A DNA stretch of 64,000 nt from Candidatus Nealsonbacteria bacterium (GTDB lineage Bacteria; Patescibacteriota; Minisyncoccia; Minisyncoccales; RBG-13-42-11): positions 137,316-201,315 of the forward strand of contig JAPLXL010000005.1 in NCBI GenBank assembly GCA_026396115.1, written 5' to 3'. Both the position numbers and the translations under genes were made by a program. Shown in pieces: positions 1 to 64,000 of this stretch. Below the pieces are notes generated by a model, which ran no database searches, was not told the DNA's origin, and was given only the letters and a program-made list of their open reading frames with translations. Numbering within the stretch: position 1 is the first letter of the stretch; every line of letters starts with the position of its first letter.

Positions 1-282
1 ATGGGTCCAATAGGAATAGGTTCTTTGGTTGCTCAAGCTGTTCAGATTGGAGTAAGTTATTTCCTTAATTTTATTGCCATAATTTCCATTTATCTTGCCG
101 TTTTTAATTTATTGCCCATACCGGCTTCGGATGGAGGCAGGTTATTGTTTCTCGGAATTGAAAAGATTAAGGGCAGTCCGGTAAATCAAAAAATTGAAGA
201 GAATATTACTGTCGGATTTTCTGTTTTATTGATTACATTAATGATTTGGGTCACCATTAAAGATATAGTAAGATTATTTTAA
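1..282 (+). CDS. rseP: RIP metalloprotease RseP (M50), C-terminal part; truncated by window start
   Basis: GPIGI...FNLLPIPASDGG motif (NLLPxPxLDGG) and hydrophobic helices; lies upstream of proS. Confidence 0.85.
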   Translation: MGPIGIGSLVAQAVQIGVSYFLNFIAIISIYLAVFNLLPIPASDGGRLLFLGIEKIKGSPVNQKIEENITVGFSVLLITLMIWVTIKDIVRLF

Positions 283-284
283 TT

Positions 285-1538
285 ATGCGACAATCACAAC
301 TTTTTACAAAAACAATTAAAGAAACGCCCAGGGAAGAAATTTCTGTCAATGCTCAACTTCTAATTCGCGCCGGTTTTATTGATAAGTTAATGGCCGGAAT
401 TTATTCCTATCTGCCTTTGGGATTTAGAGTTTTTAAAAAGATTGAAAATATTATTAGGGAAGAAATGAACAGAATCGGTGGACAGGAGGTTTTAATGCCG
501 GCTTTGCATCCCAAAAATTTATGGGAAAAAACTGACAGATGGCAATATCCTGAAATGTTTAAATTAAAAAATAGGGAAGGTAAAGATTATTCTTTAGGCT
601 GGACGCATGAGGAAATTATCACTCCTTTGGTTCAAAAATTTGTTAAGTCATATAAAGATTTGCCAGTTTTTGTTTATCAGATTCAAGATAAGTTTCGAGA
701 CGAATTAAGAGCAAAATCGGGATTGTTGAGGGGGGTGGAATTTATAATGAAAGACCTCTATTCTTTTCATAAGGACGAAAATGATTTGGATGAATATTAT
801 GAGAAAGTAAAAAGAGCTTATTTTAAAATTTTTCAAAGATGCGGAATAAAAAAACAGACCTTTTTGACTTTGGCTTCCGGCGGCGCTTTTTCAGATTATT
901 CTCATGAATTTCAGACGATCACTCCGGCCGGTGAAGATATAATCTATCTTTGCCAAAAATGCAAGATAGCAATTAACAAAGAAATCATTGAAAAAACAAA
1001 ATATCAATGTCCAAACTGCAAAAATAAAGAATTAAAAATTCATAAAGCCATTGAGGTCGGCAATATTTTTCAGTTAGGCGACAGATTTACCCGAGTCTTT
1101 GATTTTCAATTCCGGGACAGAGACGATAAAGAAAAATATCCGGTAATGGGATGTTATGGTATCGGTCCTGGCAGACTAATAGGTGCTATTGTAGAGGTTT
1201 CTCATGATGAAAAAGGGATTATTTGGCCGAAAGAAGTAGCCCCTTTCCAAATTCATTTAATTAAAATTGAGAATAATAAAAAACTTGAAAAAACAGCAGA
1301 AAAAATATATAAAGATTTACAGCAAAACAACATAGAAGTATTATATGATGATAGAGATAAGAGTCCCGGTGAAGAATTTGCCGAAGCCGATTTGATTGGA
1401 ATACCATATAGAATTGTGATAAGCGAAAGAACATTAAAGAATAATTGCGTGGAAATAAAAGAAAGAAGTCGAAAAAAAGCGAGTTTAATAAAAATGAACC
1501 GCTTACTACAATTTTTAAATTCAAAAGTCAATGTTTAG
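285..1538 (+). CDS. proS: Proline--tRNA ligase, short bacterial type without INS editing domain
   Basis: MRQSQLF start, THEE, KFRDELR, IEVGNIFQLG, MGCYGIG, C-terminal anticodon-binding domain. Confidence 0.95.
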   Translation: MRQSQLFTKTIKETPREEISVNAQLLIRAGFIDKLMAGIYSYLPLGFRVFKKIENIIREEMNRIGGQEVLMPALHPKNLWEKTDRWQYPEMFKLKNREGKDYSLGWTHEEIITPLVQKFVKSYKDLPVFVYQIQDKFRDELRAKSGLLRGVEFIMKDLYSFHKDENDLDEYYEKVKRAYFKIFQRCGIKKQTFLTLASGGAFSDYSHEFQTITPAGEDIIYLCQKCKIAINKEIIEKTKYQCPNCKNKELKIHKAIEVGNIFQLGDRFTRVFDFQFRDRDDKEKYPVMGCYGIGPGRLIGAIVEVSHDEKGIIWPKEVAPFQIHLIKIENNKKLEKTAEKIYKDLQQNNIEVLYDDRDKSPGEEFAEADLIGIPYRIVISERTLKNNCVEIKERSRKKASLIKMNRLLQFLNSKVNV

Positions 1539-2583
1539 CAAGTTTTTAAAATTATTTGCTGAAGATATTGCCATTGATTTGGGAACAGCCAATTCTCGTG
1601 TTTATGTTAGAGGCAGGGGAATAGTTATTACCGAACCCTCGGTAGTGGCCGTTAACCAAAAAACCGGTCAGATTTTGGCTATTGGTGAAGAAGCAAAAAA
1701 AATGGTAGGAAGGACTCCGGCCTATATTGTGGCAACCCGACCCCTGGTTTCCGGGGTTATTTCTGATTTTGAGGTAACCGAACAAATGCTCAGATATTTT
1801 ATTGAAAAAGCTCACAAAAAAAGATTTCTTTTAAATCCAAGACCCCGGGTTATTGTTGGCATTCCTTGCGGAGTAACTGAAGTTGAAAGAAAAGCGGTTT
1901 GTGACGCCACTAAAAATGCAGGAGCCAAAGATGTTTTTATTATTGAAGAACCGATGGCCGCAGCCCTTGGCTCTCGTCTACCTATTCAGGAGGCAGGAGG
2001 TAATTTTATTGTTGATATTGGCGGCGGGACAACTGATATTGCCGTAATTTCTTTAGGAGGAATAGTAATATCTAAAACTTTAAGAGTGGCCGGAGATAGA
2101 CTTAATCAAGATGTTATTCAATTTGCCCAAGACAAATATAAATTATTAATTGGAATAAGAACGGCAGAAATGATTAAAATCGGAATAGGATCAGCTTATT
2201 CCTTAAAGGAAAAGAAACAACTTCCAATGCGGGGCAGAAATTTGGTAACCGGTCTTCCTGAAGAAATTTTGGTTTCCAATGAAGACATTAAAACAGCTTT
2301 AGAAAAATCAGTAAAACAAATTGTTAAAGAAATAAAAACGGTTGTAGAAGAAACTCCCCCGGAGTTGCTAGCTGATATTATGGTTTCAGGGATTCAGATG
2401 GTAGGCGGAGGTTCTCTTTTGAAAGGATTAGCTACTTTGATTCAAAAAGAAACAAAAATTCCTACCAAAGTTATTGAAGATCCCACCACAGCTGTTGTCA
2501 GGGGAGCAGGAATGGTGCTTGAAAATCTTGATCAATTACAAGAGGTATTAGTTGAAATCGAAGATTTAGAGCTGCCAAAATAG
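1531..2583 (+). CDS. mreB: Rod shape-determining protein MreB
   Basis: IAIDLGTAN, EPSVVA, IEEPMAAA, VDIGGGTTD motifs. Confidence 0.95.
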   Translation: MFSKFLKLFAEDIAIDLGTANSRVYVRGRGIVITEPSVVAVNQKTGQILAIGEEAKKMVGRTPAYIVATRPLVSGVISDFEVTEQMLRYFIEKAHKKRFLLNPRPRVIVGIPCGVTEVERKAVCDATKNAGAKDVFIIEEPMAAALGSRLPIQEAGGNFIVDIGGGTTDIAVISLGGIVISKTLRVAGDRLNQDVIQFAQDKYKLLIGIRTAEMIKIGIGSAYSLKEKKQLPMRGRNLVTGLPEEILVSNEDIKTALEKSVKQIVKEIKTVVEETPPELLADIMVSGIQMVGGGSLLKGLATLIQKETKIPTKVIEDPTTAVVRGAGMVLENLDQLQEVLVEIEDLELPK

Positions 2584-2638
2584 GCGAAGAGGACTTCGTC
2601 CTCTTCTTTACCTTCGCCCGCCAAGGGCGGGCTCGGTA
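2581..2638 (-). mobile_element. Double-hairpin element copy filling the mreB-gatC spacer
   Basis: TAGGCGAAGAGGACTTCGTCCTCTTC...GCCCGCCAAGGGCGGGCTCGGTA; TA at both ends; begins with the mreB TAG stop. Confidence 0.85.
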
Positions 2639-2639
2639 T

Positions 2640-2930
2640 ATGATTACAAAAAAAGAGTTGCGACGTATCGCAAAATTAGCCAGACTCAGTATAACCAAAG
2701 ATGAGGAAGAGAGGTTTACAAAGGAGCTTTCTTCGATTTTGAATTATGTTGAAAAGTTAAAAGAAGCAGATGTTTCCGGGGTTGAGCCAACCAGTCATCC
2801 ATTTGGTGTTGAAAACGTGATGAGGAGTGATAAAAATAAAAAATTTGCGAAGTCAAAAAAATTATTAGAATTGGCGCCGGAAACCAAAGACGGTTATTTA
2901 AAAGTAAAGTCAATCTTTGAAATAAATTGA
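2640..2930 (+). CDS. gatC: Asp/Glu-tRNA amidotransferase subunit C
   Basis: IAKLARL, ILNYVEKL, VEPTSH, LAPETKDGYLKV; precedes gatA. Confidence 0.93.
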   Translation: MITKKELRRIAKLARLSITKDEEERFTKELSSILNYVEKLKEADVSGVEPTSHPFGVENVMRSDKNKKFAKSKKLLELAPETKDGYLKVKSIFEIN

Positions 2931-3003
2931 AAATTTATTGAAAAGTGAAATGAATTGAAAATTCATTGAACTCAAAGGAGAAATGAATCGAAGATTCATT
3001 GAA
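2918..3003 (+). repeat. Three tandem AT-rich hairpin units (variant of stem-loop 2 of the element family)
   Basis: GAAATAAATTGAAAATTTATTGAA / GAAATGAATTGAAAATTCATTGAA / GAAATGAATCGAAGATTCATTGAA with compensatory stem changes. Confidence 0.75.
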
Positions 3004-3020
3004 CTTTTAGAAGTTGGTTA

Positions 3021-4508
3021 ATGGAACTTACAAATCTCACCATCGCTCAAATACATCAGGGTTTAATAAAAAAAGATTTTTCTGCTTCTGAACTTTGTAA
3101 AACTTTTTTAGATAAGATTAAAGAAAAAAATAAGGAAATTTTTGCCTTTCTGCAGGTTTGCGAAGATTTAGCCTTATCAAAAGCAAAAGAGATTGATGAT
3201 ATGATTTTGGCGGGATACGAGATTCCTTTATTGGCCGGTGTACCTTCGGCTATCAAAGATAATATTTTAGTTGAAAATATTCCTTGTACGGCAGGTTCAA
3301 AAATCCTTGAAGATTATATAGCTCCCTATGATGCCAGAGTGGTTAAGAAACTTAAAGATCAAGGAGTGGTAATTTTAGGAAAAACCAATTTGGATGAGTT
3401 TGCCATGGGTTCTTCTACGGAAAATTCGGCTTTTGGACCGACTCGCAATCCCCTTGATTTAACCAGGGTTCCCGGCGGGTCTTCCGGTGGTTCGGCTGCG
3501 GCCGTGGCAGCCAGATTATCTGTTTTTACATTAGGTTCAGATACCGGAGGTTCAATAAGACAGCCTTCTTCTTTTTGCGGAGTAGTTGGTTTAAAACCAA
3601 CCTATGGCGCAGTATCACGTTATGGGTTAATTGCTTTCGCTTCTTCTTTAGACCAAATAGGCCCTATTGCCAAGACCGTAGAGGACTGCCAGATTGTTTT
3701 TAATGCCATAAAAGGTAAAGATGAAATGGATTCAACCAGTGTGGAGGTTTCAAAAATTGAAAATTATAGGTCAAAGAGGCGTGCCTCTTCTTCACCTCCG
3801 CTGCGGCGTTCGGTAATTGAAAATTTATGCATTGGTGTTCCTAAAGAATATTTTGTCAAAGGTATTAATCCTGAAGTGGAGAGGGTAATTAAGCTAGCAA
3901 TTAAAAAATATGAGGAGATGGGCGCTTATATCAAGGAAATTAGCTTACCGCACACAGAATATGCTTTACCTTGCTATGCCGTAATTTCTTGCCCCGAGGC
4001 CTCGGCAAATCTGGCAAGGTATGACGCCATTAAATATGGTGAAATAAAAAATAAAAAATTAAAAATAAAAAGTTTATTTGATTATTATTTAATTGCCAGA
4101 GGAGAAGGTTTTGGAGCAGAGGTAAGAAGAAGGATAATGTTGGGAACTTATGCCTTGTCTGCGGGCTATTACGAAGCTTACTATTTAAGAGCTCAAAAGA
4201 TAAGAACTTTAATAAAAAATGATTTTGAAAGAGCTTTTAAAGAAGTTGATCTAATTTTTGCCCCGGTTTCTCCTTTCTTACCGTTTAAAATTGGAGAAAG
4301 AATTAATGATCCTCTTTCAATGTATTTGTCTGATATTTATACTGTCTCTGTTAATTTAGTCGGATTTCCCGCTCTTTCTCTGCCAATAGGCAAAGCAGCC
4401 CCCCTTCAAAATGGTGGTGATGGGTTGCCGGTTGGCCTCCAAATTATTGGAAAACCTTTTGAGGAAGATAAAATTTTAGAAATAGGAAAATTATATGCCA
4501 GCAATTGA
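3021..4508 (+). CDS. gatA: Asp/Glu-tRNA amidotransferase subunit A
   Basis: Amidase signature [31 protein letters not shown]. Confidence 0.96.
3767..3815 (-). mobile_element. Double-hairpin element copy, in frame in gatA
   Basis: TAGGTCAAAGAGGCGTGCCTCTTCTTCACCTCCGCTGCGGCGTTCGGTA; flanked by AATTGAAAATT repeats at 3755 and 3815 (60 bp apart). Confidence 0.8.
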
Positions 4509-5025
4509 AAACTTTCCTGAAAGTTTAATATCATTTTTTATTTCTCCGTCTTTTACCGATTGGCTGTTAATTATTAAAATTATTTTTATAGTTTTGTCTT
4601 TGCTGTTCATCTGTTTTATTATTTTTGCGCTTATGAAAACTTCTTGGTTAAAGTTTCGTTTTTCATATGATGTAGTTGAACTTTTAACTTATCGACCGTT
4701 TGGAGTTAGAATAATGGAAAAAAGTTGGAAAAAAATTGCAGCAAGAATAGATACGGGCTTAGAGTCAGAATATAAATTGGCAGTAATTGAGGCGGATAAT
4801 ATGATGAATGATACATTAAAAAGAATGGGATATGGGGGAGAAAGTTTAGGGGAGAGGTTAGAAAAGTTAACCGCAGCCACTCTTCCTGATATTGAAGGAA
4901 TTAGAGAGGTCCATCAAGTCCGCAATAATATTATTCATGATCCTAATTATAAATTATCTTTGAATGATACAAGAAGATTGTTAGACATTTTTGAGAAAGC
5001 ATTTAAAGATTTGGAAGCTTTTTAA
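4495..5025 (+). CDS. Hypothetical membrane-anchored protein (CPR-type)
   Basis: One TM helix; KLAVIEAD...GESLGERL...[11 protein letters not shown] (RNxxxH, HEPN-like). Confidence 0.65.
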
Positions 5026-5027
5026 TC

Positions 5028-5055
5028 TTGATTTTTTTTAAAAATAGAATATAAT
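5028..5055 (+). promoter_or_regulatory. Putative sigma70 promoter of the tRNA cluster
   Basis: TTGATT-16 bp-TATAAT ending 5 bp before the first tRNA. Confidence 0.55.
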
Positions 5056-5060
5056 GATAT

Positions 5061-5131
5061 CGCGGCGTGGAGGAGTAGTACCTTGCGAGGCCCATAACCT
5101 CGAGACCCCTGTGCAATTCAGGGCGCCGCAA
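5061..5131 (+). tRNA. tRNA-fMet (CAT), initiator
   Basis: CGCGGCG/CGCCGCA acceptor with C1:A72 mismatch; anticodon arm CGAGG-CCCATAA-CCTCG; T arm CCCTG-TGCAATT-CAGGG. Confidence 0.85.
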
Positions 5132-5139
5132 CAAATTTC

Positions 5140-5215
5140 GCCGGCGTAGCTCAGCGGTAGTAGCAGGGTCTTCATAAGGCCAAGGTCACAGGTTCGAGTC
5201 CTGTCGCCGGCACCA
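5140..5215 (+). tRNA. tRNA-Met (CAT), elongator; Ile2 not excluded
   Basis: GCCGGCG/CGCCGGC acceptor, TTCATAA loop, GGTTCGAGTCC T arm, encoded CCA. Confidence 0.85.
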
Positions 5216-5216
5216 T

Positions 5217-5295
5217 GCGGGTGTAGCTTAGTCCGGTTAAAAGCGCTGCCCTGTCACGGCAGAGATCGTGGGTTCAAATCCCATCGCCCGCGCCA
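5217..5295 (+). tRNA. tRNA-Asp (GTC)
   Basis: CTGCC-CTGTCAC-GGCAG anticodon arm, GGTTCAAATCC, G73, encoded CCA. Confidence 0.92.
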
Positions 5296-5300
5296 AATTT

Positions 5301-5328
5301 CCCTCCCATTTTGATGGGCGGGTTTTTT
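5301..5328 (+). terminator. Intrinsic terminator after the tRNA cluster
   Basis: CCCTCCCAT-TTTG-ATGGGCGGG hairpin followed by T tract. Confidence 0.65.
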
Positions 5329-5393
5329 GTCCGGTTATCCCCAGTTTTCAACTTGAAATCAGGATAAAATTAAGTTATAATTAATATATAACT

Positions 5394-6416
5394 ATGACCA
5401 AAATGAATCTAAAATTACTCAAAAATCGGGCGAAGGAAGAGATAGAAAAAGTTAAAGATTTAAAAGAATTAAACGAGATTTTTAATAAGTATCTGGGTAA
5501 AAAAGAAGAGCTTGCTTTAATTTTGCGCTCTTTAGAAAGACTTCCCAAAACCAAAAGAATGAAGATCGGAAAGAGCGCAAATGAACTTAAAAATTTTCTC
5601 AAGATTGAGTTTGAGAAAAAATCTCAAGAAATAAAAGAAAAAATTCAGAAAGAAGCTGAAGAAAAAGAGTGGATTGACATTACGGTTCCGGGGGAAAAGC
5701 CTGTTTTGGGCCATTTGCATCCTTTAACCATTGCTAAAAGAAAAGTTGAAGAAATTTTTCAAGTAATGGGTTTTTCTATAATTGAGGGACCGGATATAGA
5801 AACAGAGTGGTATAACTTTGATGCCCTAAATATACCAAAAGAGCATCCGGCCAGAGATATTTGGGACACTTTCTATCTTAAAAATGGATTATTGTTGCGA
5901 ACTCACACCAGTCCGGTGCAGATTCGTCATATGGAAAAAAACAATCCTCCTTTAAGAATAATTGTTCCTGGAAGCGTTTTCAGGCACGAAGCAACCGATC
6001 CTTCCCATGAGTTCCAACATTATCAGATTGAAGGACTAATGGTTGATAAGAGAATTTCAGTAGCTAATTTAAAAGCCATTATCGGAGAGTTTTTCCGCAG
6101 ATTTTTTGAAAAAGACGTTAAGTTTCGATTAAAACCGGATTATTTCCCATTTACCGAACCCTCTTTTGATATTGGTATAAGCTGTGTTATATGCAACGGT
6201 AAAGGATGCTCTGTTTGTAAAAAAAGCGGTTGGCTTGAAGTGGCCGGAGCCGGCATGGTTCACCCCAATGTTTTTAAAGCTTCGGGTTTAATTCCCAAAG
6301 ATTGGCAGGGGTGGGCATTCGGTTTTGGCTTAGAAAGATTAGCTATGCTTAAATACAAAATTAACGATATCAGGTTATTTCGTTCCGGCGATTTAAGATT
6401 CCTCACCCAATTTTAA
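5394..6416 (+). CDS. pheS: Phenylalanine--tRNA ligase alpha subunit
   Basis: HLHP, NFDALNIP..HPAR, LRTHTSPVQ, YFPFTEPS, GAGMVHP, FGFGLERL. Confidence 0.97.
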   Translation: MTKMNLKLLKNRAKEEIEKVKDLKELNEIFNKYLGKKEELALILRSLERLPKTKRMKIGKSANELKNFLKIEFEKKSQEIKEKIQKEAEEKEWIDITVPGEKPVLGHLHPLTIAKRKVEEIFQVMGFSIIEGPDIETEWYNFDALNIPKEHPARDIWDTFYLKNGLLLRTHTSPVQIRHMEKNNPPLRIIVPGSVFRHEATDPSHEFQHYQIEGLMVDKRISVANLKAIIGEFFRRFFEKDVKFRLKPDYFPFTEPSFDIGISCVICNGKGCSVCKKSGWLEVAGAGMVHPNVFKASGLIPKDWQGWAFGFGLERLAMLKYKINDIRLFRSGDLRFLTQF

Positions 6417-6422
6417 AATTGT

Positions 6423-8636
6423 ATGGTATTTTCCTACAATTGGTTACAATCATTTTTTCAAAAAAGACTACCTACTCCTCAAAGATTAGCTGAGCTCTTG
6501 ACTCTTCACTTTGCTGAAGTTGAAGAAATAAAGAAGGTTGGTAGCGACTTTGCTTTAAATATTGATGTCAGGCCCAACCGGGCTTCCGATTGTTTTTCCC
6601 ATATGGGAATTGCCAGAGAAATTTCAGCAATTTGCGGTTTAAAATATCAGAATTTACCCAGTAAATTTAGAGAATTAAAAAACAAAAAAGCTAAAGATTT
6701 TGTTTCAGTAAAATTCAATGAATTTCCAATTCATTTCACCGTGGAGGTAAAAAATAAGAGAGCCTGCCCTCGCTACAGTGCCAAAGTAATCACTGACGTT
6801 AAAGTAGGTCCCTCACCAAAATGGATACAAGATAAATTAAAAGTCTGTGGTTTGAGACCGATCAATAATATTGTTGATATTGCTAATTATGTAATGCTGG
6901 AGACCGGTCAACCCCTACATGCTTTTGATGGTCAAAAGCTTGAAGGTAGAAAAATTATTGTCAGATTCGCCAAGGAAAGGGAAAAGATTATTACTCTGGA
7001 TGAAGAAAAGTATGATTTAGATGAAAATATTTTGGTCATCGCCGATGTTAAAAAACCAGTAGCCATTGCCGGAATTAAAGGCGGAAAACTTCCAGAAATT
7101 GATAAGAAAACAAAAATAGTGGTTTTGGAGTCAGCCAACTTTAATCCTCAAGTTATAAGAAAAGGTTCTAAAAAATTAAATCTCAAAACCGATGCTTCTT
7201 TAAGGTTTGAGCACGGCATAGATCCTAATCTGACAGAATTTGCAATAAATAGGGCAGCTTTTTTAATTCAAAAAATTGCTGAAGGTAAGGTTAGTTACGG
7301 ACTTGTTGATGTTTATAATAAAAAGGTTTTGCCGCAGAGAATCAAATTAGATTTAAATTATGTTGAGAAACTGCTCGGAGTAAAAGTTCCAAAAAAAGAA
7401 ATTAAAAACATTCTAAAAAAGCTGGGATTTCAATGTAAATCTACCAGAGATTCTTATGACGAAGAGGATAAATCCTCTTCTTTACCCTTCGCTGCGGCTT
7501 GGGTTATTGAGGTGCTGGTTCCGACTCGGAGATTAGATATAAGCATTCAGGAAGATTTAATTGAGGAGATAGGCAGAATTTATGGTTATGATAAAATTCC
7601 TTGTACTTCTCCAATATCTTCTTTGTTTCTGCCCCAAAAGAATTTAAATATTTTCTGGGAAGATTTTACCAAAAATATTTTAAAAGAAGCCGGATTTACT
7701 GAAGTTTATAACTATTCATTTTTTGGGGAAGAAGAAGCTAAACTTTTCGGATACCGAGCTTCCGAAGGAAGCGAGGGGGAAGAAAAGGACGAAGTCCTCT
7801 TCGCCCATAAAGAAGAAGAATTAATAGAAGTAGAAAATCCTTTAAGTCAAGAATATAAATATCTAAGGGCTAGTTTAATTCCTAATTTGTTAAAAAATGT
7901 TGAAAAAAATCAAAGATACTTTCCCGAAATGAAAATTTTTGAATTAGGAAAAATTTTCCAACCTCCCGAGCAACAGCGAAGGGGGAAGAAGAAGATTTAT
8001 CTTCTTCGCCCTCCGAAATCTGAAAATAGAATACTTGTTGGAGTAATTACAGGCGACGCTTTTTATGAAGTAAAAGGCGTAGTCGATTTACTTTTAAATA
8101 AATTAGGAATAGCTAATATTTGTAGGTATGATGAATATCCGAATGAATTAAAAAAATCAAAAACCTTCTGGCTACATCCACAAAAATGTGCTGAAATTAA
8201 GGTTGATCACCAAAAAATTGGTCTTTTGGGAGAAGTTTCTCCAAAAATTCTGAGCAGATTGGATATAAAAGAGAGAACGGTTTTGTTCGATATTGATTTT
8301 GAAAAACTTTCTCAATTGGCTTCAGAAGAACATGAATACCGGCCGATTTCTAAATTCCCGTCAGCCGTCAGAGATATAGCGGTTTTAGTCTCGAGAAATG
8401 TAAAAATAGCAGAAGTTCTAAATAAAATTTATGATACTGGCGGAAAGATAATTCGGGATGTTGACCTCTTTGATATTTACGAGGGAGAGGAGATTCCTGC
8501 AGGGAAAAAGAATTTGGCTTTTCATATAATTTATCAGGCCCAGGATCGAACCTTATCTTCGGAAGAGATAGATGAATTACAAAATAAAATAATTAAAATT
8601 CTGGAAAAAAATCCAGAGTGGACTGTGAGAAAATAG
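6423..8636 (+). CDS. pheT: Phenylalanine--tRNA ligase beta subunit, lacking B2 domain, with four element-derived insertions
   Basis: PNRASDCFS, RPINNIVDIANYVMLETGQPLHAFD, DLIEEIGRIYGY, C-terminal FDX-ACB domain. Confidence 0.95.
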   Translation: MVFSYNWLQSFFQKRLPTPQRLAELLTLHFAEVEEIKKVGSDFALNIDVRPNRASDCFSHMGIAREISAICGLKYQNLPSKFRELKNKKAKDFVSVKFNEFPIHFTVEVKNKRACPRYSAKVITDVKVGPSPKWIQDKLKVCGLRPINNIVDIANYVMLETGQPLHAFDGQKLEGRKIIVRFAKEREKIITLDEEKYDLDENILVIADVKKPVAIAGIKGGKLPEIDKKTKIVVLESANFNPQVIRKGSKKLNLKTDASLRFEHGIDPNLTEFAINRAAFLIQKIAEGKVSYGLVDVYNKKVLPQRIKLDLNYVEKLLGVKVPKKEIKNILKKLGFQCKSTRDSYDEEDKSSSLPFAAAWVIEVLVPTRRLDISIQEDLIEEIGRIYGYDKIPCTSPISSLFLPQKNLNIFWEDFTKNILKEAGFTEVYNYSFFGEEEAKLFGYRASEGSEGEEKDEVLFAHKEEELIEVENPLSQEYKYLRASLIPNLLKNVEKNQRYFPEMKIFELGKIFQPPEQQRRGKKKIYLLRPPKSENRILVGVITGDAFYEVKGVVDLLLNKLGIANICRYDEYPNELKKSKTFWLHPQKCAEIKVDHQKIGLLGEVSPKILSRLDIKERTVLFDIDFEKLSQLASEEHEYRPISKFPSAVRDIAVLVSRNVKIAEVLNKIYDTGGKIIRDVDLFDIYEGEEIPAGKKNLAFHIIYQAQDRTLSSEEIDELQNKIIKILEKNPEWTVRK
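6714..6740 (-). mobile_element. AT-variant element fragment, in frame in pheT (FNEFPIHFT)
   Basis: Reverse complement GGTGAAATGAATTGGAAATTCATTGAA matches copies at 2945 and 54022. Confidence 0.7.
7455..7506 (-). mobile_element. Double-hairpin element copy, in frame in pheT (YDEEDKSSSLPFAAAWV)
   Basis: GACGAAGAGGATAAATCCTCTTCTTTACCCTTCGCTGCGGCTTGGGTT. Confidence 0.85.
7752..7807 (+). mobile_element. Double-hairpin element copy, in frame in pheT (RASEGSEGEEKDEVLFAH)
   Basis: TACCGAGCTTCCGAAGGAAGCGAGGGGGAAGAAAAGGACGAAGTCCTCTTCGCCCA. Confidence 0.9.
7965..8010 (+). mobile_element. Double-hairpin element copy, in frame in pheT (EQQRRGKKKIYLLR)
   Basis: CCCGAGCAACAGCGAAGGGGGAAGAAGAAGATTTATCTTCTTCGCC; CCTCC repeats at 7962 and 8010. 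Confidence 0.85.
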
Positions 8637-8640
8637 AATT

Positions 8641-10578
8641 ATGGTGCATAAACCAAAAACAACAAAAAAAGAGTCAACTTACGAGGCAAAAGACATTTAT
8701 GTCTTAGAAGGCCTTGAACCGGTCAGAAAAAGACCGGGAATGTATATTGGTTCCACGGGACCGGAAGGTCTTCATCATTTAATTTGGGAGTGCGTTGATA
8801 ATAGTTTAGATGAGGCAATGGCTGGCTACGCTAAAAACATTGAACTAATTCTTTTGCCCGGGAATAAAGTTAAAACAACTGATGATGGTAGGGGAATTCC
8901 AGTTGAAAAGCATCCTCAAACGAAAAAATCTGCCCTGGAAACGGTAATGACTACCCTTCATGCCGGAGCAAAATTCGGCGGTAAGGCCTATCAAGTAGCC
9001 GGCGGACTTCATGGGGTTGGAGTTTCGGTGGTTTGTGCTCTTTCAAAATGGATGAGAGTCGAAGTTTGTCGCAACGGTATCCGTCATTGGCAGGAATATG
9101 TGAGAGGAAAAGCCATAACAAAAGTAAAGAAAGGTGAAAGATGCAGACAAATCGGCACCTCGGTTTATTTTGAGCCTGACCCCGAAATTTTCAGCGATAT
9201 TAAATTTGATTTAAAGAAAATTTTAAATCATCTTCGTCAGCAGGCCTATTTAAGCAAAAAAGTAAAAATTATCGTTGTTGACCAGAGAGAAAAACCGGAC
9301 AAATCCTACACTTTTTATTTTGAGGGAGGACTTGCATCTTATGTTAAACATTTAACCAGGGGAGCAGTAAAACGTCATCCGAATATTTATTATGGTTCGG
9401 GAGAGAAAAATGGAATGTTGATTGAGTCCGCTTTTCAATATACCGAAGAATACGAATATTTTGAGGAAAGTTTTGCCAACAATATTTATACTGGCGAAGG
9501 CGGGACGCATTTAACCGGCTTTAGAACCGCCCTGACGAGAACTTTTAATGATTATGCTAAGAAAAATAGTCTTTTAAAGAATAACGATGACAATTTATCG
9601 GGAGAAGATGTCAGAGAAGGGTTTAGCGGCGTAATTTCGGTAAAATTGAAAGATCCTCAATTTGAAGGTCAAACAAAGGCAAAATTAGGAAATCAGGAGG
9701 CAAAAACAGCGGTTGAGACAATAGTTTCTGAAACCCTGTCAGATTTTTTAGAAAGAAATCCTCAAGACGCCCGGGCAATTATTGAAAAATGCATTCTTTC
9801 TTCAAGAGCCAGGAAAGCAGCCAAGGTTGCCAGAGACACTGTTTTAAGAAAAGGTATCTTGGAAGGATTAGCTTTGCCCGGTAAATTGGCTGATTGTACT
9901 TCAAAAAAACCGGAAGAATCAGAACTTTATATTGTTGAAGGGGAGAGTGCCGGAGGTTCAAGCCGCCAAGCCAGAGATAGAAGGTTTCAGGCGATTCTGC
10001 CTTTGAGAGGAAAAATTTTAAATGTTGAGAGGGCACGATTGGATAAGATTTTGTCTTCAAAAGAAATAAGGTCTTTAATCATTGCTTTAGGAACAGCGAT
10101 CGCCGAAGATTTTAATATAAAAAAAGCCAGATATCATCGGATTATCATAATGACTGATGCCGACGTTGATGGTTCGCATATCAGGACTCTTCTTTTAACT
10201 CTTTTTTACCGTTATTTTAGACCTCTTATTGAAGCAGGTTTTTTATATATCGCCCAACCGCCTCTTTATCGTATTCAGGTCGGGAAAAAAATAGAATATG
10301 CTTATAGCGAGGAAGAAAAAAATAAAATTTTAGAAAAAATAAAAAAAGAAAGGACAATTGGTTTATCTCTTCAAAGATATAAAGGTTTGGGAGAAATGAA
10401 TTCCGACCAGTTGTGGGAAACTACCATGAATCCGGAAAAAAGAGTGTTTTTGAAAGTAAATATTGAAGAAGCGAAAGAAGCGGATAGAATTTTTGATATT
10501 TTAATGGGAGATGAAGTTCTGCCTCGAAAGAAATTTATCCAAGCACACGCTAAGAAAGTCAAGAATTTAGACGTGTAA
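8641..10578 (+). CDS. gyrB: DNA gyrase subunit B
   Basis: VRKRPGMYIG, DDGRGIP, GGLHGVG, EGESAGG, PLRGKILN, MTDADVDG, QRYKGLGEM. Confidence 0.93.
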   Translation: MVHKPKTTKKESTYEAKDIYVLEGLEPVRKRPGMYIGSTGPEGLHHLIWECVDNSLDEAMAGYAKNIELILLPGNKVKTTDDGRGIPVEKHPQTKKSALETVMTTLHAGAKFGGKAYQVAGGLHGVGVSVVCALSKWMRVEVCRNGIRHWQEYVRGKAITKVKKGERCRQIGTSVYFEPDPEIFSDIKFDLKKILNHLRQQAYLSKKVKIIVVDQREKPDKSYTFYFEGGLASYVKHLTRGAVKRHPNIYYGSGEKNGMLIESAFQYTEEYEYFEESFANNIYTGEGGTHLTGFRTALTRTFNDYAKKNSLLKNNDDNLSGEDVREGFSGVISVKLKDPQFEGQTKAKLGNQEAKTAVETIVSETLSDFLERNPQDARAIIEKCILSSRARKAAKVARDTVLRKGILEGLALPGKLADCTSKKPEESELYIVEGESAGGSSRQARDRRFQAILPLRGKILNVERARLDKILSSKEIRSLIIALGTAIAEDFNIKKARYHRIIIMTDADVDGSHIRTLLLTLFYRYFRPLIEAGFLYIAQPPLYRIQVGKKIEYAYSEEEKNKILEKIKKERTIGLSLQRYKGLGEMNSDQLWETTMNPEKRVFLKVNIEEAKEADRIFDILMGDEVLPRKKFIQAHAKKVKNLDV

Positions 10579-10670
10579 TATATAGTTCTTAGCGTGTCGA
10601 AAAGAGCTTTAGCTCGCAAAAAAGGTTAAAAACCTTGACGTTTAGCCATCTTTCGGTTAACATTTGAAAC

Positions 10671-10871
10671 ATGAACATAGCAAATATTCCAAACAAAGTC
10701 ATCACTTTCTTAAAAGAGGTTAGGATGGAAATGAGAAAAGTTAATTGGCCGACCAAAGAAGAAACCATAAAATATACTTTGATTGTTATTGGAATTTCGG
10801 TTGTTGTGGCTATATTTTTGGGTGGCTTTGATATTTTATTCACCACCTTACTGGAGAGGTTTGTAATCTAA
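10671..10871 (+). CDS. secE: Preprotein translocase subunit SecE
   Basis: FLKEVRMEMRKVNWPT plus one TM helix; precedes nusG. Confidence 0.93.
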   Translation: MNIANIPNKVITFLKEVRMEMRKVNWPTKEETIKYTLIVIGISVVVAIFLGGFDILFTTLLERFVI

Positions 10872-10915
10872 AGAGCGAGCCCGTAAGGGCGAGCGATTAA
10901 TTTTGTATTACCACT

Positions 10916-11461
10916 ATGCCCAAACAGCAAATTTCTCAAGACAGAAATTGGTATGTTCTGCACACTTATTCCGGTTATGAGGATGCCGTGGCCAAAGCTT
11001 TAAAACAAAGAGTTGAGTCTTTGGATATGGAAGATAAAATTTTTAACGTTATTGTTCCTAAAGAAAAAAAGATTAAAATTAAAAATGGTAAAAGAAAAAC
11101 GGTCGAAGAAAAAGTTTATCCGGGTTATGTCTTGGTAGAAATGATTGTTACTGACGATAGTTGGTACGTGGTAAGAAACACCCCAAATGTTACGGGGTTT
11201 GTGGGAGCAGGGACAACGCCTGTTCCGGTTTCTAAAGAAGAAATTGAAAATTTAAAAAAACGAATGATGGGAGAAGAGCCCCAATATAAGATAGAAGCGA
11301 AAATAGGCGACTTGGTAAAAATTATTGATGGACCCTTTAAAGATTTTGATGGCAAGATTTCCGAGATTGACCAAGAGCGGGGAAAGATTAAAGTGTTGGT
11401 CAATATATTTGGCAGGGATACTCCCGTTGAGCTGGATTCATTACAAATAAAGAAGTTGTAA
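10916..11461 (+). CDS. nusG: Transcription factor NusG
   Basis: WYVLHTYSGYE, YPGYVLVEM, KOW motif GPFKDFDG, IFGRDTPVEL. Confidence 0.97.
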   Translation: MPKQQISQDRNWYVLHTYSGYEDAVAKALKQRVESLDMEDKIFNVIVPKEKKIKIKNGKRKTVEEKVYPGYVLVEMIVTDDSWYVVRNTPNVTGFVGAGTTPVPVSKEEIENLKKRMMGEEPQYKIEAKIGDLVKIIDGPFKDFDGKISEIDQERGKIKVLVNIFGRDTPVELDSLQIKKL

Positions 11462-11467
11462 AAAAAC

Positions 11468-11887
11468 ATGGCAAAAAGAGTAAAAGCAATCGTAAAACTT
11501 CAAATTAAAGCTGGTCAGGCAACGCCTGCTCCGCCGGTTGGCCCGGCTTTGGCTCAGTACGTGAATATATCCGAATTTTGCCAAAGATTTAATGACGCCA
11601 CAAAAAATAATCAGGGCTTTACAGTCCCGGTTGAAATTAAGGTCTATGAAGATAGAACTTATGATTTTGTATTAAAACAGCCGCCGGCTTCTGAATTATT
11701 GAAAAAAGCAGCCGGTATTGAAAAGGGTTCGGGAGAGCCGAATAAAACAAAGGTGGCCAAAATAACCAAAGCCCAACTCAGAGAAATAGCCAAGACCAAA
11801 ATGCCCGATTTAAATGCAACTGACCTTGAAAGTGCAATGAAAATTATTGAAGGCACCGCTCGCAATATGGGAATAACTATTGAGTAA
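11468..11887 (+). CDS. rplK: 50S ribosomal protein L11
   Basis: [26 protein letters not shown]. Confidence 0.97.
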
Positions 11888-11889
11888 TT

Positions 11890-12435
11890 ATGCCAAGGAT
11901 ATCAAAAGAAGAATACTATTTAAATATTGCCAAAGAAGTTGCCGAGAGGTCAACCTGTTTTAGAAATAAAGGCGGAGCAATTATTGTTAGGGGAGATCAA
12001 ATTGTGGCTACAGGTTTTATCGGCGCACCCCGAAAAACAAAAGATTGTTTTGAAAGGGGAGAATGCTTAAGAGACAAATTAAAAATTCCCCACGGCAGGA
12101 ATTATGAAATCTGTCGCTCGGTGCACGCGGAGCAAAATTGCATAATCAACGCAGCAAGAGCAGGAGTTACTTTATTTGGTGGAGACATTTATATTTACTG
12201 TAAAAATCCAAAAGACAACATAAAAAGAGATAGTTTTCCTTGTTTTATTTGTAAAAAAATGATTATTAATTCTGGCTTAAATAGAGTAATTTGCTCAACT
12301 AAAACCGGTGAGATAAAAATATTTCAAGTAGAAGATTGGGTTAAAGAGTGGCAGGAAAAAGACATTTTGGATGATAAATTTCAATTCGGAAAAGATTTAA
12401 ATTTGAAAGAAAATTTTAAAGATGATTTGGGATAA
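11890..12435 (+). CDS. dCMP deaminase (ComEB-like)
   Basis: AERSTC, HAEQN, PCFIC zinc motifs. Confidence 0.88.
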   Translation: MPRISKEEYYLNIAKEVAERSTCFRNKGGAIIVRGDQIVATGFIGAPRKTKDCFERGECLRDKLKIPHGRNYEICRSVHAEQNCIINAARAGVTLFGGDIYIYCKNPKDNIKRDSFPCFICKKMIINSGLNRVICSTKTGEIKIFQVEDWVKEWQEKDILDDKFQFGKDLNLKENFKDDLG

Positions 12436-12488
12436 AAAATTCAAAAATAAAATAGTTCTTTAAATTTAAGAAGAAGGAGGGAAAAAAG

Positions 12489-13067
12489 ATGAAAAAAGTG
12501 AAAAAGCGAGGATGGATTGAAGTTGTTACTGGTCCGATGTTTTCGGGCAAGAGCGAGGAGCTGATCCGCCGCTTGGTACGGGCCCAGATAGCCCGTCAGA
12601 AGGTTCAGGTCTTCAAACATTCAGCCGATGATCGTTATTCGCCTGACGAATTAGTAGTCCACCCCGGGGTTATTCGTCATGAGGCAATAGCGGTCCCAAA
12701 TGCAAGAACCTTGTTAGAGTTGGCTGATCCTGACACCGATGTCGTGGCTATCGATGAGGCTCAGTTTTTTGGCGGTGATCTTCCTGAAGTCTGTAACGAA
12801 CTGGCCGATAGAGGTATCCGGGTGATCGCAGCCGGGCTAGACATGGACTTTCGCGGTGAGCCCTTTGGGCAAATGCCAATTATTTTAGCCATAGCCGAAA
12901 AGGCGGATAAACTTTCGGCTATTTGTGTAAAATGCGGAGAACCGGCTACCCGTAGTCAACGCCTGATTAATGATCATCCGGCTTCTTATGATGACCCGAT
13001 TATTGTTGTAGGAGCTAAAGAAATGTACGAAGCCCGTTGTCGTCATTGTTATAAAGTGAAAAAATAA
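12489..13067 (+). CDS. tdk: Thymidine kinase
   Basis: [37 protein letters not shown]; AGGAGG SD at 12475-12480. Confidence 0.96.
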
Positions 13068-13108
13068 AAAAAATGGCCAACCTTGTATGGTTGGCCAATT
13101 TTTTTTTA
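13067..13108 (+). terminator. Intrinsic (bidirectional-type) terminator after tdk
   Basis: A tract-TGGCCAACC-TTGTAT-GGTTGGCCA-T tract. Confidence 0.75.
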
Positions 13109-13125
13109 TATGGTATTATATTTTA

Positions 13126-13842
13126 ATGAGAAAGAATCCTTATCCAGGAAAACTTATTGTTTTGGAAGGATTGGACGGTTCTGGTAAATCTACCCAAACG
13201 AATTTATTAATTTCTCATTTAAAAAAGGAGGGATATAAAACTGCGATAATAGATTTTCCCCAATATGGAACAAAATCGGCTGGTCTTATAGAAGAATATT
13301 TAAATGGAAAATATGGTTCGGCATTGGAGGTGGGACCTTATCGGGCTTCTATCTTTTATGCCTGCGATCGCTACGATGCTTCTTTTAAAATAAGAAAATG
13401 GTTAAAAGAAGGAAGAATAGTTATTTCTGATAGATATGTTGCTTCAAATATTGGCCATCAAGGGGGAAAAATTAAAAATAAAGAAGAAAGAAAAACATTT
13501 TTGAAATGGTTATATAATCTTGAATATAATATTTTTGGCATTCCAAAACCTGATATTACTTTTCTTTTAAAAACTTCTCCCAAATTAGCTCGAGAAATGG
13601 CGCCAAAAATAACAGACAAAAAGAAAAAGAAAAAAAGAATTGCCTATTTAGGAAGTAAAACAAGAGATATCCATGAAAGTGATTTAAATCATTTAACCAA
13701 AGCCCTTAATTCTTATTTAGAAACAGCCAAAGAATTTCCAAAAGAATTTAAAATGATAGAATGCATGAAAAATAACAAATTCATACCTCCGGAAATAATT
13801 CATCAAGAAATTATTAAAATTGTAAACAGTAAATTAAGATAA
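13126..13842 (+). CDS. tmk: Thymidylate kinase (start re-assigned to ATG 13126)
   Basis: LEGLDGSGKSTQ P-loop, FPQY, SDRYVASN. Confidence 0.9.
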   Translation: MRKNPYPGKLIVLEGLDGSGKSTQTNLLISHLKKEGYKTAIIDFPQYGTKSAGLIEEYLNGKYGSALEVGPYRASIFYACDRYDASFKIRKWLKEGRIVISDRYVASNIGHQGGKIKNKEERKTFLKWLYNLEYNIFGIPKPDITFLLKTSPKLAREMAPKITDKKKKKKRIAYLGSKTRDIHESDLNHLTKALNSYLETAKEFPKEFKMIECMKNNKFIPPEIIHQEIIKIVNSKLR

Positions 13843-13847
13843 ATAAA

Positions 13848-14501
13848 ATGGCAGAGATTTTAAAAAACGCAGGCAGTCATCGGATTTTGGCGATAATGGC
13901 GGGAATTGATGGTAAAAATTCTTTGCAATTGATTGAAGTAGCCGGGCGGACGGCTTATCAGAGCAGAGATAAGATTACTGACGAGTCAGCAGTCAGATTT
14001 GTAAAAATGCTTAGAGATAGGGGTCATGAAAGCGTTCTTGAACACTCTTGTATGACAGTGGAGTTTAACGATGTTTGCCGGGGTTTTACTCACGAGCTGG
14101 TTCGCCACAGAATTGCGGCTTTTACCCAGGAATCAACCCGCTATGTTGATGAAAGTAATTTCAGGGTAGTTGTTCCGCCGGACAAAGACCCCGATGAAAA
14201 AATAGTAGAATTGGATTTTCCAGATGGTACGAAAATAAAAATTTCCTTTCGAGAATGGATGGAATTAAACGAACAGATGTATCAAGGATTAAGAAAAGCA
14301 AATTGGGTTGCTCAAGATGCTAGACAGGTTCTGCCCATTGGTATTAAATCGCAAATTGTAATGACAGCCAATTTTCGGGAGTGGCGGCACGTTTTTAAAC
14401 TAAGAACCACCCCCAATGCTCACTGGGAAATTCGTCGGGTGATGACAAATCTTTTGAACGATGTTAAACAGCGAATACCGGTGATATTTGATGATCTTTA
14501 A
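13848..14501 (+). CDS. thyX: FAD-dependent thymidylate synthase
   Basis: GHESVLEH, HELVRHR..FTQESTRYV, ARQVLP, NFREWRH, AHWEIR. Confidence 0.93.
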   Translation: MAEILKNAGSHRILAIMAGIDGKNSLQLIEVAGRTAYQSRDKITDESAVRFVKMLRDRGHESVLEHSCMTVEFNDVCRGFTHELVRHRIAAFTQESTRYVDESNFRVVVPPDKDPDEKIVELDFPDGTKIKISFREWMELNEQMYQGLRKANWVAQDARQVLPIGIKSQIVMTANFREWRHVFKLRTTPNAHWEIRRVMTNLLNDVKQRIPVIFDDL

Positions 14502-14516
14502 ACAGAAATCAAAAAA

Positions 14517-15842
14517 ATGAAACTTTCTAAAACCGATCTTAAAATTTACGTTTTAATCAAAAAAGAAATTCAGCGCCAAAAAGATGGCTTGGTTTTGATT
14601 CCTTCGGAAAATTACGCCAGCCCGGCCGTACTCTCTAGCATGGGTACGCCTTTAAGCAATAAGTATTCCGAAGGTTATCCAAAAAAGCGATATTACGGCG
14701 GCAATGAATTTATTGACCAAATTGAACAAATTGCTATTGACCGGGCAAAAAAATTATTTAAAGCAGAACATGCCAACGTTCAACCGCATTCCGGTTCTCA
14801 GGCAAATGCCGCAGTCTATCTGGGTTTATTAAATTACCGCGATAAAATTTTGGGAATTGATTTGTCAGCCGGCGGACATTTGACTCACGGCTCTCCGGTT
14901 AATTTTTCGGGTAAATTATATAAATTTGCTTATTATGGAGTTAATCCAAAAACAGAAAGGGTTGACTTGAAAGAAGTAGAAAAAATCGCCCTCAAGTTTA
15001 AGCCAAAGCTAATTATTATCAGCACTACTTCTTATTCAAGGACCCTTAATTTTAAGGCCTTCCGAAAAATTGCCGATAAAGTTGGAGCTTACTTGATGGC
15101 AGACATTGCCCATATTGCCGGTTTGGTGGTAACCGGTCTTCATCCTCACCCTTTTCCTTATTGCGATGTGGTTACCACCACCACTCACAAAACCTTAAGA
15201 GGCCCTCGTGGCGGATTAATATTGTCTAAAATCAAAGATAGATTGGATGCAAAAGGAAAACTCAATTTAGCTCAAAAAATTGATAAAGCTGTTTTTCCGG
15301 GGACGCAGGGAGGACCCTTAGATCATGTTATTGCTGCCAAAGCCGTTTGCTTTTTGGAAGCAATGAAACCTACTTTCAAAAAATATCAAAAGCAGATACT
15401 TATTAACGCCAAAGCTATGGCTGATGAATTCATAAAACAGGGGATAAGAGTGGTTAGCTGTGGCACAGACAACCATTTAATGGTCATCGACGTTTCTCCT
15501 TTTGGAGACAGTTCTAAAAGAATCCAGGACGAATTGGATAAAGTTGGAATTTATGTTAATCGCAACTCCATTCCGTTTGATAAAAGACCGCCCTATAATC
15601 CTTCGGGCATCAGATTGGGATCACCGGCCATTACCAGCCGGGGATTAAAAGAAAAAGAGTGCCGATATATTGTGCGACTGATTGTCAGATTAATAAAAAA
15701 TATTAACAACCAAGAAATTAAAAACCGAGCCCCACGTCAGTGGAGCGAAGGTGGAAAAGAGAACGAAGTTCTCTTTGACATAAAAAAAGAAGTTAGCAGA
15801 ATTACAAAAAAATTCCCCATCTATGCGGATTTTCAATGGTAA
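14517..15842 (+). CDS. glyA: Serine hydroxymethyltransferase
   Basis: LIPSEN, NKYSEGYP..RYYGG, GGHLTHG, TTTTHKTLRGPRGG. Confidence 0.97.
   Translation: MKLSKTDLKIYVLIKKEIQRQKDGLVLIPSENYASPAVLSSMGTPLSNKYSEGYPKKRYYGGNEFIDQIEQIAIDRAKKLFKAEHANVQPHSGSQANAAVYLGLLNYRDKILGIDLSAGGHLTHGSPVNFSGKLYKFAYYGVNPKTERVDLKEVEKIALKFKPKLIIISTTSYSRTLNFKAFRKIADKVGAYLMADIAHIAGLVVTGLHPHPFPYCDVVTTTTHKTLRGPRGGLILSKIKDRLDAKGKLNLAQKIDKAVFPGTQGGPLDHVIAAKAVCFLEAMKPTFKKYQKQILINAKAMADEFIKQGIRVVSCGTDNHLMVIDVSPFGDSSKRIQDELDKVGIYVNRNSIPFDKRPPYNPSGIRLGSPAITSRGLKEKECRYIVRLIVRLIKNINNQEIKNRAPRQWSEGGKENEVLFDIKKEVSRITKKFPIYADFQW
15724..15779 (+). mobile_element. Double-hairpin element copy, in frame near the glyA 3' end (RAPRQWSEGGKENEVLFD)
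   Basis: ACCGAGCCCCACGTCAGTGGAGCGAAGGTGGAAAAGAGAACGAAGTTCTCTTTGAC. Confidence 0.85.
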
Positions 15843-16746
15843 AAAAGAAGCTGAAAAAATCTTATTGGATTTAGGAAAAAGAATATCTAAAGAAAAACTT
15901 AAGCCTAAATTAGCCGTAATCCTGGTTGGCGAGGATAAAGCATCGAGGCTCTACATAAAATTAAAAAGAAAAGCGGCCAAAAAAATTAGTATAAAATTAG
16001 TTCTTTATAAGTTCAAAGAAGCCACAGTAGAAGAAAAAATTATTCAAAAAATAAAAACTTTAAACAATAATTCTTCAATTCATGGAATTATTGTTCAATT
16101 ACCTCTTCCTAAAAAATTCAACCAGAATAAAATTGTCGGGGCGGTAAATCCCAAAAAAGACGTTGACGGTTTTCAAAAAAACGGTTGGTTTCTGCCGGTA
16201 TTGCCTTCGGCAATTTTATTTACTATTAAAAAGGCAATGAAAACATCTTTCAAAAAAAAGAAGGTCGTGGCACTGGTAAATTCAAAGATTTTCGGGCAAA
16301 GGCTTAAATCTTTTTTTAAAAAAGAGGGAATAGAATTAGATTATATTTTAAGGAAAAAGCATTCTTTTACCGAGCTTCCGAGGGAAGCGAGCTCGAAGAA
16401 CATTCATTCTTCTCGACCCTTCGCTGCGACTCGGGTAGATGAAGAAGAAGATTTTATCTCTTCGACTTTTGAAAATAAAAATAAATTGAAAAGGGCAGAT
16501 ATTATTATTACAGTTTTGGGTTCCCCCAATGCAATTTGGGGTGATATGATAAAGAAGAAGGCAATTTTAATTGACGCCGGCATTAGTAAAATTGCAGCAA
16601 AAAAAGTGGTTGGCGACGTAAATAGAGAAAGCGTAAAAGAAAAAGCAGCTTTCTTAACTCCGGTACCAGGCGGCATCGGCCCCTTAACGGTCGCTTTATT
16701 ATTAAAAAACGTTTATTATGCGGCAAAATATAGCCAAGTTAATTGA
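15823..16746 (+). CDS. folD: Methylene-THF dehydrogenase/cyclohydrolase (divergent)
   Basis: HGIIVQLPLP, KDVDGF, GDV, TPVPGGIGPLTVA. Confidence 0.9.
   Translation: MRIFNGKKEAEKILLDLGKRISKEKLKPKLAVILVGEDKASRLYIKLKRKAAKKISIKLVLYKFKEATVEEKIIQKIKTLNNNSSIHGIIVQLPLPKKFNQNKIVGAVNPKKDVDGFQKNGWFLPVLPSAILFTIKKAMKTSFKKKKVVALVNSKIFGQRLKSFFKKEGIELDYILRKKHSFTELPREASSKNIHSSRPFAATRVDEEEDFISSTFENKNKLKRADIIITVLGSPNAIWGDMIKKKAILIDAGISKIAAKKVVGDVNRESVKEKAAFLTPVPGGIGPLTVALLLKNVYYAAKYSQVN
16368..16466 (+). mobile_element. Nested pair of element copies, in frame in folD
   Basis: Forward copy TACCGAGCTTCCGAGGGAAGCGA...GATGAAGAAGAAGATTTTATCTCTTCGAC interrupted by a reverse copy at ~16393-16437. Confidence 0.85.
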
Positions 16747-17416
16747 CCAAACATTTCTTAAGAAAGGAGCAACTGAGGAAGAAATAAAAAAGGTTTGCCA
16801 GGAAACAAAGGAATACGATTTTCGGGGTTTTTGTATTTTCCCGGAATATACAAAATTAGCCAAAGAATTTCTTAAAGACACCGATATTAAGGTTACGACC
16901 TTGATAGATGAGCCAACCGGCGCCAGTTTGCACGAAGAAAGGATTAAAATGGTAAAGAAAGCTAAAGATGAGGGTTCCGACGAAGTTGATGTGGTAATGA
17001 AAATAGATGATTTTAAGAATGGAAAATACGACGAGGTTTTAAATGATTTAAAAGAAATCTGCAAGATTCTGCCGGTAAAAGTAATTATTGGTTCAGGTTA
17101 CCTGACTGACGAAGAAATTAAAAAGGCATCGGAAATTGTTAAGGTCTCGGGAGCAATTTGCGTAAAAACTGCCACTATAAACGATCCTTTGGACCGGTCG
17201 GAGTTGCCGGAAAAGGCAAAACATATCAGGATTATGAAAGAATCGGCCCCCGGTTTATTGGTTAAAGCGGCGGGCTCCATCAGAAATTTGCAGGACTTGG
17301 AAATGATGGTTGCCTCGGGAGCTGATATTATAGGCACCAGTTCCGGAGTTGAAATAGCAAATGAGGCAACAGAAAAAGAAACAAAAGCAACAAAAGACGG
17401 CAGATTAGTTGAATAA
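16718..17416 (+). CDS. deoC: Deoxyribose-phosphate aldolase (divergent)
   Basis: IDQTFLK, DEVDVV, VKVII, VKTAT, VKAAGSIR, IGTSSG. Confidence 0.85.
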   Translation: MRQNIAKLIDQTFLKKGATEEEIKKVCQETKEYDFRGFCIFPEYTKLAKEFLKDTDIKVTTLIDEPTGASLHEERIKMVKKAKDEGSDEVDVVMKIDDFKNGKYDEVLNDLKEICKILPVKVIIGSGYLTDEEIKKASEIVKVSGAICVKTATINDPLDRSELPEKAKHIRIMKESAPGLLVKAAGSIRNLQDLEMMVASGADIIGTSSGVEIANEATEKETKATKDGRLVE

Positions 17417-17431
17417 AATTAAAACATAGTC

Positions 17432-18037
17432 ATGAAACTCTTAATTGCCAGTCATAATCCTGCCAAAGTAGAAGAGTACAAACATTATTTATCCGATTTA
17501 CTATTAGAGTTTATCTCTCTATCCGATTTAAATATCAAAGAAGAAGCGCCAGAAGATGGCAAGACCTTCAAAGAAAACGCAGTAAAAAAAGCCAAATTTT
17601 ACCATAAATTAACCGGCTTGCCGGTGATTGCTGATGACGGTGGATTAATGATAGATGTTTTAAACGGTGCCCCGGGCGTAAAAAGCCGACACTGGTTAGG
17701 TTATAAAATGACTGATGAAGAGATGATTCAGTCTGTAATTGAGAAGATGAAAGATATTCCAGAAGGCAAAAGAACTTGTCATTTGGTTGGGGTATTAGCT
17801 TTAGTAATGCCCGATGGCAAAATTCATACCCAATGGGCACAAATTGACGGGGTAGTAGCTCAGATACCGACCGGAAAAAGATTGAATGGTTATCCTTATC
17901 GCTCATTTTTTTACCTGCCAGAATTTAAAAAATTCTATCTTGAATTAACTGATAAAGAACACGAGCAAATGAATCACCGGAAAATTGCTTTATTAAAATT
18001 GAAGCCATATTTATTAAAATTAGTTAACGGATATTAA
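17432..18037 (+). CDS. rdgB: Non-canonical purine NTP pyrophosphatase (Ham1/RdgB family)
   Basis: ASHNPAKVEE, TFKENAVKKA, ADDGGL..DVLNGAPGVKS, NHR. Confidence 0.88.
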   Translation: MKLLIASHNPAKVEEYKHYLSDLLLEFISLSDLNIKEEAPEDGKTFKENAVKKAKFYHKLTGLPVIADDGGLMIDVLNGAPGVKSRHWLGYKMTDEEMIQSVIEKMKDIPEGKRTCHLVGVLALVMPDGKIHTQWAQIDGVVAQIPTGKRLNGYPYRSFFYLPEFKKFYLELTDKEHEQMNHRKIALLKLKPYLLKLVNGY

Positions 18038-18040
18038 CAT

Positions 18041-19693
18041 ATGTATAAACCAATTATCGGCCTGGAAACCCACGTAGAATTAAATACAAAAACAAAGATG
18101 TTTTGTTCTTGTCCGAACGATCCTGATGAAAAAAGGCCTAATGTTAATATCTGTCCGACATGTACTGCGCAACCGGGGACGCTTCCTGTGATAAACGAAG
18201 AGGCAGTAAAAAAGGTAATAAAAACCGGTTTAGCTTTAAATTCTCAAATTCCCGAATACTCCAAATTTGACAGAAAGAATTATTTTTATCCCGATTTACC
18301 AAAAGGTTATCAGATTTCTCAATTGTATCAGCCTCTCTGCAAGGAGGGATTTTTGGAAATTGATGGAAGAAAAATTAGGATAAGAGAGGTTCATTTAGAA
18401 GAAGACACTGGCAGATTAGTTCACCCCGAAGGTGCAGACTATTCTTTGGTTGATTTTAATCGCGCCGGGATTCCTTTAATGGAATTGGTTACCGAGCCCG
18501 ACATTACTTCAGCCAAAGAAGCAAGAAAGTTCGCTGAAACCCTGCATTTAATTTTGCACTATCTTGATGTTTCCGATGCCGATATGGAAAAAGGCCAAAT
18601 GCGAGTGGAGGTTAATATTTCTCTTACCGAACTTTCGCGCAGCGAAAGCGAAGGTGAAGAAGAGGATTTATCCTCTTCGTCCACCGAGCTTCCGTTTACG
18701 GAAGCGAAGGTGAAGAAGAGTACGAAGAAAAGTTTTTCTTCTTTCGTCTCGTCTTCGACTCGACGAACGAAGTTCTCTTCGCCCAGCAAAAATGAAAAAT
18801 TGGGCACAAAAGTTGAAATTAAAAATTTAAATTCTTTTCGGACAGTAGAGCGAGGGATTGATTACGAAATTAAGCGGCAGACGGAATTGCTGGAATCCGG
18901 CAAAAAGATTGTTCAGGAAACGCGCGGCTGGGACGATGTTAAAGGAATAACCGTCAGTCAAAGAGAAAAAGAAGAAGCTCATGATTATAGATATTTTCCC
19001 GAGCCGGATTTGCCGCCGCTTCATTTTTCAAAAGAATTTGTTCAAAAAATTAAATCTGAAATTCCGGAGCTTCCCACCCAAAGAAGGGAGCGCCTTAAAA
19101 AAGAATATGGTTTATTGGACAAAGAGGCTGAAATTTTTGTTTATCATAAAAATTTAGGAGAATATTTTGAAAAAGTAGTATCCGAACTGCCGCCCAATCT
19201 GTCACAGGAAAAACTTTCAAAACTAATTAAACTCACCTCTAATTATTTAATTTCCGACTTGCAGGGATTATTAAAAGGACAATCGGTTACCGAGCGAAGC
19301 GAGGTGAAGAAGAGGGCAAAGCCCTCCTCGCCTGACGCCAAGAACTTTTTAATTACTCCGGAAAATTTCGCTGAATTCATCACCTTAATCTACGATGGAA
19401 AAATTTCCAGTAAGATTGCCAAAATGGTGCTCTTGGAAATGTTTAAAATCGGAGCCGACCCTTCAAATATTATTGAAGAAAAGGGATTAACTCAGATTAC
19501 CGACAAAACCGAGATTGAAAAAATTATTGAAGAGGTGATTAATAATAATCCAAAACCGGTAGAGGATTACAAATCAGGAAAAGAAACCGCTTTCCAATTT
19601 TTAGTTGGCCAAATAATGGCAAAATCAAAAGGAAAAGCCAATCCTCAAATCGTAAATAGACTCTTAAAGGAAATCTTGACAAAAACAAAATAA
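18041..19693 (+). CDS. gatB: Asp/Glu-tRNA amidotransferase subunit B with element-derived insertions
   Basis: IGLETHVEL, FDRKNYFYPDLPKGYQISQ, HLEEDTG, DYRYFPEPDL. Confidence 0.96.
   Translation: MYKPIIGLETHVELNTKTKMFCSCPNDPDEKRPNVNICPTCTAQPGTLPVINEEAVKKVIKTGLALNSQIPEYSKFDRKNYFYPDLPKGYQISQLYQPLCKEGFLEIDGRKIRIREVHLEEDTGRLVHPEGADYSLVDFNRAGIPLMELVTEPDITSAKEARKFAETLHLILHYLDVSDADMEKGQMRVEVNISLTELSRSESEGEEEDLSSSSTELPFTEAKVKKSTKKSFSSFVSSSTRRTKFSSPSKNEKLGTKVEIKNLNSFRTVERGIDYEIKRQTELLESGKKIVQETRGWDDVKGITVSQREKEEAHDYRYFPEPDLPPLHFSKEFVQKIKSEIPELPTQRRERLKKEYGLLDKEAEIFVYHKNLGEYFEKVVSELPPNLSQEKLSKLIKLTSNYLISDLQGLLKGQSVTERSEVKKRAKPSSPDAKNFLITPENFAEFITLIYDGKISSKIAKMVLLEMFKIGADPSNIIEEKGLTQITDKTEIEKIIEEVINNNPKPVEDYKSGKETAFQFLVGQIMAKSKGKANPQIVNRLLKEILTKTK
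18625..18784 (+). mobile_element. Composite of three element copies (two tandem, one nested reverse), in frame in gatB
   Basis: Copy 1 at 18625-18682; copy 2 at 18682-18784 whose hairpin 2 is split by a degenerate reverse copy at ~18721-18765. Confidence 0.85.
19288..19332 (+). mobile_element. Short element copy, in frame in gatB (TERSEVKKRAKPSSP)
   Basis: TACCGAGCGAAGCGAGGTGAAGAAGAGGGCAAAGCCCTCCTCGCC. Confidence 0.85.
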
Positions 19694-19704
19694 AATGATA
19701 TAGT
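19676..19704 (+). promoter_or_regulatory. Putative sigma70 promoter (extended -10)
   Basis: TTGACA-17 bp-TATAGT with TG upstream of -10. Confidence 0.65.
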
Positions 19705-19774
19705 TCTTTCTATAGTCAGTTCTTTTTATTTCTAAAATATTTTATATTAAGAAAAGAAAAAGGAGGAAGAAAAG

Positions 19775-20173
19775 ATGAAAAAAAGGGAGAGGAGAATAGA
19801 AATTCTGCCGCATCCAAACGATGCGTACGGATTTCTAGTTGTTTTTCCTTTTATCAAAAGGAAAAACGCCAAGGAAGAGGTAGAAGAAATTCGAAAAATG
19901 GTTATGGTGGATTTACTGGAGCGAAAGTATCTACCAAAACCGACCGAGGTTGAGAAACGAGATGGATTATATTGTTTTTTGGTCGCAGTTAAAGAATCGC
20001 GATCAGAGTTACTGGAAGATTTGAAACAGGCCTTGAATAGAGCTTTGGAAAGAAAAGTAAAAAAAGTTTACTGGGGCGAGATTTCCATCAAACAGGCTCA
20101 ACATCTGGCCCAAAAAGGGTTTGCCGTGTTATGCGATGGCGACAAAAAATTATCTATTCTTGAGAGAGAATAG
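19775..20173 (+). CDS. Hypothetical protein
   Basis: 132-aa ORF with own promoter, AGGAGG SD at 19761-19766 and downstream terminator. Confidence 0.7.
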   Translation: MKKRERRIEILPHPNDAYGFLVVFPFIKRKNAKEEVEEIRKMVMVDLLERKYLPKPTEVEKRDGLYCFLVAVKESRSELLEDLKQALNRALERKVKKVYWGEISIKQAQHLAQKGFAVLCDGDKKLSILERE

Positions 20174-20179
20174 ATAATT

Positions 20180-20224
20180 AAAAAAGGAGGGAAGACTGAA
20201 TTCAGTTTCCCCTCCTTATTTTTT
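20180..20224. terminator. Bidirectional terminator between convergent genes
   Basis: AAGGAGGGAAGACTGAA/TTCAGTTTCCCCTCCTT hairpin with flanking A and T tracts. Confidence 0.65.
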
Positions 20225-22256
20225 CCAAAAACGCTTTTGTTAGTTTTTCAGCCTTCTTGTAATTTTTAAACCAATGAATGCGGTCATCTTTCTTAAACCA
20301 GGTTAATTGCCTTTTGGCGAAATGTTCAATTTCTTTTTGAAGGAGATTAATCATTTCGTCGTATTCCAATTTTTTTTGAAGATATTGCGCGATGAAACGA
20401 TATTCCAAGCCAAATTCTTCAAGTCGTTTCCAGAAAATTCCTGCTTTGCGGAGTTTTTTTACTTCCTCAATCATTCCTTCCCCTTTTAATCTTCTTAAAA
20501 GTCGTTTATTTATTAGTTTTTTCAATTCTTCTTTTTCTTTTTTAATTCCTAACATTAAAACAGGATAGGGAAGAGGATTTTTTTTGGAAACAGGCACCGG
20601 TTTTTTTGTTTTAATCACAATTTCCAAAGCCCTGATTAATCTTCTTCTGTTGTTCTTATCAATTGTTTTTGCCCTTTTTGGGTCAAGTTTTTTCAATCTA
20701 TTAAAAAGCTCATCCGTGCTTAGTTGTTCGAGATTCGATCTCAATCGCCAATCTGGTTTTACTTCGGGGATGACTATTCCGTCTAATACGGCTTGAATAT
20801 AAAATCCAGTTCCCCCGCACAAAATCGGAATTTTTCCTTTCTTAAAAATTTTATTTATTGTTTTAATTGCCAGCTTTTTGTATTGAACAACAGTAAATCT
20901 TCTTTTTGGACTGGCTACATCTAAAAGATAATGTGAGATATTCTGCATTTCTTTTTTGGTTATTTTGCCGGTACCGATATCCATTCCTTTATAAACTTGC
21001 CTTGAATCAGCTGAAATTACTTCTCCATTGAATTTTTTGGCTAATCTTACTGCTAATTCCGATTTTCCTGAGGCAGTGGGCCCTAGAATAACAATCAATT
21101 TTTTCAATGGACTAACTCCGGGTTTTATATCGTTGGGTTTTTCAGCATATTGTTGAATTATTTCTCTTAATATTTTTTCTCTTTTCTTTTTTTCTATTAA
21201 AGGGACACTGTCTTTCATTTTGAAAGCGGCGGTTCCCGAACGAGGGGAGTATTTGGAAATATAAGCCCAGTCAAATTTATTTTTTTTGAATAATTTTACC
21301 GTATTCCGGAACTGTTTTTTGGTTTCTCCGGGGAATCCGACAATTGCATCTGTTGAAAGTTTAACTGGCGTGATTTTGGCCCGTATTTTTTTGACCAGAT
21401 TTTTATATTCTTTTACAGAATAATTTCTGTTCATTTTTCTTAAAATTTTGTCATCCCCGGACTGGACAGGCAAATTTATATATTTTCCGAATTTTTTACA
21501 ATTAACTAAAGTATCAATCAGTTCATCGGAAAAATTACTGGGGTGAGGAGAGGTGAAAAGAATTTTAAAATCACCGGGAATATCATCAGTCATTTTTAAA
21601 AGTTTAGCAAAATTAATTTTGGGATTGGTAGGCGAAGAGGATATATCCTCTTCTTCACCCTTCGCTGCGGCTCGAGTAGGTGATTGATAATCATTAACAT
21701 TTTGGCCCAAAAGCCAAATCTCTTTGAAGCCATTTTTTACTGCGTTTTCTACTTCCTTTAAAATTTCTTTATGGTCGCGGCAAACTAGAGGTCCTCGCAC
21801 AAATGGAACAACACAATAAGAGCAGAAATTATTGCAGCCATTAGAAATAGGAACAAAAGCCATCGATTTTTCTCGGTATTTAGTCAAAGAGCTAAAATCC
21901 TTTTCTTTACCCTTCGTTGCGGCTCGGGTTGGTGAATACTTTAATAAATCTTTAAACTTTAAAATTTGATCAAATCCCTTAGCAAATTTTTGTCTATCTT
22001 TTTTTAAAATACAACCCGTGAGAATAGTTTTAAGTTTTGGTTTTTTGTTTTTAAGCGTTTTAAATTTGTGTAATAATCCATAAACCCTATCCACTGCCGA
22101 TTGTCTGACAGAACACATATTAACCAGAATCAAATCCGCCCCATCTTTTTTTGGGGCCTCTTTATAGCCCTTTCTTTCTAAAGCAACAGCAATCCGCTCA
22201 GAATCAGCTTTATTCATCTGGCAGCCGTATGTAATTATAAAATATTTACCCTGCAT
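20202..22256 (-). CDS. miaB-miaA: MiaB-MiaA fusion: tRNA methylthiotransferase (no TRAM domain) plus tRNA dimethylallyltransferase
   Basis: N-term TYGCQMN, NMCSVR, GCNNFCSYC, IVGFPGET; C-term GPTASGKS, SADSRQVY, GGTGFY, FAKRQLTWF in one ORF. Confidence 0.88.
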   Translation of the reverse strand: MQGKYFIITYGCQMNKADSERIAVALERKGYKEAPKKDGADLILVNMCSVRQSAVDRVYGLLHKFKTLKNKKPKLKTILTGCILKKDRQKFAKGFDQILKFKDLLKYSPTRAATKGKEKDFSSLTKYREKSMAFVPISNGCNNFCSYCVVPFVRGPLVCRDHKEILKEVENAVKNGFKEIWLLGQNVNDYQSPTRAAAKGEEEDISSSPTNPKINFAKLLKMTDDIPGDFKILFTSPHPSNFSDELIDTLVNCKKFGKYINLPVQSGDDKILRKMNRNYSVKEYKNLVKKIRAKITPVKLSTDAIVGFPGETKKQFRNTVKLFKKNKFDWAYISKYSPRSGTAAFKMKDSVPLIEKKKREKILREIIQQYAEKPNDIKPGVSPLKKLIVILGPTASGKSELAVRLAKKFNGEVISADSRQVYKGMDIGTGKITKKEMQNISHYLLDVASPKRRFTVVQYKKLAIKTINKIFKKGKIPILCGGTGFYIQAVLDGIVIPEVKPDWRLRSNLEQLSTDELFNRLKKLDPKRAKTIDKNNRRRLIRALEIVIKTKKPVPVSKKNPLPYPVLMLGIKKEKEELKKLINKRLLRRLKGEGMIEEVKKLRKAGIFWKRLEEFGLEYRFIAQYLQKKLEYDEMINLLQKEIEHFAKRQLTWFKKDDRIHWFKNYKKAEKLTKAFLEKIRRGN
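21629..21678 (-). mobile_element. Element copy, in frame in the miaB domain (RAAAKGEEEDISSSP)
   Basis: TAGGCGAAGAGGATATATCCTCTTCTTCACCCTTCGCTGCGGCTCGAGTA; GTAGG repeats at 21628 and 21676. Confidence 0.88.
21881..21929 (-). mobile_element. Degenerate element copy, in frame in the miaB domain (TRAATKGKEKDFSSLT)
   Basis: TAGTCAAAGAGCTAAAATCCTTTTCTTTACCCTTCGTTGCGGCTCGGGT. Confidence 0.8.
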
Positions 22257-22400
22257 TTATTTACTCTTAAAGTTAAAAGTGCCTTAGGTTTTTTGAAGAA
22301 ATTTCAATTTATTTACCTAAAGCACTTTTTTGGTTCCCCTACTGAGGTTTTTTTCTTTTTTTGGTCTTTTAGATTTTTTCTTTCTCATTTTCTATCTCCT

Positions 22401-22742
22401 TTAATTAGTTTCTATTTTCCAGACATCTTCTGAATAGTTTTGTTTTATATCTTGAAGAAAAGACCTAAGGGCTCCCTCGTAGCACAATTCAATGTTTTTT
22501 AGATCAATCTCTTCTCTTTTTTTGGAATGTTTTTTGTCATTGCCATTGCCATATTTGTCTTCAAATATATCGAGCGGCGTCCTGAAACTGCTGAGCATTT
22601 TAATATACTTCTCTCGGATTTCTTTCCACCATTTAGAATACTCTTTGGGAGGAGAAGCCCGAGCGTTAAAGATCTCTGAATTAAATTTTTCTCCTTTGCA
22701 TGTCCATTTCGTCTTGAGCAGAATGTTCCATCTTATATCCAT
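22401..22742 (-). CDS. Hypothetical protein
   Basis: 113-aa ORF with AGGAGGTG SD at 22750-22757 (- strand). Confidence 0.6.
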   Translation of the reverse strand: MDIRWNILLKTKWTCKGEKFNSEIFNARASPPKEYSKWWKEIREKYIKMLSSFRTPLDIFEDKYGNGNDKKHSKKREEIDLKNIELCYEGALRSFLQDIKQNYSEDVWKIETN

Positions 22743-22818
22743 CTGATTTCACCTCCTTTTGTTCAGCAGACTTTTTTCCTCAGTAGAAGGTTTTTAAAAG
22801 AACTCAAATTTATTCATT

Positions 22819-22869
22819 TACCGAGCTTCCGAAGGAAGCGAAGGTGAAGAAGAATAAATATTCTTCGCC
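22819..22869 (+). mobile_element. Intergenic element copy
   Basis: TACCGAGCTTCCGAAGGAAGCGAAGGTGAAGAAGAATAAATATTCTTCGCC. Confidence 0.88.
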
Positions 22870-22897
22870 TGTTATATTATACTACCTTTAGTGTATT

Positions 22898-24526
22898 TTA
22901 ATGTATTTCCTCTTTTTTCTCCTTTAAGAAATATCTCCATTGTTCTAAAAATTCTATAAATATCTCAAAAGGCAAGTCCACCAAAGCGCTGAAAAAAACA
23001 GCTATGGCGTTATATTTTTTCCATTTATTTGACAGCCATTGGCCCAAACCAACAATCGGCAAAAATAAAATATCAAAAATAAAACTGAAAAATCCGGCTT
23101 TCTTTTCTTCAACCGTAAGCTCTTCTCCTCTGTTTCTGATTGCCAGTCCGGCAAAAGCAACTAAGGCCACAGATATAAGATTAATAACCATTGAGGTTGG
23201 TGGGAATTTGGCCCATTCAAAAATTGCCACTATAACTCCTATTGAAACTGAGGCTCCTATAAGATATAAAAGAGCGATAAAAAATTTAACCAAAGAACCT
23301 CTTTTTTTAGGAACTTTTATTTCGTAAATATCGGTTTTTTCTGTTTTATAGATAATTTTCATTGTTTCAAGCAATACTATTTCTAAATTACTTTTTGAGG
23401 GGGGCTTGATTGTTGCTACCAAAAGAAACATTAAAAAAGTTGATTCTAAAATATCTACAACTATGGTCAGGGGCGAAAAAGTCCTGCCAGTCATTTTAGC
23501 TAAGGGAATTTCTAAAACATAAAGAGCAGCAATATTGGTTAGAAAAATAGATAAAGTAGAGTAAACGGCTGCCCTGAAAAGGCGTTGTTTTAACGTAGAC
23601 GATCTTTTATTATAAGCTTTTTTAATTGATTCTTCTAAATCTTCCGGTTTGGAAATTTTCTCATAAATTTTTGCCGGGTTTTCTCCAGAGATTAAGATGT
23701 CTCCCAATAACAAATAAGGAGTATCATATCTTTCGCAGATTTTATAAAACTTGTCTTTTAAATGGTGGTTTAATTCTTTTTCTAAACTTTCCCAGATTGA
23801 AAAAATATTTTGAGCTATTTCGTGAAGTTTTGCGGTTGGGAGATCGGCCCACTGCCCTTCCCTCTTTTTCAAAAGATGATAAGTAATTATTGGTGAATCC
23901 AATTTAAAAAGAGCTCTTTGGACGGCAATATAAATTTGTCTGTTCTTTTCTTCTTCTGTCATTCCTCCAATTGAAATTACTCCTTGTTGTACTCTTATTT
24001 TATCTATCATTGATTCTGTCATGTAATCAATCAGATCTCTTTCTTTGTGAGAAGGAGAAAGAATTTCTTCGATTTCACAAGCAGTAATACTGAGCAGCCA
24101 ATTATAAAGTTGCATCTTCTGTTTTTCAGAACCCTTCGCTATCGCTCGGGAAGATGATGGGTTATTTTCTAAAATGTAAATATATTTGTTTAATATTTTT
24201 TCAACATCGCCAATTTTCGTTTCTTCTATGTTGTCGTTGGGAAAATGACCTCCTCTGATTAATTCCAAAATAAGGGGTTCTGAAATATTTTTTCCTTCTT
24301 TTGCCAAAAGAAATCTCCGTTTTAAAGTTCTGGCAATAGCCCCCCTTTTCATTAAATGTTCTTCTTGCCAATCAACAATTGCTCTTAATTTTTCGTAAAA
24401 TTCGGCAACTCTTGAAGCGACTTCATCAACGTGAATAAAGGACACATTTTCTTTCTTTTCAAGAGATTGGTACCAAGCTTGATATTTTTGAATTAATTTT
24501 TTAGTTGATTGAGAAATTTCCGGCAT
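22898..24526 (-). CDS. Hypothetical membrane protein (CPR-type)
   Basis: 542-aa ORF, soluble N-terminus (FYEKLR..VDWQEEHL), C-terminal TM helices; downstream of thrS. Confidence 0.75.
   Translation of the reverse strand: MPEISQSTKKLIQKYQAWYQSLEKKENVSFIHVDEVASRVAEFYEKLRAIVDWQEEHLMKRGAIARTLKRRFLLAKEGKNISEPLILELIRGGHFPNDNIEETKIGDVEKILNKYIYILENNPSSSRAIAKGSEKQKMQLYNWLLSITACEIEEILSPSHKERDLIDYMTESMIDKIRVQQGVISIGGMTEEEKNRQIYIAVQRALFKLDSPIITYHLLKKREGQWADLPTAKLHEIAQNIFSIWESLEKELNHHLKDKFYKICERYDTPYLLLGDILISGENPAKIYEKISKPEDLEESIKKAYNKRSSTLKQRLFRAAVYSTLSIFLTNIAALYVLEIPLAKMTGRTFSPLTIVVDILESTFLMFLLVATIKPPSKSNLEIVLLETMKIIYKTEKTDIYEIKVPKKRGSLVKFFIALLYLIGASVSIGVIVAIFEWAKFPPTSMVINLISVALVAFAGLAIRNRGEELTVEEKKAGFFSFIFDILFLPIVGLGQWLSNKWKKYNAIAVFFSALVDLPFEIFIEFLEQWRYFLKEKKEEIH
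24131..24150 (-). mobile_element. Partial element copy (left end) inside the 542-aa ORF
   Basis: CCCGAGCGATAGCGAAGGGT on - strand, similar to the copy at 47428. Confidence 0.55.
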
Positions 24527-24529
24527 AGA

Positions 24530-26308
24530 TTATTTAATTTTAGCTAAAAATTTGTTTAATTTCATCAAACCAATATCTCCTTCTCCCCTTTTTCTTATTC
24601 TAACCGATTTTGTTTCTAATTCTTTATCTCCAACTACCAGTAAATAGGGGATTTTTTGAATTTCTCCTTCCCGGATTTTTCTTGAAACGGTTTCATTTTC
24701 ATCTTTTATAACATTGCGAATTTGCCCGAATTTACCACTAATTTCACTAATTTTTTTTGAAACCTCTCGAGCGTATTTTTCGTGTTTTGAACCCACCGGA
24801 ATAATCCAGATTTGTTCGGAAGAAAGCCAAAAGGGCAGAGCGCCGGAATAATATTCAAGTAAAACCCCAATAAATCTTTCCAGGGAGCCCAAAAGGGCGC
24901 GGTGAATCATGATTGATCTTTGTTTTTCTCCTTTTTTATTGATATAGTTGACATCAAATCTTTCTGGCAAATTAAAGTCAACTTGAATTGTGGTGCATTG
25001 CCATTCTCTTTCTAAAGCGTCTTTAATTTTTATATCAATTTTCGGACCGTAAAATGCGCCACCACCTCTATCAACTTCGTATTTCAAATTCAGTTTTTCT
25101 AAAGCGTATCTCAGAGAATTTTCGGCTTTTTTCCAAATTTTTGGATTCCCTACATATTTTTCAGGTTGAGTAGAAAGATAAACATTAAGTTCTTTGAAGC
25201 CAAATGTTTTCAATATTTTAAAAGTCAATTTAAGGGCTGAGACAAGTTCATCGGAAAGTTGTTCTGGAGTACAAAAGATATGAGCATCGTCTTGGCTTAT
25301 CTGTCTTACCCGGACCAAGCCGTGTAATGTTCCCGATTTTTCATAGCGATAGACCGTTCCCATTTCAGTATAACGCAGAGGCAGATTTTTATAACTTCTA
25401 ATTTTGGTTTTGTAAATAGCAATATGAAAAGGACAATTCATCGGCTTTATTTGATAATCATCTTTTTCTTCTTTGCCGATTTCTGCCATATGAATAGGAG
25501 GCATCATATTCTCTTTATAAAAATCAGTATGCCCCGAAACTTTCCAAAGATTTAATTTGGCTATATGAGGAGTATCTACCAATTGATAACCATTTTTCAA
25601 ATATTCATCTAAAGCGTAATCCATAATAATTTTCTTTAATAATGCTCCTTTGGGGTGCCACAAAATCAATCCCGGTCCGATATTTTCATCGATATGAAAT
25701 AAATCCAATTTTTGGCCTAAAATTCGGTGATCTCTTTTTTCGGCTTCAGCTTCTTTTGAAAAATGATTTTGCAATTCTTTTTTGGTTTGAAAAGCAATTC
25801 CGTAGATTCTGGTCAGCATCAAGTTTTTTTCGGAACCCCTCCAGTATGCTCCGGCAATTTTAGTTAATTTAAAAGCATCCGGATTAATTTCTTTTGTAGA
25901 TTTCAGATGAGGTCCCAAACATAAATCAATAAATTTTCCAGATTCATAAACAAATATGGGTTGCTTGGCTAAGCTAGGCGAAGAGAACTTCGTTCTCTTC
26001 TTCACCTTCGCTTCTTGCGGAAGCTCGGTGAGCAATTCTAATTTATAGGGTTGATTCTTGAATATCTTTTTAGCTTCGGATTTGGTAATAATTTTCTTTT
26101 TAAAGACAATATTCTGTCTTATGATTTCTTTCATTTTCTTTTCAATTTTTGGTAGATCTTCAGGCGCGACGCTTTTTGACAAATCAAAATCGTAGTAAAA
26201 CCCATTTTCAATTGCAGGCCCAATACCAAACTTGGTTCCGGGATATAATTCCTGGACCGCAGCAGCTAAAATATGGGCAAGGGAATGACGAATAGTTTCA
26301 ATTTTCAT
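24530..26308 (-). CDS. thrS: Threonine--tRNA ligase (no TGS domain)
   Basis: RHSLAH, DLCLGPH, RDHR, KPMNCPFH, YRYEKSG.LHGL.RVR, FYGPKID, IHRA..GS.ERF. Confidence 0.97.
   Translation of the reverse strand: MKIETIRHSLAHILAAAVQELYPGTKFGIGPAIENGFYYDFDLSKSVAPEDLPKIEKKMKEIIRQNIVFKKKIITKSEAKKIFKNQPYKLELLTELPQEAKVKKRTKFSSPSLAKQPIFVYESGKFIDLCLGPHLKSTKEINPDAFKLTKIAGAYWRGSEKNLMLTRIYGIAFQTKKELQNHFSKEAEAEKRDHRILGQKLDLFHIDENIGPGLILWHPKGALLKKIIMDYALDEYLKNGYQLVDTPHIAKLNLWKVSGHTDFYKENMMPPIHMAEIGKEEKDDYQIKPMNCPFHIAIYKTKIRSYKNLPLRYTEMGTVYRYEKSGTLHGLVRVRQISQDDAHIFCTPEQLSDELVSALKLTFKILKTFGFKELNVYLSTQPEKYVGNPKIWKKAENSLRYALEKLNLKYEVDRGGGAFYGPKIDIKIKDALEREWQCTTIQVDFNLPERFDVNYINKKGEKQRSIMIHRALLGSLERFIGVLLEYYSGALPFWLSSEQIWIIPVGSKHEKYAREVSKKISEISGKFGQIRNVIKDENETVSRKIREGEIQKIPYLLVVGDKELETKSVRIRKRGEGDIGLMKLNKFLAKIK
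25975..26030 (-). mobile_element. Element copy, in frame in thrS ([18 protein letters not shown])
   Basis: TAGGCGAAGAGAACTTCGTTCTCTTCTTCACCTTCGCTTCTTGCGGAAGCTCGGTG. Confidence 0.9.
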
Positions 26309-26310
26309 AA

Positions 26311-26351
26311 ACCGAGTTTTTATTTATAAAAACGAAGGTGGAGAAGAGATA
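26311..26351 (+). mobile_element. Truncated element copy in the dnaE-thrS spacer, with AT-rich hairpin 1
   Basis: ACCGA-GTTTTTAT-TT-ATAAAAAC-GAAGGTGGAGAAGAG. Confidence 0.7.
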
Positions 26352-26353
26352 CA

Positions 26354-29300
26354 TTAATTTTCTTTTATATCTAATATCTCTTCGATTTCCTCGCAGATTA
26401 TCTTTGGTACTCCATCTCTAGAATCCAACCTGCCGGAAACTATAACAATTTTATTTTCTTGAAAAACGGCAGGATTTTTTTCAATTACGCCTGGAAAAAC
26501 AACCACTTCAATTTTACTGTTTAAATCTTCCACATTAACAAAGAGCATTGGTTGGCCATTTCTGGTAATTATTTTCTTAATCTTAGAGATAATCCCACCG
26601 ATTTTAATTTTAATATTTTGTCTAAAGTTGTTATTTACAATTTCTGATATGGAAACAACTTTTTTTGCCAAAATTTTTTCAAAACCATTTAAAGGATGAG
26701 AACTGATAAACAGTCCCAACAATTCTTTTTCCCAGGTTAATCTCTCTTTTTCTGAGGCCGGAGTAGAAGCAGCAAAATGAATTTTATTGTTAAAATCCGT
26801 TTTATCAAACAATCCTCCTTGACCGTTAGTTTTTGTTTTTTGATTTTCTCTGGAATATTCTAAAAGTTTTTCTGAATTGGACAACAATTGATTTCTTTCT
26901 GCCATTTTATCAAAAACACCGGCTTTAATTAAACTTTCCAGGGATTTTTTATTAAGGTCTCTGGAATTAATTCTGGAAATAAAATTTTCAATTGAGGCAT
27001 ACGGCCCCTTTACCTTTTTTTCTTTAACTATTACTTCCACGATATTAGACCCAACATTTTTAATTGCTGACAAGCCAAAGCGAATTTGATTCTTTTTGGG
27101 AACTACGCTGAAAAAAGTAAAACTTTCGTTTATATCGGGCGGCAGAACGACAATACCCATTTTTTTGCATTCTTCGATCAAAACGGCAATTCTTTCCACA
27201 TCATTTCTCTCTGAAGTCAAGAGAGATGACATAAATTCTACCGGATAATGGGCTTTCAAGTAGGCTGTTTGATAAGCAATGGTGGCATAGGCACAACTAT
27301 GGCTTCGGTTAAAACCGTATTGGGCAAAAGGTAATACCCATTCCCAAATCTTTTGGGCCGTTTCTTTTTTAATACCATTTTTAATCATTCCGTTAATTAA
27401 TTTTTCTTTTTGTTCCAATAGTAAAGATTTTATTTTTTTGCCAATAGCTTTCCTTAAAACATCGGCTTCCGAAAGAGTAAATCCAGCCAATTCCTGGGCA
27501 ATTTTCATTACCTGCTCCTGGTAAATACAGATTCCGTAAGTATTTTCTAAAATTGGCTTTAGTTTTGGATGAAGATATTCAACTCTTTGCTTTTTGTGCT
27601 TTCTGGCAATGTAATCTGGAATTAATTGGATGGGACCGGGTCGGTAAAGAGCAACCATGGCAATAATGTCTTCAAATTCGGTTGGCCTTAATTGTTTTAA
27701 ATATCGCTGAACCCCTGCTGACTCCAATTGAAATACTCCTACCGTTTCCCCTTTTTGTAAAAGCTTATAAATCTTTTTATCGCCAGAAGGGATATCTTCA
27801 ATATTAATATTAATTCCGTGAATGACGTAAATTCGAGCCAACGTGTTTTCAATAATGGTTAAATTCTTTAATCCCAAAAAATCCATTTTTAAAAGGCCCA
27901 AGTCCTCAATTGAATGCATTTCATACTGGGTGACAATAGATTGGTCGTCTTGGGTTGGATGTTGGAGAGGAACAATCTCGTCCAAAGGAGTATTTGATAT
28001 GACAACACCGCAAGCATGAGTAGAGGCATGTCGGGCAACCCCTTCTAATTTTTTTGCCGCATCAATTAATTTTCTAGCTTGTTGATCGGACTCGTATAAA
28101 GAGCGAAATTCTGCCACTCTTTTCATGGTCTCATCCAGGGTCATGCCAAAAGGAATCATTTTAGCAAGCTGGTCGCAGTAAGAATATTTATAGTTCATGA
28201 CTCTCCCTACATCTCTGATTACGGCTCTGGCAGTCATGGTGCCGAAAGTAATAATTTGAGCTACCTTGTCTTTGCCGTATTTTTGGACAACATAATTTAT
28301 TACTTCATTTCTTCTTCTGTCGGCGAAATCCAAATCAATATCGGGGAGTCCGGCAACCCGACCGGGATTCAAAAATCTTTCAAATAAAAGATTATATTTT
28401 ATCGGGTCAATATTGGTTATATTCAAAACATAAGCTACCAAAGAACCTCCCACAGAACCGCGGCCGGGACCAGTGACAATTCGGTTTTCTTTTGCCCAGT
28501 TGACAAAATCCTGGACAATTAAAAAATAAGAGGCAAATCCGGTCTGTTTAATTACGGAGAGTTCGTAATTCAATCTTTCAACAACTTCTTTGTTTGGTTT
28601 TTCTCCAAATTTTTCTTTTAAACCCTTTTGACAAAGTTTTTCTAAATATTCTTCCGGTTCCTCTCCGCTTGGCACTGCAAATTGGGGAAGCTTAATCTTG
28701 CCTAATTCAAACTGGAAATTGCAAAGATCGGCGATTTTTTGGGTATTCTCAATTGCTTCTGGTAAGTCTTTAAAATCTTCAATCATTTTTTCCTTACTCT
28801 TCATTGAAAAGTCGTCGATTTTTAAAGTTAATCTTTCCGGATCATTGGGGGCAGATCCCGTATTAATCAGCATTAAAATATCTTGAGCTTCAGCGTCCTC
28901 AGATTTTAAATAATGAACATCATTGGTAGCGACCAAAGGAATTCCCAATTTTTTTGAAAACGAGACTAAAACATCGTTTACTTTTTTTTGTTCTTTGATA
29001 TTAGGATGGTGTTGTAGTTCTAAATAAAAATTATCTTTGCCAAAAATTTCTTGATATTTTAAAGCTAATTCTTCCGCCTCTTTGATTTTTTTTGCTAAAA
29101 TAAATTGGGGAATTTTTCCCTGAACACAAGCAGTCAGGGCGATTAGTCCTCGACTGTGTTGTTTTAGCAGTTCTTCGTCAATCCTCGGTCTATAATAAAA
29201 ACCCTCCAGATGGGCCCTTGTTATAAGTTTGACTAAATTTCTGTATCCCTCTTCGTTTTTAACGAGCAAAATCAGATGGTATCTTTTGTCGTCAATATTA

Positions 29301-29536
29301 GGTCTTTTATCAGACATTTTTTCAAGAGCCACATATACCTCGCAGCCGATAATCGGTTTTATTCCTTTTTCTACTGCTCTTTTATAAAACTTCACAGCCC
29401 CATAAATATTTCCGTGGTCGGTAATGGCTAAAGAATCCATGCCTAATTCCTTTACGTAATCTAAAAGTTCATCTATTTTTGGCAGACCGTCCAATAAGGA
29501 GTAGTGGGAGTGGACGTGAAGATGGGTAAATTTCAT
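26354..29536 (-). CDS. dnaE: DNA polymerase III alpha subunit
   Basis: PHP HLHVHSHYSLLDG, TDHG, GRGS, FERFLNP, PDIDLDF, KMDFLGL, C-terminal OB fold. Confidence 0.97.
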   Translation of the reverse strand: MKFTHLHVHSHYSLLDGLPKIDELLDYVKELGMDSLAITDHGNIYGAVKFYKRAVEKGIKPIIGCEVYVALEKMSDKRPNIDDKRYHLILLVKNEEGYRNLVKLITRAHLEGFYYRPRIDEELLKQHSRGLIALTACVQGKIPQFILAKKIKEAEELALKYQEIFGKDNFYLELQHHPNIKEQKKVNDVLVSFSKKLGIPLVATNDVHYLKSEDAEAQDILMLINTGSAPNDPERLTLKIDDFSMKSKEKMIEDFKDLPEAIENTQKIADLCNFQFELGKIKLPQFAVPSGEEPEEYLEKLCQKGLKEKFGEKPNKEVVERLNYELSVIKQTGFASYFLIVQDFVNWAKENRIVTGPGRGSVGGSLVAYVLNITNIDPIKYNLLFERFLNPGRVAGLPDIDLDFADRRRNEVINYVVQKYGKDKVAQIITFGTMTARAVIRDVGRVMNYKYSYCDQLAKMIPFGMTLDETMKRVAEFRSLYESDQQARKLIDAAKKLEGVARHASTHACGVVISNTPLDEIVPLQHPTQDDQSIVTQYEMHSIEDLGLLKMDFLGLKNLTIIENTLARIYVIHGININIEDIPSGDKKIYKLLQKGETVGVFQLESAGVQRYLKQLRPTEFEDIIAMVALYRPGPIQLIPDYIARKHKKQRVEYLHPKLKPILENTYGICIYQEQVMKIAQELAGFTLSEADVLRKAIGKKIKSLLLEQKEKLINGMIKNGIKKETAQKIWEWVLPFAQYGFNRSHSCAYATIAYQTAYLKAHYPVEFMSSLLTSERNDVERIAVLIEECKKMGIVVLPPDINESFTFFSVVPKKNQIRFGLSAIKNVGSNIVEVIVKEKKVKGPYASIENFISRINSRDLNKKSLESLIKAGVFDKMAERNQLLSNSEKLLEYSRENQKTKTNGQGGLFDKTDFNNKIHFAASTPASEKERLTWEKELLGLFISSHPLNGFEKILAKKVVSISEIVNNNFRQNIKIKIGGIISKIKKIITRNGQPMLFVNVEDLNSKIEVVVFPGVIEKNPAVFQENKIVIVSGRLDSRDGVPKIICEEIEEILDIKEN

Positions 29537-29558
29537 GGTATTGTATAAGTATATTACG

Positions 29559-30209
29559 ATGCAAAAAATTTTACAAGAAGAGAGAAAATTGTGGAAAAAA
29601 GGATTTAAAAGAGTAGTTTGTTTGGATGAAAGTGGGAGGGGACCTTTGGCGGGACCGGTTCTTGCCGCCGCCGTGAAATCGGATTTCTCGTTATTAAAAA
29701 ATTTTAGTAAATTCGATTTCGTTCATATCAAAGATTCAAAAAAATTAACGCCAAAAAAGCGAAAAGAATTTTACAAGATTTTAACGAAACATCCGAACAT
29801 AGAGTGGGGGATAGGCAGGGTTTCAGAAAAAGTAATTGATAAAATTAATATAAAAAATGCTGCTGAATTGGCGATGGAGAAAGCTTTAAGAAATCTGGAA
29901 AAGAAAATCAAAAAGAGAGCGGATTTTTTAATAATTGATGGTAATCAATTAAAAAACTATAAACTAAAAACTAAGAAATATAAACTGATAGTAAAAGCTG
30001 ATGAAAAAGTTTTTTCCTGCATGGCATCCGGAATCATTGCCAAAGTTACCCGTGACAGGATAATGCAGAACTACCATAAAAAATATCCTTGTTATGGTTT
30101 TAACCAACACAAAGGTTATCCAACTAAATATCATATTAAAATGCTTAAAAAACATGGCCCTTCAAAAATTCACAGAAAAACTTTTGGTCCATTGAAAAGA
30201 TTTTTTTAA
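29559..30209 (+). CDS. rnhB: Ribonuclease HII (start re-assigned to ATG 29559)
   Basis: DESGRGPLAGPV, KDSKKL, IDG, IIAKVTRD, HKGYPT..H, IHRKTF. Confidence 0.93.
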   Translation: MQKILQEERKLWKKGFKRVVCLDESGRGPLAGPVLAAAVKSDFSLLKNFSKFDFVHIKDSKKLTPKKRKEFYKILTKHPNIEWGIGRVSEKVIDKINIKNAAELAMEKALRNLEKKIKKRADFLIIDGNQLKNYKLKTKKYKLIVKADEKVFSCMASGIIAKVTRDRIMQNYHKKYPCYGFNQHKGYPTKYHIKMLKKHGPSKIHRKTFGPLKRFF

Positions 30210-30238
30210 TATGCTATTATTTTTCTATTACCACATTT

Positions 30239-30529
30239 ATGGGTGTTCCAAAACAAAAACATACTAAGTCAAGAAGAAATAAGCGCCGGATGCATATTTT
30301 CGCTAAAGCGCCGGCTTTGAATAAATGTCCAAAATGCGGAAGACCGGTTTTGTCCCACACGGTCTGTTCTAATTGCGGATATTATAAAGGAATGGAAGTG
30401 ATTGATGTTTTAAAAAAATTGACTAAAAAAGAGAAAAAACAAAGAGAGAAAGAAATTGCAGCAAAAGAAAAAGAAGAAAAGGGGGCAGAGAAAAAACCGT
30501 TAAGCTGGCAAGGACTGTCTAAAAAATAA
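30239..30529 (+). CDS. rpmF: 50S ribosomal protein L32 with charged C-terminal extension
   Basis: MGVPKQKHTKSRRNKRR, CPKC...HTVCSNCGYY. Confidence 0.93.
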   Translation: MGVPKQKHTKSRRNKRRMHIFAKAPALNKCPKCGRPVLSHTVCSNCGYYKGMEVIDVLKKLTKKEKKQREKEIAAKEKEEKGAEKKPLSWQGLSKK

Positions 30530-30538
30530 TTCAAAACT

Positions 30539-30970
30539 ATGGCTAGTCGTCATCTATTAAGGTCCATTGCCATGCAGTCTCTTTATGAGTGGGATTTTTC
30601 AGGCAAAAAAGGGGACTTAGAAAAAATTATTAAAAAAAACACTGAAGAATTCGGGCCGGAATTAGAAGATACGAGTTTGGTCTGGCAGATAATTACCGGC
30701 GTCGTAAAACACCTGTTTAGCATTGATAAGATTATTGAAAAAGCAGCTCCCGAATGGCCGATTGACCAGATTACTATTGTTGATAGAAACATTTTAAGAA
30801 TCGGCCTTTATGAATTATTGTATGCAGATAAAGCCGAGGTCCCTCCGAAAGTGGCCATAAACGAAGCCATTGAATTGGCCAAATCATTTGGAGGAGAAAG
30901 TTCGGGAAAGTTTGTTAATGGTGTCTTGGGAACAGTCTATAAAGAATTAGAAAAAAATAAAACAAAATGA
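30539..30970 (+). CDS. nusB: Transcription antitermination factor NusB
   Basis: [37 protein letters not shown]. Confidence 0.95.
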
Positions 30971-31656
30971 TTGATTTTTCAGAACTTGAAAAGAAGTTAG
31001 GATTAAAATTTAAAAAAAAGGATTTGTTGGTCCAGGCATTTTGCCACCGTTCTTATTTGAACGAAAATCCAAATTCTAATTTAGAACAAAATGAAAGATT
31101 GGAATTCCTGGGCGATGCGGTTTTGGAGCTGATTGTTACGGAATATCTTTTTGAAAAATATCCAAAGAAACCGGAAGGGGAATTGACCAACTGGCGAGCC
31201 GCCTTGGTTAATGCTAAAATGCTTTTAGAAACTGCCAATGAATTAGGACTTAACGATTATTTGCTTCTTTCAAAAGGAGAAAAAAAAGAAACCGGCAAGG
31301 CAAGGCAATATATTTTAGCCGATACTTTTGAGGCTTTAATAGGTGCTGCTTATCTTGATTTGGGATACAAAAAATGTCGAGATTTCATTAAAAAGAATTT
31401 AATTATAAAATTACCGGAAATTATTGAAAAAGGTCTTTTTAAAGATACCAAATCCCGCTTTCAGGAAGAAGCCCAGGAAAGAAGTGGCGTTACTCCTACC
31501 TACAAAGTTATGAAAGAATGGGGCCCGGATCACTTCAAGCACTTTATTGTCGGAGTTTTTCTTAACAAAGAATTAGTGGCTGAGGGCGAAGGGTCTTCAA
31601 AACAGGAAGCTGAAGTTGAAGCATCTAAAAACGCTTTGGAAATTAAGGGGTGGTAA
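30967..31656 (+). CDS. rnc: Ribonuclease III
   Basis: [22 protein letters not shown]-terminal dsRBD. Confidence 0.97.
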
Positions 31657-31662
31657 AATTAT

Positions 31663-32076
31663 ATGTTAGTAATCAGATTTTTAAGAACCGGCAAAAAAAA
31701 TCAACCATCATTTAAGCTCGTGGTTGTTGAAAAAACCAGATCGTCAACTTCCGGCCGCTTTGTGGAACAGGTTGGCTTTTATAATCCTTTGACAAAAGAA
31801 AAAGTTTTCAAGGGAGATAGAATTAAATATTGGCTTTCGGTCGGGGCTCAACCTTCAAATACGGTTTATAATTTATTGGTTTCAGAGAAAATTGTCTTGG
31901 GCAAAAAAATTCCAAAACACAAAAAATCAAAAAAGGAAGTCCCCGGAGGAGAACAAGTTCCCCACGAGGCAAACAATTCTCCTACGGGGCAGGCAAAAAA
32001 GGAAAAAGAGAAAACTACCCCGAAAATCCCAATCCAAGAAAAGCCGAAAGAAGAAAAGGTCAAAAATCCAGAATAA
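31663..32076 (+). CDS. rpsP: 30S ribosomal protein S16 with C-terminal extension
   Basis: MLVIRFLRTGKK, GRFVEQVGFYNP, YWLSVGAQPSNTV. Confidence 0.95.
   Translation: MLVIRFLRTGKKNQPSFKLVVVEKTRSSTSGRFVEQVGFYNPLTKEKVFKGDRIKYWLSVGAQPSNTVYNLLVSEKIVLGKKIPKHKKSKKEVPGGEQVPHEANNSPTGQAKKEKEKTTPKIPIQEKPKEEKVKNPE
31941..31993. repeat. GC-rich palindrome inside the rpsP extension (second element type)
   Basis: CCCCGGAGGAGAA ... TTCTCCTACGGGG inverted repeat (12/13) in otherwise A-rich sequence. Confidence 0.55.
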
Positions 32077-32108
32077 AATAATGGCAGCAGACTGCCATTA
32101 TTTTATTA
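32072..32108 (+). terminator. Hairpin/terminator after rpsP
   Basis: AATAAAATAATGGCAG-CAGA-CTGCCATTATTTTATT perfect inverted repeat. Confidence 0.65.
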
Positions 32109-32222
32109 TCTTTAGTTGAGTTTATCGAACTGTTGACTACTATTTCGATTCATTTCTTGTTATAATATTATAACAAACCAAAGGTTTGGCATATCAAAAT
32201 TTATTTTGCTATAATACATATA

Positions 32223-34805
32223 ATGCAAAAGAAACTCACAAAATTTATTGTTATCTTTTGTTTATTTTTGCTTTTTCTGTTTCTCTCTTTAACTACCCAA
32301 GTCGCAGTGCAGGGTGAAGAAGAGAATTTATTCTCTTCGCCCGCTTTGGCTCAAGAAAGTAAATTAGAGGTTGAATATCCGGAAATCAAAGGAATAAAAC
32401 CGGAAACGGTGACAACCGAACTGCCGGAATATGTAAGATATGTCTTTAATTTTAGCATAATAATTGCGGGTTTAGTTCTTTTTGGAGCTTTAATTTACGG
32501 AGGAGTAAAATATTTAACCTCAACCGGCAACCTGCCTGCTCTGATAGACGCCAGAGAGCAAATTTTGGCAGCTTTTTTGGGAATAATAATTTTACTTTCT
32601 TCTTATATAATTTTAACCACTATTAATCCCCAGTTAATAGTTTTTAATCTTCCCGAACTTGAAAAAGCAGAAATATTATGTAGAAATGATGATGACTGCC
32701 TCGGAGATCTTATATGTATAGAAGAAAAATGTGTTGAAGCACCCTGCGAGAAAGACGAAGATTGTCCGGGTTTTCCGGACTATGTTTGCAAATTACCAGA
32801 GGGAGTCTGCGTTTATGAAGGAAAGACTTTGATTGTTTATGAAATTCCTTTAGGCCGAATAATTGACGAAGGAGTCTGGGAGGAAGATAGGACTAAAGAA
32901 ACGGAAGATTTAATTAAAGATTTTGAAAAATTTCTTAAAGAGGAAATAAAAGTAAATCCAACTTTTAATCAGATTGCTGATTTGAATAAATATTTAAAGA
33001 CCTTGACAGAGGAATGCCAATGCGGTAATTTGGATGCTTTTTGTACCAAACCCTGGGAATGGAGTATGTCGATTGGTTGCAGCGGAGATCCTTGTAAAGA
33101 AAAACTAGAGGGGACAATCGGAGGCATTGTAGTCGGTGAAAAAACCACCAGAGAAAAAATGGAAGATGTTTTGAAAATCAATGAAGAAAAGATGAAAAAA
33201 CTTTTGGAGTTTTTAGAGAAAATCAAAGAAAAGAAAACGGTCTTCGAAAATCAACTGAATAAATTCTCCAAAGGGTTGGAAGATGCAATGGATTGTCTAA
33301 AACAAAGTAGGGAGTTATACACTTTCAAGGAGCATTTAGCTAGGGTTCAATATTATGAAGATCTTGGCTGGAACGTAAAGATCGTACAGGGTATTTTAGA
33401 AGCAAAAGCGGACCCCTTTACTTTTTACTGTTCGGTTGGAGGACCAATAATGGATTATCCCTATTTGTCGGAAATAGAATTTTCTCCGGAAGAATTCGAA
33501 TCTGTCGAAATTCCGGAGAAACTAGAAAAGCCGGAACCAATAAGCTGTCCGATTGGGATTCCAATAAGTGTAATTTTAGAACAAAGTGGCGGATTAGGAG
33601 TGGCACTGATTAACAAAATGGATGGATTAATTTATTGGATAGACGAGATGAATAAAGAAATCAGAAATATGGCTGATTTCGTTTCTCAATGCAACGAGCA
33701 AAATTGCAAAATTAATTGCGCCTGTATCCCGAATCCTTGCTTTGGTAGTCTATTACCCTGGTGTTTGTTTTTTTCTCCTGCATCTCGCTGTCTTCAGGCA
33801 ATTGGTCAATGCAGCGGTGATCCCTGTCCTTACCCGGAAATTGGAGAAACCTCAGAAAAAATTAAAAAAAATGAAGATGAGATTTTTTTACTTTTAGAAG
33901 AAATAAAAGAAATCTTCCCCAAAGTCAATGAAATTGTGAAAGTAGGCACGGAAGATGCTCTAGACCTGAAAGACATAACCTGGGCAGTTGAATTCTGTTC
34001 CGGTCCTGTGACTGAAACAGAACCACCGACCTGGTTTATGTCAGATTGTTCAATGGCTCTGGGAAGTTATGGGCCGGGCGGTCAAGTAATCGGCGATTGT
34101 CATCCCTGGGATTTCTTTTGTTGTACTCAGTCAAAAGAAGCTTTGAGGGAGGTACCTTCTTTGCCTCCGACGCTTCGAAAACTGGGACCTCGTGTTGGCC
34201 CGGAAGGTCCGGAAGAACCCACGCCTTCAGAATTAGCTAAAAGTTCAATTCCGGCAATGTCTTCGCCGCCTCTCAAGACAGGCGAAGTTAGCTGTCTAAA
34301 ACAGAGCGATCCTCGTTGGGGAAACAAATTATTTGGTCCTTGCCCGCCAGGCGGTACTTATACTGACGCAGGTTGCGGACCTTCTTCTTTAGCAATGGCA
34401 ATTAGTTATTTTCAAAACAAAGAAATTCTTGTTGATACAATCGGGGAAAAAATTGTTGAAAAAGGTTTAAGAAATTGCGACAGCGGCTCAAGCCCTAGCA
34501 TAATGACAGTTATTCCGTCACTATATGGATTATCTTCATATGAAATTAAACCGTTTGCCTTTGAAAACTGGAAAGAAGAAGTAAAGAAATGCTTTGATGA
34601 AGGAGGGTTAATTACTGCTCTAATGGCTGGCCCCAGTAAGTTTACTGCAGGCAGCGGACATTTTATAGCGCTAACTGACATAACCGATGATTATGCTTAT
34701 ATTACGGTAAATGATTCATCCAAAAGAATCTGCCCCAGACAGGAGTTATTAAAAGATGTTTTTAAGTTCAAAAAACAACCGGGTATTTGGTGTATAAAAA
34801 AATGA
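32223..34805 (+). CDS. Large surface protein: TrbC/VirB2-like pilin domain, Cys-rich coiled region, C-terminal C39-like peptidase
   Basis: Signal peptide; IYGG..YLTS.G...A...I..A.LG...SYIIL.TINPQL hairpin; KQSDPRWG..GCGPSSLAM..GHFI..NDS. Confidence 0.75.
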   Translation: MQKKLTKFIVIFCLFLLFLFLSLTTQVAVQGEEENLFSSPALAQESKLEVEYPEIKGIKPETVTTELPEYVRYVFNFSIIIAGLVLFGALIYGGVKYLTSTGNLPALIDAREQILAAFLGIIILLSSYIILTTINPQLIVFNLPELEKAEILCRNDDDCLGDLICIEEKCVEAPCEKDEDCPGFPDYVCKLPEGVCVYEGKTLIVYEIPLGRIIDEGVWEEDRTKETEDLIKDFEKFLKEEIKVNPTFNQIADLNKYLKTLTEECQCGNLDAFCTKPWEWSMSIGCSGDPCKEKLEGTIGGIVVGEKTTREKMEDVLKINEEKMKKLLEFLEKIKEKKTVFENQLNKFSKGLEDAMDCLKQSRELYTFKEHLARVQYYEDLGWNVKIVQGILEAKADPFTFYCSVGGPIMDYPYLSEIEFSPEEFESVEIPEKLEKPEPISCPIGIPISVILEQSGGLGVALINKMDGLIYWIDEMNKEIRNMADFVSQCNEQNCKINCACIPNPCFGSLLPWCLFFSPASRCLQAIGQCSGDPCPYPEIGETSEKIKKNEDEIFLLLEEIKEIFPKVNEIVKVGTEDALDLKDITWAVEFCSGPVTETEPPTWFMSDCSMALGSYGPGGQVIGDCHPWDFFCCTQSKEALREVPSLPPTLRKLGPRVGPEGPEEPTPSELAKSSIPAMSSPPLKTGEVSCLKQSDPRWGNKLFGPCPPGGTYTDAGCGPSSLAMAISYFQNKEILVDTIGEKIVEKGLRNCDSGSSPSIMTVIPSLYGLSSYEIKPFAFENWKEEVKKCFDEGGLITALMAGPSKFTAGSGHFIALTDITDDYAYITVNDSSKRICPRQELLKDVFKFKKQPGIWCIKK
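32294..32342 (+). mobile_element. Element copy, in frame in the signal-peptide region (TQVAVQGEEENLFSSP)
   Basis: TACCCAAGTCGCAGTGCAGGGTGAAGAAGAGAATTTATTCTCTTCGCCC. Confidence 0.8.
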
Positions 34806-37687
34806 AAAAATATTTTTTGAAAAAAAAGATTATAATTCTCTTTTCAATAATAATAACGGTAGTTTTAATCGCCGGCCTTTTCATTGTTTTTGATTTTAAT
34901 TTAGAAAATTTAACAGTTAAAAAAGGCATCCAAATGACTAAAAATAAAGCCCGAATTTTTGCCCAAGAAATCTCTCTTTCTTTTATGCCTCGTTTTCCTC
35001 AAAGATTGATGTATTTAGCCGGAGAAATGACAATCCTTACCCAGAACCTGGTTAATTTTAACGAAAAATTGAATGAACTTACAGAAGAATGTGGTTGTCA
35101 ATATGCCGAATCGCAATGTCAACAGAGTAAAATCTTGGGAGTCCAAGTAGGATGCAAACCCGGAAAGATTAAAACTTTTAGCGACCCTTGCCCCCATAGA
35201 GAAGAGATTGAAGACAGGCAATTAGATATCCAGATGAAAATAGAACAATTTTCTTATTTACAAAAATTACTCAAAAAAGAAATGGAGGTAGGATTGGAAA
35301 AAGAATTAAAAACTTTAAGGCCGGAAGTGGCTGAAGAATTAAAAGATAATTTAAATAAACTTCTTGAGTTAAATCAAGACGCTATTCTTTCGGCCTCATC
35401 TACCTACCCTTTACCTCTTCAATGTACGGCTGACAAATGCCAAGCCCAATGTCAACAGGGATCCAGTTTCAGCCTGAAGGCTTGTCTCAATCCCGGTGAG
35501 CAAAAACCAATGGAAGCGATATTTGAAGCCGGAGTGGGTTTGAATGATTTAGAACTCGGCGAAATAGGAATTAAAAATATCAATTTAGGATTACCGGAAG
35601 AAATTGAATTAAAAGACCTGGCTGAACTTTCTTCATTCACTATTTCTTTGCCAAGCGTTAATATCACTTTTCCTGAAATTACAATTGCTGAGTTTCAAGC
35701 AGGAGCATCTCTCGATCTTTCCGGCCGACCTATTATCTTCAATCCACCTTCACCAACAATTCCTCAGCCACCCTTATTGGAGTTATCCTGTCCAAAATTG
35801 CCGCCCTATGAACCATCCACTTTTTCCCAAACTTCCTTAGCCCAAACAATTGGTGATTTTCCGTTTAGGACGTTAGGCTGTGGCTGTTCTCCTAGTTGGT
35901 CAATTACTGTGGAAGAAGAGTCCGTAGATTATGTTGACGTTGAGTGGTATTTTCAAACTTTTTCCTGGTTATCGGAAAAATGTCAGGAGTTGCCGGGAAT
36001 GGAAGACCAGGGAATTCCAACTGAGAAAATTGAAAAATGTTTTGACCAGGAAAATGTCCATTTGACTATTATTCAAGAATGCGATGATTTTTGGGCAAAT
36101 TATAACCCTGAATCTCCGCCGCCTATTCCGCCAATTTGCAATGCTCTGGGACCGTCTTCTTCGGCAACTCAAATACAACAAGAATGTCAAAATTTATTTG
36201 AACAAGAAGGAGAATCCGCTCCTTCAAATTGCAACCTAAGCGTTTTAAAAGAAAAATGCGAGCAATTAAAAGATGAAGGAATAGAAGAAACTCCTGAGCC
36301 TTGTAAGTTTTTACCCCTCTTTACCGGTCAATTTCCTTCTCCGGACTCTTATGAATTTTCCGGTTCGCCCCAGTTTTCCCCAACCCAAACAATTGCCGAT
36401 TTTCCGCTTAGTATGTTGGGCTGTCCTGCATCTCCTCCCACTCTTCCCAAAATTATTTTTCCTAAAATAGTCATTCCTGATATTAAACTACCACATATTA
36501 AGTTTTGGCCCTTTTTTGATATTAAACTGCCTAATTTTATTTTTGAAGATTTGATTCTGCCTGATTTAGACCTCTGCGATTTAGATAACTGCGCCAATAT
36601 CTTTCCTGATTTAAAATTTCAATTGCCGTATCTTGATATACCGCAAATTATTGTTCCTTCCATTCAACTGCCGGACATCAGCGCTAATATTTCGGGCGTA
36701 GGAGTGATTAAAGTTCCTTTGCCGAGAGTTGAACTTAGCGAAATTGAATATCCGGTTATTTCTTTAAATTTTCTTCAATCATTTAATTTAGGCAATCTTA
36801 TTACTCCGGAATTAGAACTGCCAAGAATTGAATTGCCCCGGCCAAAAGTTCATTTTGCCTTCAAAAGTCTTAATATTGATTTCTTCAATATTCTTTTAGG
36901 ATTGATTGGTCAATTTCTTCCTATTCCATCGGGATGTATCGGCTTTGATTTCCATATAATTCCTCTCTCGATTATTTTTCCTGATTTTTATTTTACCTGG
37001 CCTGCTTTTCCGAGAATTCCAGAAATCCCTTTTTGCGAGAACATAAATGACTTTTGTCAAAAGGCGAAAACCAATTTGAAAGAAGTAACCGATAAAGTCA
37101 AAGAAATAGAAAACCTAGCCAATACAACTTTCCAAAATGAAATTCAGTCAAAACTTAATCTGGCGGCTCAAGAAATAAATCAAACATTAGCCAATGCTAT
37201 TGGAGAACAACTAAATCAGCGCAGCCAAACAATAATAGACGAGATAGAAAAACATATTCAGCTTAACGCAAAAATAGAAGCCGGGGTTTTGAAAATCCCA
37301 CCGCTTTCGATTGAAATGCCAGATATAGAAGTTCCGACTATTTCCTTGTCTGAGATAACCGGTTTGCCGGATAAAATCACTATTCCCTGGCCAGAGAGCT
37401 TGAAAAAAATTATTCTTGAAAAAGAAATAACCTATAAACTCCCGACTATATCTTTAGATAAGCTCAGTTATGAGAAAGAGATTTCAATTAAAATCCCCGG
37501 TTTTCAGATGCCTTCGCTAACAGTTACTTTAGGCTCGCTTCTTAATTATCCTTCTTGTGAAAGCCAGCCGCCTTCTGGCAGCAATCCTTGTCCTACCGGT
37601 CAAATTCAGCAGAAGCTTGAGGAGATTAAACAAGTTAAAGGTGAAATAGAAGAAACTTCCAAAAAGATAATTAATATATTAGAATGA
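34787..37687 (+). CDS. Large Pro/Cys-rich membrane-anchored hypothetical protein (start may be ATG 34802)
   Basis: N-terminal TM helix, many LP/IP periodic segments, Cys clusters, coiled coils. Confidence 0.75.
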   Translation: MVYKKMKKYFLKKKIIILFSIIITVVLIAGLFIVFDFNLENLTVKKGIQMTKNKARIFAQEISLSFMPRFPQRLMYLAGEMTILTQNLVNFNEKLNELTEECGCQYAESQCQQSKILGVQVGCKPGKIKTFSDPCPHREEIEDRQLDIQMKIEQFSYLQKLLKKEMEVGLEKELKTLRPEVAEELKDNLNKLLELNQDAILSASSTYPLPLQCTADKCQAQCQQGSSFSLKACLNPGEQKPMEAIFEAGVGLNDLELGEIGIKNINLGLPEEIELKDLAELSSFTISLPSVNITFPEITIAEFQAGASLDLSGRPIIFNPPSPTIPQPPLLELSCPKLPPYEPSTFSQTSLAQTIGDFPFRTLGCGCSPSWSITVEEESVDYVDVEWYFQTFSWLSEKCQELPGMEDQGIPTEKIEKCFDQENVHLTIIQECDDFWANYNPESPPPIPPICNALGPSSSATQIQQECQNLFEQEGESAPSNCNLSVLKEKCEQLKDEGIEETPEPCKFLPLFTGQFPSPDSYEFSGSPQFSPTQTIADFPLSMLGCPASPPTLPKIIFPKIVIPDIKLPHIKFWPFFDIKLPNFIFEDLILPDLDLCDLDNCANIFPDLKFQLPYLDIPQIIVPSIQLPDISANISGVGVIKVPLPRVELSEIEYPVISLNFLQSFNLGNLITPELELPRIELPRPKVHFAFKSLNIDFFNILLGLIGQFLPIPSGCIGFDFHIIPLSIIFPDFYFTWPAFPRIPEIPFCENINDFCQKAKTNLKEVTDKVKEIENLANTTFQNEIQSKLNLAAQEINQTLANAIGEQLNQRSQTIIDEIEKHIQLNAKIEAGVLKIPPLSIEMPDIEVPTISLSEITGLPDKITIPWPESLKKIILEKEITYKLPTISLDKLSYEKEISIKIPGFQMPSLTVTLGSLLNYPSCESQPPSGSNPCPTGQIQQKLEEIKQVKGEIEETSKKIINILE

Positions 37688-37702
37688 AATAATAAAAAAC
37701 TT

Positions 37703-39049
37703 ATGCAGAGAAAGACAACTTTGAATAAATATTTTTTTCTCATCCTAATTTTATTTTTATTTTTTTTGTTAAGTGATTTTGCTTTGGCTAAGAAATGTAC
37801 AACCGATGCTGAGTGCGCGCCGGCAAGATGTGTAGATGAAAAATGTGTTAAGACCTTAGAGATTGTTTATCCTAAGGTTCCCGGAGCTACTGCCACTCCA
37901 GAAACCGTTGCCACCGGCTTGCCAGAATACGTCAATTATATTTTCCGATTTGCGGTTATTGTCATTGGCTTAATAATTTTTGGTGTTTTGGTTTACAACG
38001 GCGTTATTTATTTGACCTCAGTCGGGGATCCATCCAAAATGACTGATGCCAGAACCGGAATTTTTGCCGGTTTTTTAGGGGCAATTATTTTGCTTTCAGC
38101 TTATCTCATCTTTAATACTATTAATCCTCAATTAACTATTTTAAAAATGGAAGAAGTCCCTGCTCTCAAACCCATCGTCTTCCCAGGCATTTATATTTGC
38201 GCCAATAAGGTAGATGATATAGAAGGAGTTCTCAATAAATACCTTCAAGGTGATCGAGTTGAAGCTGTCGAAGAGCTCCGAAAAATAATAGAGGATAAAA
38301 TCTGCCTAAAAGCTAATTTCTCCGGCAATTTCGAGAATTTTGAAGTGAGTGCGAATAACAATACTTTTTTTGTCATTCCAGCTGAAGAGTCAAAATATGA
38401 TTCCGATAAAGCAACAACCACAACTAAATATGTGTCTAAATATGGATTAATTTTACACGAAAAAGATAATTTTAGCGGCAGATGTTTTCTCGCATTCCAA
38501 GAAAATGATAAAATATATGCATCATCATCTAAAGAAGAATTTAAGCCAATTTCCGGAAATTTTGATAAGTTACCCTCAGATTTCAAAGCCAGATCATTTA
38601 CTCTTTTTAAAGAACCTGACCCTGAACCGGCTCCTGCTGCCCAAGGAGTAATCTTATATAATTGTCTTAGTTATGACCAAACGGGGTGCGCAAAAGATGT
38701 TACGCTTAAAGAAGCTCCTTTCAATACAGGAGGCGCTGATATGAGACAGGTTACGAAAAGTGGACTGGGAGAATTAGCCCAAAATACCCGTTCAGTTAAA
38801 ATTGATCCCAAAGGTTCTTTCTTGGCTCTCCTTTATGAGAAGGACGATTTTGAAGGTAAATGTGAAGTAATTTCTAGCAATGTTGTTGACCTTACCCAAC
38901 ATCCTATTGGTCGTTGTCCGACTGACCTTGCGGGAGCTGGCTGCAATGTTATAGGAATTTGGATTTATAGTCTAGGAGGTCTGCTATCCAACCCTTATTG
39001 TCAGCCCTGTATTCAATCAATGACTGTAATTAAGGGACTAAGACTCTAA
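37703..39049 (+). CDS. Pilin-domain (TrbC/VirB2-like) surface protein
   Basis: Signal peptide; LEIVYP..PETV..GLPEYV.YIF...YLTSVG...TINPQL, paralogous to the N-terminus of ORF 32223. Confidence 0.75.
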   Translation: MQRKTTLNKYFFLILILFLFFLLSDFALAKKCTTDAECAPARCVDEKCVKTLEIVYPKVPGATATPETVATGLPEYVNYIFRFAVIVIGLIIFGVLVYNGVIYLTSVGDPSKMTDARTGIFAGFLGAIILLSAYLIFNTINPQLTILKMEEVPALKPIVFPGIYICANKVDDIEGVLNKYLQGDRVEAVEELRKIIEDKICLKANFSGNFENFEVSANNNTFFVIPAEESKYDSDKATTTTKYVSKYGLILHEKDNFSGRCFLAFQENDKIYASSSKEEFKPISGNFDKLPSDFKARSFTLFKEPDPEPAPAAQGVILYNCLSYDQTGCAKDVTLKEAPFNTGGADMRQVTKSGLGELAQNTRSVKIDPKGSFLALLYEKDDFEGKCEVISSNVVDLTQHPIGRCPTDLAGAGCNVIGIWIYSLGGLLSNPYCQPCIQSMTVIKGLRL

Positions 39050-39054
39050 TTAAG

Positions 39055-40548
39055 ATGAAAAAAAATTATTTTTATCTCCTAATTTTAACTCTTCTTTTTC
39101 TTCTTTTTCCTTTGCCAACTTTTGCCCAATGGACATTCATCCGGGATGCTCTTTTGTTTCTTCCCACCTTGGCAATTGCTGCTATTTTGGCTTTTGTTAT
39201 TTTTCTTAGCGGAGGAATTACTTGGTTAGTGGGTGCAATTCTTAATTGGGTAATCAGCCCCGGGTTTGTCAGTTTAAGTTATACCAGAATTGATGGCCCA
39301 AATCCCAATCCAATAATTGGAATGGGATTAAACATTACCCAAAGTTTTGTTAATTTGGCTCTGGTGGTTATTTTGGTTGTTATTGCTCTTTCCATTGCCC
39401 TGCGATTGGGTGAATACGGCAGTAAAAAAATCTTTGCCAAGCTGCTTATTATTGCCTTATTGGTTAACTTTGCTCCGGTTCTTGTTGGCTTAATAGTTGA
39501 TGCTTCAAATATTGTCATGAACTATTTTTTAAATGCAATTACAGAAGGAGCAATGGATATTGGTTCTCAGGTTTCAGATTTTAGCGCTGGCATTGCGAAA
39601 GTTATTGGGGGGGCTGGCGGCAACATTATGAGCAGATTGGGATTAGTGATGCAGGGGATTACCCAGATTATAGTCAACCTGTCCATGGCTTTTGCTTTTT
39701 TACTTTTTGCCGCTCTTTTCTTGATGAGATATGTAGTCATCTGGACTTTAACTATTTTATCTCCCCTGGCTTTTGTTGCTTGGATTTTACCCGGCACTAA
39801 AAAGCTTTGGAATATGTGGTGGAATCAGCTTATTCAATGGTCAATTATTGGTATTCCCATTGCCTTTTTTCTCTATTTAGGTCTCAATAGTTTTTCCTAT
39901 CTTAGGTCTGCTTTCGTTAGCAATCTTGAAATGCCGGGCATGGAACCGGCAACTGTTGGTTTTTTAAACGAAATTTTCCCTTTTTTCGTTATCATTGTCT
40001 TCCTTATTTTAGGCTTTGCCATCGGTCTTCAAACCGGAGCAATGGGAACTAAGGCAGTGATTAAAGGATTTCAAGCCGCTAATAAAACAGCTCAAAAAAC
40101 AACATTAAAAGCCATCGGACGCGGAACAGCGGCAGTCGGAATGGCAGCCGGAGGAGCGGCAGCCGTAAGTGCTGTTGGAAAGATGCAGAGAACATATACA
40201 GCTGGAAGAGCAAAAGGCCTTTCACCGATAAAAGCGACGGGTGAAGCGGTAAAAAGACAGTGGCAAAGAAGAACGTGGCCGGCAATAAAACAGACGGGGC
40301 AAGTGATAAAAACAACATTAACAACAAAAGCAGGAGCAAAAGCAGGAGCAAAAGCAGGATGGTCTAAGGGGGTGGCTGCCGGAAAAGGAACTTGGTCTGC
40401 TGTTAAGGATATTGCCAAACAAACAGCAATCGCAGGAGCAGTCGCAGGGGGAATAATGAAGAAAAAATCACCAACTCATTGTCCATCTTGTGGAGGCGCT
40501 GCTCCGGCCGGAGCAAGTTTCTGCCCTCATTGCGGAGCTAATTTTTAA
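39055..40548 (+). CDS. Polytopic membrane protein, TrbL/VirB6-like, with Ala/Gly/Lys tail and C-terminal zinc ribbon
   Basis: Multiple TM helices, ALLVNF..L.GLIVD.SN, LMRYVVIW.L.ILSPLAF, CPSCG...FCPHCG. Confidence 0.7.
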   Translation: MKKNYFYLLILTLLFLLFPLPTFAQWTFIRDALLFLPTLAIAAILAFVIFLSGGITWLVGAILNWVISPGFVSLSYTRIDGPNPNPIIGMGLNITQSFVNLALVVILVVIALSIALRLGEYGSKKIFAKLLIIALLVNFAPVLVGLIVDASNIVMNYFLNAITEGAMDIGSQVSDFSAGIAKVIGGAGGNIMSRLGLVMQGITQIIVNLSMAFAFLLFAALFLMRYVVIWTLTILSPLAFVAWILPGTKKLWNMWWNQLIQWSIIGIPIAFFLYLGLNSFSYLRSAFVSNLEMPGMEPATVGFLNEIFPFFVIIVFLILGFAIGLQTGAMGTKAVIKGFQAANKTAQKTTLKAIGRGTAAVGMAAGGAAAVSAVGKMQRTYTAGRAKGLSPIKATGEAVKRQWQRRTWPAIKQTGQVIKTTLTTKAGAKAGAKAGWSKGVAAGKGTWSAVKDIAKQTAIAGAVAGGIMKKKSPTHCPSCGGAAPAGASFCPHCGANF

Positions 40549-40566
40549 AACTTCGTAAAATTATTT

Positions 40567-41043
40567 ATGTCAGAAGAATTTGAAATTCAAAAACTAAAAA
40601 GCGAATACCCGGAATTTTTTGAGCAGGTTTCTCCTGAATTTTTGGAGTTTATTTTTTCTGAAGAAACCTCTTCTAAAATTGCCGAGATTTGTTTGGAAAA
40701 CGGAATAGAAGACGAAGAAAAAATTGAAAAAATTGCTTACCGGGTTACCTTGGCTCTGTTAGAGCAAGTACCAAAAGAAAACTTAACTGAAGTCCTTGAA
40801 AAAGGAGTTGAAATAGATTTTGAAACCGCCGAAAAAATCTCTATTGAGATTAAACAGCTTATCTTTTCACAAATTCCAGAAACTCAACCAAAAGAAATTC
40901 AAAAAGAAGAGGATCAAATAGAAGAAGATGAGATAGAAGAAGATGAACTAACTCAACCGGAAAAACCGTCTCCTCCGGTGACGGAAAAAGAAGAACCTGA
41001 AAAGCCCTCAAAAAAAGATGTTTACCGAGAGCCTGTTGGATAA
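40567..41043 (+). CDS. Acidic hypothetical protein
   Basis: 158-aa ORF ending DVYREPV, co-oriented with the cluster. Confidence 0.7.
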   Translation: MSEEFEIQKLKSEYPEFFEQVSPEFLEFIFSEETSSKIAEICLENGIEDEEKIEKIAYRVTLALLEQVPKENLTEVLEKGVEIDFETAEKISIEIKQLIFSQIPETQPKEIQKEEDQIEEDEIEEDELTQPEKPSPPVTEKEEPEKPSKKDVYREPVG

Positions 41044-41045
41044 AT

Positions 41046-41080
41046 AAAAAGGGAATGACTACTGTCATTCCCTCTAAAAA
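41046..41080. terminator. Hairpin between convergent genes
   Basis: AGGGAATGAC-TACT-GTCATTCCCT. Confidence 0.6.
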
Positions 41081-41088
41081 GCAAACAA

Positions 41089-42258
41089 CTACTTCTTTTT
41101 CTTTTTATGCCTCTTTCTCTGTTTTTTTAGTGTTTCTAGGGCTTCTCGAGCACTTTTCATTACTCTTTCTGTCTCTGGGCTTAATGGTTTTTCTGCATTT
41201 ACTTCTTCTTCTTTTGGTTCTTGTTCTGATTCACCACCCGGTATCCTCTTCCAAGCTCCGATTAGATTAAGAAAAGCTCCTTCCATTCCAGTTGCCCCAG
41301 GCGTTTCAATCCTAAGGTAAGATCTTTGTTCCATTGAAAGTTTTGTCATTGTATTGTCTACAATGGGTTGATGTTTTTGGTAGAAAACTTGGGGATCCGC
41401 CCTGAACTCTGCCTGGACCTCTTCCTCTTTTCTTCCTTCGGCTCTCGTCACCGCTAAAATCACAGTTCCCATTATTTCCTCAGCTCTACCAGCTGCCCTC
41501 ATCTCCTGTTCTTTTTTAGCAGCTCCTGCTTTCTGATATTCCGGTGATAATCCAATGCTTTTAATGTCTATTCCTTGTTTCGCAATTTGCAGCCCCCATT
41601 TAGGAAGAGTTTCTTGAATTAATTTTTCGTCTTTTAACCCAACGATTCCTTCCCCTCCTTCCCAGAGAGTTTCACTTTTACCTTTCAAAGCGATAAATTC
41701 ATCTACTGTCAACATGCTAACTCTCGCCCTCATAAGAGCGTCTATTCTGGCAAGGACATCTTCCAGAGGAGTCGGAGGAGCAATAAAGAGAAACAGAAAA
41801 GGATTCAATATCCGCATCGTTATCAATATCTCAATATCCAGCGGAATTCGTTCTGGAGGTAGGGTCTCTACCTTAAAAATTTTTGTCCAGTAAACCGCTG
41901 GTTTCAACATTACATGTCTAAGCTCTTCATCGTGAAACTGTGGTTTCTCAATTTTCTCTCCTACTTCCTCTACCCGGCGTAGATCGGTCCATCTTAAAGG
42001 ATATTTATAGATTTTATAAAAGGGCCATAAATAAACATACAAGCCACCAAAAATTTGACCATAAAGCTTACTTTCTTTTTTTTTCTTCTTCTCTTTTTTC
42101 CTCCAAATATTCCATTCAACATCCATCCAATGATTTTCCCATTGGAAGATAATTTTATAGAAAGCGCCCGCCTTCATCAGCGCCTGGGCTGTCCCTTCTT
42201 TTACAATAGTGAACCTGACAAACAAAAAAAATACTCCTAATAATATTAACCATTCCAT
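41089..42258 (-). CDS. SPFH/Band 7-like membrane-anchored protein
   Basis: N-terminal TM, FTIVKEGTA, WGL.I...DIK.I.L, Ala/Glu coiled segment; GGAGGTG SD. Confidence 0.65.
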   Translation of the reverse strand: MEWLILLGVFFLFVRFTIVKEGTAQALMKAGAFYKIIFQWENHWMDVEWNIWRKKEKKKKKESKLYGQIFGGLYVYLWPFYKIYKYPLRWTDLRRVEEVGEKIEKPQFHDEELRHVMLKPAVYWTKIFKVETLPPERIPLDIEILITMRILNPFLFLFIAPPTPLEDVLARIDALMRARVSMLTVDEFIALKGKSETLWEGGEGIVGLKDEKLIQETLPKWGLQIAKQGIDIKSIGLSPEYQKAGAAKKEQEMRAAGRAEEIMGTVILAVTRAEGRKEEEVQAEFRADPQVFYQKHQPIVDNTMTKLSMEQRSYLRIETPGATGMEGAFLNLIGAWKRIPGGESEQEPKEEEVNAEKPLSPETERVMKSAREALETLKKQRKRHKKKKK

Positions 42259-42330
42259 TTTCCTTTCACCTCCAATATAGTTTTTAAAGGGCTTTCCTCA
42301 AAGAAAACCCTCCTTTTCCTTGATAATTTA

Positions 42331-42359
42331 CTTATATCACAATATAATATTTTTGTCAA
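42331..42359 (-). promoter_or_regulatory. Putative sigma70 promoter of the SPFH-like gene
   Basis: TTGACA-17 bp-TATAAG on - strand. Confidence 0.6.
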
Positions 42360-42438
42360 ATTTCTTGACATTGTGTTTTTCTTTGATTCTATTTGTGCTA
42401 AAATTAAAAAAGTAGTAAAATAATAAGTAGATAAAATT

Positions 42439-42747
42439 ATGCCCGTTGAAGCTGTTATCCCTAAGAAAAAAGGCGGTTGGTTTCAGAAAATTCCTACCGA
42501 AATTTTTTTATCGCCCGGCGGAATGATTTTGATTTTTTTTGCCCTTATAATTGAAATTATTGATTGGATTCCGCTTCCTTTTGTTGACCAAATATGGGAA
42601 CTACCATTGGAAATAGGTTTCATTGTTTTATTAGTTATAATAGTTAAAGATATCTCCTGGAAATCTTTAGTTATTCCTTTTATTATTGAACGCATTCCCA
42701 TAATAAGCGATATTGTTCCCACTTGGCTTATAAAAATGTTTGCCTGA
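42439..42747 (+). CDS. Small membrane protein
   Basis: Hydrophobic 102-aa ORF ending IERIPIISDIVPTW. Confidence 0.7.
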   Translation: MPVEAVIPKKKGGWFQKIPTEIFLSPGGMILIFFALIIEIIDWIPLPFVDQIWELPLEIGFIVLLVIIVKDISWKSLVIPFIIERIPIISDIVPTWLIKMFA

Positions 42748-42757
42748 AGGATCGGAC

Positions 42758-42785
42758 TTGACAAATTTTAAAAATAAATTACAAT
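42758..42785 (+). promoter_or_regulatory. Putative sigma70 promoter of khpA copy 1
   Basis: TTGACA-16 bp-TACAAT. Confidence 0.65.
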
Positions 42786-42791
42786 TTGACA

Positions 42792-42895
42792 TAGTAGCAA
42801 TTAAGATGTGCCGCGTCTCCGAAAATCTGAAAAGGGAGATAGGCTGATCCGCCTCAGCTTTGAAGCTTCGGCGGGCAAGAAGGTCGGCGCTACTA
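42792..42895 (+). ncRNA. Candidate structured 5' leader RNA of khpA copy 1
   Basis: Closing stem TAGTAGC/GCTACTA; inner stems GTCTCC/GGAGAT, GCTGATC/GGTCGGC, CCGCC..AGCTT/AAGCT..GGCGG. Confidence 0.5.
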
Positions 42896-42938
42896 GCAAA
42901 GATTAATTATCAGTAATTGTCTAAATCCAGAAAGAACT

Positions 42939-43250
42939 ATGACTGAAACAAAAGGAAACGATAAAGAATTCCTTGAGTATTTAGTGAAGGCTTTAGTTGA
43001 TAACCCAGAAGATGTCAAAATCGACCGCAAGGTTGATGAAATGGGAGTTTTGCTTTCTTTGAAAGTGAACTCCGAAGATATGGGTCAGATTATCGGCAAA
43101 GCCGGTTCTACTGCCAGAGCAATTAGAGGTTTGGTTCGAATTGTCGGTCTTAAAAATCACGCCAGAGTGAATTTGAAGATCGAAGAACCGGAAGGTGGCA
43201 GAGAAACTCGAGAAATAAAAACAGAATCTATTGAAGATTTAAAGTTGTAA
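42939..43250 (+). CDS. khpA: KH-domain RNA-binding protein KhpA, copy 1
   Basis: LEYLVKALVDNPEDV, DMGQIIGKAGSTARAIR; upstream of trmD. Confidence 0.9.
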   Translation: MTETKGNDKEFLEYLVKALVDNPEDVKIDRKVDEMGVLLSLKVNSEDMGQIIGKAGSTARAIRGLVRIVGLKNHARVNLKIEEPEGGRETREIKTESIEDLKL

Positions 43251-43270
43251 ACTAAAAGTTTACAATTGCT

Positions 43271-43305
43271 CGAAGACCGTGCTATTATTGATAGTGCGGT
43301 TTTCG
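43271..43305 (+). terminator. Hairpin after khpA copy 1
   Basis: CGAAGACCGTGCTATT-ATT-GATAGTGCGGTTTTCG. Confidence 0.55.
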
Positions 43306-43307
43306 TT

Positions 43308-43380
43308 TACCGAGCTTTCACGGATGAAAGCGAAGGTGAAAATGAAGGCAAACTTCGCAGAAGGAAAACTTCATCGCCTA
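43308..43380 (+). mobile_element. Element copy abutting the trmD start codon, hairpin 2 internally duplicated
   Basis: TACCGAGCTTTCACGGATGAAAGCGAAGGTGAAAATGAAG...CTTCATCGCCTA(TG). Confidence 0.85.
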
Positions 43381-44039
43381 TGATAACATTTGACATTATT
43401 ACCATTTTTCCCAAGATTTTTGATTCTTATTTGAGAGAATCCTTTATAAAAAAAGCAATAGTCAAAGGCTTGCTTAAAATTAACATTCATAATTTAAGAG
43501 ATTGGGCAAAAGACCGCCACAAAACCGTTGATGATAGGCCATTTGGCGGCGGGTTGGGAATGGTCTTAAAGATTGAACCAATATATAAAGCCATAAAGGC
43601 TTTGAAAAAATCCAAAATTATTTTATTTACGCCGAGGGGAAAGAAATTTAATCAAAAAATGGCTTATCAGTTTTCCAAATTAAAGCAGATAATTATTATT
43701 TGCGGCCGTTATGAAGGAGTTGATGAAAGAGTGGCAAAAAAAATAGCCGATGTTGAGCTATCAATAGGCGATTATGATTTAATGGGCGGAGAGTTGCCGG
43801 CTATGGTGGTTATGGAGACAATAGCCAGATTAATCTCCGGAGTTCTTGGAAAGCCCGAATTATTAAAAGAAAGAATTACCAAAGAAAAGGGCTTTATTGA
43901 GTATCCTCAATATACCAGACCGGAGGTTTTTTCGCCCAAAAAAGGAGTAAAATGGCACGTGCCGAAAGTTTTGGTTTCCGGAAATCATAAAAAAATTGAA
44001 GAATGGCGGGAAAAACACCAAAAAATCATTGGGGAATAA
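43380..44039 (+). CDS. trmD: tRNA (guanine37-N1)-methyltransferase (start re-assigned to ATG 43380)
   Basis: FDIITIFP, VDDRPFGGG.GM, CGRYEGVDER, SIGDY.L.GGE, EYPQYTRP, SGNH. Confidence 0.95.
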   Translation: MITFDIITIFPKIFDSYLRESFIKKAIVKGLLKINIHNLRDWAKDRHKTVDDRPFGGGLGMVLKIEPIYKAIKALKKSKIILFTPRGKKFNQKMAYQFSKLKQIIIICGRYEGVDERVAKKIADVELSIGDYDLMGGELPAMVVMETIARLISGVLGKPELLKERITKEKGFIEYPQYTRPEVFSPKKGVKWHVPKVLVSGNHKKIEEWREKHQKIIGE

Positions 44040-44064
44040 GAAAATTTGTGATAAAATAATTAAA

Positions 44065-44119
44065 TACCGAAATGAATCGCAGTTCATTGAAGGTTGAAAT
44101 AAATCAAAGATTCATTGAA
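44065..44119 (+). mobile_element. AT-variant full element copy just upstream of tRNA-Tyr
   Basis: TACCGA-AATGAATCGCAGTTCATT-GAAGGTTGA-AATAAATCAAAGATTCATT-GAA. Confidence 0.7.
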
Positions 44120-44121
44120 TC

Positions 44122-44206
44122 GGGTGCGTGGTGGAGTAGCTAACACACCACTCTGTAAAAGTGGCGCCTTCGGGCTTCGCAGGTGCAATTCCTGCCGCAC
44201 CCACCA
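44122..44206 (+). tRNA. tRNA-Tyr (GTA)
   Basis: GGGTGCG/CGCACCC acceptor, CCACT-CTGTAAA-AGTGG, long variable arm, encoded CCA. Confidence 0.9.
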
Positions 44207-44280
44207 TAAAAATTTAAAATTAAAAATTAAAAAAGAAGAAAAGAAAAAGGAGGCAAAAGGGAAAAATATCGCCGAGGGAC

Positions 44281-44309
44281 TTGACAAGGAAAAATGAATA
44301 TGCTATGAT
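44281..44309 (+). promoter_or_regulatory. Putative sigma70 promoter (extended -10)
   Basis: TTGACA-17 bp-TATGAT with TG. Confidence 0.7.
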
Positions 44310-44616
44310 ATAAATATTAATGAGAAATAGATAGTTCTTACAAATTAAATAAGATAAAAACAATTTCGAGGAGAGAGTCGCAATTGTTTTAAGTCAATTT
44401 TGTAAAAACCATTGGTTATTAAATTTAGTGACCAGAAATATTGTAAAAGGCGACTCTTCCAGAGCCGTCTTTTACTTTTTAAGCACCTTCAAATTAAATA
44501 TGGAGAAACCTCTTTTCTGCCACTGCATTTGGGAATATTGATATGTTCTCAGTTGCGGTGGCAGAAAAAAAGAAAGAAAAAAAATCCGCCCTCGGGCGGA
44601 AAAAGGAGGAAAAGAA

Positions 44617-45822
44617 ATGAAAAGGAAGATTGATATGCGATTTGGTGGAGGATACAATACAATTTTGTATTCTGCCAGGAGAAACTGTTTCTTTGCCTAT
44701 GAGCAGGAAGCAGTGGAAATTCATTCTAAATACGGGGGGAGGCAGTATTACTCCTCTCGAACTGGGTTGAGTGGTGCCGGTTTTCTCGAAGTTGATCCGA
44801 TCAACAATGATTTGATCCAGTTCGGGTATTACCGGACAGATGCGATGAGCGAACAGCGAATAGAGACAGTTCATACTGTCAATGGTTGTCCAGTATTTGG
44901 TTATGCCCCGATTATCTCGCATGGGGGAATTGACCAAAACGCACCGTTTGTACTCGCGGACGGTAGGAAAGTGGCGTTTGTCCATGCCTGCGATGTTCGT
45001 GATACCATTCTTAAATGGGAAGGGATTAAGGGCAAGGAAATCGAGTTGAACTATTATGATCACTACGGTCATAAAGAGAAACTCACTTTCCAGTTTTACA
45101 ATCCTGACCATTTCAGAGAAGTGAGGGCAAGCCGTTTCGTAGACTTACGAGGTCCTCGCCTAGAGGCAAAGGCAGTCCAACTCGAAGAGTTGGAAAGCGT
45201 CTTTGCTCGTCAGCTTTCCATTTCAAAAGAGATGGAAAGCGAGCGCTGGTTTCACATCAATGCCGATGGAATATTCGACATGATGTGGGAAGAGGACCCT
45301 CGTCAAATCGTCGGCGAAATCGTACCAGGATGGTACGGCGAAGGCAATGGTCTCTACTGGCGACGTGGTCGCAACGGCGTGAAAGTTTTCATGGAGATTA
45401 AAAGGTCTTCCTTGAATGGCGGGAAATATGTCGTTAATGGCAAAACTTCCGAGTTTATCGACTACGAGCAGAACTTTTCCATCTTGGAATGGTTCAGCAA
45501 GGACATTGATGCGTGGAAGAAACACTTCGTCGCGCAAGTGACGAAGAAAACACGCATGGACTACGTATATGCCTGCCAGTGTGTGGGCATAAATACTTAT
45601 GAGTTGATGAAACAACATCCGGATGTCCGAGTCTGTCTCCAAGATTCACTTGATGTTGGCAACTGTCGCCCGGCATCAGAGGAATTCGTCGAGCAATATA
45701 AAATCAAGCTCGATGAGGACGGATACACTGCCATAAAGACATTGCTAGAAAATCCGAACATCGACGAGATGTTGCGGAATTTCAACTTTCAGAAGACAAT
45801 CCACTACAAACTAGTGGATTAA
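44617..45822 (+). CDS. Hypothetical protein, compositionally foreign
   Basis: 401-aa ORF, AGGAGG SD at 44604-44609, visibly more GC-rich than core genes. Confidence 0.7.
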   Translation: MKRKIDMRFGGGYNTILYSARRNCFFAYEQEAVEIHSKYGGRQYYSSRTGLSGAGFLEVDPINNDLIQFGYYRTDAMSEQRIETVHTVNGCPVFGYAPIISHGGIDQNAPFVLADGRKVAFVHACDVRDTILKWEGIKGKEIELNYYDHYGHKEKLTFQFYNPDHFREVRASRFVDLRGPRLEAKAVQLEELESVFARQLSISKEMESERWFHINADGIFDMMWEEDPRQIVGEIVPGWYGEGNGLYWRRGRNGVKVFMEIKRSSLNGGKYVVNGKTSEFIDYEQNFSILEWFSKDIDAWKKHFVAQVTKKTRMDYVYACQCVGINTYELMKQHPDVRVCLQDSLDVGNCRPASEEFVEQYKIKLDEDGYTAIKTLLENPNIDEMLRNFNFQKTIHYKLVD

Positions 45823-46019
45823 TAATTAATCAAGGCGCTAACTGTCTTATTAGAGTTTTCGTAAGCCACCGAATGAAAATTTTAATGAAAAGTTAGTTGG
45901 TGAGATCTGTTATTAACAGATGGCCTTGACTCACCGTAAAACAAAAAGGATGCACTTATATGAAGGAGGTAAGAGTTTACTTATCAAAAGTTTACTCATT
46001 ATAATACTCTTCCTCCTTC

Positions 46020-46062
46020 AATCTCCCAAGTTCAGAATTAAGATTCTGGATTTAGGAGATTG
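46020..46062 (+). repeat. 43-bp palindromic direct repeat, copy 1
   Basis: AATCTCCCAAGTTCAGAATTAAGATTCTGGATTTAGGAGATTG. Confidence 0.9.
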
Positions 46063-46108
46063 GAAAAAAGAAAGAAAAGAAATAAAAAGAAGAAAGGAGG
46101 TGTTTTAA

Positions 46109-46474
46109 GTGGAAAAGTTCGGTTTAAAAGCCGAAAAGTGGATAATATCTATTTTGAAAAGCAACGGGTTCTCAGTGATAAAATCGAGTGATATAGAGGA
46201 TCTAATTTTCAAAGTAGATTTCTGGATTCAGCACGATAATTACTGGATTCCAGTTCAGTTCTCGGTGGATAAGGAGGCGATTATTAGTTGGAAGGGGACT
46301 AATTCACTTCGACTGGGAATTGTTCCTATGTGGATAGATGGGAACAAGCTCAGGAGGGCTTTTGAAGATGAGGATGGGATAGAGTTAATTAAGGAGTTCT
46401 GGAATCGTGTAGAACAGATTATAGAAAATTGTTCTATAAAGCGATTTCAAACTCCAAACTGGAGTTGCGCTTAA
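46109..46474 (+). CDS. Small hypothetical protein, possible PD-(D/E)XK-like nuclease fold
   Basis: AGGAGGTG SD and GTG start; G..AE helix, D....VDFWI, IPVQFS. Confidence 0.6.
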   Translation: MEKFGLKAEKWIISILKSNGFSVIKSSDIEDLIFKVDFWIQHDNYWIPVQFSVDKEAIISWKGTNSLRLGIVPMWIDGNKLRRAFEDEDGIELIKEFWNRVEQIIENCSIKRFQTPNWSCA

Positions 46475-46520
46475 CCAGATCACTAAAGGGGAACTCAAAT
46501 TGCACACAATGAGTTCCCCT

Positions 46521-46563
46521 AATCCCCCAAGTTCAGAATTAAGATTCTGGATTTAGGAGATTG
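46521..46563 (+). repeat. 43-bp palindromic direct repeat, copy 2
   Basis: AATCCCCCAAGTTCAGAATTAAGATTCTGGATTTAGGAGATTG, one mismatch to copy 1. Confidence 0.9.
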
Positions 46564-46626
46564 TTCCGAGTTTCAGAAAGATAAAATTTAACATAGAGGA
46601 AATAAAATGTTAGGATTTTAAATGGG

Positions 46627-46801
46627 TTTTTCTTCAGAGAGCTGTCAGTAAGTTCTAGCCCCTCCCCCCGGAGATGGCTACCAAGCTAGATCGGACATTA
46701 GTTCTGAAGACTGGCGAATTTCGCCAAAATCTCTCTCATTGTCTTCTAAAAATTGATGTTTGTATCATCCTAGCGCTTGCTGATAGCTTCTTGGAGAAAA
46801 A
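46627..46801 (+). ncRNA. Candidate ~175-nt structured RNA
   Basis: ~30-bp closing stem rich in G-U pairs, nested stems GACATTAGTT/AATTGATGTT, GAAGAC/GTCTTC, TGGCGAA/TTCGCCA. Confidence 0.5.
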
Positions 46802-46803
46802 TA

Positions 46804-46831
46804 TTGACATATTTAAAAAAAAGAGTAAAAT
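46804..46831 (+). promoter_or_regulatory. Putative sigma70 promoter of khpA copy 2
   Basis: TTGACA-16 bp-TAAAAT. Confidence 0.65.
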
Positions 46832-46956
46832 AAAAGACAGCTTGGCAGAGCCAGGCAAAATAGTCGATTTTCTGGATTTCAGAAAGAGAGAATCGCAGAA
46901 TTAAAGGTCGGAAGAATTTTTAGTTTTATTAGTTTTACTTGTTAAAATTAACACTT

Positions 46957-47280
46957 ATGGCAAAAGCAACTATTGACAAAGAATTTCTTGAATACATTAT
47001 TAAAGGCCTAGTTGACTACCCCGATGATGTAAAAGTTGAAAGAAAAGTTGACGAGATGGGTGTTTTGCTCAGTTTGAAAGTCAACTCCGAAGATATGGGT
47101 CAGATTATCGGAAAGGAAGGTTCAACTGCTCGGGCAATAAGAAACCTTATTAGAATTGTAGGTCTCAAAAATCATGCCCGGGTTAACTTAAAGATTGAAG
47201 AACCAGAAGGCAGAGTAGCTGAAGTAAGAAAAGCTCCTGCCCGAAAGAAAGAAAGCGATTTGGATAGTTTAAATCTTTAA
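46957..47280 (+). CDS. khpA: KH-domain RNA-binding protein KhpA, copy 2 (start ATG 46957)
   Basis: DKEFLEYIIKGLVDYPDDV, DMGQIIGKEGSTARAIR; close paralogue of 42939. Confidence 0.9.
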   Translation: MAKATIDKEFLEYIIKGLVDYPDDVKVERKVDEMGVLLSLKVNSEDMGQIIGKEGSTARAIRNLIRIVGLKNHARVNLKIEEPEGRVAEVRKAPARKKESDLDSLNL

Positions 47281-47301
47281 GTCTAAGGTTTACATCAAGA
47301 G

Positions 47302-47338
47302 AAAGCGGTGCTACTATGAAAAGGTGGTACCGTTTTTT
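47302..47338 (+). terminator. Intrinsic terminator after khpA copy 2
   Basis: AAAGCGGTGCTACT...GGTGGTACCGTTTTTT. Confidence 0.6.
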
Positions 47339-47354
47339 CGTATCTCTATTATTA

Positions 47355-47427
47355 GCCTGGGTAGCTCAGTTGGCAGAGCACGTCTTTGGTAAAGACGAGG
47401 TCGCCGGTTCAATCCCGGCCTCAGGCT
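47355..47427 (+). tRNA. tRNA-Thr (GGT)
   Basis: GCCTGGG/CTCAGGC acceptor, CGTCT-TTGGTAA-AGACG, GGTTCAATCCC. Confidence 0.92.
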
Positions 47428-47472
47428 CCCGAGCGATAGTAAAGAGGAGAGAAGAGAATTTATCCTCTACGA
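47428..47472 (+). mobile_element. Degenerate element copy directly at the tRNA-Thr 3' end
   Basis: CCCGAGCGATAGTAAAGAGGAGAGAAGAGAATTTATCCTCTACGA. Confidence 0.65.
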
Positions 47473-47485
47473 ACTCATAAAAAAT

Positions 47486-47653
47486 ATGGCTACAAAAAAG
47501 AAACCATTTATTAAACTTCAGTGCAAAGAGTGCAAAAGAATTAATTATTTTACCCGAAAATCTAAGCAAAAAAAAGCTGAGAGAAAGTTGGAATTTAAAA
47601 AGTTTTGTAAATGGTGCAGAAAAAATACCATCCATAAGGAATCGAAAAGATAG
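47486..47653 (+). CDS. rpmG: 50S ribosomal protein L33 (not in ORF track)
   Basis: Manual translation MATKKKPFIKLQCKECKRINYFTRKSK...KLEFKKFCKWCRKNTIHKESKR; between tRNA-Thr and tRNA-Trp. Confidence 0.93.
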   Translation: MATKKKPFIKLQCKECKRINYFTRKSKQKKAERKLEFKKFCKWCRKNTIHKESKR

Positions 47654-47662
47654 ATAAATAAA

Positions 47663-47734
47663 GGGGGCGTGGTGAAATGGCTATCATAGGAATCTCCAAA
47701 ATTTCTGTTTCAGGTTCGAATCCTGGCGCCCCCG
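47663..47734 (+). tRNA. tRNA-Trp (CCA)
   Basis: GGGGGCG/CGCCCCC acceptor, GGAAT-CTCCAAA-ATTTC, GGTTCGAATCC. Confidence 0.9.
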
Positions 47735-47750
47735 CTTCTTTATAAACAAT

Positions 47751-49298
47751 ATGAACAAAAAGATAATTTTAATAATCATTATCATTATTTTGGTAACCTT
47801 TGGCGTTTATCGAGTTTTTTTAAAAGAAAAAAAACCTGAGTTTAATTTGATTGAGGTGGTTCGGGGAGACATCGTCCAAGAAATTTTTGAAAGCGGCCAA
47901 GTTGGAAGGGGAGAAAAAATAAACCTTATCTTTGAAAACGCCGGAAAAATTGAAAAAATTTATGCCGGGGTGGGCGATGAGGTTAAGGCTGGCCAGGAAT
48001 TGGCAAAGCTGGACACCAGCAATCTTTATATTCAGCTTCAGGATGTTCAAACCGGCCTTGAATTAGCTCAACTAAACTTAAATAAGTTATTGGCCGGTGC
48101 CGGTCCGGAAGAAATTAAAATTACTGAAACCCAACTGGAAAACGCCGAAATTACCTTAGGGATTGCCAAAGAAAATTTAAAAAATAGCTATGAAACAGCC
48201 ATAACTGTTTCAGATGGTTCTTATCCTCAAATTTATAACGCTCTAGATTTTGTAAAAGAATTTGTCGGAGAATACATTAATATCTATGACGAAGACGGTA
48301 GAACAATAATGCGTGCCAGAGATGAAATAGAAAGAGCAGAAGCGGAAGCAAAACTTTATTTAGGGATTGCAAAAAATAATTTAAACAATGATAAAAATAT
48401 TGAAACTGCTCTTTTAATAATGAAAAACTCTCTTGAGACAGCTTTTGACAGCTTAGAAACAATCCGTGAAATTGCCGATAAATCAGCTATTTATCGAGAA
48501 AGAGTTTCGGCAGCTGACAAGGCTTCTTTGGATACCCTGAAAACAAATATTAATGGAGCCCTGACTAATGTTATTGGCGTCCAACAAACAATCTCTTCAA
48601 TGAAATCAAACGTTGAGACGGCGCAAACAAAACTTCAAGAGGCTGAGAGCCGTTTAGATTTAATCAAAGCCGAAGTCCGCCAAGTGGATATTGATTTGTC
48701 TGAAGCCCAGATAAGACAAGCTCAAACCCGGGTACAATTTTACGAAAATCAAATTCAGCAATCAAAACTTATCAGTCCGGCTGCCGGCAAAATCATTGAA
48801 ATTAAAAAGAGAATCGGGGAATTGGTTCAGCCGACCTCGCAGGACGTTGTCATCGTTGTTTTGCCCATCGCCCCTTATGAAATAAAAGTAGACATTTACG
48901 AGGAAGACGTGATTGAAATAAGCGTCGGCAATTCGGTTGAAATTACTTTGGTTGCCTTTCCGGATAAAAAAATTGAAGGGAGGGTTATCTCAATAAGTCC
49001 GGCAGAAAAAATAGTTGACGGCGTGGTTTATTATGAAACAACTATTGGTTTTGAAGAAATGCTCAAGGCGATAAAGCCCGGCATGACCGCAGACGTTATT
49101 ATTCAAGCTGATTTAAAAGAAAATGTTCTGATTATTTCCAGAGATGCAATTCAAGAAAAAGATGACAAAACAATAGTTGAAGTTTTTAAAAATGGGCAGA
49201 TTCAGGAAAGAGATATTGAAATTGGATTGAGGGGGAGCAACGATATGGTAGAAGTGCTTTCCGGTCTTGAAGAGGGAGAAAAAGTAATTCAAAGATAG
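47751..49298 (+). CDS. Efflux membrane-fusion (adaptor) protein, MacA/HlyD-like
   Basis: N-terminal TM, lipoyl half motifs (GKIEKIYAGVGDEVKAGQ, ISPAAGKI), long coiled coil, KPGMTA, GLEEGEKV. Confidence 0.85.
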   Translation: MNKKIILIIIIIILVTFGVYRVFLKEKKPEFNLIEVVRGDIVQEIFESGQVGRGEKINLIFENAGKIEKIYAGVGDEVKAGQELAKLDTSNLYIQLQDVQTGLELAQLNLNKLLAGAGPEEIKITETQLENAEITLGIAKENLKNSYETAITVSDGSYPQIYNALDFVKEFVGEYINIYDEDGRTIMRARDEIERAEAEAKLYLGIAKNNLNNDKNIETALLIMKNSLETAFDSLETIREIADKSAIYRERVSAADKASLDTLKTNINGALTNVIGVQQTISSMKSNVETAQTKLQEAESRLDLIKAEVRQVDIDLSEAQIRQAQTRVQFYENQIQQSKLISPAAGKIIEIKKRIGELVQPTSQDVVIVVLPIAPYEIKVDIYEEDVIEISVGNSVEITLVAFPDKKIEGRVISISPAEKIVDGVVYYETTIGFEEMLKAIKPGMTADVIIQADLKENVLIISRDAIQEKDDKTIVEVFKNGQIQERDIEIGLRGSNDMVEVLSGLEEGEKVIQR

Positions 49299-49343
49299 TC
49301 GAAGAACGTTTGTTCTTCTCCACCCTTCGCTGCGGCTCGGGTG
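49296..49343 (-). mobile_element. Element copy beginning at the TAG stop of the adaptor gene
   Basis: TAGTCGAAGAACGTTTGTTCTTCTCCACCCTTCGCTGCGGCTCGGGTG. Confidence 0.85.
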
Positions 49344-49353
49344 AGAAAAGTTA

Positions 49354-50058
49354 ATGTCAGGGCCAATTATTAAATTAGAAAATATCTGGAAGATTTATCA
49401 ATTGGGAAAAGTAGAACTTCCTGCCTTAAGAGGCGTAGACCTGGAGATTGCTCCAGGTGGTTTTGTTAGTATTATGGGTCCTTCGGGCTCTGGCAAGTCA
49501 ACCCTTCTGAATATGATTGGAGCTTTGGATTTTCCAACCAAAGGCAAGGTTTATTTAAAGGGTAAAGACATTTCTTTGTTTTCAGAAGACGAATTATCTC
49601 AATTAAGAGGAAGAACGATTGGTTTTGTCTTCCAGGAATTTAATATTTTGCCTAACCTTACCGCCTTAGAAAATGTTATGCTGCCAATGGTTTTTCAAGG
49701 TGTATTATCGGAAGAAAGAAAAAAAAGAGCCGAAGAACTGTTAATTTCGGTGGGTTTAAAAGATAGAATTTTTCATCAGCCGGCTGAATTATCCGCTGGC
49801 GAAAGGCAGAGAGTAGCCATAGCCAGAGCTTTTGCCAATGACCCGGAAATGGTCATTGCCGATGAACCCACCGGCAACTTAGATTCGATTACCGGTAAAA
49901 AAATAATGGAGATTTTAACGGATTTTCACCAAAAACAAGGAAAGACCATTGTGGTGGTAACTCATGATCCGAATATTGCAAACTACAGCGAAAAAATTGT
50001 AAATATTAAAGACGGTCAAATAATTATTAACGATAAACAATCAGCCGAAGTTTTATGA
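49354..50058 (+). CDS. ABC transporter ATP-binding protein, MacB/LolD-like
   Basis: GPSGSGKST, LSAGERQRVAIARA, ADEPTGNLD, VTHD. Confidence 0.92.
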   Translation: MSGPIIKLENIWKIYQLGKVELPALRGVDLEIAPGGFVSIMGPSGSGKSTLLNMIGALDFPTKGKVYLKGKDISLFSEDELSQLRGRTIGFVFQEFNILPNLTALENVMLPMVFQGVLSEERKKRAEELLISVGLKDRIFHQPAELSAGERQRVAIARAFANDPEMVIADEPTGNLDSITGKKIMEILTDFHQKQGKTIVVVTHDPNIANYSEKIVNIKDGQIIINDKQSAEVL

Positions 50059-51281
50059 GTGAAATAAACGAATATTTCAAAATAGCTTTAAGAAATCTCA
50101 AGACCAGGTCTTTGAGGAGTTGGCTGACTATTTTAGGTATTGTCATTGGTATTTTTTTAGTTATTAGTTTACTTTCTTTAAGTGAGGGGATTAAAAAAGC
50201 TATTAATCAGCAGTTGGAGACCATGGGCGGAGATATGATTATGGTTATGCCCGGCAGCGAAGAAAACTTAATGGGGATGATGATGGGCGGGGAAGTGTTA
50301 GAGAGGGAAGATATTATGGCCATAGAGAAAACAAAAGGAGTTGAGAATGTTTTAATCATGTCTTATCGAGGAATTGTAGTCAGATATAAAGAAGAGGCGA
50401 AAATGGTATTTTTAACCGGACTGCCCTGGGATCAAGGATTGGAAATTCTGGAGAAATTTCAGGGTTGGAGTTTATCTGAAGGCAGATGGCCTGTTCCCGG
50501 GAAAAGGGAGGTTATAGTCGGCAAGCAATGGATTATTGATATATTTAAGGAAAAAGTCAGGGTAGATGAAGAAATAGTTATGAAAGGAAGAAAGTTTAAA
50601 GTAATAGGGATATTGAATTCTCTTGGCAATAAATCGGATGATAGTAATATTTATTTAGATATAGGTCTTTATCAGGATTTAACCGGAGAAAAAAGAGGTT
50701 CGGCCAGAGTGGCTATGGTAAAAATTGAAGAAGGATTGTCTGCCGATAAGGTAGCCCAAGACCTAAAAGAGAGTCTTCAAAAAACAAGAAAGAGAAGATT
50801 CGGAGAAGATACGGCTGATTTTGCTGTTGTCACTTCTGAAAAAATCATGGGCATAACAAACAATGTTTTAGGTATTATTCAATCTGCCATTATATTTTTT
50901 GCCAGTATTGCTATTCTTGTTGGTGGAATTGGTATAACAAATACAATGTTTACTTCTATTCGTGAAAGGACAAGAGAAATAGGCGTTATGAAGGCGATTG
51001 GTGCCAAAAATTCAACTGTTCTGACGATTTTCTTAATTGAAGCAGGAATCATTGGCTTGGTAGGAGGTGCCGGAGGCATAATATTGGGAATTATTTGTGC
51101 AAAGATTATTGAATTATATTCGCAGGCCAATCCTTTGTTTTACTTTTCTGTTTCTGTATCACCGGGTTTAATTTTATTCGGTTTAACATTTTCACTTTTT
51201 GTCGGCTGTTTCGCCGGATTTCTTCCGGCCAGGCAAGCGGCTAGATTGAAGCCGGTAGAAGCTTTAAGGAGATATGAATAA
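50055..51281 (+). CDS. ABC transporter permease, MacB/FtsX-like
   Basis: RSWLTILGIVIG, VGGIGITNTM..SIRERTREIG..KAIGA, PARQAARLKPVEALR. Confidence 0.92.
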   Translation: MSEINEYFKIALRNLKTRSLRSWLTILGIVIGIFLVISLLSLSEGIKKAINQQLETMGGDMIMVMPGSEENLMGMMMGGEVLEREDIMAIEKTKGVENVLIMSYRGIVVRYKEEAKMVFLTGLPWDQGLEILEKFQGWSLSEGRWPVPGKREVIVGKQWIIDIFKEKVRVDEEIVMKGRKFKVIGILNSLGNKSDDSNIYLDIGLYQDLTGEKRGSARVAMVKIEEGLSADKVAQDLKESLQKTRKRRFGEDTADFAVVTSEKIMGITNNVLGIIQSAIIFFASIAILVGGIGITNTMFTSIRERTREIGVMKAIGAKNSTVLTIFLIEAGIIGLVGGAGGIILGIICAKIIELYSQANPLFYFSVSVSPGLILFGLTFSLFVGCFAGFLPARQAARLKPVEALRRYE

Positions 51282-51774
51282 AGAAATTATAAAATACCCA
51301 AACCCGATATTGAGGAAGAAGTCCGAGGAGATGAAGGAGGTGACCGAAGATATAAAAAAATTTGGCCAAGATATGATTCAAACAATGATGGAAAAAGATG
51401 GCATAGGTTTGGCCGCTCCTCAGGTTGGAGAATTAAAAAGAATAATTGTGGTTTATCCTATTCGGGAAAGATCTCTTGAAGAAAAAGCAAAAAGAACACC
51501 TCAAGTTTTTATTAATCCTAAAATAATAAAAAAGAGTAAAGAGACTATAATTGATGAAGAAGGTTGTTTGAGCCTTCCCGAACTTTTTTTGAAAATAAAA
51601 AGAGCAAAAGAAGTTGAAATTGAAGCATTGAATGAAAGAGGAGAAAAAATTAAAATAAAAACCGAGGGTCTGCCGGCCAGAGTTTTCCAGCACGAAATTG
51701 ACCACTTAGACGGAATATTATTTATAGACAGAATTTCTTTTTTCCAAAAATTATGGCGCTTGTTGAAGAGTTAA
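51274..51774 (+). CDS. def: Peptide deformylase
   Basis: GIGLAAPQVG, EGCLS, QHEIDHLDG. Confidence 0.97.
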   Translation: MNKEIIKYPNPILRKKSEEMKEVTEDIKKFGQDMIQTMMEKDGIGLAAPQVGELKRIIVVYPIRERSLEEKAKRTPQVFINPKIIKKSKETIIDEEGCLSLPELFLKIKRAKEVEIEALNERGEKIKIKTEGLPARVFQHEIDHLDGILFIDRISFFQKLWRLLKS

Positions 51775-52367
51775 TTAAAGAAGGATGGTTGAAGACGCCA
51801 GAGGTAATTTCGGCCTTTAAAAAAATCAAAAGGGTTGATTTTTTGCCGGAAGACCTTAAAGATTTGGCCGAATTAAATGAAGCCCTGCCTATTAATTACG
51901 GCCAGACAATTTCCCAGCCCCTGGTTGTTGCTTTTATGCTGGAATTGTTGGAGCCAAAAAAAGGAGAGAAGATTTTGGATATTGGCTCGGGTTCCGGCTG
52001 GACTTCGGCTCTTTTAGGAGAAATTGTTGGACAAAAGGGAAGGGTTATAGCCATTGATATCGTTCCCGAGTTGAAGGAGTTTGGAAAAAAGAATGTTGGG
52101 AAATATAATTTTGTAGAGAAGGGGATTGTAGAATTTATTTGTGCCGACGGCTCCAAGGGTTATGAAAAAGAAGCGCCGTTTGATAAAATTTTAGTATCGG
52201 CGACCGCAATCAGAATCCCTGATTCTTGGAAAAAACAGTTAAAAGTTGGAGGAAGAATTGTCACGCCGATAAACTCCTCAATCTGGCTTTTTATAAGAAA
52301 GAGCGAAACAGAATTTGACCAAATCGAATACCCCGGCTTTATTTTCGTGCCGCTTATTGAGAAGTAA
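51753..52367 (+). CDS. pcm: Protein-L-isoaspartate O-methyltransferase
   Basis: GQTISQP, LDIGSGSGW, DGSKGY..APFDKI, QLKVGGR, FVPL. Confidence 0.92.
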   Translation: MALVEELIKEGWLKTPEVISAFKKIKRVDFLPEDLKDLAELNEALPINYGQTISQPLVVAFMLELLEPKKGEKILDIGSGSGWTSALLGEIVGQKGRVIAIDIVPELKEFGKKNVGKYNFVEKGIVEFICADGSKGYEKEAPFDKILVSATAIRIPDSWKKQLKVGGRIVTPINSSIWLFIRKSETEFDQIEYPGFIFVPLIEK

Positions 52368-52371
52368 AAAT

Positions 52372-53427
52372 ATGAGGAAGCGTTTATTTTTTATTATCTT
52401 AATAATTATGATTGCTGCGATTTCTTTCTGGTTGATTTTTTTGCCAACAGAATCTTTCTCCAAAAAAGAGGTAATTTTTAGCGTGGAAATAGGAGAAGGG
52501 TCAAAAGACATTGCCCTGAACTTGGCAAAAGAAAATTTGATAAGATGGGCGTCAATGTTCAGAGTTTATGTTATGGTAAGAGGAATTGCCGGAGACCTTA
52601 AAGCCGGCCAATACCTATTGTCTCCTTCAATGAATATTCCCCAGATAGCAGAGAAACTTTTTAAGGGCGATGTAATAAAAGAAAAAATTACCATAATTGA
52701 GGGGTGGAGTTTGAGAACCATCGGTTTTTATTTTGAAGACAGGGGAATGTTCCAGGCCGAAGAAGTTTTGGACATGGCTGCCAAAGATTTTTCTGACGAG
52801 TTTGACTTTTTGAAAGATAAGCCAAAGAATTTAGGGTTGGAAGGTTATCTTTTCCCCGACACCTATGAGATAAGAAAAAATGAGAGTTTGGAAAATATCG
52901 TCAAAAAAATGCTAAGCAATTTTGACAGGAAATTAACATCCGATTTAAAGGAAGAAATCAAAAGGCAGCAAAAATCAATTTTTGAAATAGTGACAATGGC
53001 CAGCATCTTGGAAAAAGAAGTCAGAACTGTTGAGGATAAAAAGATTGTCTCCGGAATTTTCTGGAAAAAAATCAATAATGGTGAGCCGTTATATAGTTGT
53101 GCGACAATAGCTTATATTTTAGGAAGAGAAAATTGGACGTTCGAAGAAGATGAATCTTCTTCTCTCTCCCGCGTTGGCGCTTGGACGTTCGAAGAAATGA
53201 GAAGAGAAATTGCTTCGGGAAAAGATATTGATTCGCCTTATAATACATATAAATATCAGGGTCTTCCTCTGGGTCCCATTTCCAACCCCGGGCTTGAAAG
53301 CATAATGGCTACAATCTATCCCGAAGAGAGCGATTACCGGTATTATTTATCCACTCCTGAAGGAGAAACTATTTTTAGTAAAACCTTGGAAGAGCATAAT
53401 ATAGCCAAGGCAAAATATTTTGAGTAG
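52372..53427 (+). CDS. mltG: Endolytic transglycosylase MltG (start re-assigned to ATG 52372)
   Basis: TM anchor, TIIEG, LEGYLFPDTY, MASILEKE, SPYNTY..GLPLGPISNPG. Confidence 0.92.
   Translation: MRKRLFFIILIIMIAAISFWLIFLPTESFSKKEVIFSVEIGEGSKDIALNLAKENLIRWASMFRVYVMVRGIAGDLKAGQYLLSPSMNIPQIAEKLFKGDVIKEKITIIEGWSLRTIGFYFEDRGMFQAEEVLDMAAKDFSDEFDFLKDKPKNLGLEGYLFPDTYEIRKNESLENIVKKMLSNFDRKLTSDLKEEIKRQQKSIFEIVTMASILEKEVRTVEDKKIVSGIFWKKINNGEPLYSCATIAYILGRENWTFEEDESSSLSRVGAWTFEEMRREIASGKDIDSPYNTYKYQGLPLGPISNPGLESIMATIYPEESDYRYYLSTPEGETIFSKTLEEHNIAKAKYFE
53141..53185 (-). mobile_element. Degenerate element copy, in frame in mltG, between 16-bp direct repeats
   Basis: GAAGAAGATGAATCTTCTTC hairpin; TTGGACGTTCGAAGAA at 53133 and 53181 (WTFEE twice). 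Confidence 0.75.
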
Positions 53428-53489
53428 GCGAAGAGGATAAATCCTCTTCTTCACTTTCACTTTCACTTTCGCTACGCGAAAGCTCGGTA
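53425..53489 (-). mobile_element. Element copy filling the mltG-pfpI spacer
   Basis: TAGGCGAAGAGGATAAATCCTCTTC-(TTCACT)x3-TTCGCTACGCGAAAGCTCGGTA; starts at the mltG TAG stop. Confidence 0.88.
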
Positions 53490-53490
53490 A

Positions 53491-54036
53491 ATGCCAAACT
53501 TACAAGAGAAAAAAATTGCGATAATCATTGCCTTTCGGGATTTTCGGGACGAAGAATATTTTACTCCAAGAGAAATTTTAGAGAAAGCCGGGACTGAAAT
53601 AAAAACCGTCTCAAACAAAATTGGAACTGCTATTGGCGCCGATGGGGGAGAAGTTGAGATTGACTTTTTAGTTTCTGAATTAAATTCGGCTGATTTTGAT
53701 GCAGTGATTTTTATTGGCGGGTCGGGATGCCTGAAAAATCTTGATAATGAAGATTCATACAAGATAGCGAGAGAAGCGGTCTCTCAAGATAAAGTTCTGG
53801 GAGCTATTTGTATTGCGCCAACAATTTTAGCCAAAGCCGGAGTCCTGTCCGGCAAAAAAGCGACGGTCTGGACAAGCCCGATGGATAAGTCAGCCGTTAA
53901 AATTTTAAAAGACAATGGAGCGGTTTTTGAGGATAATCCGGTGGTGGCAGACGGAAAAATTATTACGGGTTCTGGCCCTGAATCCGCCGAAGAATTTGCC
54001 ATGAAAATCATTGGACTCGAAGGTGAAATGAATTGA
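53491..54036 (+). CDS. DJ-1/PfpI family protein
   Basis: FRDEEY, FDAVIFIGGSG, GAICIAP..LA.AG, VVADGKIITG.GP. Confidence 0.9.
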   Translation: MPNLQEKKIAIIIAFRDFRDEEYFTPREILEKAGTEIKTVSNKIGTAIGADGGEVEIDFLVSELNSADFDAVIFIGGSGCLKNLDNEDSYKIAREAVSQDKVLGAICIAPTILAKAGVLSGKKATVWTSPMDKSAVKILKDNGAVFEDNPVVADGKIITGSGPESAEEFAMKIIGLEGEMN

Positions 54037-54049
54037 AAATTCATTGAGC
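54016..54049 (+). mobile_element. AT-variant element fragment supplying the DJ-1/PfpI C-terminus and TGA stop
   Basis: CTCGAAGGTGAAATGAATTGAAAATTCATTGAGC. Confidence 0.7.
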
Positions 54050-54089
54050 TCTTGACAGGAATTTAAATTGATATAATATTAAAACATAT

Positions 54090-54174
54090 CCGCAGACAAC
54101 AGGTAGCTTATTGAGCGTAAAACCTGTCTAGGAAAAATACACGGGTCCGACTCGTGCAAATTGGTTGTCTGCGG
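54090..54174 (+). promoter_or_regulatory. Ribosomal protein L10 leader (cis-regulatory RNA)
   Basis: CCGCAGACAAC/GTTGTCTGCGG stem enclosing ACAGGT..GCT..AGC.TAAA.ACCTGT, directly upstream of rplJ. Confidence 0.75.
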
Positions 54175-54199
54175 GAAACGCAGATTTTTTATTACCACC

Positions 54200-54712
54200 A
54201 TGGCATTGAATAAGGCGCAAAAACAAAAAATAATTGATGACTTAAAAGATAAAATTGCCAGACAAAAAGCAATGGTTTTAGTTGGCATTACCGGCTTGAA
54301 AGTAAAAGACATTTCCGATTTAAGAAAGAAATTAAAGGCAAATGATGGCAATCTGAAAGTGGCTAAAAAAACCTTAATAGAAAGAGCTTTCAAGGAGAGC
54401 AAATTAGAATTTGATAAAAACAAATACAAAGAGGAAGTAGCTCTAGCTTTTGGTTTTAAAGATGAAATTTCTCCGGCAAAAATCGTTTATCAATTCGGTC
54501 TCGCCAGCGGAAATCTGAAAATTTTGGCCGGATTTCTTGAAGGAAAATTCAAAGAGGCGGAAGAAATAATTGCTTTAGCCCAGCTTCCGGCAAAAGAAGA
54601 GCTTTTGGCAAAATTGGTGCGGAGCATAGCTTCGCCAATTTCGGGATTAGTCAATGTTTTACAAGGAAACATTAAAGGTCTGATAACTGTTTTGGCAAAA
54701 GCCAAAACGTAA
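54200..54712 (+). CDS. rplJ: 50S ribosomal protein L10 (start ATG 54200)
   Basis: MALNKAQK, GLKV..ISDLRK, KVAKKTL, LAQLPAKEELLAKL. Confidence 0.95.
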   Translation: MALNKAQKQKIIDDLKDKIARQKAMVLVGITGLKVKDISDLRKKLKANDGNLKVAKKTLIERAFKESKLEFDKNKYKEEVALAFGFKDEISPAKIVYQFGLASGNLKILAGFLEGKFKEAEEIIALAQLPAKEELLAKLVRSIASPISGLVNVLQGNIKGLITVLAKAKT

Positions 54713-54721
54713 ATTTTTAAT

Positions 54722-54779
54722 TACCGAGCTTTCGCGTAGCGAAAGCGAAGGTGAAGAAGAGGACGAAGTCCTCTTCGCC
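54722..54779 (+). mobile_element. Best-preserved element copy (reference), rplJ-rplL spacer
   Basis: TACCGA-GCTTTCGC-GTA-GCGAAAGC-GAAGGTGAA-GAAGAGGAC-GAA-GTCCTCTTC-GCC. Confidence 0.92.
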
Positions 54780-54796
54780 ATCTAATTTTTAAACTT

Positions 54797-55252
54797 ATGA
54801 CAGAAGAAAAAAAAGAAGAAAAAAAAGAAGAAAAAAAGGAAGAAGTTAAAGAAGTGAAGATTCCGGAAAAGTTCAAAAAACTGGTTGATGAGATTGGAAA
54901 AATGTCAGTTTTAGATTTGGCTGAATTGGTTAAGGTTTTGGAAAAGAAATTCGGAGTATCGGCCGCAGCTCCGGTAGCTGCAGTTCCTACCGCTCCCGCT
55001 GCTGGCCCTGCTGCTTCGGCTGCTGAAGAAAAAAGCGTCTTCAATATTGAATTGACAGTTGTTGGTGATAAAAAGATTGAAGTGATTAAAGTAGTTAGAG
55101 ATATTGCTGGCAAAGGATTGAAAGAAGCCAAGGATTTAGTTGACGCTGCAGCTTCAAGCCCTCAAATGGTGAAAGAAAACGTCAAGAAAGAAGAAGCAGA
55201 GGATATGAAAAAGAAGTTTGAGGCAGCCGGCGCCAAAGTGGAATTGAAGTAA
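54797..55252 (+). CDS. rplL: 50S ribosomal protein L7/L12 with EEKK-repeat N-terminal extension
   Basis: [46 protein letters not shown]. Confidence 0.96.
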
Positions 55253-55264
55253 ATAAATATAATA

Positions 55265-55299
55265 AGAGAACGGGGTAGATTAAAACCCCGTTTTCTTTT
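55265..55299 (+). terminator. Intrinsic terminator after rplL
   Basis: AGAGAACGGGGT...ACCCCGTTTTCTTTT. Confidence 0.7.
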
Positions 55300-55329
55300 A
55301 GTATTAACTTGGATTTTACGTTGAACTTG

Positions 55330-55358
55330 TTGACAACTTTAAATTTTAAATTTATTAT
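55330..55358 (+). promoter_or_regulatory. Putative sigma70 promoter
   Basis: TTGACA-17 bp-TATTAT. Confidence 0.55.
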
Positions 55359-55362
55359 AAAG

Positions 55363-55396
55363 TTGCAAATTTTGTCGGAAACATACGATACATAAA
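55363..55396 (+). repeat. ~34-bp direct repeat upstream of the MazG-like gene; partner at 55759-55838 is interrupted by an element
   Basis: TTGCAAATTTTGTCGGAAACATACGATACATAAA vs TTGTAAATTTTGTCGGAAACATACGGTA[46 bp]CATAAA. Confidence 0.85.
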
Positions 55397-55416
55397 TAGA
55401 CGAAGAAGTGAAAAAT

Positions 55417-55755
55417 ATGAAACTAAACGAATATCAAAAACTTTGTAAAAGAACTGCCAAGAAATTCAACAGTAAAGAAAAAGAGATATTCACTTTGGGT
55501 CTGGGAATTGCAGGAGAATCAGGGGATGTCGCTGGTTGTATTAAAAAGACGTTTTCACATGGCGATAATCAAAAGAATGGAATAAGAGAGAATTTAGGCG
55601 ATACCATGTGGTACGTGGCGATGATTTGCGATTTCTTCGGTTGGAAGTTAGAGGATATTATGAAGGAAAATATTGAAAAGCTTAAAAAAAGACACCCCAA
55701 AGGTTTTTCTGAAAAAACTGCCAAAAAGGACAAGAGAAAAGACTGGAATGAATAA
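55417..55755 (+). CDS. MazG-like all-alpha NTP pyrophosphohydrolase
   Basis: LNEYQ...RTA, LGIAGESGDVA..IKK, ENLGDTMWYVA, NIEKLKKR.P.GFS. Confidence 0.85.
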   Translation: MKLNEYQKLCKRTAKKFNSKEKEIFTLGLGIAGESGDVAGCIKKTFSHGDNQKNGIRENLGDTMWYVAMICDFFGWKLEDIMKENIEKLKKRHPKGFSEKTAKKDKRKDWNE

Positions 55756-55784
55756 ATATTGTAAATTTTGTCGGAAACATACGG

Positions 55785-55832
55785 TAGTCGAAGAGATAAA
55801 TCTCTTCTTCACCTTTCATTGCGATTCGGGTA
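55785..55832 (-). mobile_element. Element copy inserted into the downstream direct repeat
   Basis: TAGTCGAAGAGATAAATCTCTTCTTCACCTTTCATTGCGATTCGGGTA. Confidence 0.88.
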
Positions 55833-55876
55833 CATAAAGAAAATTAGTTCTTTTAATTAAAAAGGAGGTGATAGAT

Positions 55877-56503
55877 ATGGGTGTCTATGTAATTAAACAT
55901 CCCTTAGTAGTGGACAAAGTTAATACGCTCAGACGTATTAAACTCAGCACAGAGGAATTCCGAGAAACTTCTAAAGAGTTAACGACTTTACTGATATATG
56001 AAGCTACCCGGGATTTATGCTTAAAAAAGAGAAGAATCAAGTATTGGTTGGGTTACGGAAGTTTTTCTTTTCTGCCCGGTAAGAAACTTGTCATAATTCC
56101 TATCTTGAGAGCTGGAATTGGAATGCTAGCAGGCGCATTTCAAATTACTCCTGGACTAAAGGCAGGATTTATCGGACTTTACCGAGACCATCAGACATTA
56201 AAGGCTATCCAGTATTATGTGAATCTGCCAAACAAAATGAATGAAAAAATAGCTTTTATTTTAGATCCAATGTTGGCTACGGGGAATAGCTTGGTGGCAG
56301 CCGTAAATATTGTTAAAGGTGCGGGCTGTAAAGATATCCGGGCGATCTGCTTTGTAGCTGCTCCTGAGGGATTAAAACAGCTGACAAAAAAACATCCAGA
56401 CCTAAAAATTTACGTAGCGGCAATAGATGAAAAGTTAAATGACATTGGTTATATTGTCCCCGGTCTAGGGGATGCCGGAGATAGGATGCTCGGAGTCAAA
56501 TGA
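55877..56503 (+). CDS. upp: Uracil phosphoribosyltransferase (start ATG 55877)
   Basis: HPLV, PILRAGIGM, LDPMLATGNS, GYIVPGLGDAGDR; AGGAGGTG SD. Confidence 0.95.
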   Translation: MGVYVIKHPLVVDKVNTLRRIKLSTEEFRETSKELTTLLIYEATRDLCLKKRRIKYWLGYGSFSFLPGKKLVIIPILRAGIGMLAGAFQITPGLKAGFIGLYRDHQTLKAIQYYVNLPNKMNEKIAFILDPMLATGNSLVAAVNIVKGAGCKDIRAICFVAAPEGLKQLTKKHPDLKIYVAAIDEKLNDIGYIVPGLGDAGDRMLGVK

Positions 56504-56520
56504 ATTAATTAATATAAAAC

Positions 56521-56560
56521 AAAAAAGAGGGTTAAATTTATTTTCTAACCCTCTTTTTAT
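56521..56560. terminator. Bidirectional terminator between upp and the PRTase gene
   Basis: AAAAAAGAGGGTTA...TAACCCTCTTTTT. Confidence 0.7.
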
Positions 56561-57049
56561 TTATTTTTCTTTTGGAATAAGATTCTCAAAAGGAAATTTC
56601 ACCCAGACCTTCCCTATTTTCTTTACAATGAAATCCGGTTTAAATTCAGAACCGGATTTCTCAAAAATCACAGCTGTTGAAAGTTTTTCTATTTTTTCTC
56701 CATATTTCTTTTTTAAGAAACGAACTGATTCCTTAAGTGTTCTTCCGGAATCTACTAAATCATCTGTTAAAAGACACCGTTTGCCGATGCTTTTAGTCGT
56801 CATTACTAAATTCCTTGAAAAGATTATAGTTTCTTCCTTAGAACGCCTATTGTAACTCTGAGCAGCCATAACAGCTAAGGGAATATCTCCTAATCCGAAA
56901 CTGAAAAATAAACCAGGTACAGTTCCTCCTCTTGATATTCCAATTACCATGTCAAATTCTTCTCCAGAACGACGAACTTTTTCTAACAGTTTTCGCAATA
57001 GTTCTATGTATTTTTTCCAGGAAATCTTTATCTCCTTTTTTGTTTTCAA
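56561..57049 (-). CDS. Type I phosphoribosyltransferase (gpt/hpt-like)
   Basis: ISW, IGISRGG..PG, LLTDDLVDSGRT, WVKFPFE. Confidence 0.85.
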   Translation of the reverse strand: MKTKKEIKISWKKYIELLRKLLEKVRRSGEEFDMVIGISRGGTVPGLFFSFGLGDIPLAVMAAQSYNRRSKEETIIFSRNLVMTTKSIGKRCLLTDDLVDSGRTLKESVRFLKKKYGEKIEKLSTAVIFEKSGSEFKPDFIVKKIGKVWVKFPFENLIPKEK

Positions 57050-57075
57050 AGTTCACACCTCCTTTTTTGAAAATA

Positions 57076-58005
57076 TTAACCAAATAATTTTCCTTGATTG
57101 TTTAATTTGATTTTCTTCCTCTGCCGGCTTTCTCGCTCCTGAACAACTGGCCTTATTTTTTTAAAAGCATCTTCCATGGCCCGATAAATTCTGTCTTTTC
57201 TCCCTTCCTCTAAATACTTTGACAATTTAGCTAAACGCTGAATTTCCCGGGACTTTACTCTTTTTAGATAAGGCATAACTTTTATGGATAAAAGTCCGGC
57301 CAAAAGATTGTTTTTGCCTCCGGAAATTTCACTGACGATTCGCTTTAATCTTTCGTTTTTTACTCCTTCTTGCAGTTCCTTTAAAAATTTAGCTAGTCTT
57401 TGATAAACCAAGACAAAAATCCTCTCTATTCTAAGCTTTTCCTCAATCAATTTCCGGGTTCTTAATATTATCCCCCAATTTATTTCTTCAATTTCATTTA
57501 ATCTTTCGAATAAATCAACCGTAGCTTTACTAGTTTCAATTGGCACTTTTCCAGATTTTCCCCCCTTTTTATTCTTAAGCGGTGGTATCTGCTTCAATCT
57601 TGTTTGGGCTTTTGCTTTAAATTTATTGGTCACCCGACCAATTTCTGCCTGACATTTTTGAAAAGATAAGCGAATAGAGTATTGTTCTGCTTGGCTTAGT
57701 TCCTGGGGCTCTAAAAATTTAGCAGTAACTTCTTGAAGGATTTTGATTACTTTACTTAATTCCTGAATCTCTCCTGGCAGGAGCAGCTTTTCTTTTCCAA
57801 TTTGAACACTCAATCCCTGATATTGATCAATTATGTGTGTTCCTTGCCTTATGGCATCATTAATATCCTGGAGAACATTTTCAATTGAATTTGGTTTTTC
57901 GCCCCAAAAAATTCGTAGCTTCCCTTCTTTATCAACTAAGATTTTCCGGCTGATTCTCTGAACTATTTCAAAATCAACTTTCAAGTTCTTCATTTTAATC
58001 ATCAC
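57076..58005 (-). CDS. Hypothetical basic helical protein
   Basis: 309-aa ORF with SD-like AAGGAAGGTG and upstream promoter. Confidence 0.65.
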   Translation of the reverse strand: MMIKMKNLKVDFEIVQRISRKILVDKEGKLRIFWGEKPNSIENVLQDINDAIRQGTHIIDQYQGLSVQIGKEKLLLPGEIQELSKVIKILQEVTAKFLEPQELSQAEQYSIRLSFQKCQAEIGRVTNKFKAKAQTRLKQIPPLKNKKGGKSGKVPIETSKATVDLFERLNEIEEINWGIILRTRKLIEEKLRIERIFVLVYQRLAKFLKELQEGVKNERLKRIVSEISGGKNNLLAGLLSIKVMPYLKRVKSREIQRLAKLSKYLEEGRKDRIYRAMEDAFKKIRPVVQERESRQRKKIKLNNQGKLFG

Positions 58006-58041
58006 CTTCCTTAAATAATATTTTTTAAAAAACTGATATTA

Positions 58042-58070
58042 ACTATAAAAGATATTTGGCTAATTGTCAA
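58042..58070 (-). promoter_or_regulatory. Putative sigma70 promoter
   Basis: TTGACA-17 bp-TATAGT on - strand. Confidence 0.65.
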
Positions 58071-58091
58071 TTTTTTGATAGAATAAAATAT

Positions 58092-58718
58092 ATGACAACC
58101 TATACGTTTATTGATGCTTCAAATCTTTTTTATGGCGGAGAGAAAAGCTTGGGATGGAAAATAGATTATCAAAAACTTCTCAACTATTTGAAAGAGAAGT
58201 ATTTGATATCCAAAGCTTTGTATTTCGGTGGGGTTGAAATACGTAATTTTGAATTTAACTACCTTGAAAATGAAACAGTTCCTATTTATGAACTTGAAAA
58301 ATATTTAGTCGACGTAATTAAAAATAAAGCAAATAAATTAAACGAAGCAGAATTATTACTTATCGGGCGCCATTTGCAAAGAGTGCGTTTTTACTTGAAG
58401 TTAAAAGAATTTGGTTATGAATTACATCTTAAGCCGGTAAAATTATATGAACAAGAAGATGGAACAACAAGAAGGAAAGCCAATTGTGATGTTGAGATGA
58501 CTTTCTATCTAATGAAAGAGAAAGATAATTTTGACCGCGCTATTATTTTATCTGGCGATGGGGACTTCTTGCCAGTTTTAAAGCATTTAAGAAATCAAGG
58601 GAGAGAAATTATTATATTAGCCCGTGGTCCACGAACCGCAAAAGAGATACGCCAATTCGCTGCTGCTAAGTTCAGAGATTTTGAATATTTGAAATATAGA
58701 TTAAAGTACGAAGAATAA
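58092..58718 (+). CDS. NYN-domain (LabA/DUF88, PIN-like) protein (start ATG 58092)
   Basis: FIDASN, IDY.KL, KANCDVEM, LSGDGDF.PV. Confidence 0.88.
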   Translation: MTTYTFIDASNLFYGGEKSLGWKIDYQKLLNYLKEKYLISKALYFGGVEIRNFEFNYLENETVPIYELEKYLVDVIKNKANKLNEAELLLIGRHLQRVRFYLKLKEFGYELHLKPVKLYEQEDGTTRRKANCDVEMTFYLMKEKDNFDRAIILSGDGDFLPVLKHLRNQGREIIILARGPRTAKEIRQFAAAKFRDFEYLKYRLKYEE

Positions 58719-58729
58719 AATTCTTCGCC
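58709..58729 (+). mobile_element. Right-end fragment of the element overlapping the NYN gene stop
   Basis: CGAAGAATAAAATTCTTCGCC, like the end of the copy at 22819. Confidence 0.55.
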
Positions 58730-58898
58730 ATCTACGCTAACGCTTGATAATGGAAGAAAAGTAAAAGGAGCGGACTCATATAGAATCCACTCCACGTTTA
58801 GTGGCTTTATATTAGCAGTTTAATAAAAGCTTGTCAAGAGATTATAGCATCTGGACATCTAATATAAATTCTTTGTTGAAAGAAGCTTTAACTTAAAA

Positions 58899-58946
58899 AT
58901 CAAAAACAAGTTTGAAGCGGCCGGCGCAAAAGTGGAATTGAAGTAG
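58899..58946 (+). pseudogene. rplL: Orphan copy of the rplL 3' end ([15 protein letters not shown])
   Basis: Last 39 nt match 55214-55252 with four differences, all at third codon positions. Confidence 0.85.
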
Positions 58947-59021
58947 AAATTCTGTTAAACTAAAATAGTTTCTGATTAAAAGGTTGAAATTTTGTTAAGG
59001 GTATAAAAATAATTTTAAAAA

Positions 59022-59573
59022 ATGAAAAAAATTTTTAGTATTATTCTTGGTTTAGCGGTTTTATTTAGTATTTTATCCTTGCCAGTTGCGACCCGAGCGG
59101 TTTCCAGCACCTCATCGGCGCAGGAATTCATTACTTCTCTTCAGGAGCAAATTACCAGATTAAGGGCCCAAGTTACAGATTTAAATGTTCAATTAGAATC
59201 ATTAAGACAAGCAAAGGGCGAAGTAAAAGAAACGGCAAAAGATGTAAAAGGAACGCTTCAACTTATAAAACAGTTGAGAGTAGGCATGACCGGAGATGAT
59301 GTTAAAATATTACAGGAATTCCTGGCTACCGACCCCGAAGTTTATTCTGAAGGTCTTATCACCGGTTATTTTGGTCCTATGACAGAAAGGGCGGTTCAAA
59401 AACTTCAAAAAAGAATGTGTCTTGACCAAGTGGGGAATGTGGGGCCAAAAACAATGTGGAGAATAAATGAGTTGCTTACAGAAGGAGCGGGTTCTTCAGG
59501 CAAAGTTCCACCGGGACTTTTAAGGGCGCCCGGTATCCAGAAAAAACTTTGCGCAACCTCAACCCCGCAGTAA
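59022..59573 (+). CDS. Secreted coiled-coil protein with peptidoglycan-binding domain
   Basis: Signal peptide; LRVGMTGDDVKILQEFL...TGYFGPMTERAVQKLQ...G.VGPKT. Confidence 0.8.
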   Translation: MKKIFSIILGLAVLFSILSLPVATRAVSSTSSAQEFITSLQEQITRLRAQVTDLNVQLESLRQAKGEVKETAKDVKGTLQLIKQLRVGMTGDDVKILQEFLATDPEVYSEGLITGYFGPMTERAVQKLQKRMCLDQVGNVGPKTMWRINELLTEGAGSSGKVPPGLLRAPGIQKKLCATSTPQ

Positions 59574-59651
59574 GCTCCTCTGATTAGGTCAGTAAACTTA
59601 AAATAGGTAGGACATATAGACATACAGAGGGTAGGACATTTATCAATTGAC

Positions 59652-59680
59652 TTGACCTATCTTATTAATAAGCGTACAAT
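59652..59680 (+). promoter_or_regulatory. Putative sigma70 promoter of the pilus operon
   Basis: TTGACC-17 bp-TACAAT. Confidence 0.55.
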
Positions 59681-59746
59681 AGAAAATCAATTCAGTGCTA
59701 AAAATTACTGAAATAAAAAACAAAGTTAAGATTAAATATTTTTTTT

Positions 59747-60979
59747 ATGGAAACCAATCCTAATGATTACTATAAAAACATTGAGAATCAATTGGCTCAG
59801 CAATTGGAGCCTTCCGTTATTAAATTTCTTGATTACGTCGTTGAGCATGCCTACAGCCTGAGAGCTTCTGATATTCATCTTGATCCCGTAGAGGAGGGAT
59901 TAAAAATTAGATTTCGGGTTGACGGAGTCTTACAGGATATTTACACTTTTCACCAAAACATTCATTCTGAAGTGGTTTCCAGAATAAAAATCCTTTGCGG
60001 TTTACGGACCGACGAACATCAGGCGACCCAGGATGGTCGATTTACCGATTATATTGGAACAACAAAGCCAATAGATATTAGAGTTTCCATTGTTCCAACA
60101 TATCACGGCGAAAATGCAGTTCTTCGTTTACTTGCCGATAAAGTTGAGCAATTTACTTTAGAAACTTTGGGATTTGGTGAAGATAATGTTTTGAAAATTG
60201 ATAAAGCCATACGCAAGCCCTGGGGTATGATTTTAGCTACCGGTCCTACGGGTTCGGGAAAAACCACAACACTCTATACTCTTATAAAATTACTCAACAA
60301 CAAAGACGTATCGATTATTACTATCGAAGACCCAATAGAATATGATATTAAAGATGTTAGTCAAATTCAGGTGAATCCCCGAACCAATCTGACTTTTGCT
60401 AAAGGCCTTCGCTCCATTATACGTCAAGACCCCAATATTATTATGGTGGGTGAAATTCGGGATTTTGAAACAGCAAGTTTAGCTGTAAATACCGCCCTAA
60501 CCGGTCATCTTTTGCTTTCCACCATTCATACTACTGATGCAGTTACTACCATTGTTCGCCTGCTTGATATGAAAATAGAATCATTTTTGATCGCTTCAAC
60601 CGTGAATTTAGCCATTGCCCAGCGATTAGTTCGGAAAATTTGCAATCATTGTAAGGTTTCCCACAAGATAACCAAAGCTGAATATCAAAGCTTATCTGGC
60701 ATAATACCCGCGAAACTTTTAGAAAAAGCGGAGAATTTCTATCGGGGGAAGGGCTGTCCTGAGTGCAACCAAACTGGCTACCAGGGGCGGATCAGTATCA
60801 ATGAAGTTTTGGTAACTAACGATGCCATTAGAGAAGCTATCTTGCGGCGCGAGTCATCAAATAAACTAAAGCAAGTTGCTATTGACAATGGGATGACTAC
60901 AATGCTTGAAGACGGTTTTCAAAAAGCTCTAAAGGGAATAACTACCATTGAGGAGGTTTTAAGAGTAATCAATGAATAA
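59747..60979 (+). CDS. pilB: Type IV pilus/T2SS assembly ATPase (PilB/GspE family, short form)
   Basis: ASDIH, RFRVDG, TGPTGSGKTTTLY, TIEDPIEY, RQDPNIIMVGEIRD, TGHL, tetracysteine motif. Confidence 0.88.
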   Translation: METNPNDYYKNIENQLAQQLEPSVIKFLDYVVEHAYSLRASDIHLDPVEEGLKIRFRVDGVLQDIYTFHQNIHSEVVSRIKILCGLRTDEHQATQDGRFTDYIGTTKPIDIRVSIVPTYHGENAVLRLLADKVEQFTLETLGFGEDNVLKIDKAIRKPWGMILATGPTGSGKTTTLYTLIKLLNNKDVSIITIEDPIEYDIKDVSQIQVNPRTNLTFAKGLRSIIRQDPNIIMVGEIRDFETASLAVNTALTGHLLLSTIHTTDAVTTIVRLLDMKIESFLIASTVNLAIAQRLVRKICNHCKVSHKITKAEYQSLSGIIPAKLLEKAENFYRGKGCPECNQTGYQGRISINEVLVTNDAIREAILRRESSNKLKQVAIDNGMTTMLEDGFQKALKGITTIEEVLRVINE

Positions 60980-62051
60980 GAAAAAATTTTCATTTTCATT
61001 TTCAAATCGCTTCTCATCTCATGAGAAAGAACTTTTTGTTAAGCGCCTTTCTTTTTTATTGAAAGCCGGCATTCCGATTTTACAGGGCTTAACAATGATT
61101 AAAGAGCAGACGCGTTCGAATAAACAGAAAAAAGTTATTGAAAGTTTAATGAATAGTGTTGCCAACGGTCGATCGCTTCATGCCAGCCTTAAACGCTTTA
61201 GAAATATTTTTGGCGATTTTATAATTAATATCATTCGTATTGGGGAAAATACCGGGCTTTTACATCAAAACTTAAATTATTTAGCTGAAGAGTTAAAAAA
61301 AAGAAGATTGCTTAAACGTAAGATAATTGGAGCGCTTGTCTATCCTATTTTTATTGCCGTGACCACGATTGGCATCACCACCATGCTCATTGTTTTTGTT
61401 TTCCCCAAGATTTTGCCTATTCTCAAAAGCTTGAATGTTCCTTTGCCCATTACTACAAGATTTCTTATTAGCTTGAGCGGTTTTTTAACAAACTATGGTT
61501 TTTATGTGTTGGGTGGCCTGATAGTTTTTAGTGCAGGAATATTTTTTATATCAAAATTGCCTAAGGTACGTCTTTTTATTGATATTCTTATACCTTCAAT
61601 TCCAATCATCGGGCAAATTTTGCAAAATTATCACCTTGTTAATATTTGTCGTACCTTAGGTTTGCTTTTGAAAAGCGAGGTGACTCTGAATGAAGGAATA
61701 AAAATAACAGCTGAGACGACATCCGATATGGTTTATAAAAAAATGCTTGGAAAGATGAGAGAAAATATTTTAAAAGGAAAAAAAGTTGCCGATCAGTTTG
61801 AAAATTATCCTCGCTTTTTTCCTATATTAATTACGCAAATGTTGGCAGTTGGGGAAACAACCGGTGATTTAAGCGGTTCACTCCTTTATCTGGCGGAATT
61901 TTACGAAACAGAAGTTGATGAAATGACTAAAAATCTGTCTAATATCCTGGAGCCGCTTTTGATGATATTTATGGGAACCATAGTGGGTTTTGTGGTTATT
62001 TCAATTATTACGCCGATATATGGGGTTACCCAACATCTCAATGTTAGATAA
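60972..62051 (+). CDS. pilC: Type IV pilus/T2SS inner-membrane platform protein (PilC/GspF)
   Basis: LLKAGIP, IGENTG, ALVYP, VGETTG, LEP motifs. Confidence 0.9.
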   Translation: MNKKKFSFSFSNRFSSHEKELFVKRLSFLLKAGIPILQGLTMIKEQTRSNKQKKVIESLMNSVANGRSLHASLKRFRNIFGDFIINIIRIGENTGLLHQNLNYLAEELKKRRLLKRKIIGALVYPIFIAVTTIGITTMLIVFVFPKILPILKSLNVPLPITTRFLISLSGFLTNYGFYVLGGLIVFSAGIFFISKLPKVRLFIDILIPSIPIIGQILQNYHLVNICRTLGLLLKSEVTLNEGIKITAETTSDMVYKKMLGKMRENILKGKKVADQFENYPRFFPILITQMLAVGETTGDLSGSLLYLAEFYETEVDEMTKNLSNILEPLLMIFMGTIVGFVVISIITPIYGVTQHLNVR

Positions 62052-62559
62052 ATCTCGCACCAATTTTCAAGAAAAAGATGCTGGGTTTACATTGATTGAA
62101 ATTATCGTTGTGATGTCGCTGCTGGCGGCTATCGGCGCTTTGACGGCTTTTGCTAATTTTGATGTCTGGCGCGGCTATACTTTCCGCGGGGAATGCGATT
62201 TGTTGATTTCGGTTTTACAAAAAGCGCGCAGCCAGAGCGTCAACAATATTTGCTTGGGGAGCAGTTGCACTGATGGCCGACCGCACGGCGTATATATTCA
62301 AAGCGATAAATACACCATTTTCCAGGGAAGTGACTGGGACCATCGCGACGTTGCAATAGACGAAGATTTTGAAGCCAACAGTAAGGTTAGTAGCGCCAGC
62401 AGCACAATCAGCGAAGTTGTTTTCAGCCAGCTTTCAGGCGATGCCAGCTTCCCGCAAAGCCCCGGTCTGATAGAAGGCAAAATTATTTTAAACGAAATTG
62501 ACGGTTTCCATTCCGAAACTATTTCCATCAACAATGAAGGAAGAATTGATTATCAATAA
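62041..62559 (+). CDS. Minor pilin/pseudopilin (FimT/GspH-like); start likely ATG 62041
   Basis: Prepilin site GFTLIE followed by a hydrophobic helix; LQKARSQS. Confidence 0.85.
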   Translation: MLDKSRTNFQEKDAGFTLIEIIVVMSLLAAIGALTAFANFDVWRGYTFRGECDLLISVLQKARSQSVNNICLGSSCTDGRPHGVYIQSDKYTIFQGSDWDHRDVAIDEDFEANSKVSSASSTISEVVFSQLSGDASFPQSPGLIEGKIILNEIDGFHSETISINNEGRIDYQ

Positions 62560-64000
62560 ATCTTGTTCGGGATTTTCTACCTTGGAAATGCTGATAGCTA
62601 TGGCTATTTTAATTATGGTTATCTCAGCCGTGATTTTGGTTTCATTCGGCAGTCAGTCAATGCTCATTGACAGTCAAACCAACAGCGAAGCTTTAAATAA
62701 AGCCCAGGAACTTTTAGAAGAGGTGCAAGCTTTGGCAAGAAAGGATTATAAATTGGTAAATCCAGTAGCTACAATCACCGACGGCATATATCAAAAAAAA
62801 ATTGACGTTGAAACGCAGCCGGATTTTTTTACCAAAAAAGTGACCGCCACGGTTTCCTGGCTTGGTGAACACAATCGGAATTTAAATGTTCAGCTTTCGG
62901 CACTGGTCACCAACTTCAACAACGCCGTTGGCGGCGACACTTGCGATTCGGTGTTACGAGACAACACTGGCGCTACTAACGCCGATGTTTGGAAAACCCC
63001 GCAAGTCAAAAATTCTATCACTGATTTTGCTCAACTGGCTGGTGTTTCGGGCATTTATCCGATTACAGACATAGACGCGTATAAAGGCAAGCTTTATATA
63101 ACCACAAACAATAGTAGCGAAAATCAAAGCACTTTTTTTGTTTTCGACATTACTGATCCTACAAATCCAGTTTTGGATCACGGCGGCACTGATAAAATAG
63201 ATAATGATAGCGATAATAATAGCGGATTGAATGCGGTGGCAGTGGCAGAAAATGCCAGTGGTAATGGAAAAATCTATGCTTTTGTGGCGAATGCCAGTGG
63301 CGTTTCCGTAGGACAATTACAAATTATAGAGGTAAGCGTAAGCCCTCCTCAAGTTGTAGCCACTTATCCAATGCCAGGCGTGACCAGTACTAGTAGTAGT
63401 CAAGGAGTGGGCAACAGTATTTTTTATAAAGACGGTTTTGTTTATTTAGGCCTGAAGGCAACAGGTCCTGGGAACGGTCCAGAATTTCACATTATTGACA
63501 TGCATGATTTTCTAGCTAATCCAACCAACCCTAACCTTATTCACTACGCTGATTCATATTCAATTGGCGACGATATCAACGCTATTTACGTAAAAGGAAA
63601 TTATGCTTATTTAGCAACGTCTGACAGCCAGGAGTTGATTGTTTTGAATGTCAGTAACCCTACCGATATCTCGACTGGCAGCCCCGTTTGGGGCTACGAT
63701 GCCGCTGGTGGCGGCAACGGAAAAAGTTTATATTTGGTGGGCGATACTTTATCTTTGGGCAGAACATTTCCTTCATCTGGACCGGAATTTTATATTTTAA
63801 ACAATACTGACCCGACTAATATTCCCGTCAATAATCCTGATCCGCCATCACCATATCCCTACACCCAAAGTATCGGTAGCAGCGTAGATGGATTGGTAGT
63901 GCGAGCCGGGTTGGATACCGTTGTCCCGTCAACCTTGCATAATTTAGCTTTTTTTCTGACCTCAAGTAATTTTCAACTTTGGGATATTACCAATTTATCC
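62534..64000 (+). CDS. Large prepilin-type protein with LVIVD-like beta-propeller repeats; runs off window end (not in ORF track)
   Basis: Manual translation MKEELIINKSCSGFSTLEMLIAMAIL...; repeats such as IYVKGNYAYLATSDSQELIVLNVSNP and FFVFDITDPTNP. Confidence 0.75.
   Translation, partial: MKEELIINKSCSGFSTLEMLIAMAILIMVISAVILVSFGSQSMLIDSQTNSEALNKAQELLEEVQALARKDYKLVNPVATITDGIYQKKIDVETQPDFFTKKVTATVSWLGEHNRNLNVQLSALVTNFNNAVGGDTCDSVLRDNTGATNADVWKTPQVKNSITDFAQLAGVSGIYPITDIDAYKGKLYITTNNSSENQSTFFVFDITDPTNPVLDHGGTDKIDNDSDNNSGLNAVAVAENASGNGKIYAFVANASGVSVGQLQIIEVSVSPPQVVATYPMPGVTSTSSSQGVGNSIFYKDGFVYLGLKATGPGNGPEFHIIDMHDFLANPTNPNLIHYADSYSIGDDINAIYVKGNYAYLATSDSQELIVLNVSNPTDISTGSPVWGYDAAGGGNGKSLYLVGDTLSLGRTFPSSGPEFYILNNTDPTNIPVNNPDPPSPYPYTQSIGSSVDGLVVRAGLDTVVPSTLHNLAFFLTSSNFQLWDITNLS

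Follow-up and report, generated by a model that had tools for sequence, protein, structure and literature searches.

The genome of this Candidatus Nealsonbacteria bacterium carries about 275 copies of a short two-hairpin repeat, many of them in frame within conserved proteins. Insertion of the repeat is precise, no target duplication is obligatory and terminal inverted repeats are lacking. Its target in the host, which consists of T-Y-R, three further bases and the junction, mimics the right end of the element itself.

To survey the family, a profile was made from 26 strict seeds and run over the 792-kb genome (G000) and over the reversed genome as a control. In the genome it gave 253 matches at a cut-off of E ≤ 0.01 and 293 when this was relaxed to 0.1, against none in the control, leaving ~275 copies once opposite-strand overlaps were removed; together with the covarying stems described below, this confirms that the family noticed in the first-pass annotation is real. 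These copies make up 1.6% of the genome and are divided between ORFs (119), intergenic DNA (112) and ORF edges (44), with 85 of 728 simply called ORFs (~1 in 9) carrying the repeat. Full elements were met only in CPR-type records, and the repeat was found almost solely in one CPR order (Nealsonbacteria/Paceibacter-type records), within which its presence tracks certain families; a congeneric genome has no copies at all, and G008 is also element-free. One copy lies inside a 23S rRNA (L253). Viral contigs gave no pattern match to the element and contained no RAYT relative. Among the sequencing runs listed as containing the genome, 20 were of DNA (from 14 studies) and none of RNA. No family of Rfam 15 matched the element above its gathering threshold, and listings of the literature held no description of it, which agrees with the earlier opinion that this is not a described family, ISfinder lying outside the comparison.

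The unit is composed of a first hairpin with a GA/GAA internal loop, a purine linker, a second hairpin and a TYG-HC-Y end, and is 45–60 nt in size (modal lengths 48, 57 and 54 nt). Short (48-nt examples) and long (54- and 58-nt examples) types occur, as does a related second-hairpin variant with an AATGAA/TTCATT stem (variant B); every parsed unit closes with TYG, an end filter having been applied. The two hairpins are unrelated to each other and the ends are asymmetric, agreeing at no more than 6 of 10 bases, so that the absence of inverted repeats reported earlier was upheld. The reference copy, a 58-nt long-type unit between rplJ and rplL (54723..54780, + strand), folds as two hairpins with z = -5.5. 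The inserted unit begins at the A of ACC (54723) and runs one base past the terminal GCC; the TA that had been taken as the element start must be discarded, since the upstream T belongs to the host, so that TA does not form part of the element and is no duplication either. Covariation was found in 11 of 14 pairs, with a score of 0.299 compared to 0.126 when shuffled (the alignment itself being model-fitted). The top strand is the better folder in 210 of 230 cases (G-T 41, A-C 23), and cGNAg triloops are present in 43 of 52 first and 25 of 53 second hairpins, with the complementary form seen in 0 and 4, respectively. Such loops are extra-stable in DNA, and their position on one strand points to single-stranded DNA as the substrate. 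The element also gives a stable RNA fold.

Within the window, that is, the whole 64-kb stretch of DNA that was analyzed, whole and half profiles detected 22 loci, with none in the control. Partial or variant copies at six places (positions approximate) bring this to the ~28 loci first counted: a variant-B array (2926–3008, +; one unit fewer in L037), a variant-B half unit in pheT (6711–6750, -; L044 is 33 nt shorter here), a first hairpin only within the 542-aa ORF (24114–24150, -), variant-B units ahead of a tRNA gene (44075–44124, +), a variant-B unit at the end of a 181-aa ORF (54004–54053, +) and a second hairpin with right end only over the stop of an NYN-domain ORF (58700–58730, +). The density had been put at roughly one locus per 2 kb and is corrected here to one per ~2.3 kb for the window and one per ~2.9 kb for the entire genome.

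The copies inside genes are best illustrated by pheT, which holds a short-type unit of 48 nt (7457..7504, -) that has an empty site in L038 and holds a further, nested unit in L037, a long-type unit of 54 nt (7753..7806, +; empty in L037, L039 and L040) and another short-type unit of 48 nt (7964..8011, +; empty in L039 and L040). Four units had been assigned to this gene and all are present, the fourth being the variant-B half element. In gatB there are tandem and nested units (18626..18785, +), where L044 is 123 nt shorter and the insert forms a gap against solved GatB, and a parsed 45-nt profile match (19289..19333, +). The folD insert (16369..16467, +) is a 99-nt composite, equivalent to 33 codons, of two interleaved units of opposite sense. 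A 57-nt unit lies near the 3' end of glyA (15724..15780, +; absent in L044), parsed 48-nt profile matches occur twice in the miaB-miaA ORF (21630..21677 and 21882..21929, both -) and once in an 860-aa ORF (32295..32342, +), and a 54-nt unit in thrS (25976..26029, -) contributes an 18-residue peptide to the ORF translation. A degenerate 48-nt unit in mltG (53140..53187, -) is atypical in having a direct repeat of ~14 nt on its flanks. Some of the earlier gene assignments required adjustment. The gatA copy (3769..3814, -) does leave its ORF open but parses as 46 nt, which is not a multiple of three; the copy in the 542-aa ORF is a first hairpin only; and the 860-aa ORF, previously called a pilin protein, contains the unit but has a Peptidase_C39_2 match, its pilin match being weak and below the cut-off.

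The remaining copies lie outside or between genes. A full long-type unit (2582..2637, -; absent in L038) separates the mreB stop from a downstream ATG, its left end being 2 nt ahead of that ATG on the other strand, and a degenerate unit (26311..26385, +, end approximate) stands 2 nt before the thrS ATG, also on the other strand. A unit with an enlarged second hairpin (43309..43379, +) is directly ahead of the likely trmD start, a degenerate 48-nt unit (47427..47474, +) is at a tRNA 3' end, and a 63-nt unit (53426..53488, -) fills the space from the mltG stop to the following ATG. Three further intergenic profile matches were parsed, of 51 nt (22820..22870, +), of 46 nt (49297..49342, -) and of the short type (55787..55832, -).

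Genome-wide, 56 of 57 copies within ORFs have a length divisible by three, compared to 37 of 52 (71%) outside them, which bears out the claim of in-frame segments. The in-ORF copies use all six frames, with both orientations present, as first described (66 in sense and 53 in antisense, no sense bias), and the peptides originally quoted for them are present in the ORF translations. ORF sites are under-used, as ORFs hold 77% of the target motifs but 43% of the copies. That the inserts are lineage-specific is supported by relatives with clean empty sites and by the host proteins: 56 of 65 distinct PheT homologs have no element match, with the same PheT loops having been struck independently, and close FolD homologs (P0004 and P0005) lack the 99-nt insert. 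Structure prediction modeled the FolD insert as a disordered loop; the PheT model (mean pLDDT 53) was too poor to use. Dozens of proteins are predicted to gain short floppy loops from the element, and, judging from the open frames, the insert peptides would be part of the proteome.

A set of 191 non-tandem copies was tested for empty sites elsewhere, and for 26 of them a gap-free one was obtained, in relatives with 81–98% local nucleotide identity. The junction in these sites is free of ambiguity in 7, ambiguous by at most one base in 16 and by at least two in 10; 19 of the sites carry TYR and 7 do not. In the host flank, T occupies position -6 in 94–95% and Y position -5 in 97–100% of cases, and TYR precedes 113 of 138 long and 62 of 92 short non-tandem copies against a background of 7.7%. 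Conservation is therefore at -6 to -4 and not at the bases beside the junction, from which TYR is separated by three variable host bases. On the other side, host positions +1/+2 are enriched for AC (26 vs 8.7) and TC (31 vs 13.8), both being the element's own first bases. As the target mimics the right end of the element, tandem and nested copies, such as the nested insertion of L037, are accounted for. In the short type both junction bases equal the host in 39 of 92 copies (18 expected), namely CT with CT in 18 and TA with TA in 17, a pattern compatible also with a 2-bp core or duplication. The long type has no shared core (23 of 138 vs 20), and its junctions and empty sites speak against a duplication of TA or of any fixed 2 bp. 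A palindromic or hairpin target was likewise rejected, the flanks showing no complementarity. Orientation relative to replication was inconsistent (39 of 80 for a genome in one contig, 98 against 123 for G000 and 12 against 32 for G021).

Among known systems, Rickettsia palindromic elements (RPEs) had been offered as an analog. RPEs were described with 44 copies in the first report, lying in frame inside conserved proteins, between genes and in RNA genes (PMC2229807, PMC10969869), and as long stem-loops of 105–150 bp with terminal inverted repeats (PMC2229807). The analogy stands with regard to hairpin repeats fused in frame in conserved proteins, the intergenic and RNA-gene copies, and a mobilizer that is not known; going by these descriptions, RPEs are set apart by their length and their single stem-loop with inverted termini, as the present element is of 45–60 nt with two unrelated hairpins, asymmetric ends, use of six frames, a target motif and a copy number of ~275 in 0.8 Mb. 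A classical MITE of the IS630/TA kind is also a poor match, with terminal inverted repeats missing and TA duplication not obligatory, and an IS630-type model is not supported on these grounds.

IS200/IS605 elements have no obligatory target duplication and show a lagging-strand orientation bias; their target motif lies 5' of the left end, is mirrored in the right end and directly abuts the cut. Their transposition has been described as single-stranded and strand-specific, with palindromic ends (PMC8266576). The repeat is similar to them and to their non-autonomous derivatives with hairpin ends in its asymmetric hairpin ends, its one preferred folding strand, the lack of obligatory duplication and a motif outside the left end that is mirrored inside the right. 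It differs in that 3 nt separate the motif from the junction, that no more than ~3 bases of the motif are strong, that no cognate TnpA was found, that there is no consistent replication-strand bias, and that it is far smaller and tolerated in frame. REP/BIME sequences with their RAYT (TnpA-REP) genes (PMC8266576, PMC3733652) are similar in comprising hundreds of short hairpin copies, clustered and sometimes intragenic, and RAYT-like genes are common in the order; however, each unit has two hairpins, the arrangement is head to tail and not in inverted pairs, the RAYTs of the order go with different palindromes that are perfect, and the tetranucleotide at the foot of the REP hairpin is not conserved (GTAG-type in 36 and CGTC-type in 1 of 282 copies). 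RAYT proteins cleave at CT or CA.

The search for a mobilizing gene, suggested earlier for HUH/Y1, RAYT, IS630 and reverse transcriptase genes, revealed no cognate gene with the same ends. Y1 genes are frequent in the order (179 of 401) and are found in 12 of 26 element-bearing genomes other than G000, but G000 has no Y1_Tnp gene or remnant and G013 and G017 have none. Matches to DUF559, IS110, reverse transcriptase, TnpB and the four-helix-bundle IVP are missing from G000, as are those to IS110 from G021 and G055 and to reverse transcriptase from G021, G017 and G055. The element's description as non-autonomous is consistent with this. Of 64 Y1 loci examined, two had a copy on one side and one (L385), a RAYT-like gene, was bracketed by two near-identical copies. 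Its 30 closest relatives carry other, perfect palindromes and none is bracketed by the element, which at L385 has a TYR site within such a palindromic repeat as its location; the bracketing copies are for this reason probably cargo, and the gene was set aside as a lead to the mobilizer. Also set aside were a 112-aa gene common to three positive genomes (33 of 101) and DprA/competence genes (82 of 101), neither of which tracks the element, and ORFs flanked on both sides by the element in G000, G021 and G055, which are ordinary genes.

Our preferred reading, to which we assign a probability of about 0.5, is that the element is non-autonomous and is moved, in the form of single-stranded DNA and mostly without a footprint, by an HUH-type cut-and-join enzyme that acts in trans and is like those of IS200/IS605 or RAYT. 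The top strand would fold as single-stranded DNA, the enzyme would cut 3 nt after TYR at the right end of the element and at the left junction, the two ends would be joined into a small circle, and the circle junction would be transferred into a look-alike host site (TYR-NHH|WC). Tandem arrays and nesting would follow, the end of every copy being a perfect target. Insertion would take no account of genes, and as the survivors would be stop-free readings of 3n length in tolerant loops, their peptides are probably near-neutral passengers. The TYR motif, the 26 empty sites, strand-specific folding, covariation, the lack of ORF sense bias, the 3n bias, ORF under-use and the common Y1 genes count for this reading; the Y1 gene missing from G000, G013 and G017, the single bracketed locus in 64, the motif 3 nt off the cut, the lack of consistent lagging-strand bias, and the empty sites without TYR (7 of 26) or ambiguous by at least two bases (10 of 26) count against it. 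The IS200/IS605/RAYT analogy put forward earlier thus fits the junction logic, the cognate gene being the part not found.

An unlikely but credible alternative is a recombinase or nuclease of another class, either resident or passing through, IS110-, serine- or tyrosine-recombinase-like, conservatively exchanging the end-to-end junction with a look-alike host site over a core of 0–2 bp. A target resembling the element junction on both sides, the dinucleotides that short-type copies share with the host, and a presence by family that would suit a host-encoded enzyme are in line with it. Against this, the long type has no shared core, the target is not palindromic, IS110 is missing as above, the lone tyrosine recombinase gene is also present in element-free G008, and a large serine recombinase is absent from G021 (no resolvase match). 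Marginally less likely, and offered tentatively, is an unknown chemistry in which a 3-base motif is read, the cut made three bases away and the joint left scarless, with the length of the 48–57-nt unit itself shaped to 3n (as in 71% of even the intergenic copies) for life and multiplication in essential genes.

It is quite improbable that a small stand-alone GIY-YIG nuclease of Ssn type nicks single-stranded DNA near the hairpin and host repair copies the element in. SsnA was described as cutting single-stranded DNA a fixed short distance 5' of a hairpin, with three bases at the foot of the stem as its guide (PMC11893778), and the bottom-strand geometry of the element resembles this, as do, for NTS/SRM repeats as there described, the high copy number, oriented hairpins and a boundary lying a short, constant distance from a motif. 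Small GIY-YIG genes are present in G000, G021, G017 and G013 and missing from G008, but their carriers (17 of 25 element-rich genomes, compared to 37 of 76 others) show no clear co-occurrence, and those at the loci inspected (overlapping sets of 22, 30 and 30) have other hairpins and are never bracketed by the element. In addition, the GNA-loop strand is the top one, the degenerate SRM motif matches none of 282 copies and once in the whole genome, NTS are rarely in genes (2% according to PMC11893778, vs 43%), and hydrolytic nicking alone leaves the precise joints unexplained. Spread via an RNA copy, or via template switching of a polymerase that is primed at end microhomology, is very unlikely: the RNA fold, several bases of microhomology at some sites and the long direct repeat at the mltG copy would suit it, whereas conservation does not fall on the junction-adjacent bases that a primer would need, reverse transcriptase is missing from four genomes and ORF copies have no transcription-strand bias. 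Least probable of all is that the copies are kept for the benefit of the host, acting as signals for transcription or translation ahead of start codons or supplying functional peptides. Although 38 of 177 parsed copies from three genomes stand 2 nt before an ATG of the other strand (in G000, 14 of 34 intergenic vs 3 of 54 in-ORF copies), such sites are expected because an ATG with a following A includes the target motif; similarly, the repeated use of the same PheT loops is to be set against copies that come and go cleanly between near relatives, a congener without any, the use of six frames and the under-use of ORFs.

Although CPR genomes are regarded as streamlined, a selfish 50-mer takes up 1.6% of this one, and its inserts can interfere with the calling of start codons, the alignment of marker genes and the assembly of such genomes. 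The paired filled and empty alleles of PheT, FolD and GatB map loops that tolerate 16–50 residues and show non-coding DNA giving rise to new peptide sequence. The means by which repeats of the RPE and REP types spread have long been debated, and the exact junctions, target motif and preferred strand provide oligonucleotide substrates for a direct enzyme test. If the chemistry were indeed new, the element would represent a minimal natural system of scarless peptide insertion and a handle on the spread of RPE- and REP-like repeats.

The reference copy of the two-hairpin repeat (inserted unit at window 54723–54780) was found in the sequence where the first-pass annotation had given it (54722–54779), and the claimed double-hairpin fold held, the copy folding as DNA at −17.9 kcal/mol (z = −5.5, equalled by none of 200 shuffles). 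For the approximately 28 loci claimed in the window, profile searching returned 22 (control 0), and six partial or variant loci were recognised by eye. In the 792-kb source genome (G000), a profile grown from 26 strict seeds had 253 matches with an E-value of 0.01 or less and 293 when the limit was raised to 0.1; the reversed genome had none, and removal of overlaps left 275 copies. These lie within ORFs (119), between genes (112) and at ORF edges (44). The in-ORF copies occupy 85 of 728 simply called ORFs, 66 in sense and 53 in antisense orientation, and use all six frames, which bears out the earlier claim of both orientations and several frames. The repeat family is real.

The covariance-model scan of relatives proposed in the first-pass annotation found at least 15 copies in 25 of 101 family and order genomes; any match was seen in 62, many single and weak, under a scoring ceiling near 55. 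Within the order, a strict pattern hit 34 genomes out of 401 (control 0), and 150 further genomes sampled across the phylum yielded a single strong copy in one case and a weak match in another. Among 80 of the 87 stretches matched in a species-collection search, 56 hold the element by eye, under the titles Nealsonbacteria, Parcubacteria, Paceibacter, Minisyncoccales, 'Saccharibacteria' and plain 'bacterium', and the other 24 are without the second hairpin. Viral contigs gave no element matches. One record (L253) carries two identical copies (1201–1255, 2053–2107) within two identical 23S rRNA gene insertions.

Rfam gave no match to the window at gathering score and, at the reference copy, none better than E 1.5; a literature search, with subscription journals and ISfinder outside its scope, gave no description of this family among the papers listed. 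A term search of 12 of the 14 supplements of PMC11893778 gave no mention of Patescibacteria, Parcubacteria or Nealsonbacteria. Set against the systems described in parts of PMC11893778, PMC8266576, PMC3733652, PMC10969869 and PMC2229807, the element resembles Rickettsia palindromic elements in its way of working but lies outside their size and inverted-repeat criteria, and unlike REP sequences it has neither REP tags nor a cognate RAYT.

The unit opens with (A/T)CC(C)GA and runs into a first hairpin, which has a GA/GAA internal loop closed by GG(G)T. A purine linker joins it to a second hairpin, after which the unit ends in TYG-HC-Y. Modal lengths among 282 distinct full copies were 48 (95 copies), 57 (63), 54 (46) and 58 nt (22), and the two ends agree as inverted repeats at no more than 6 of 10 bases, in line with the earlier statement that the ends are not inverted repeats. 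Double-sided changes occurred in 11 of 14 stem pairs across 131 distinct copies, with a covariation score of 0.299 versus 0.126 when shuffled and at most 0.091 when slid, on an alignment fitted to the structure model and biased in its favour. The top strand was the better folder in 210 of 230 copies and carried 41 G–T versus 23 A–C mismatches. The triloop read cGNAg in 43 of 52 cases for the first hairpin and in 25 of 53 for the second (its complementary form in 0 and 4); such loops are extra-stable in DNA and, since copies within ORFs showed no transcription-strand bias, single-stranded DNA is the probable substrate. A related unit, variant B, has a second hairpin with an AATGAA/TTCATT stem and occurs at window 2926–3008, 6711–6750, 44075–44124 and 54004–54053; it is often arrayed without the first hairpin, and its pattern matched 39 times in the genome (control 0). 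Short AT-rich periodic stretches encoding K/I/N/L-rich peptides in gatA (3021–4508) and an RNase H-like ORF (29535–30209) may be another repeat family.

Metagenome contigs at 81–94% nucleotide identity to the window differ from it by whole units. In pheT, four close relatives were compared, and each of the three full units is cleanly absent from between one and three of them; one relative (L037) has an additional, second unit nested within the first. G021 has 51 matches in 38 loci and its congener G008 none, with empty sites. Gap-free empty sites in another genome or contig were found for 26 of 191 tested non-tandem copies and for none of the other 165; junction ambiguity was zero in 7, at most one base in 16 and at least two in 10, so target duplication is not required for insertion. 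Other differences from relatives were a 39-nt C-rich in-frame insertion in the L037 pheT (window position 6981), a 67-nt duplication of the gyrB 3' end (10545–10612) and a short GC-rich hairpin before nusG (10866–10905), the last two absent from L039 and L044; a further relative, L038, has a full element at the hairpin's position. Two similar small ORFs (42939–43250, 46939–47280) are 76% identical over 236 nt.

The host motif TYR stood at −6 to −4 in 19 of the 26 empty sites and in 113 of 138 long-type and 62 of 92 short-type copies, against a 7.7% background, with T at −6 in 94–95% of 230 non-tandem copies. The same motif lies at the same distance at the element's own end, and just past the junction the host sequence is enriched in AC and TC, with which the element itself begins; the target thus resembles the element's end-to-end junction. 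Tandem arrays are explained by such a target: of the 282 copies, 25 are left-tandem and 28 right-tandem. As ATG followed by A contains the motif on the other strand, it can also explain the 38 of 177 copies lying 2 nt before a start-like ATG.

A non-autonomous mobile element, as proposed earlier, is the reading we favour whatever the enzyme, with a probability of about 0.9. As to how it moves, the model preferred here, at about even odds, is that an HUH-type enzyme acting in trans would cut and join it as a single strand, with passage through an end-to-end circle. IS200/IS605 elements likewise need no duplication and have a target echoed at the right end, and the present unit follows their pattern in these two features as well as in its asymmetric hairpin ends and single folding strand. 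PMC8266576 describes those elements as single-strand, strand-specific and palindrome-ended. Three points count against the HUH-type model: the motif lies 3 nt away from the junction, strand bias is inconsistent, and the gene is missing.

Of 92 short-type copies, 39 share both junction bases with the host (18 expected, shuffle maximum 32), as do 23 of 138 long-type copies (20 expected). In mltG (53135–53190) a 48-nt insert lies, unlike other copies, between direct repeats of ~14 nt, from which WTFEE occurs twice in the protein. The short-type matches and this direct repeat count against one uniform junction rule. Movement by a recombinase-like exchange is unlikely. Nicking by an Ssn-like GIY-YIG nuclease followed by repair is less likely again, and the Ssn repeat motif (SRM) matched none of the 282 copies. 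RNA or template switching seems improbable, and retention of copies through a host function is, by a little, the least probable.

The mobilising enzyme was not found: searches of G000 for Y1_Tnp, DUF559, IS110, reverse transcriptase and TnpB were all negative. On L385 (1100–2114), a RAYT-like gene, above cut-off for Y1_Tnp and below it for REP_Tyr_transpos, lies between two near-identical outward element copies. The perfect palindromes of its 30 closest homologues are different ones, and at L385 the element lies, at a TYR site, inside the perfect palindromic repeat that belongs to the gene; the element is therefore read as cargo, and the arrangement hints, short of showing it, at duplication of the unit by some RAYT-linked process. 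One of 64 Y1 loci was bracketed by the element and two had a one-sided copy, 34 of the 64 coming from genomes picked as element-bearing. Most CPR Y1/RAYT-like genes (L421–L450, L372–L390) are flanked on either side by a short perfect palindrome of their own, which differs by protein subgroup. Small GIY-YIG genes were rejected as mobilisers, having other hairpins and occurring in 17 of 25 element-rich versus 37 of 76 other genomes; across the 101 genomes DprA did not track the element, nor did a 112-aa gene without assigned function. An 82-aa stand-alone GIY-YIG gene (L011 1380–1749) has an upstream nested tandem-GA hairpin with crossing complementarity; its close relatives (L321–L326, 71–89% identity) come from different families within the order, and several adjoin an apparent tRNA end. 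Other small GIY-YIG genes (L029, L348, L418, L015 and L026) have short inverted ends and lie immediately ahead of a start codon. Element-free G008 has no dprA, comM, yraN, small GIY-YIG or Y1 match, all found in G021 (region compared, C3 136138–138929).

Among host genes, solved structures confirmed the identity of PheT and GatB, and the names of homologues that of FolD; the other gene names in the window are those of the first-pass annotation and our own, and a 684-aa ORF (20202–22256) looks, by recognition, like miaB fused to miaA. ORFs hold 77% of target motifs but 43% of copies; ORF sites are thus under-used, as purifying selection predicts. The claimed in-frame, 3n length was upheld in G000 ORFs of at least 200 aa (48 ORFs), where 56 of 57 parsed copies are 3n versus 37 of 52 outside; the in-ORF counts for two other genomes were 12 of 12 (G055) and 7 of 10 (G021). 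In the comparison with homologues, also proposed earlier, just 9 of 65 distinct PheT homologues had an element match, with two loops struck in both orientations. FolD homologues at 92–94% aligned identity are without the insert, and two others have inserts at a second site. In the predicted FolD model (mean pLDDT 89.4) the sole segment below 50, residues 182–200, falls within the 33-codon insert, whose final part is a predicted helix extension. Judging by their open frames, the inserts would be translated.
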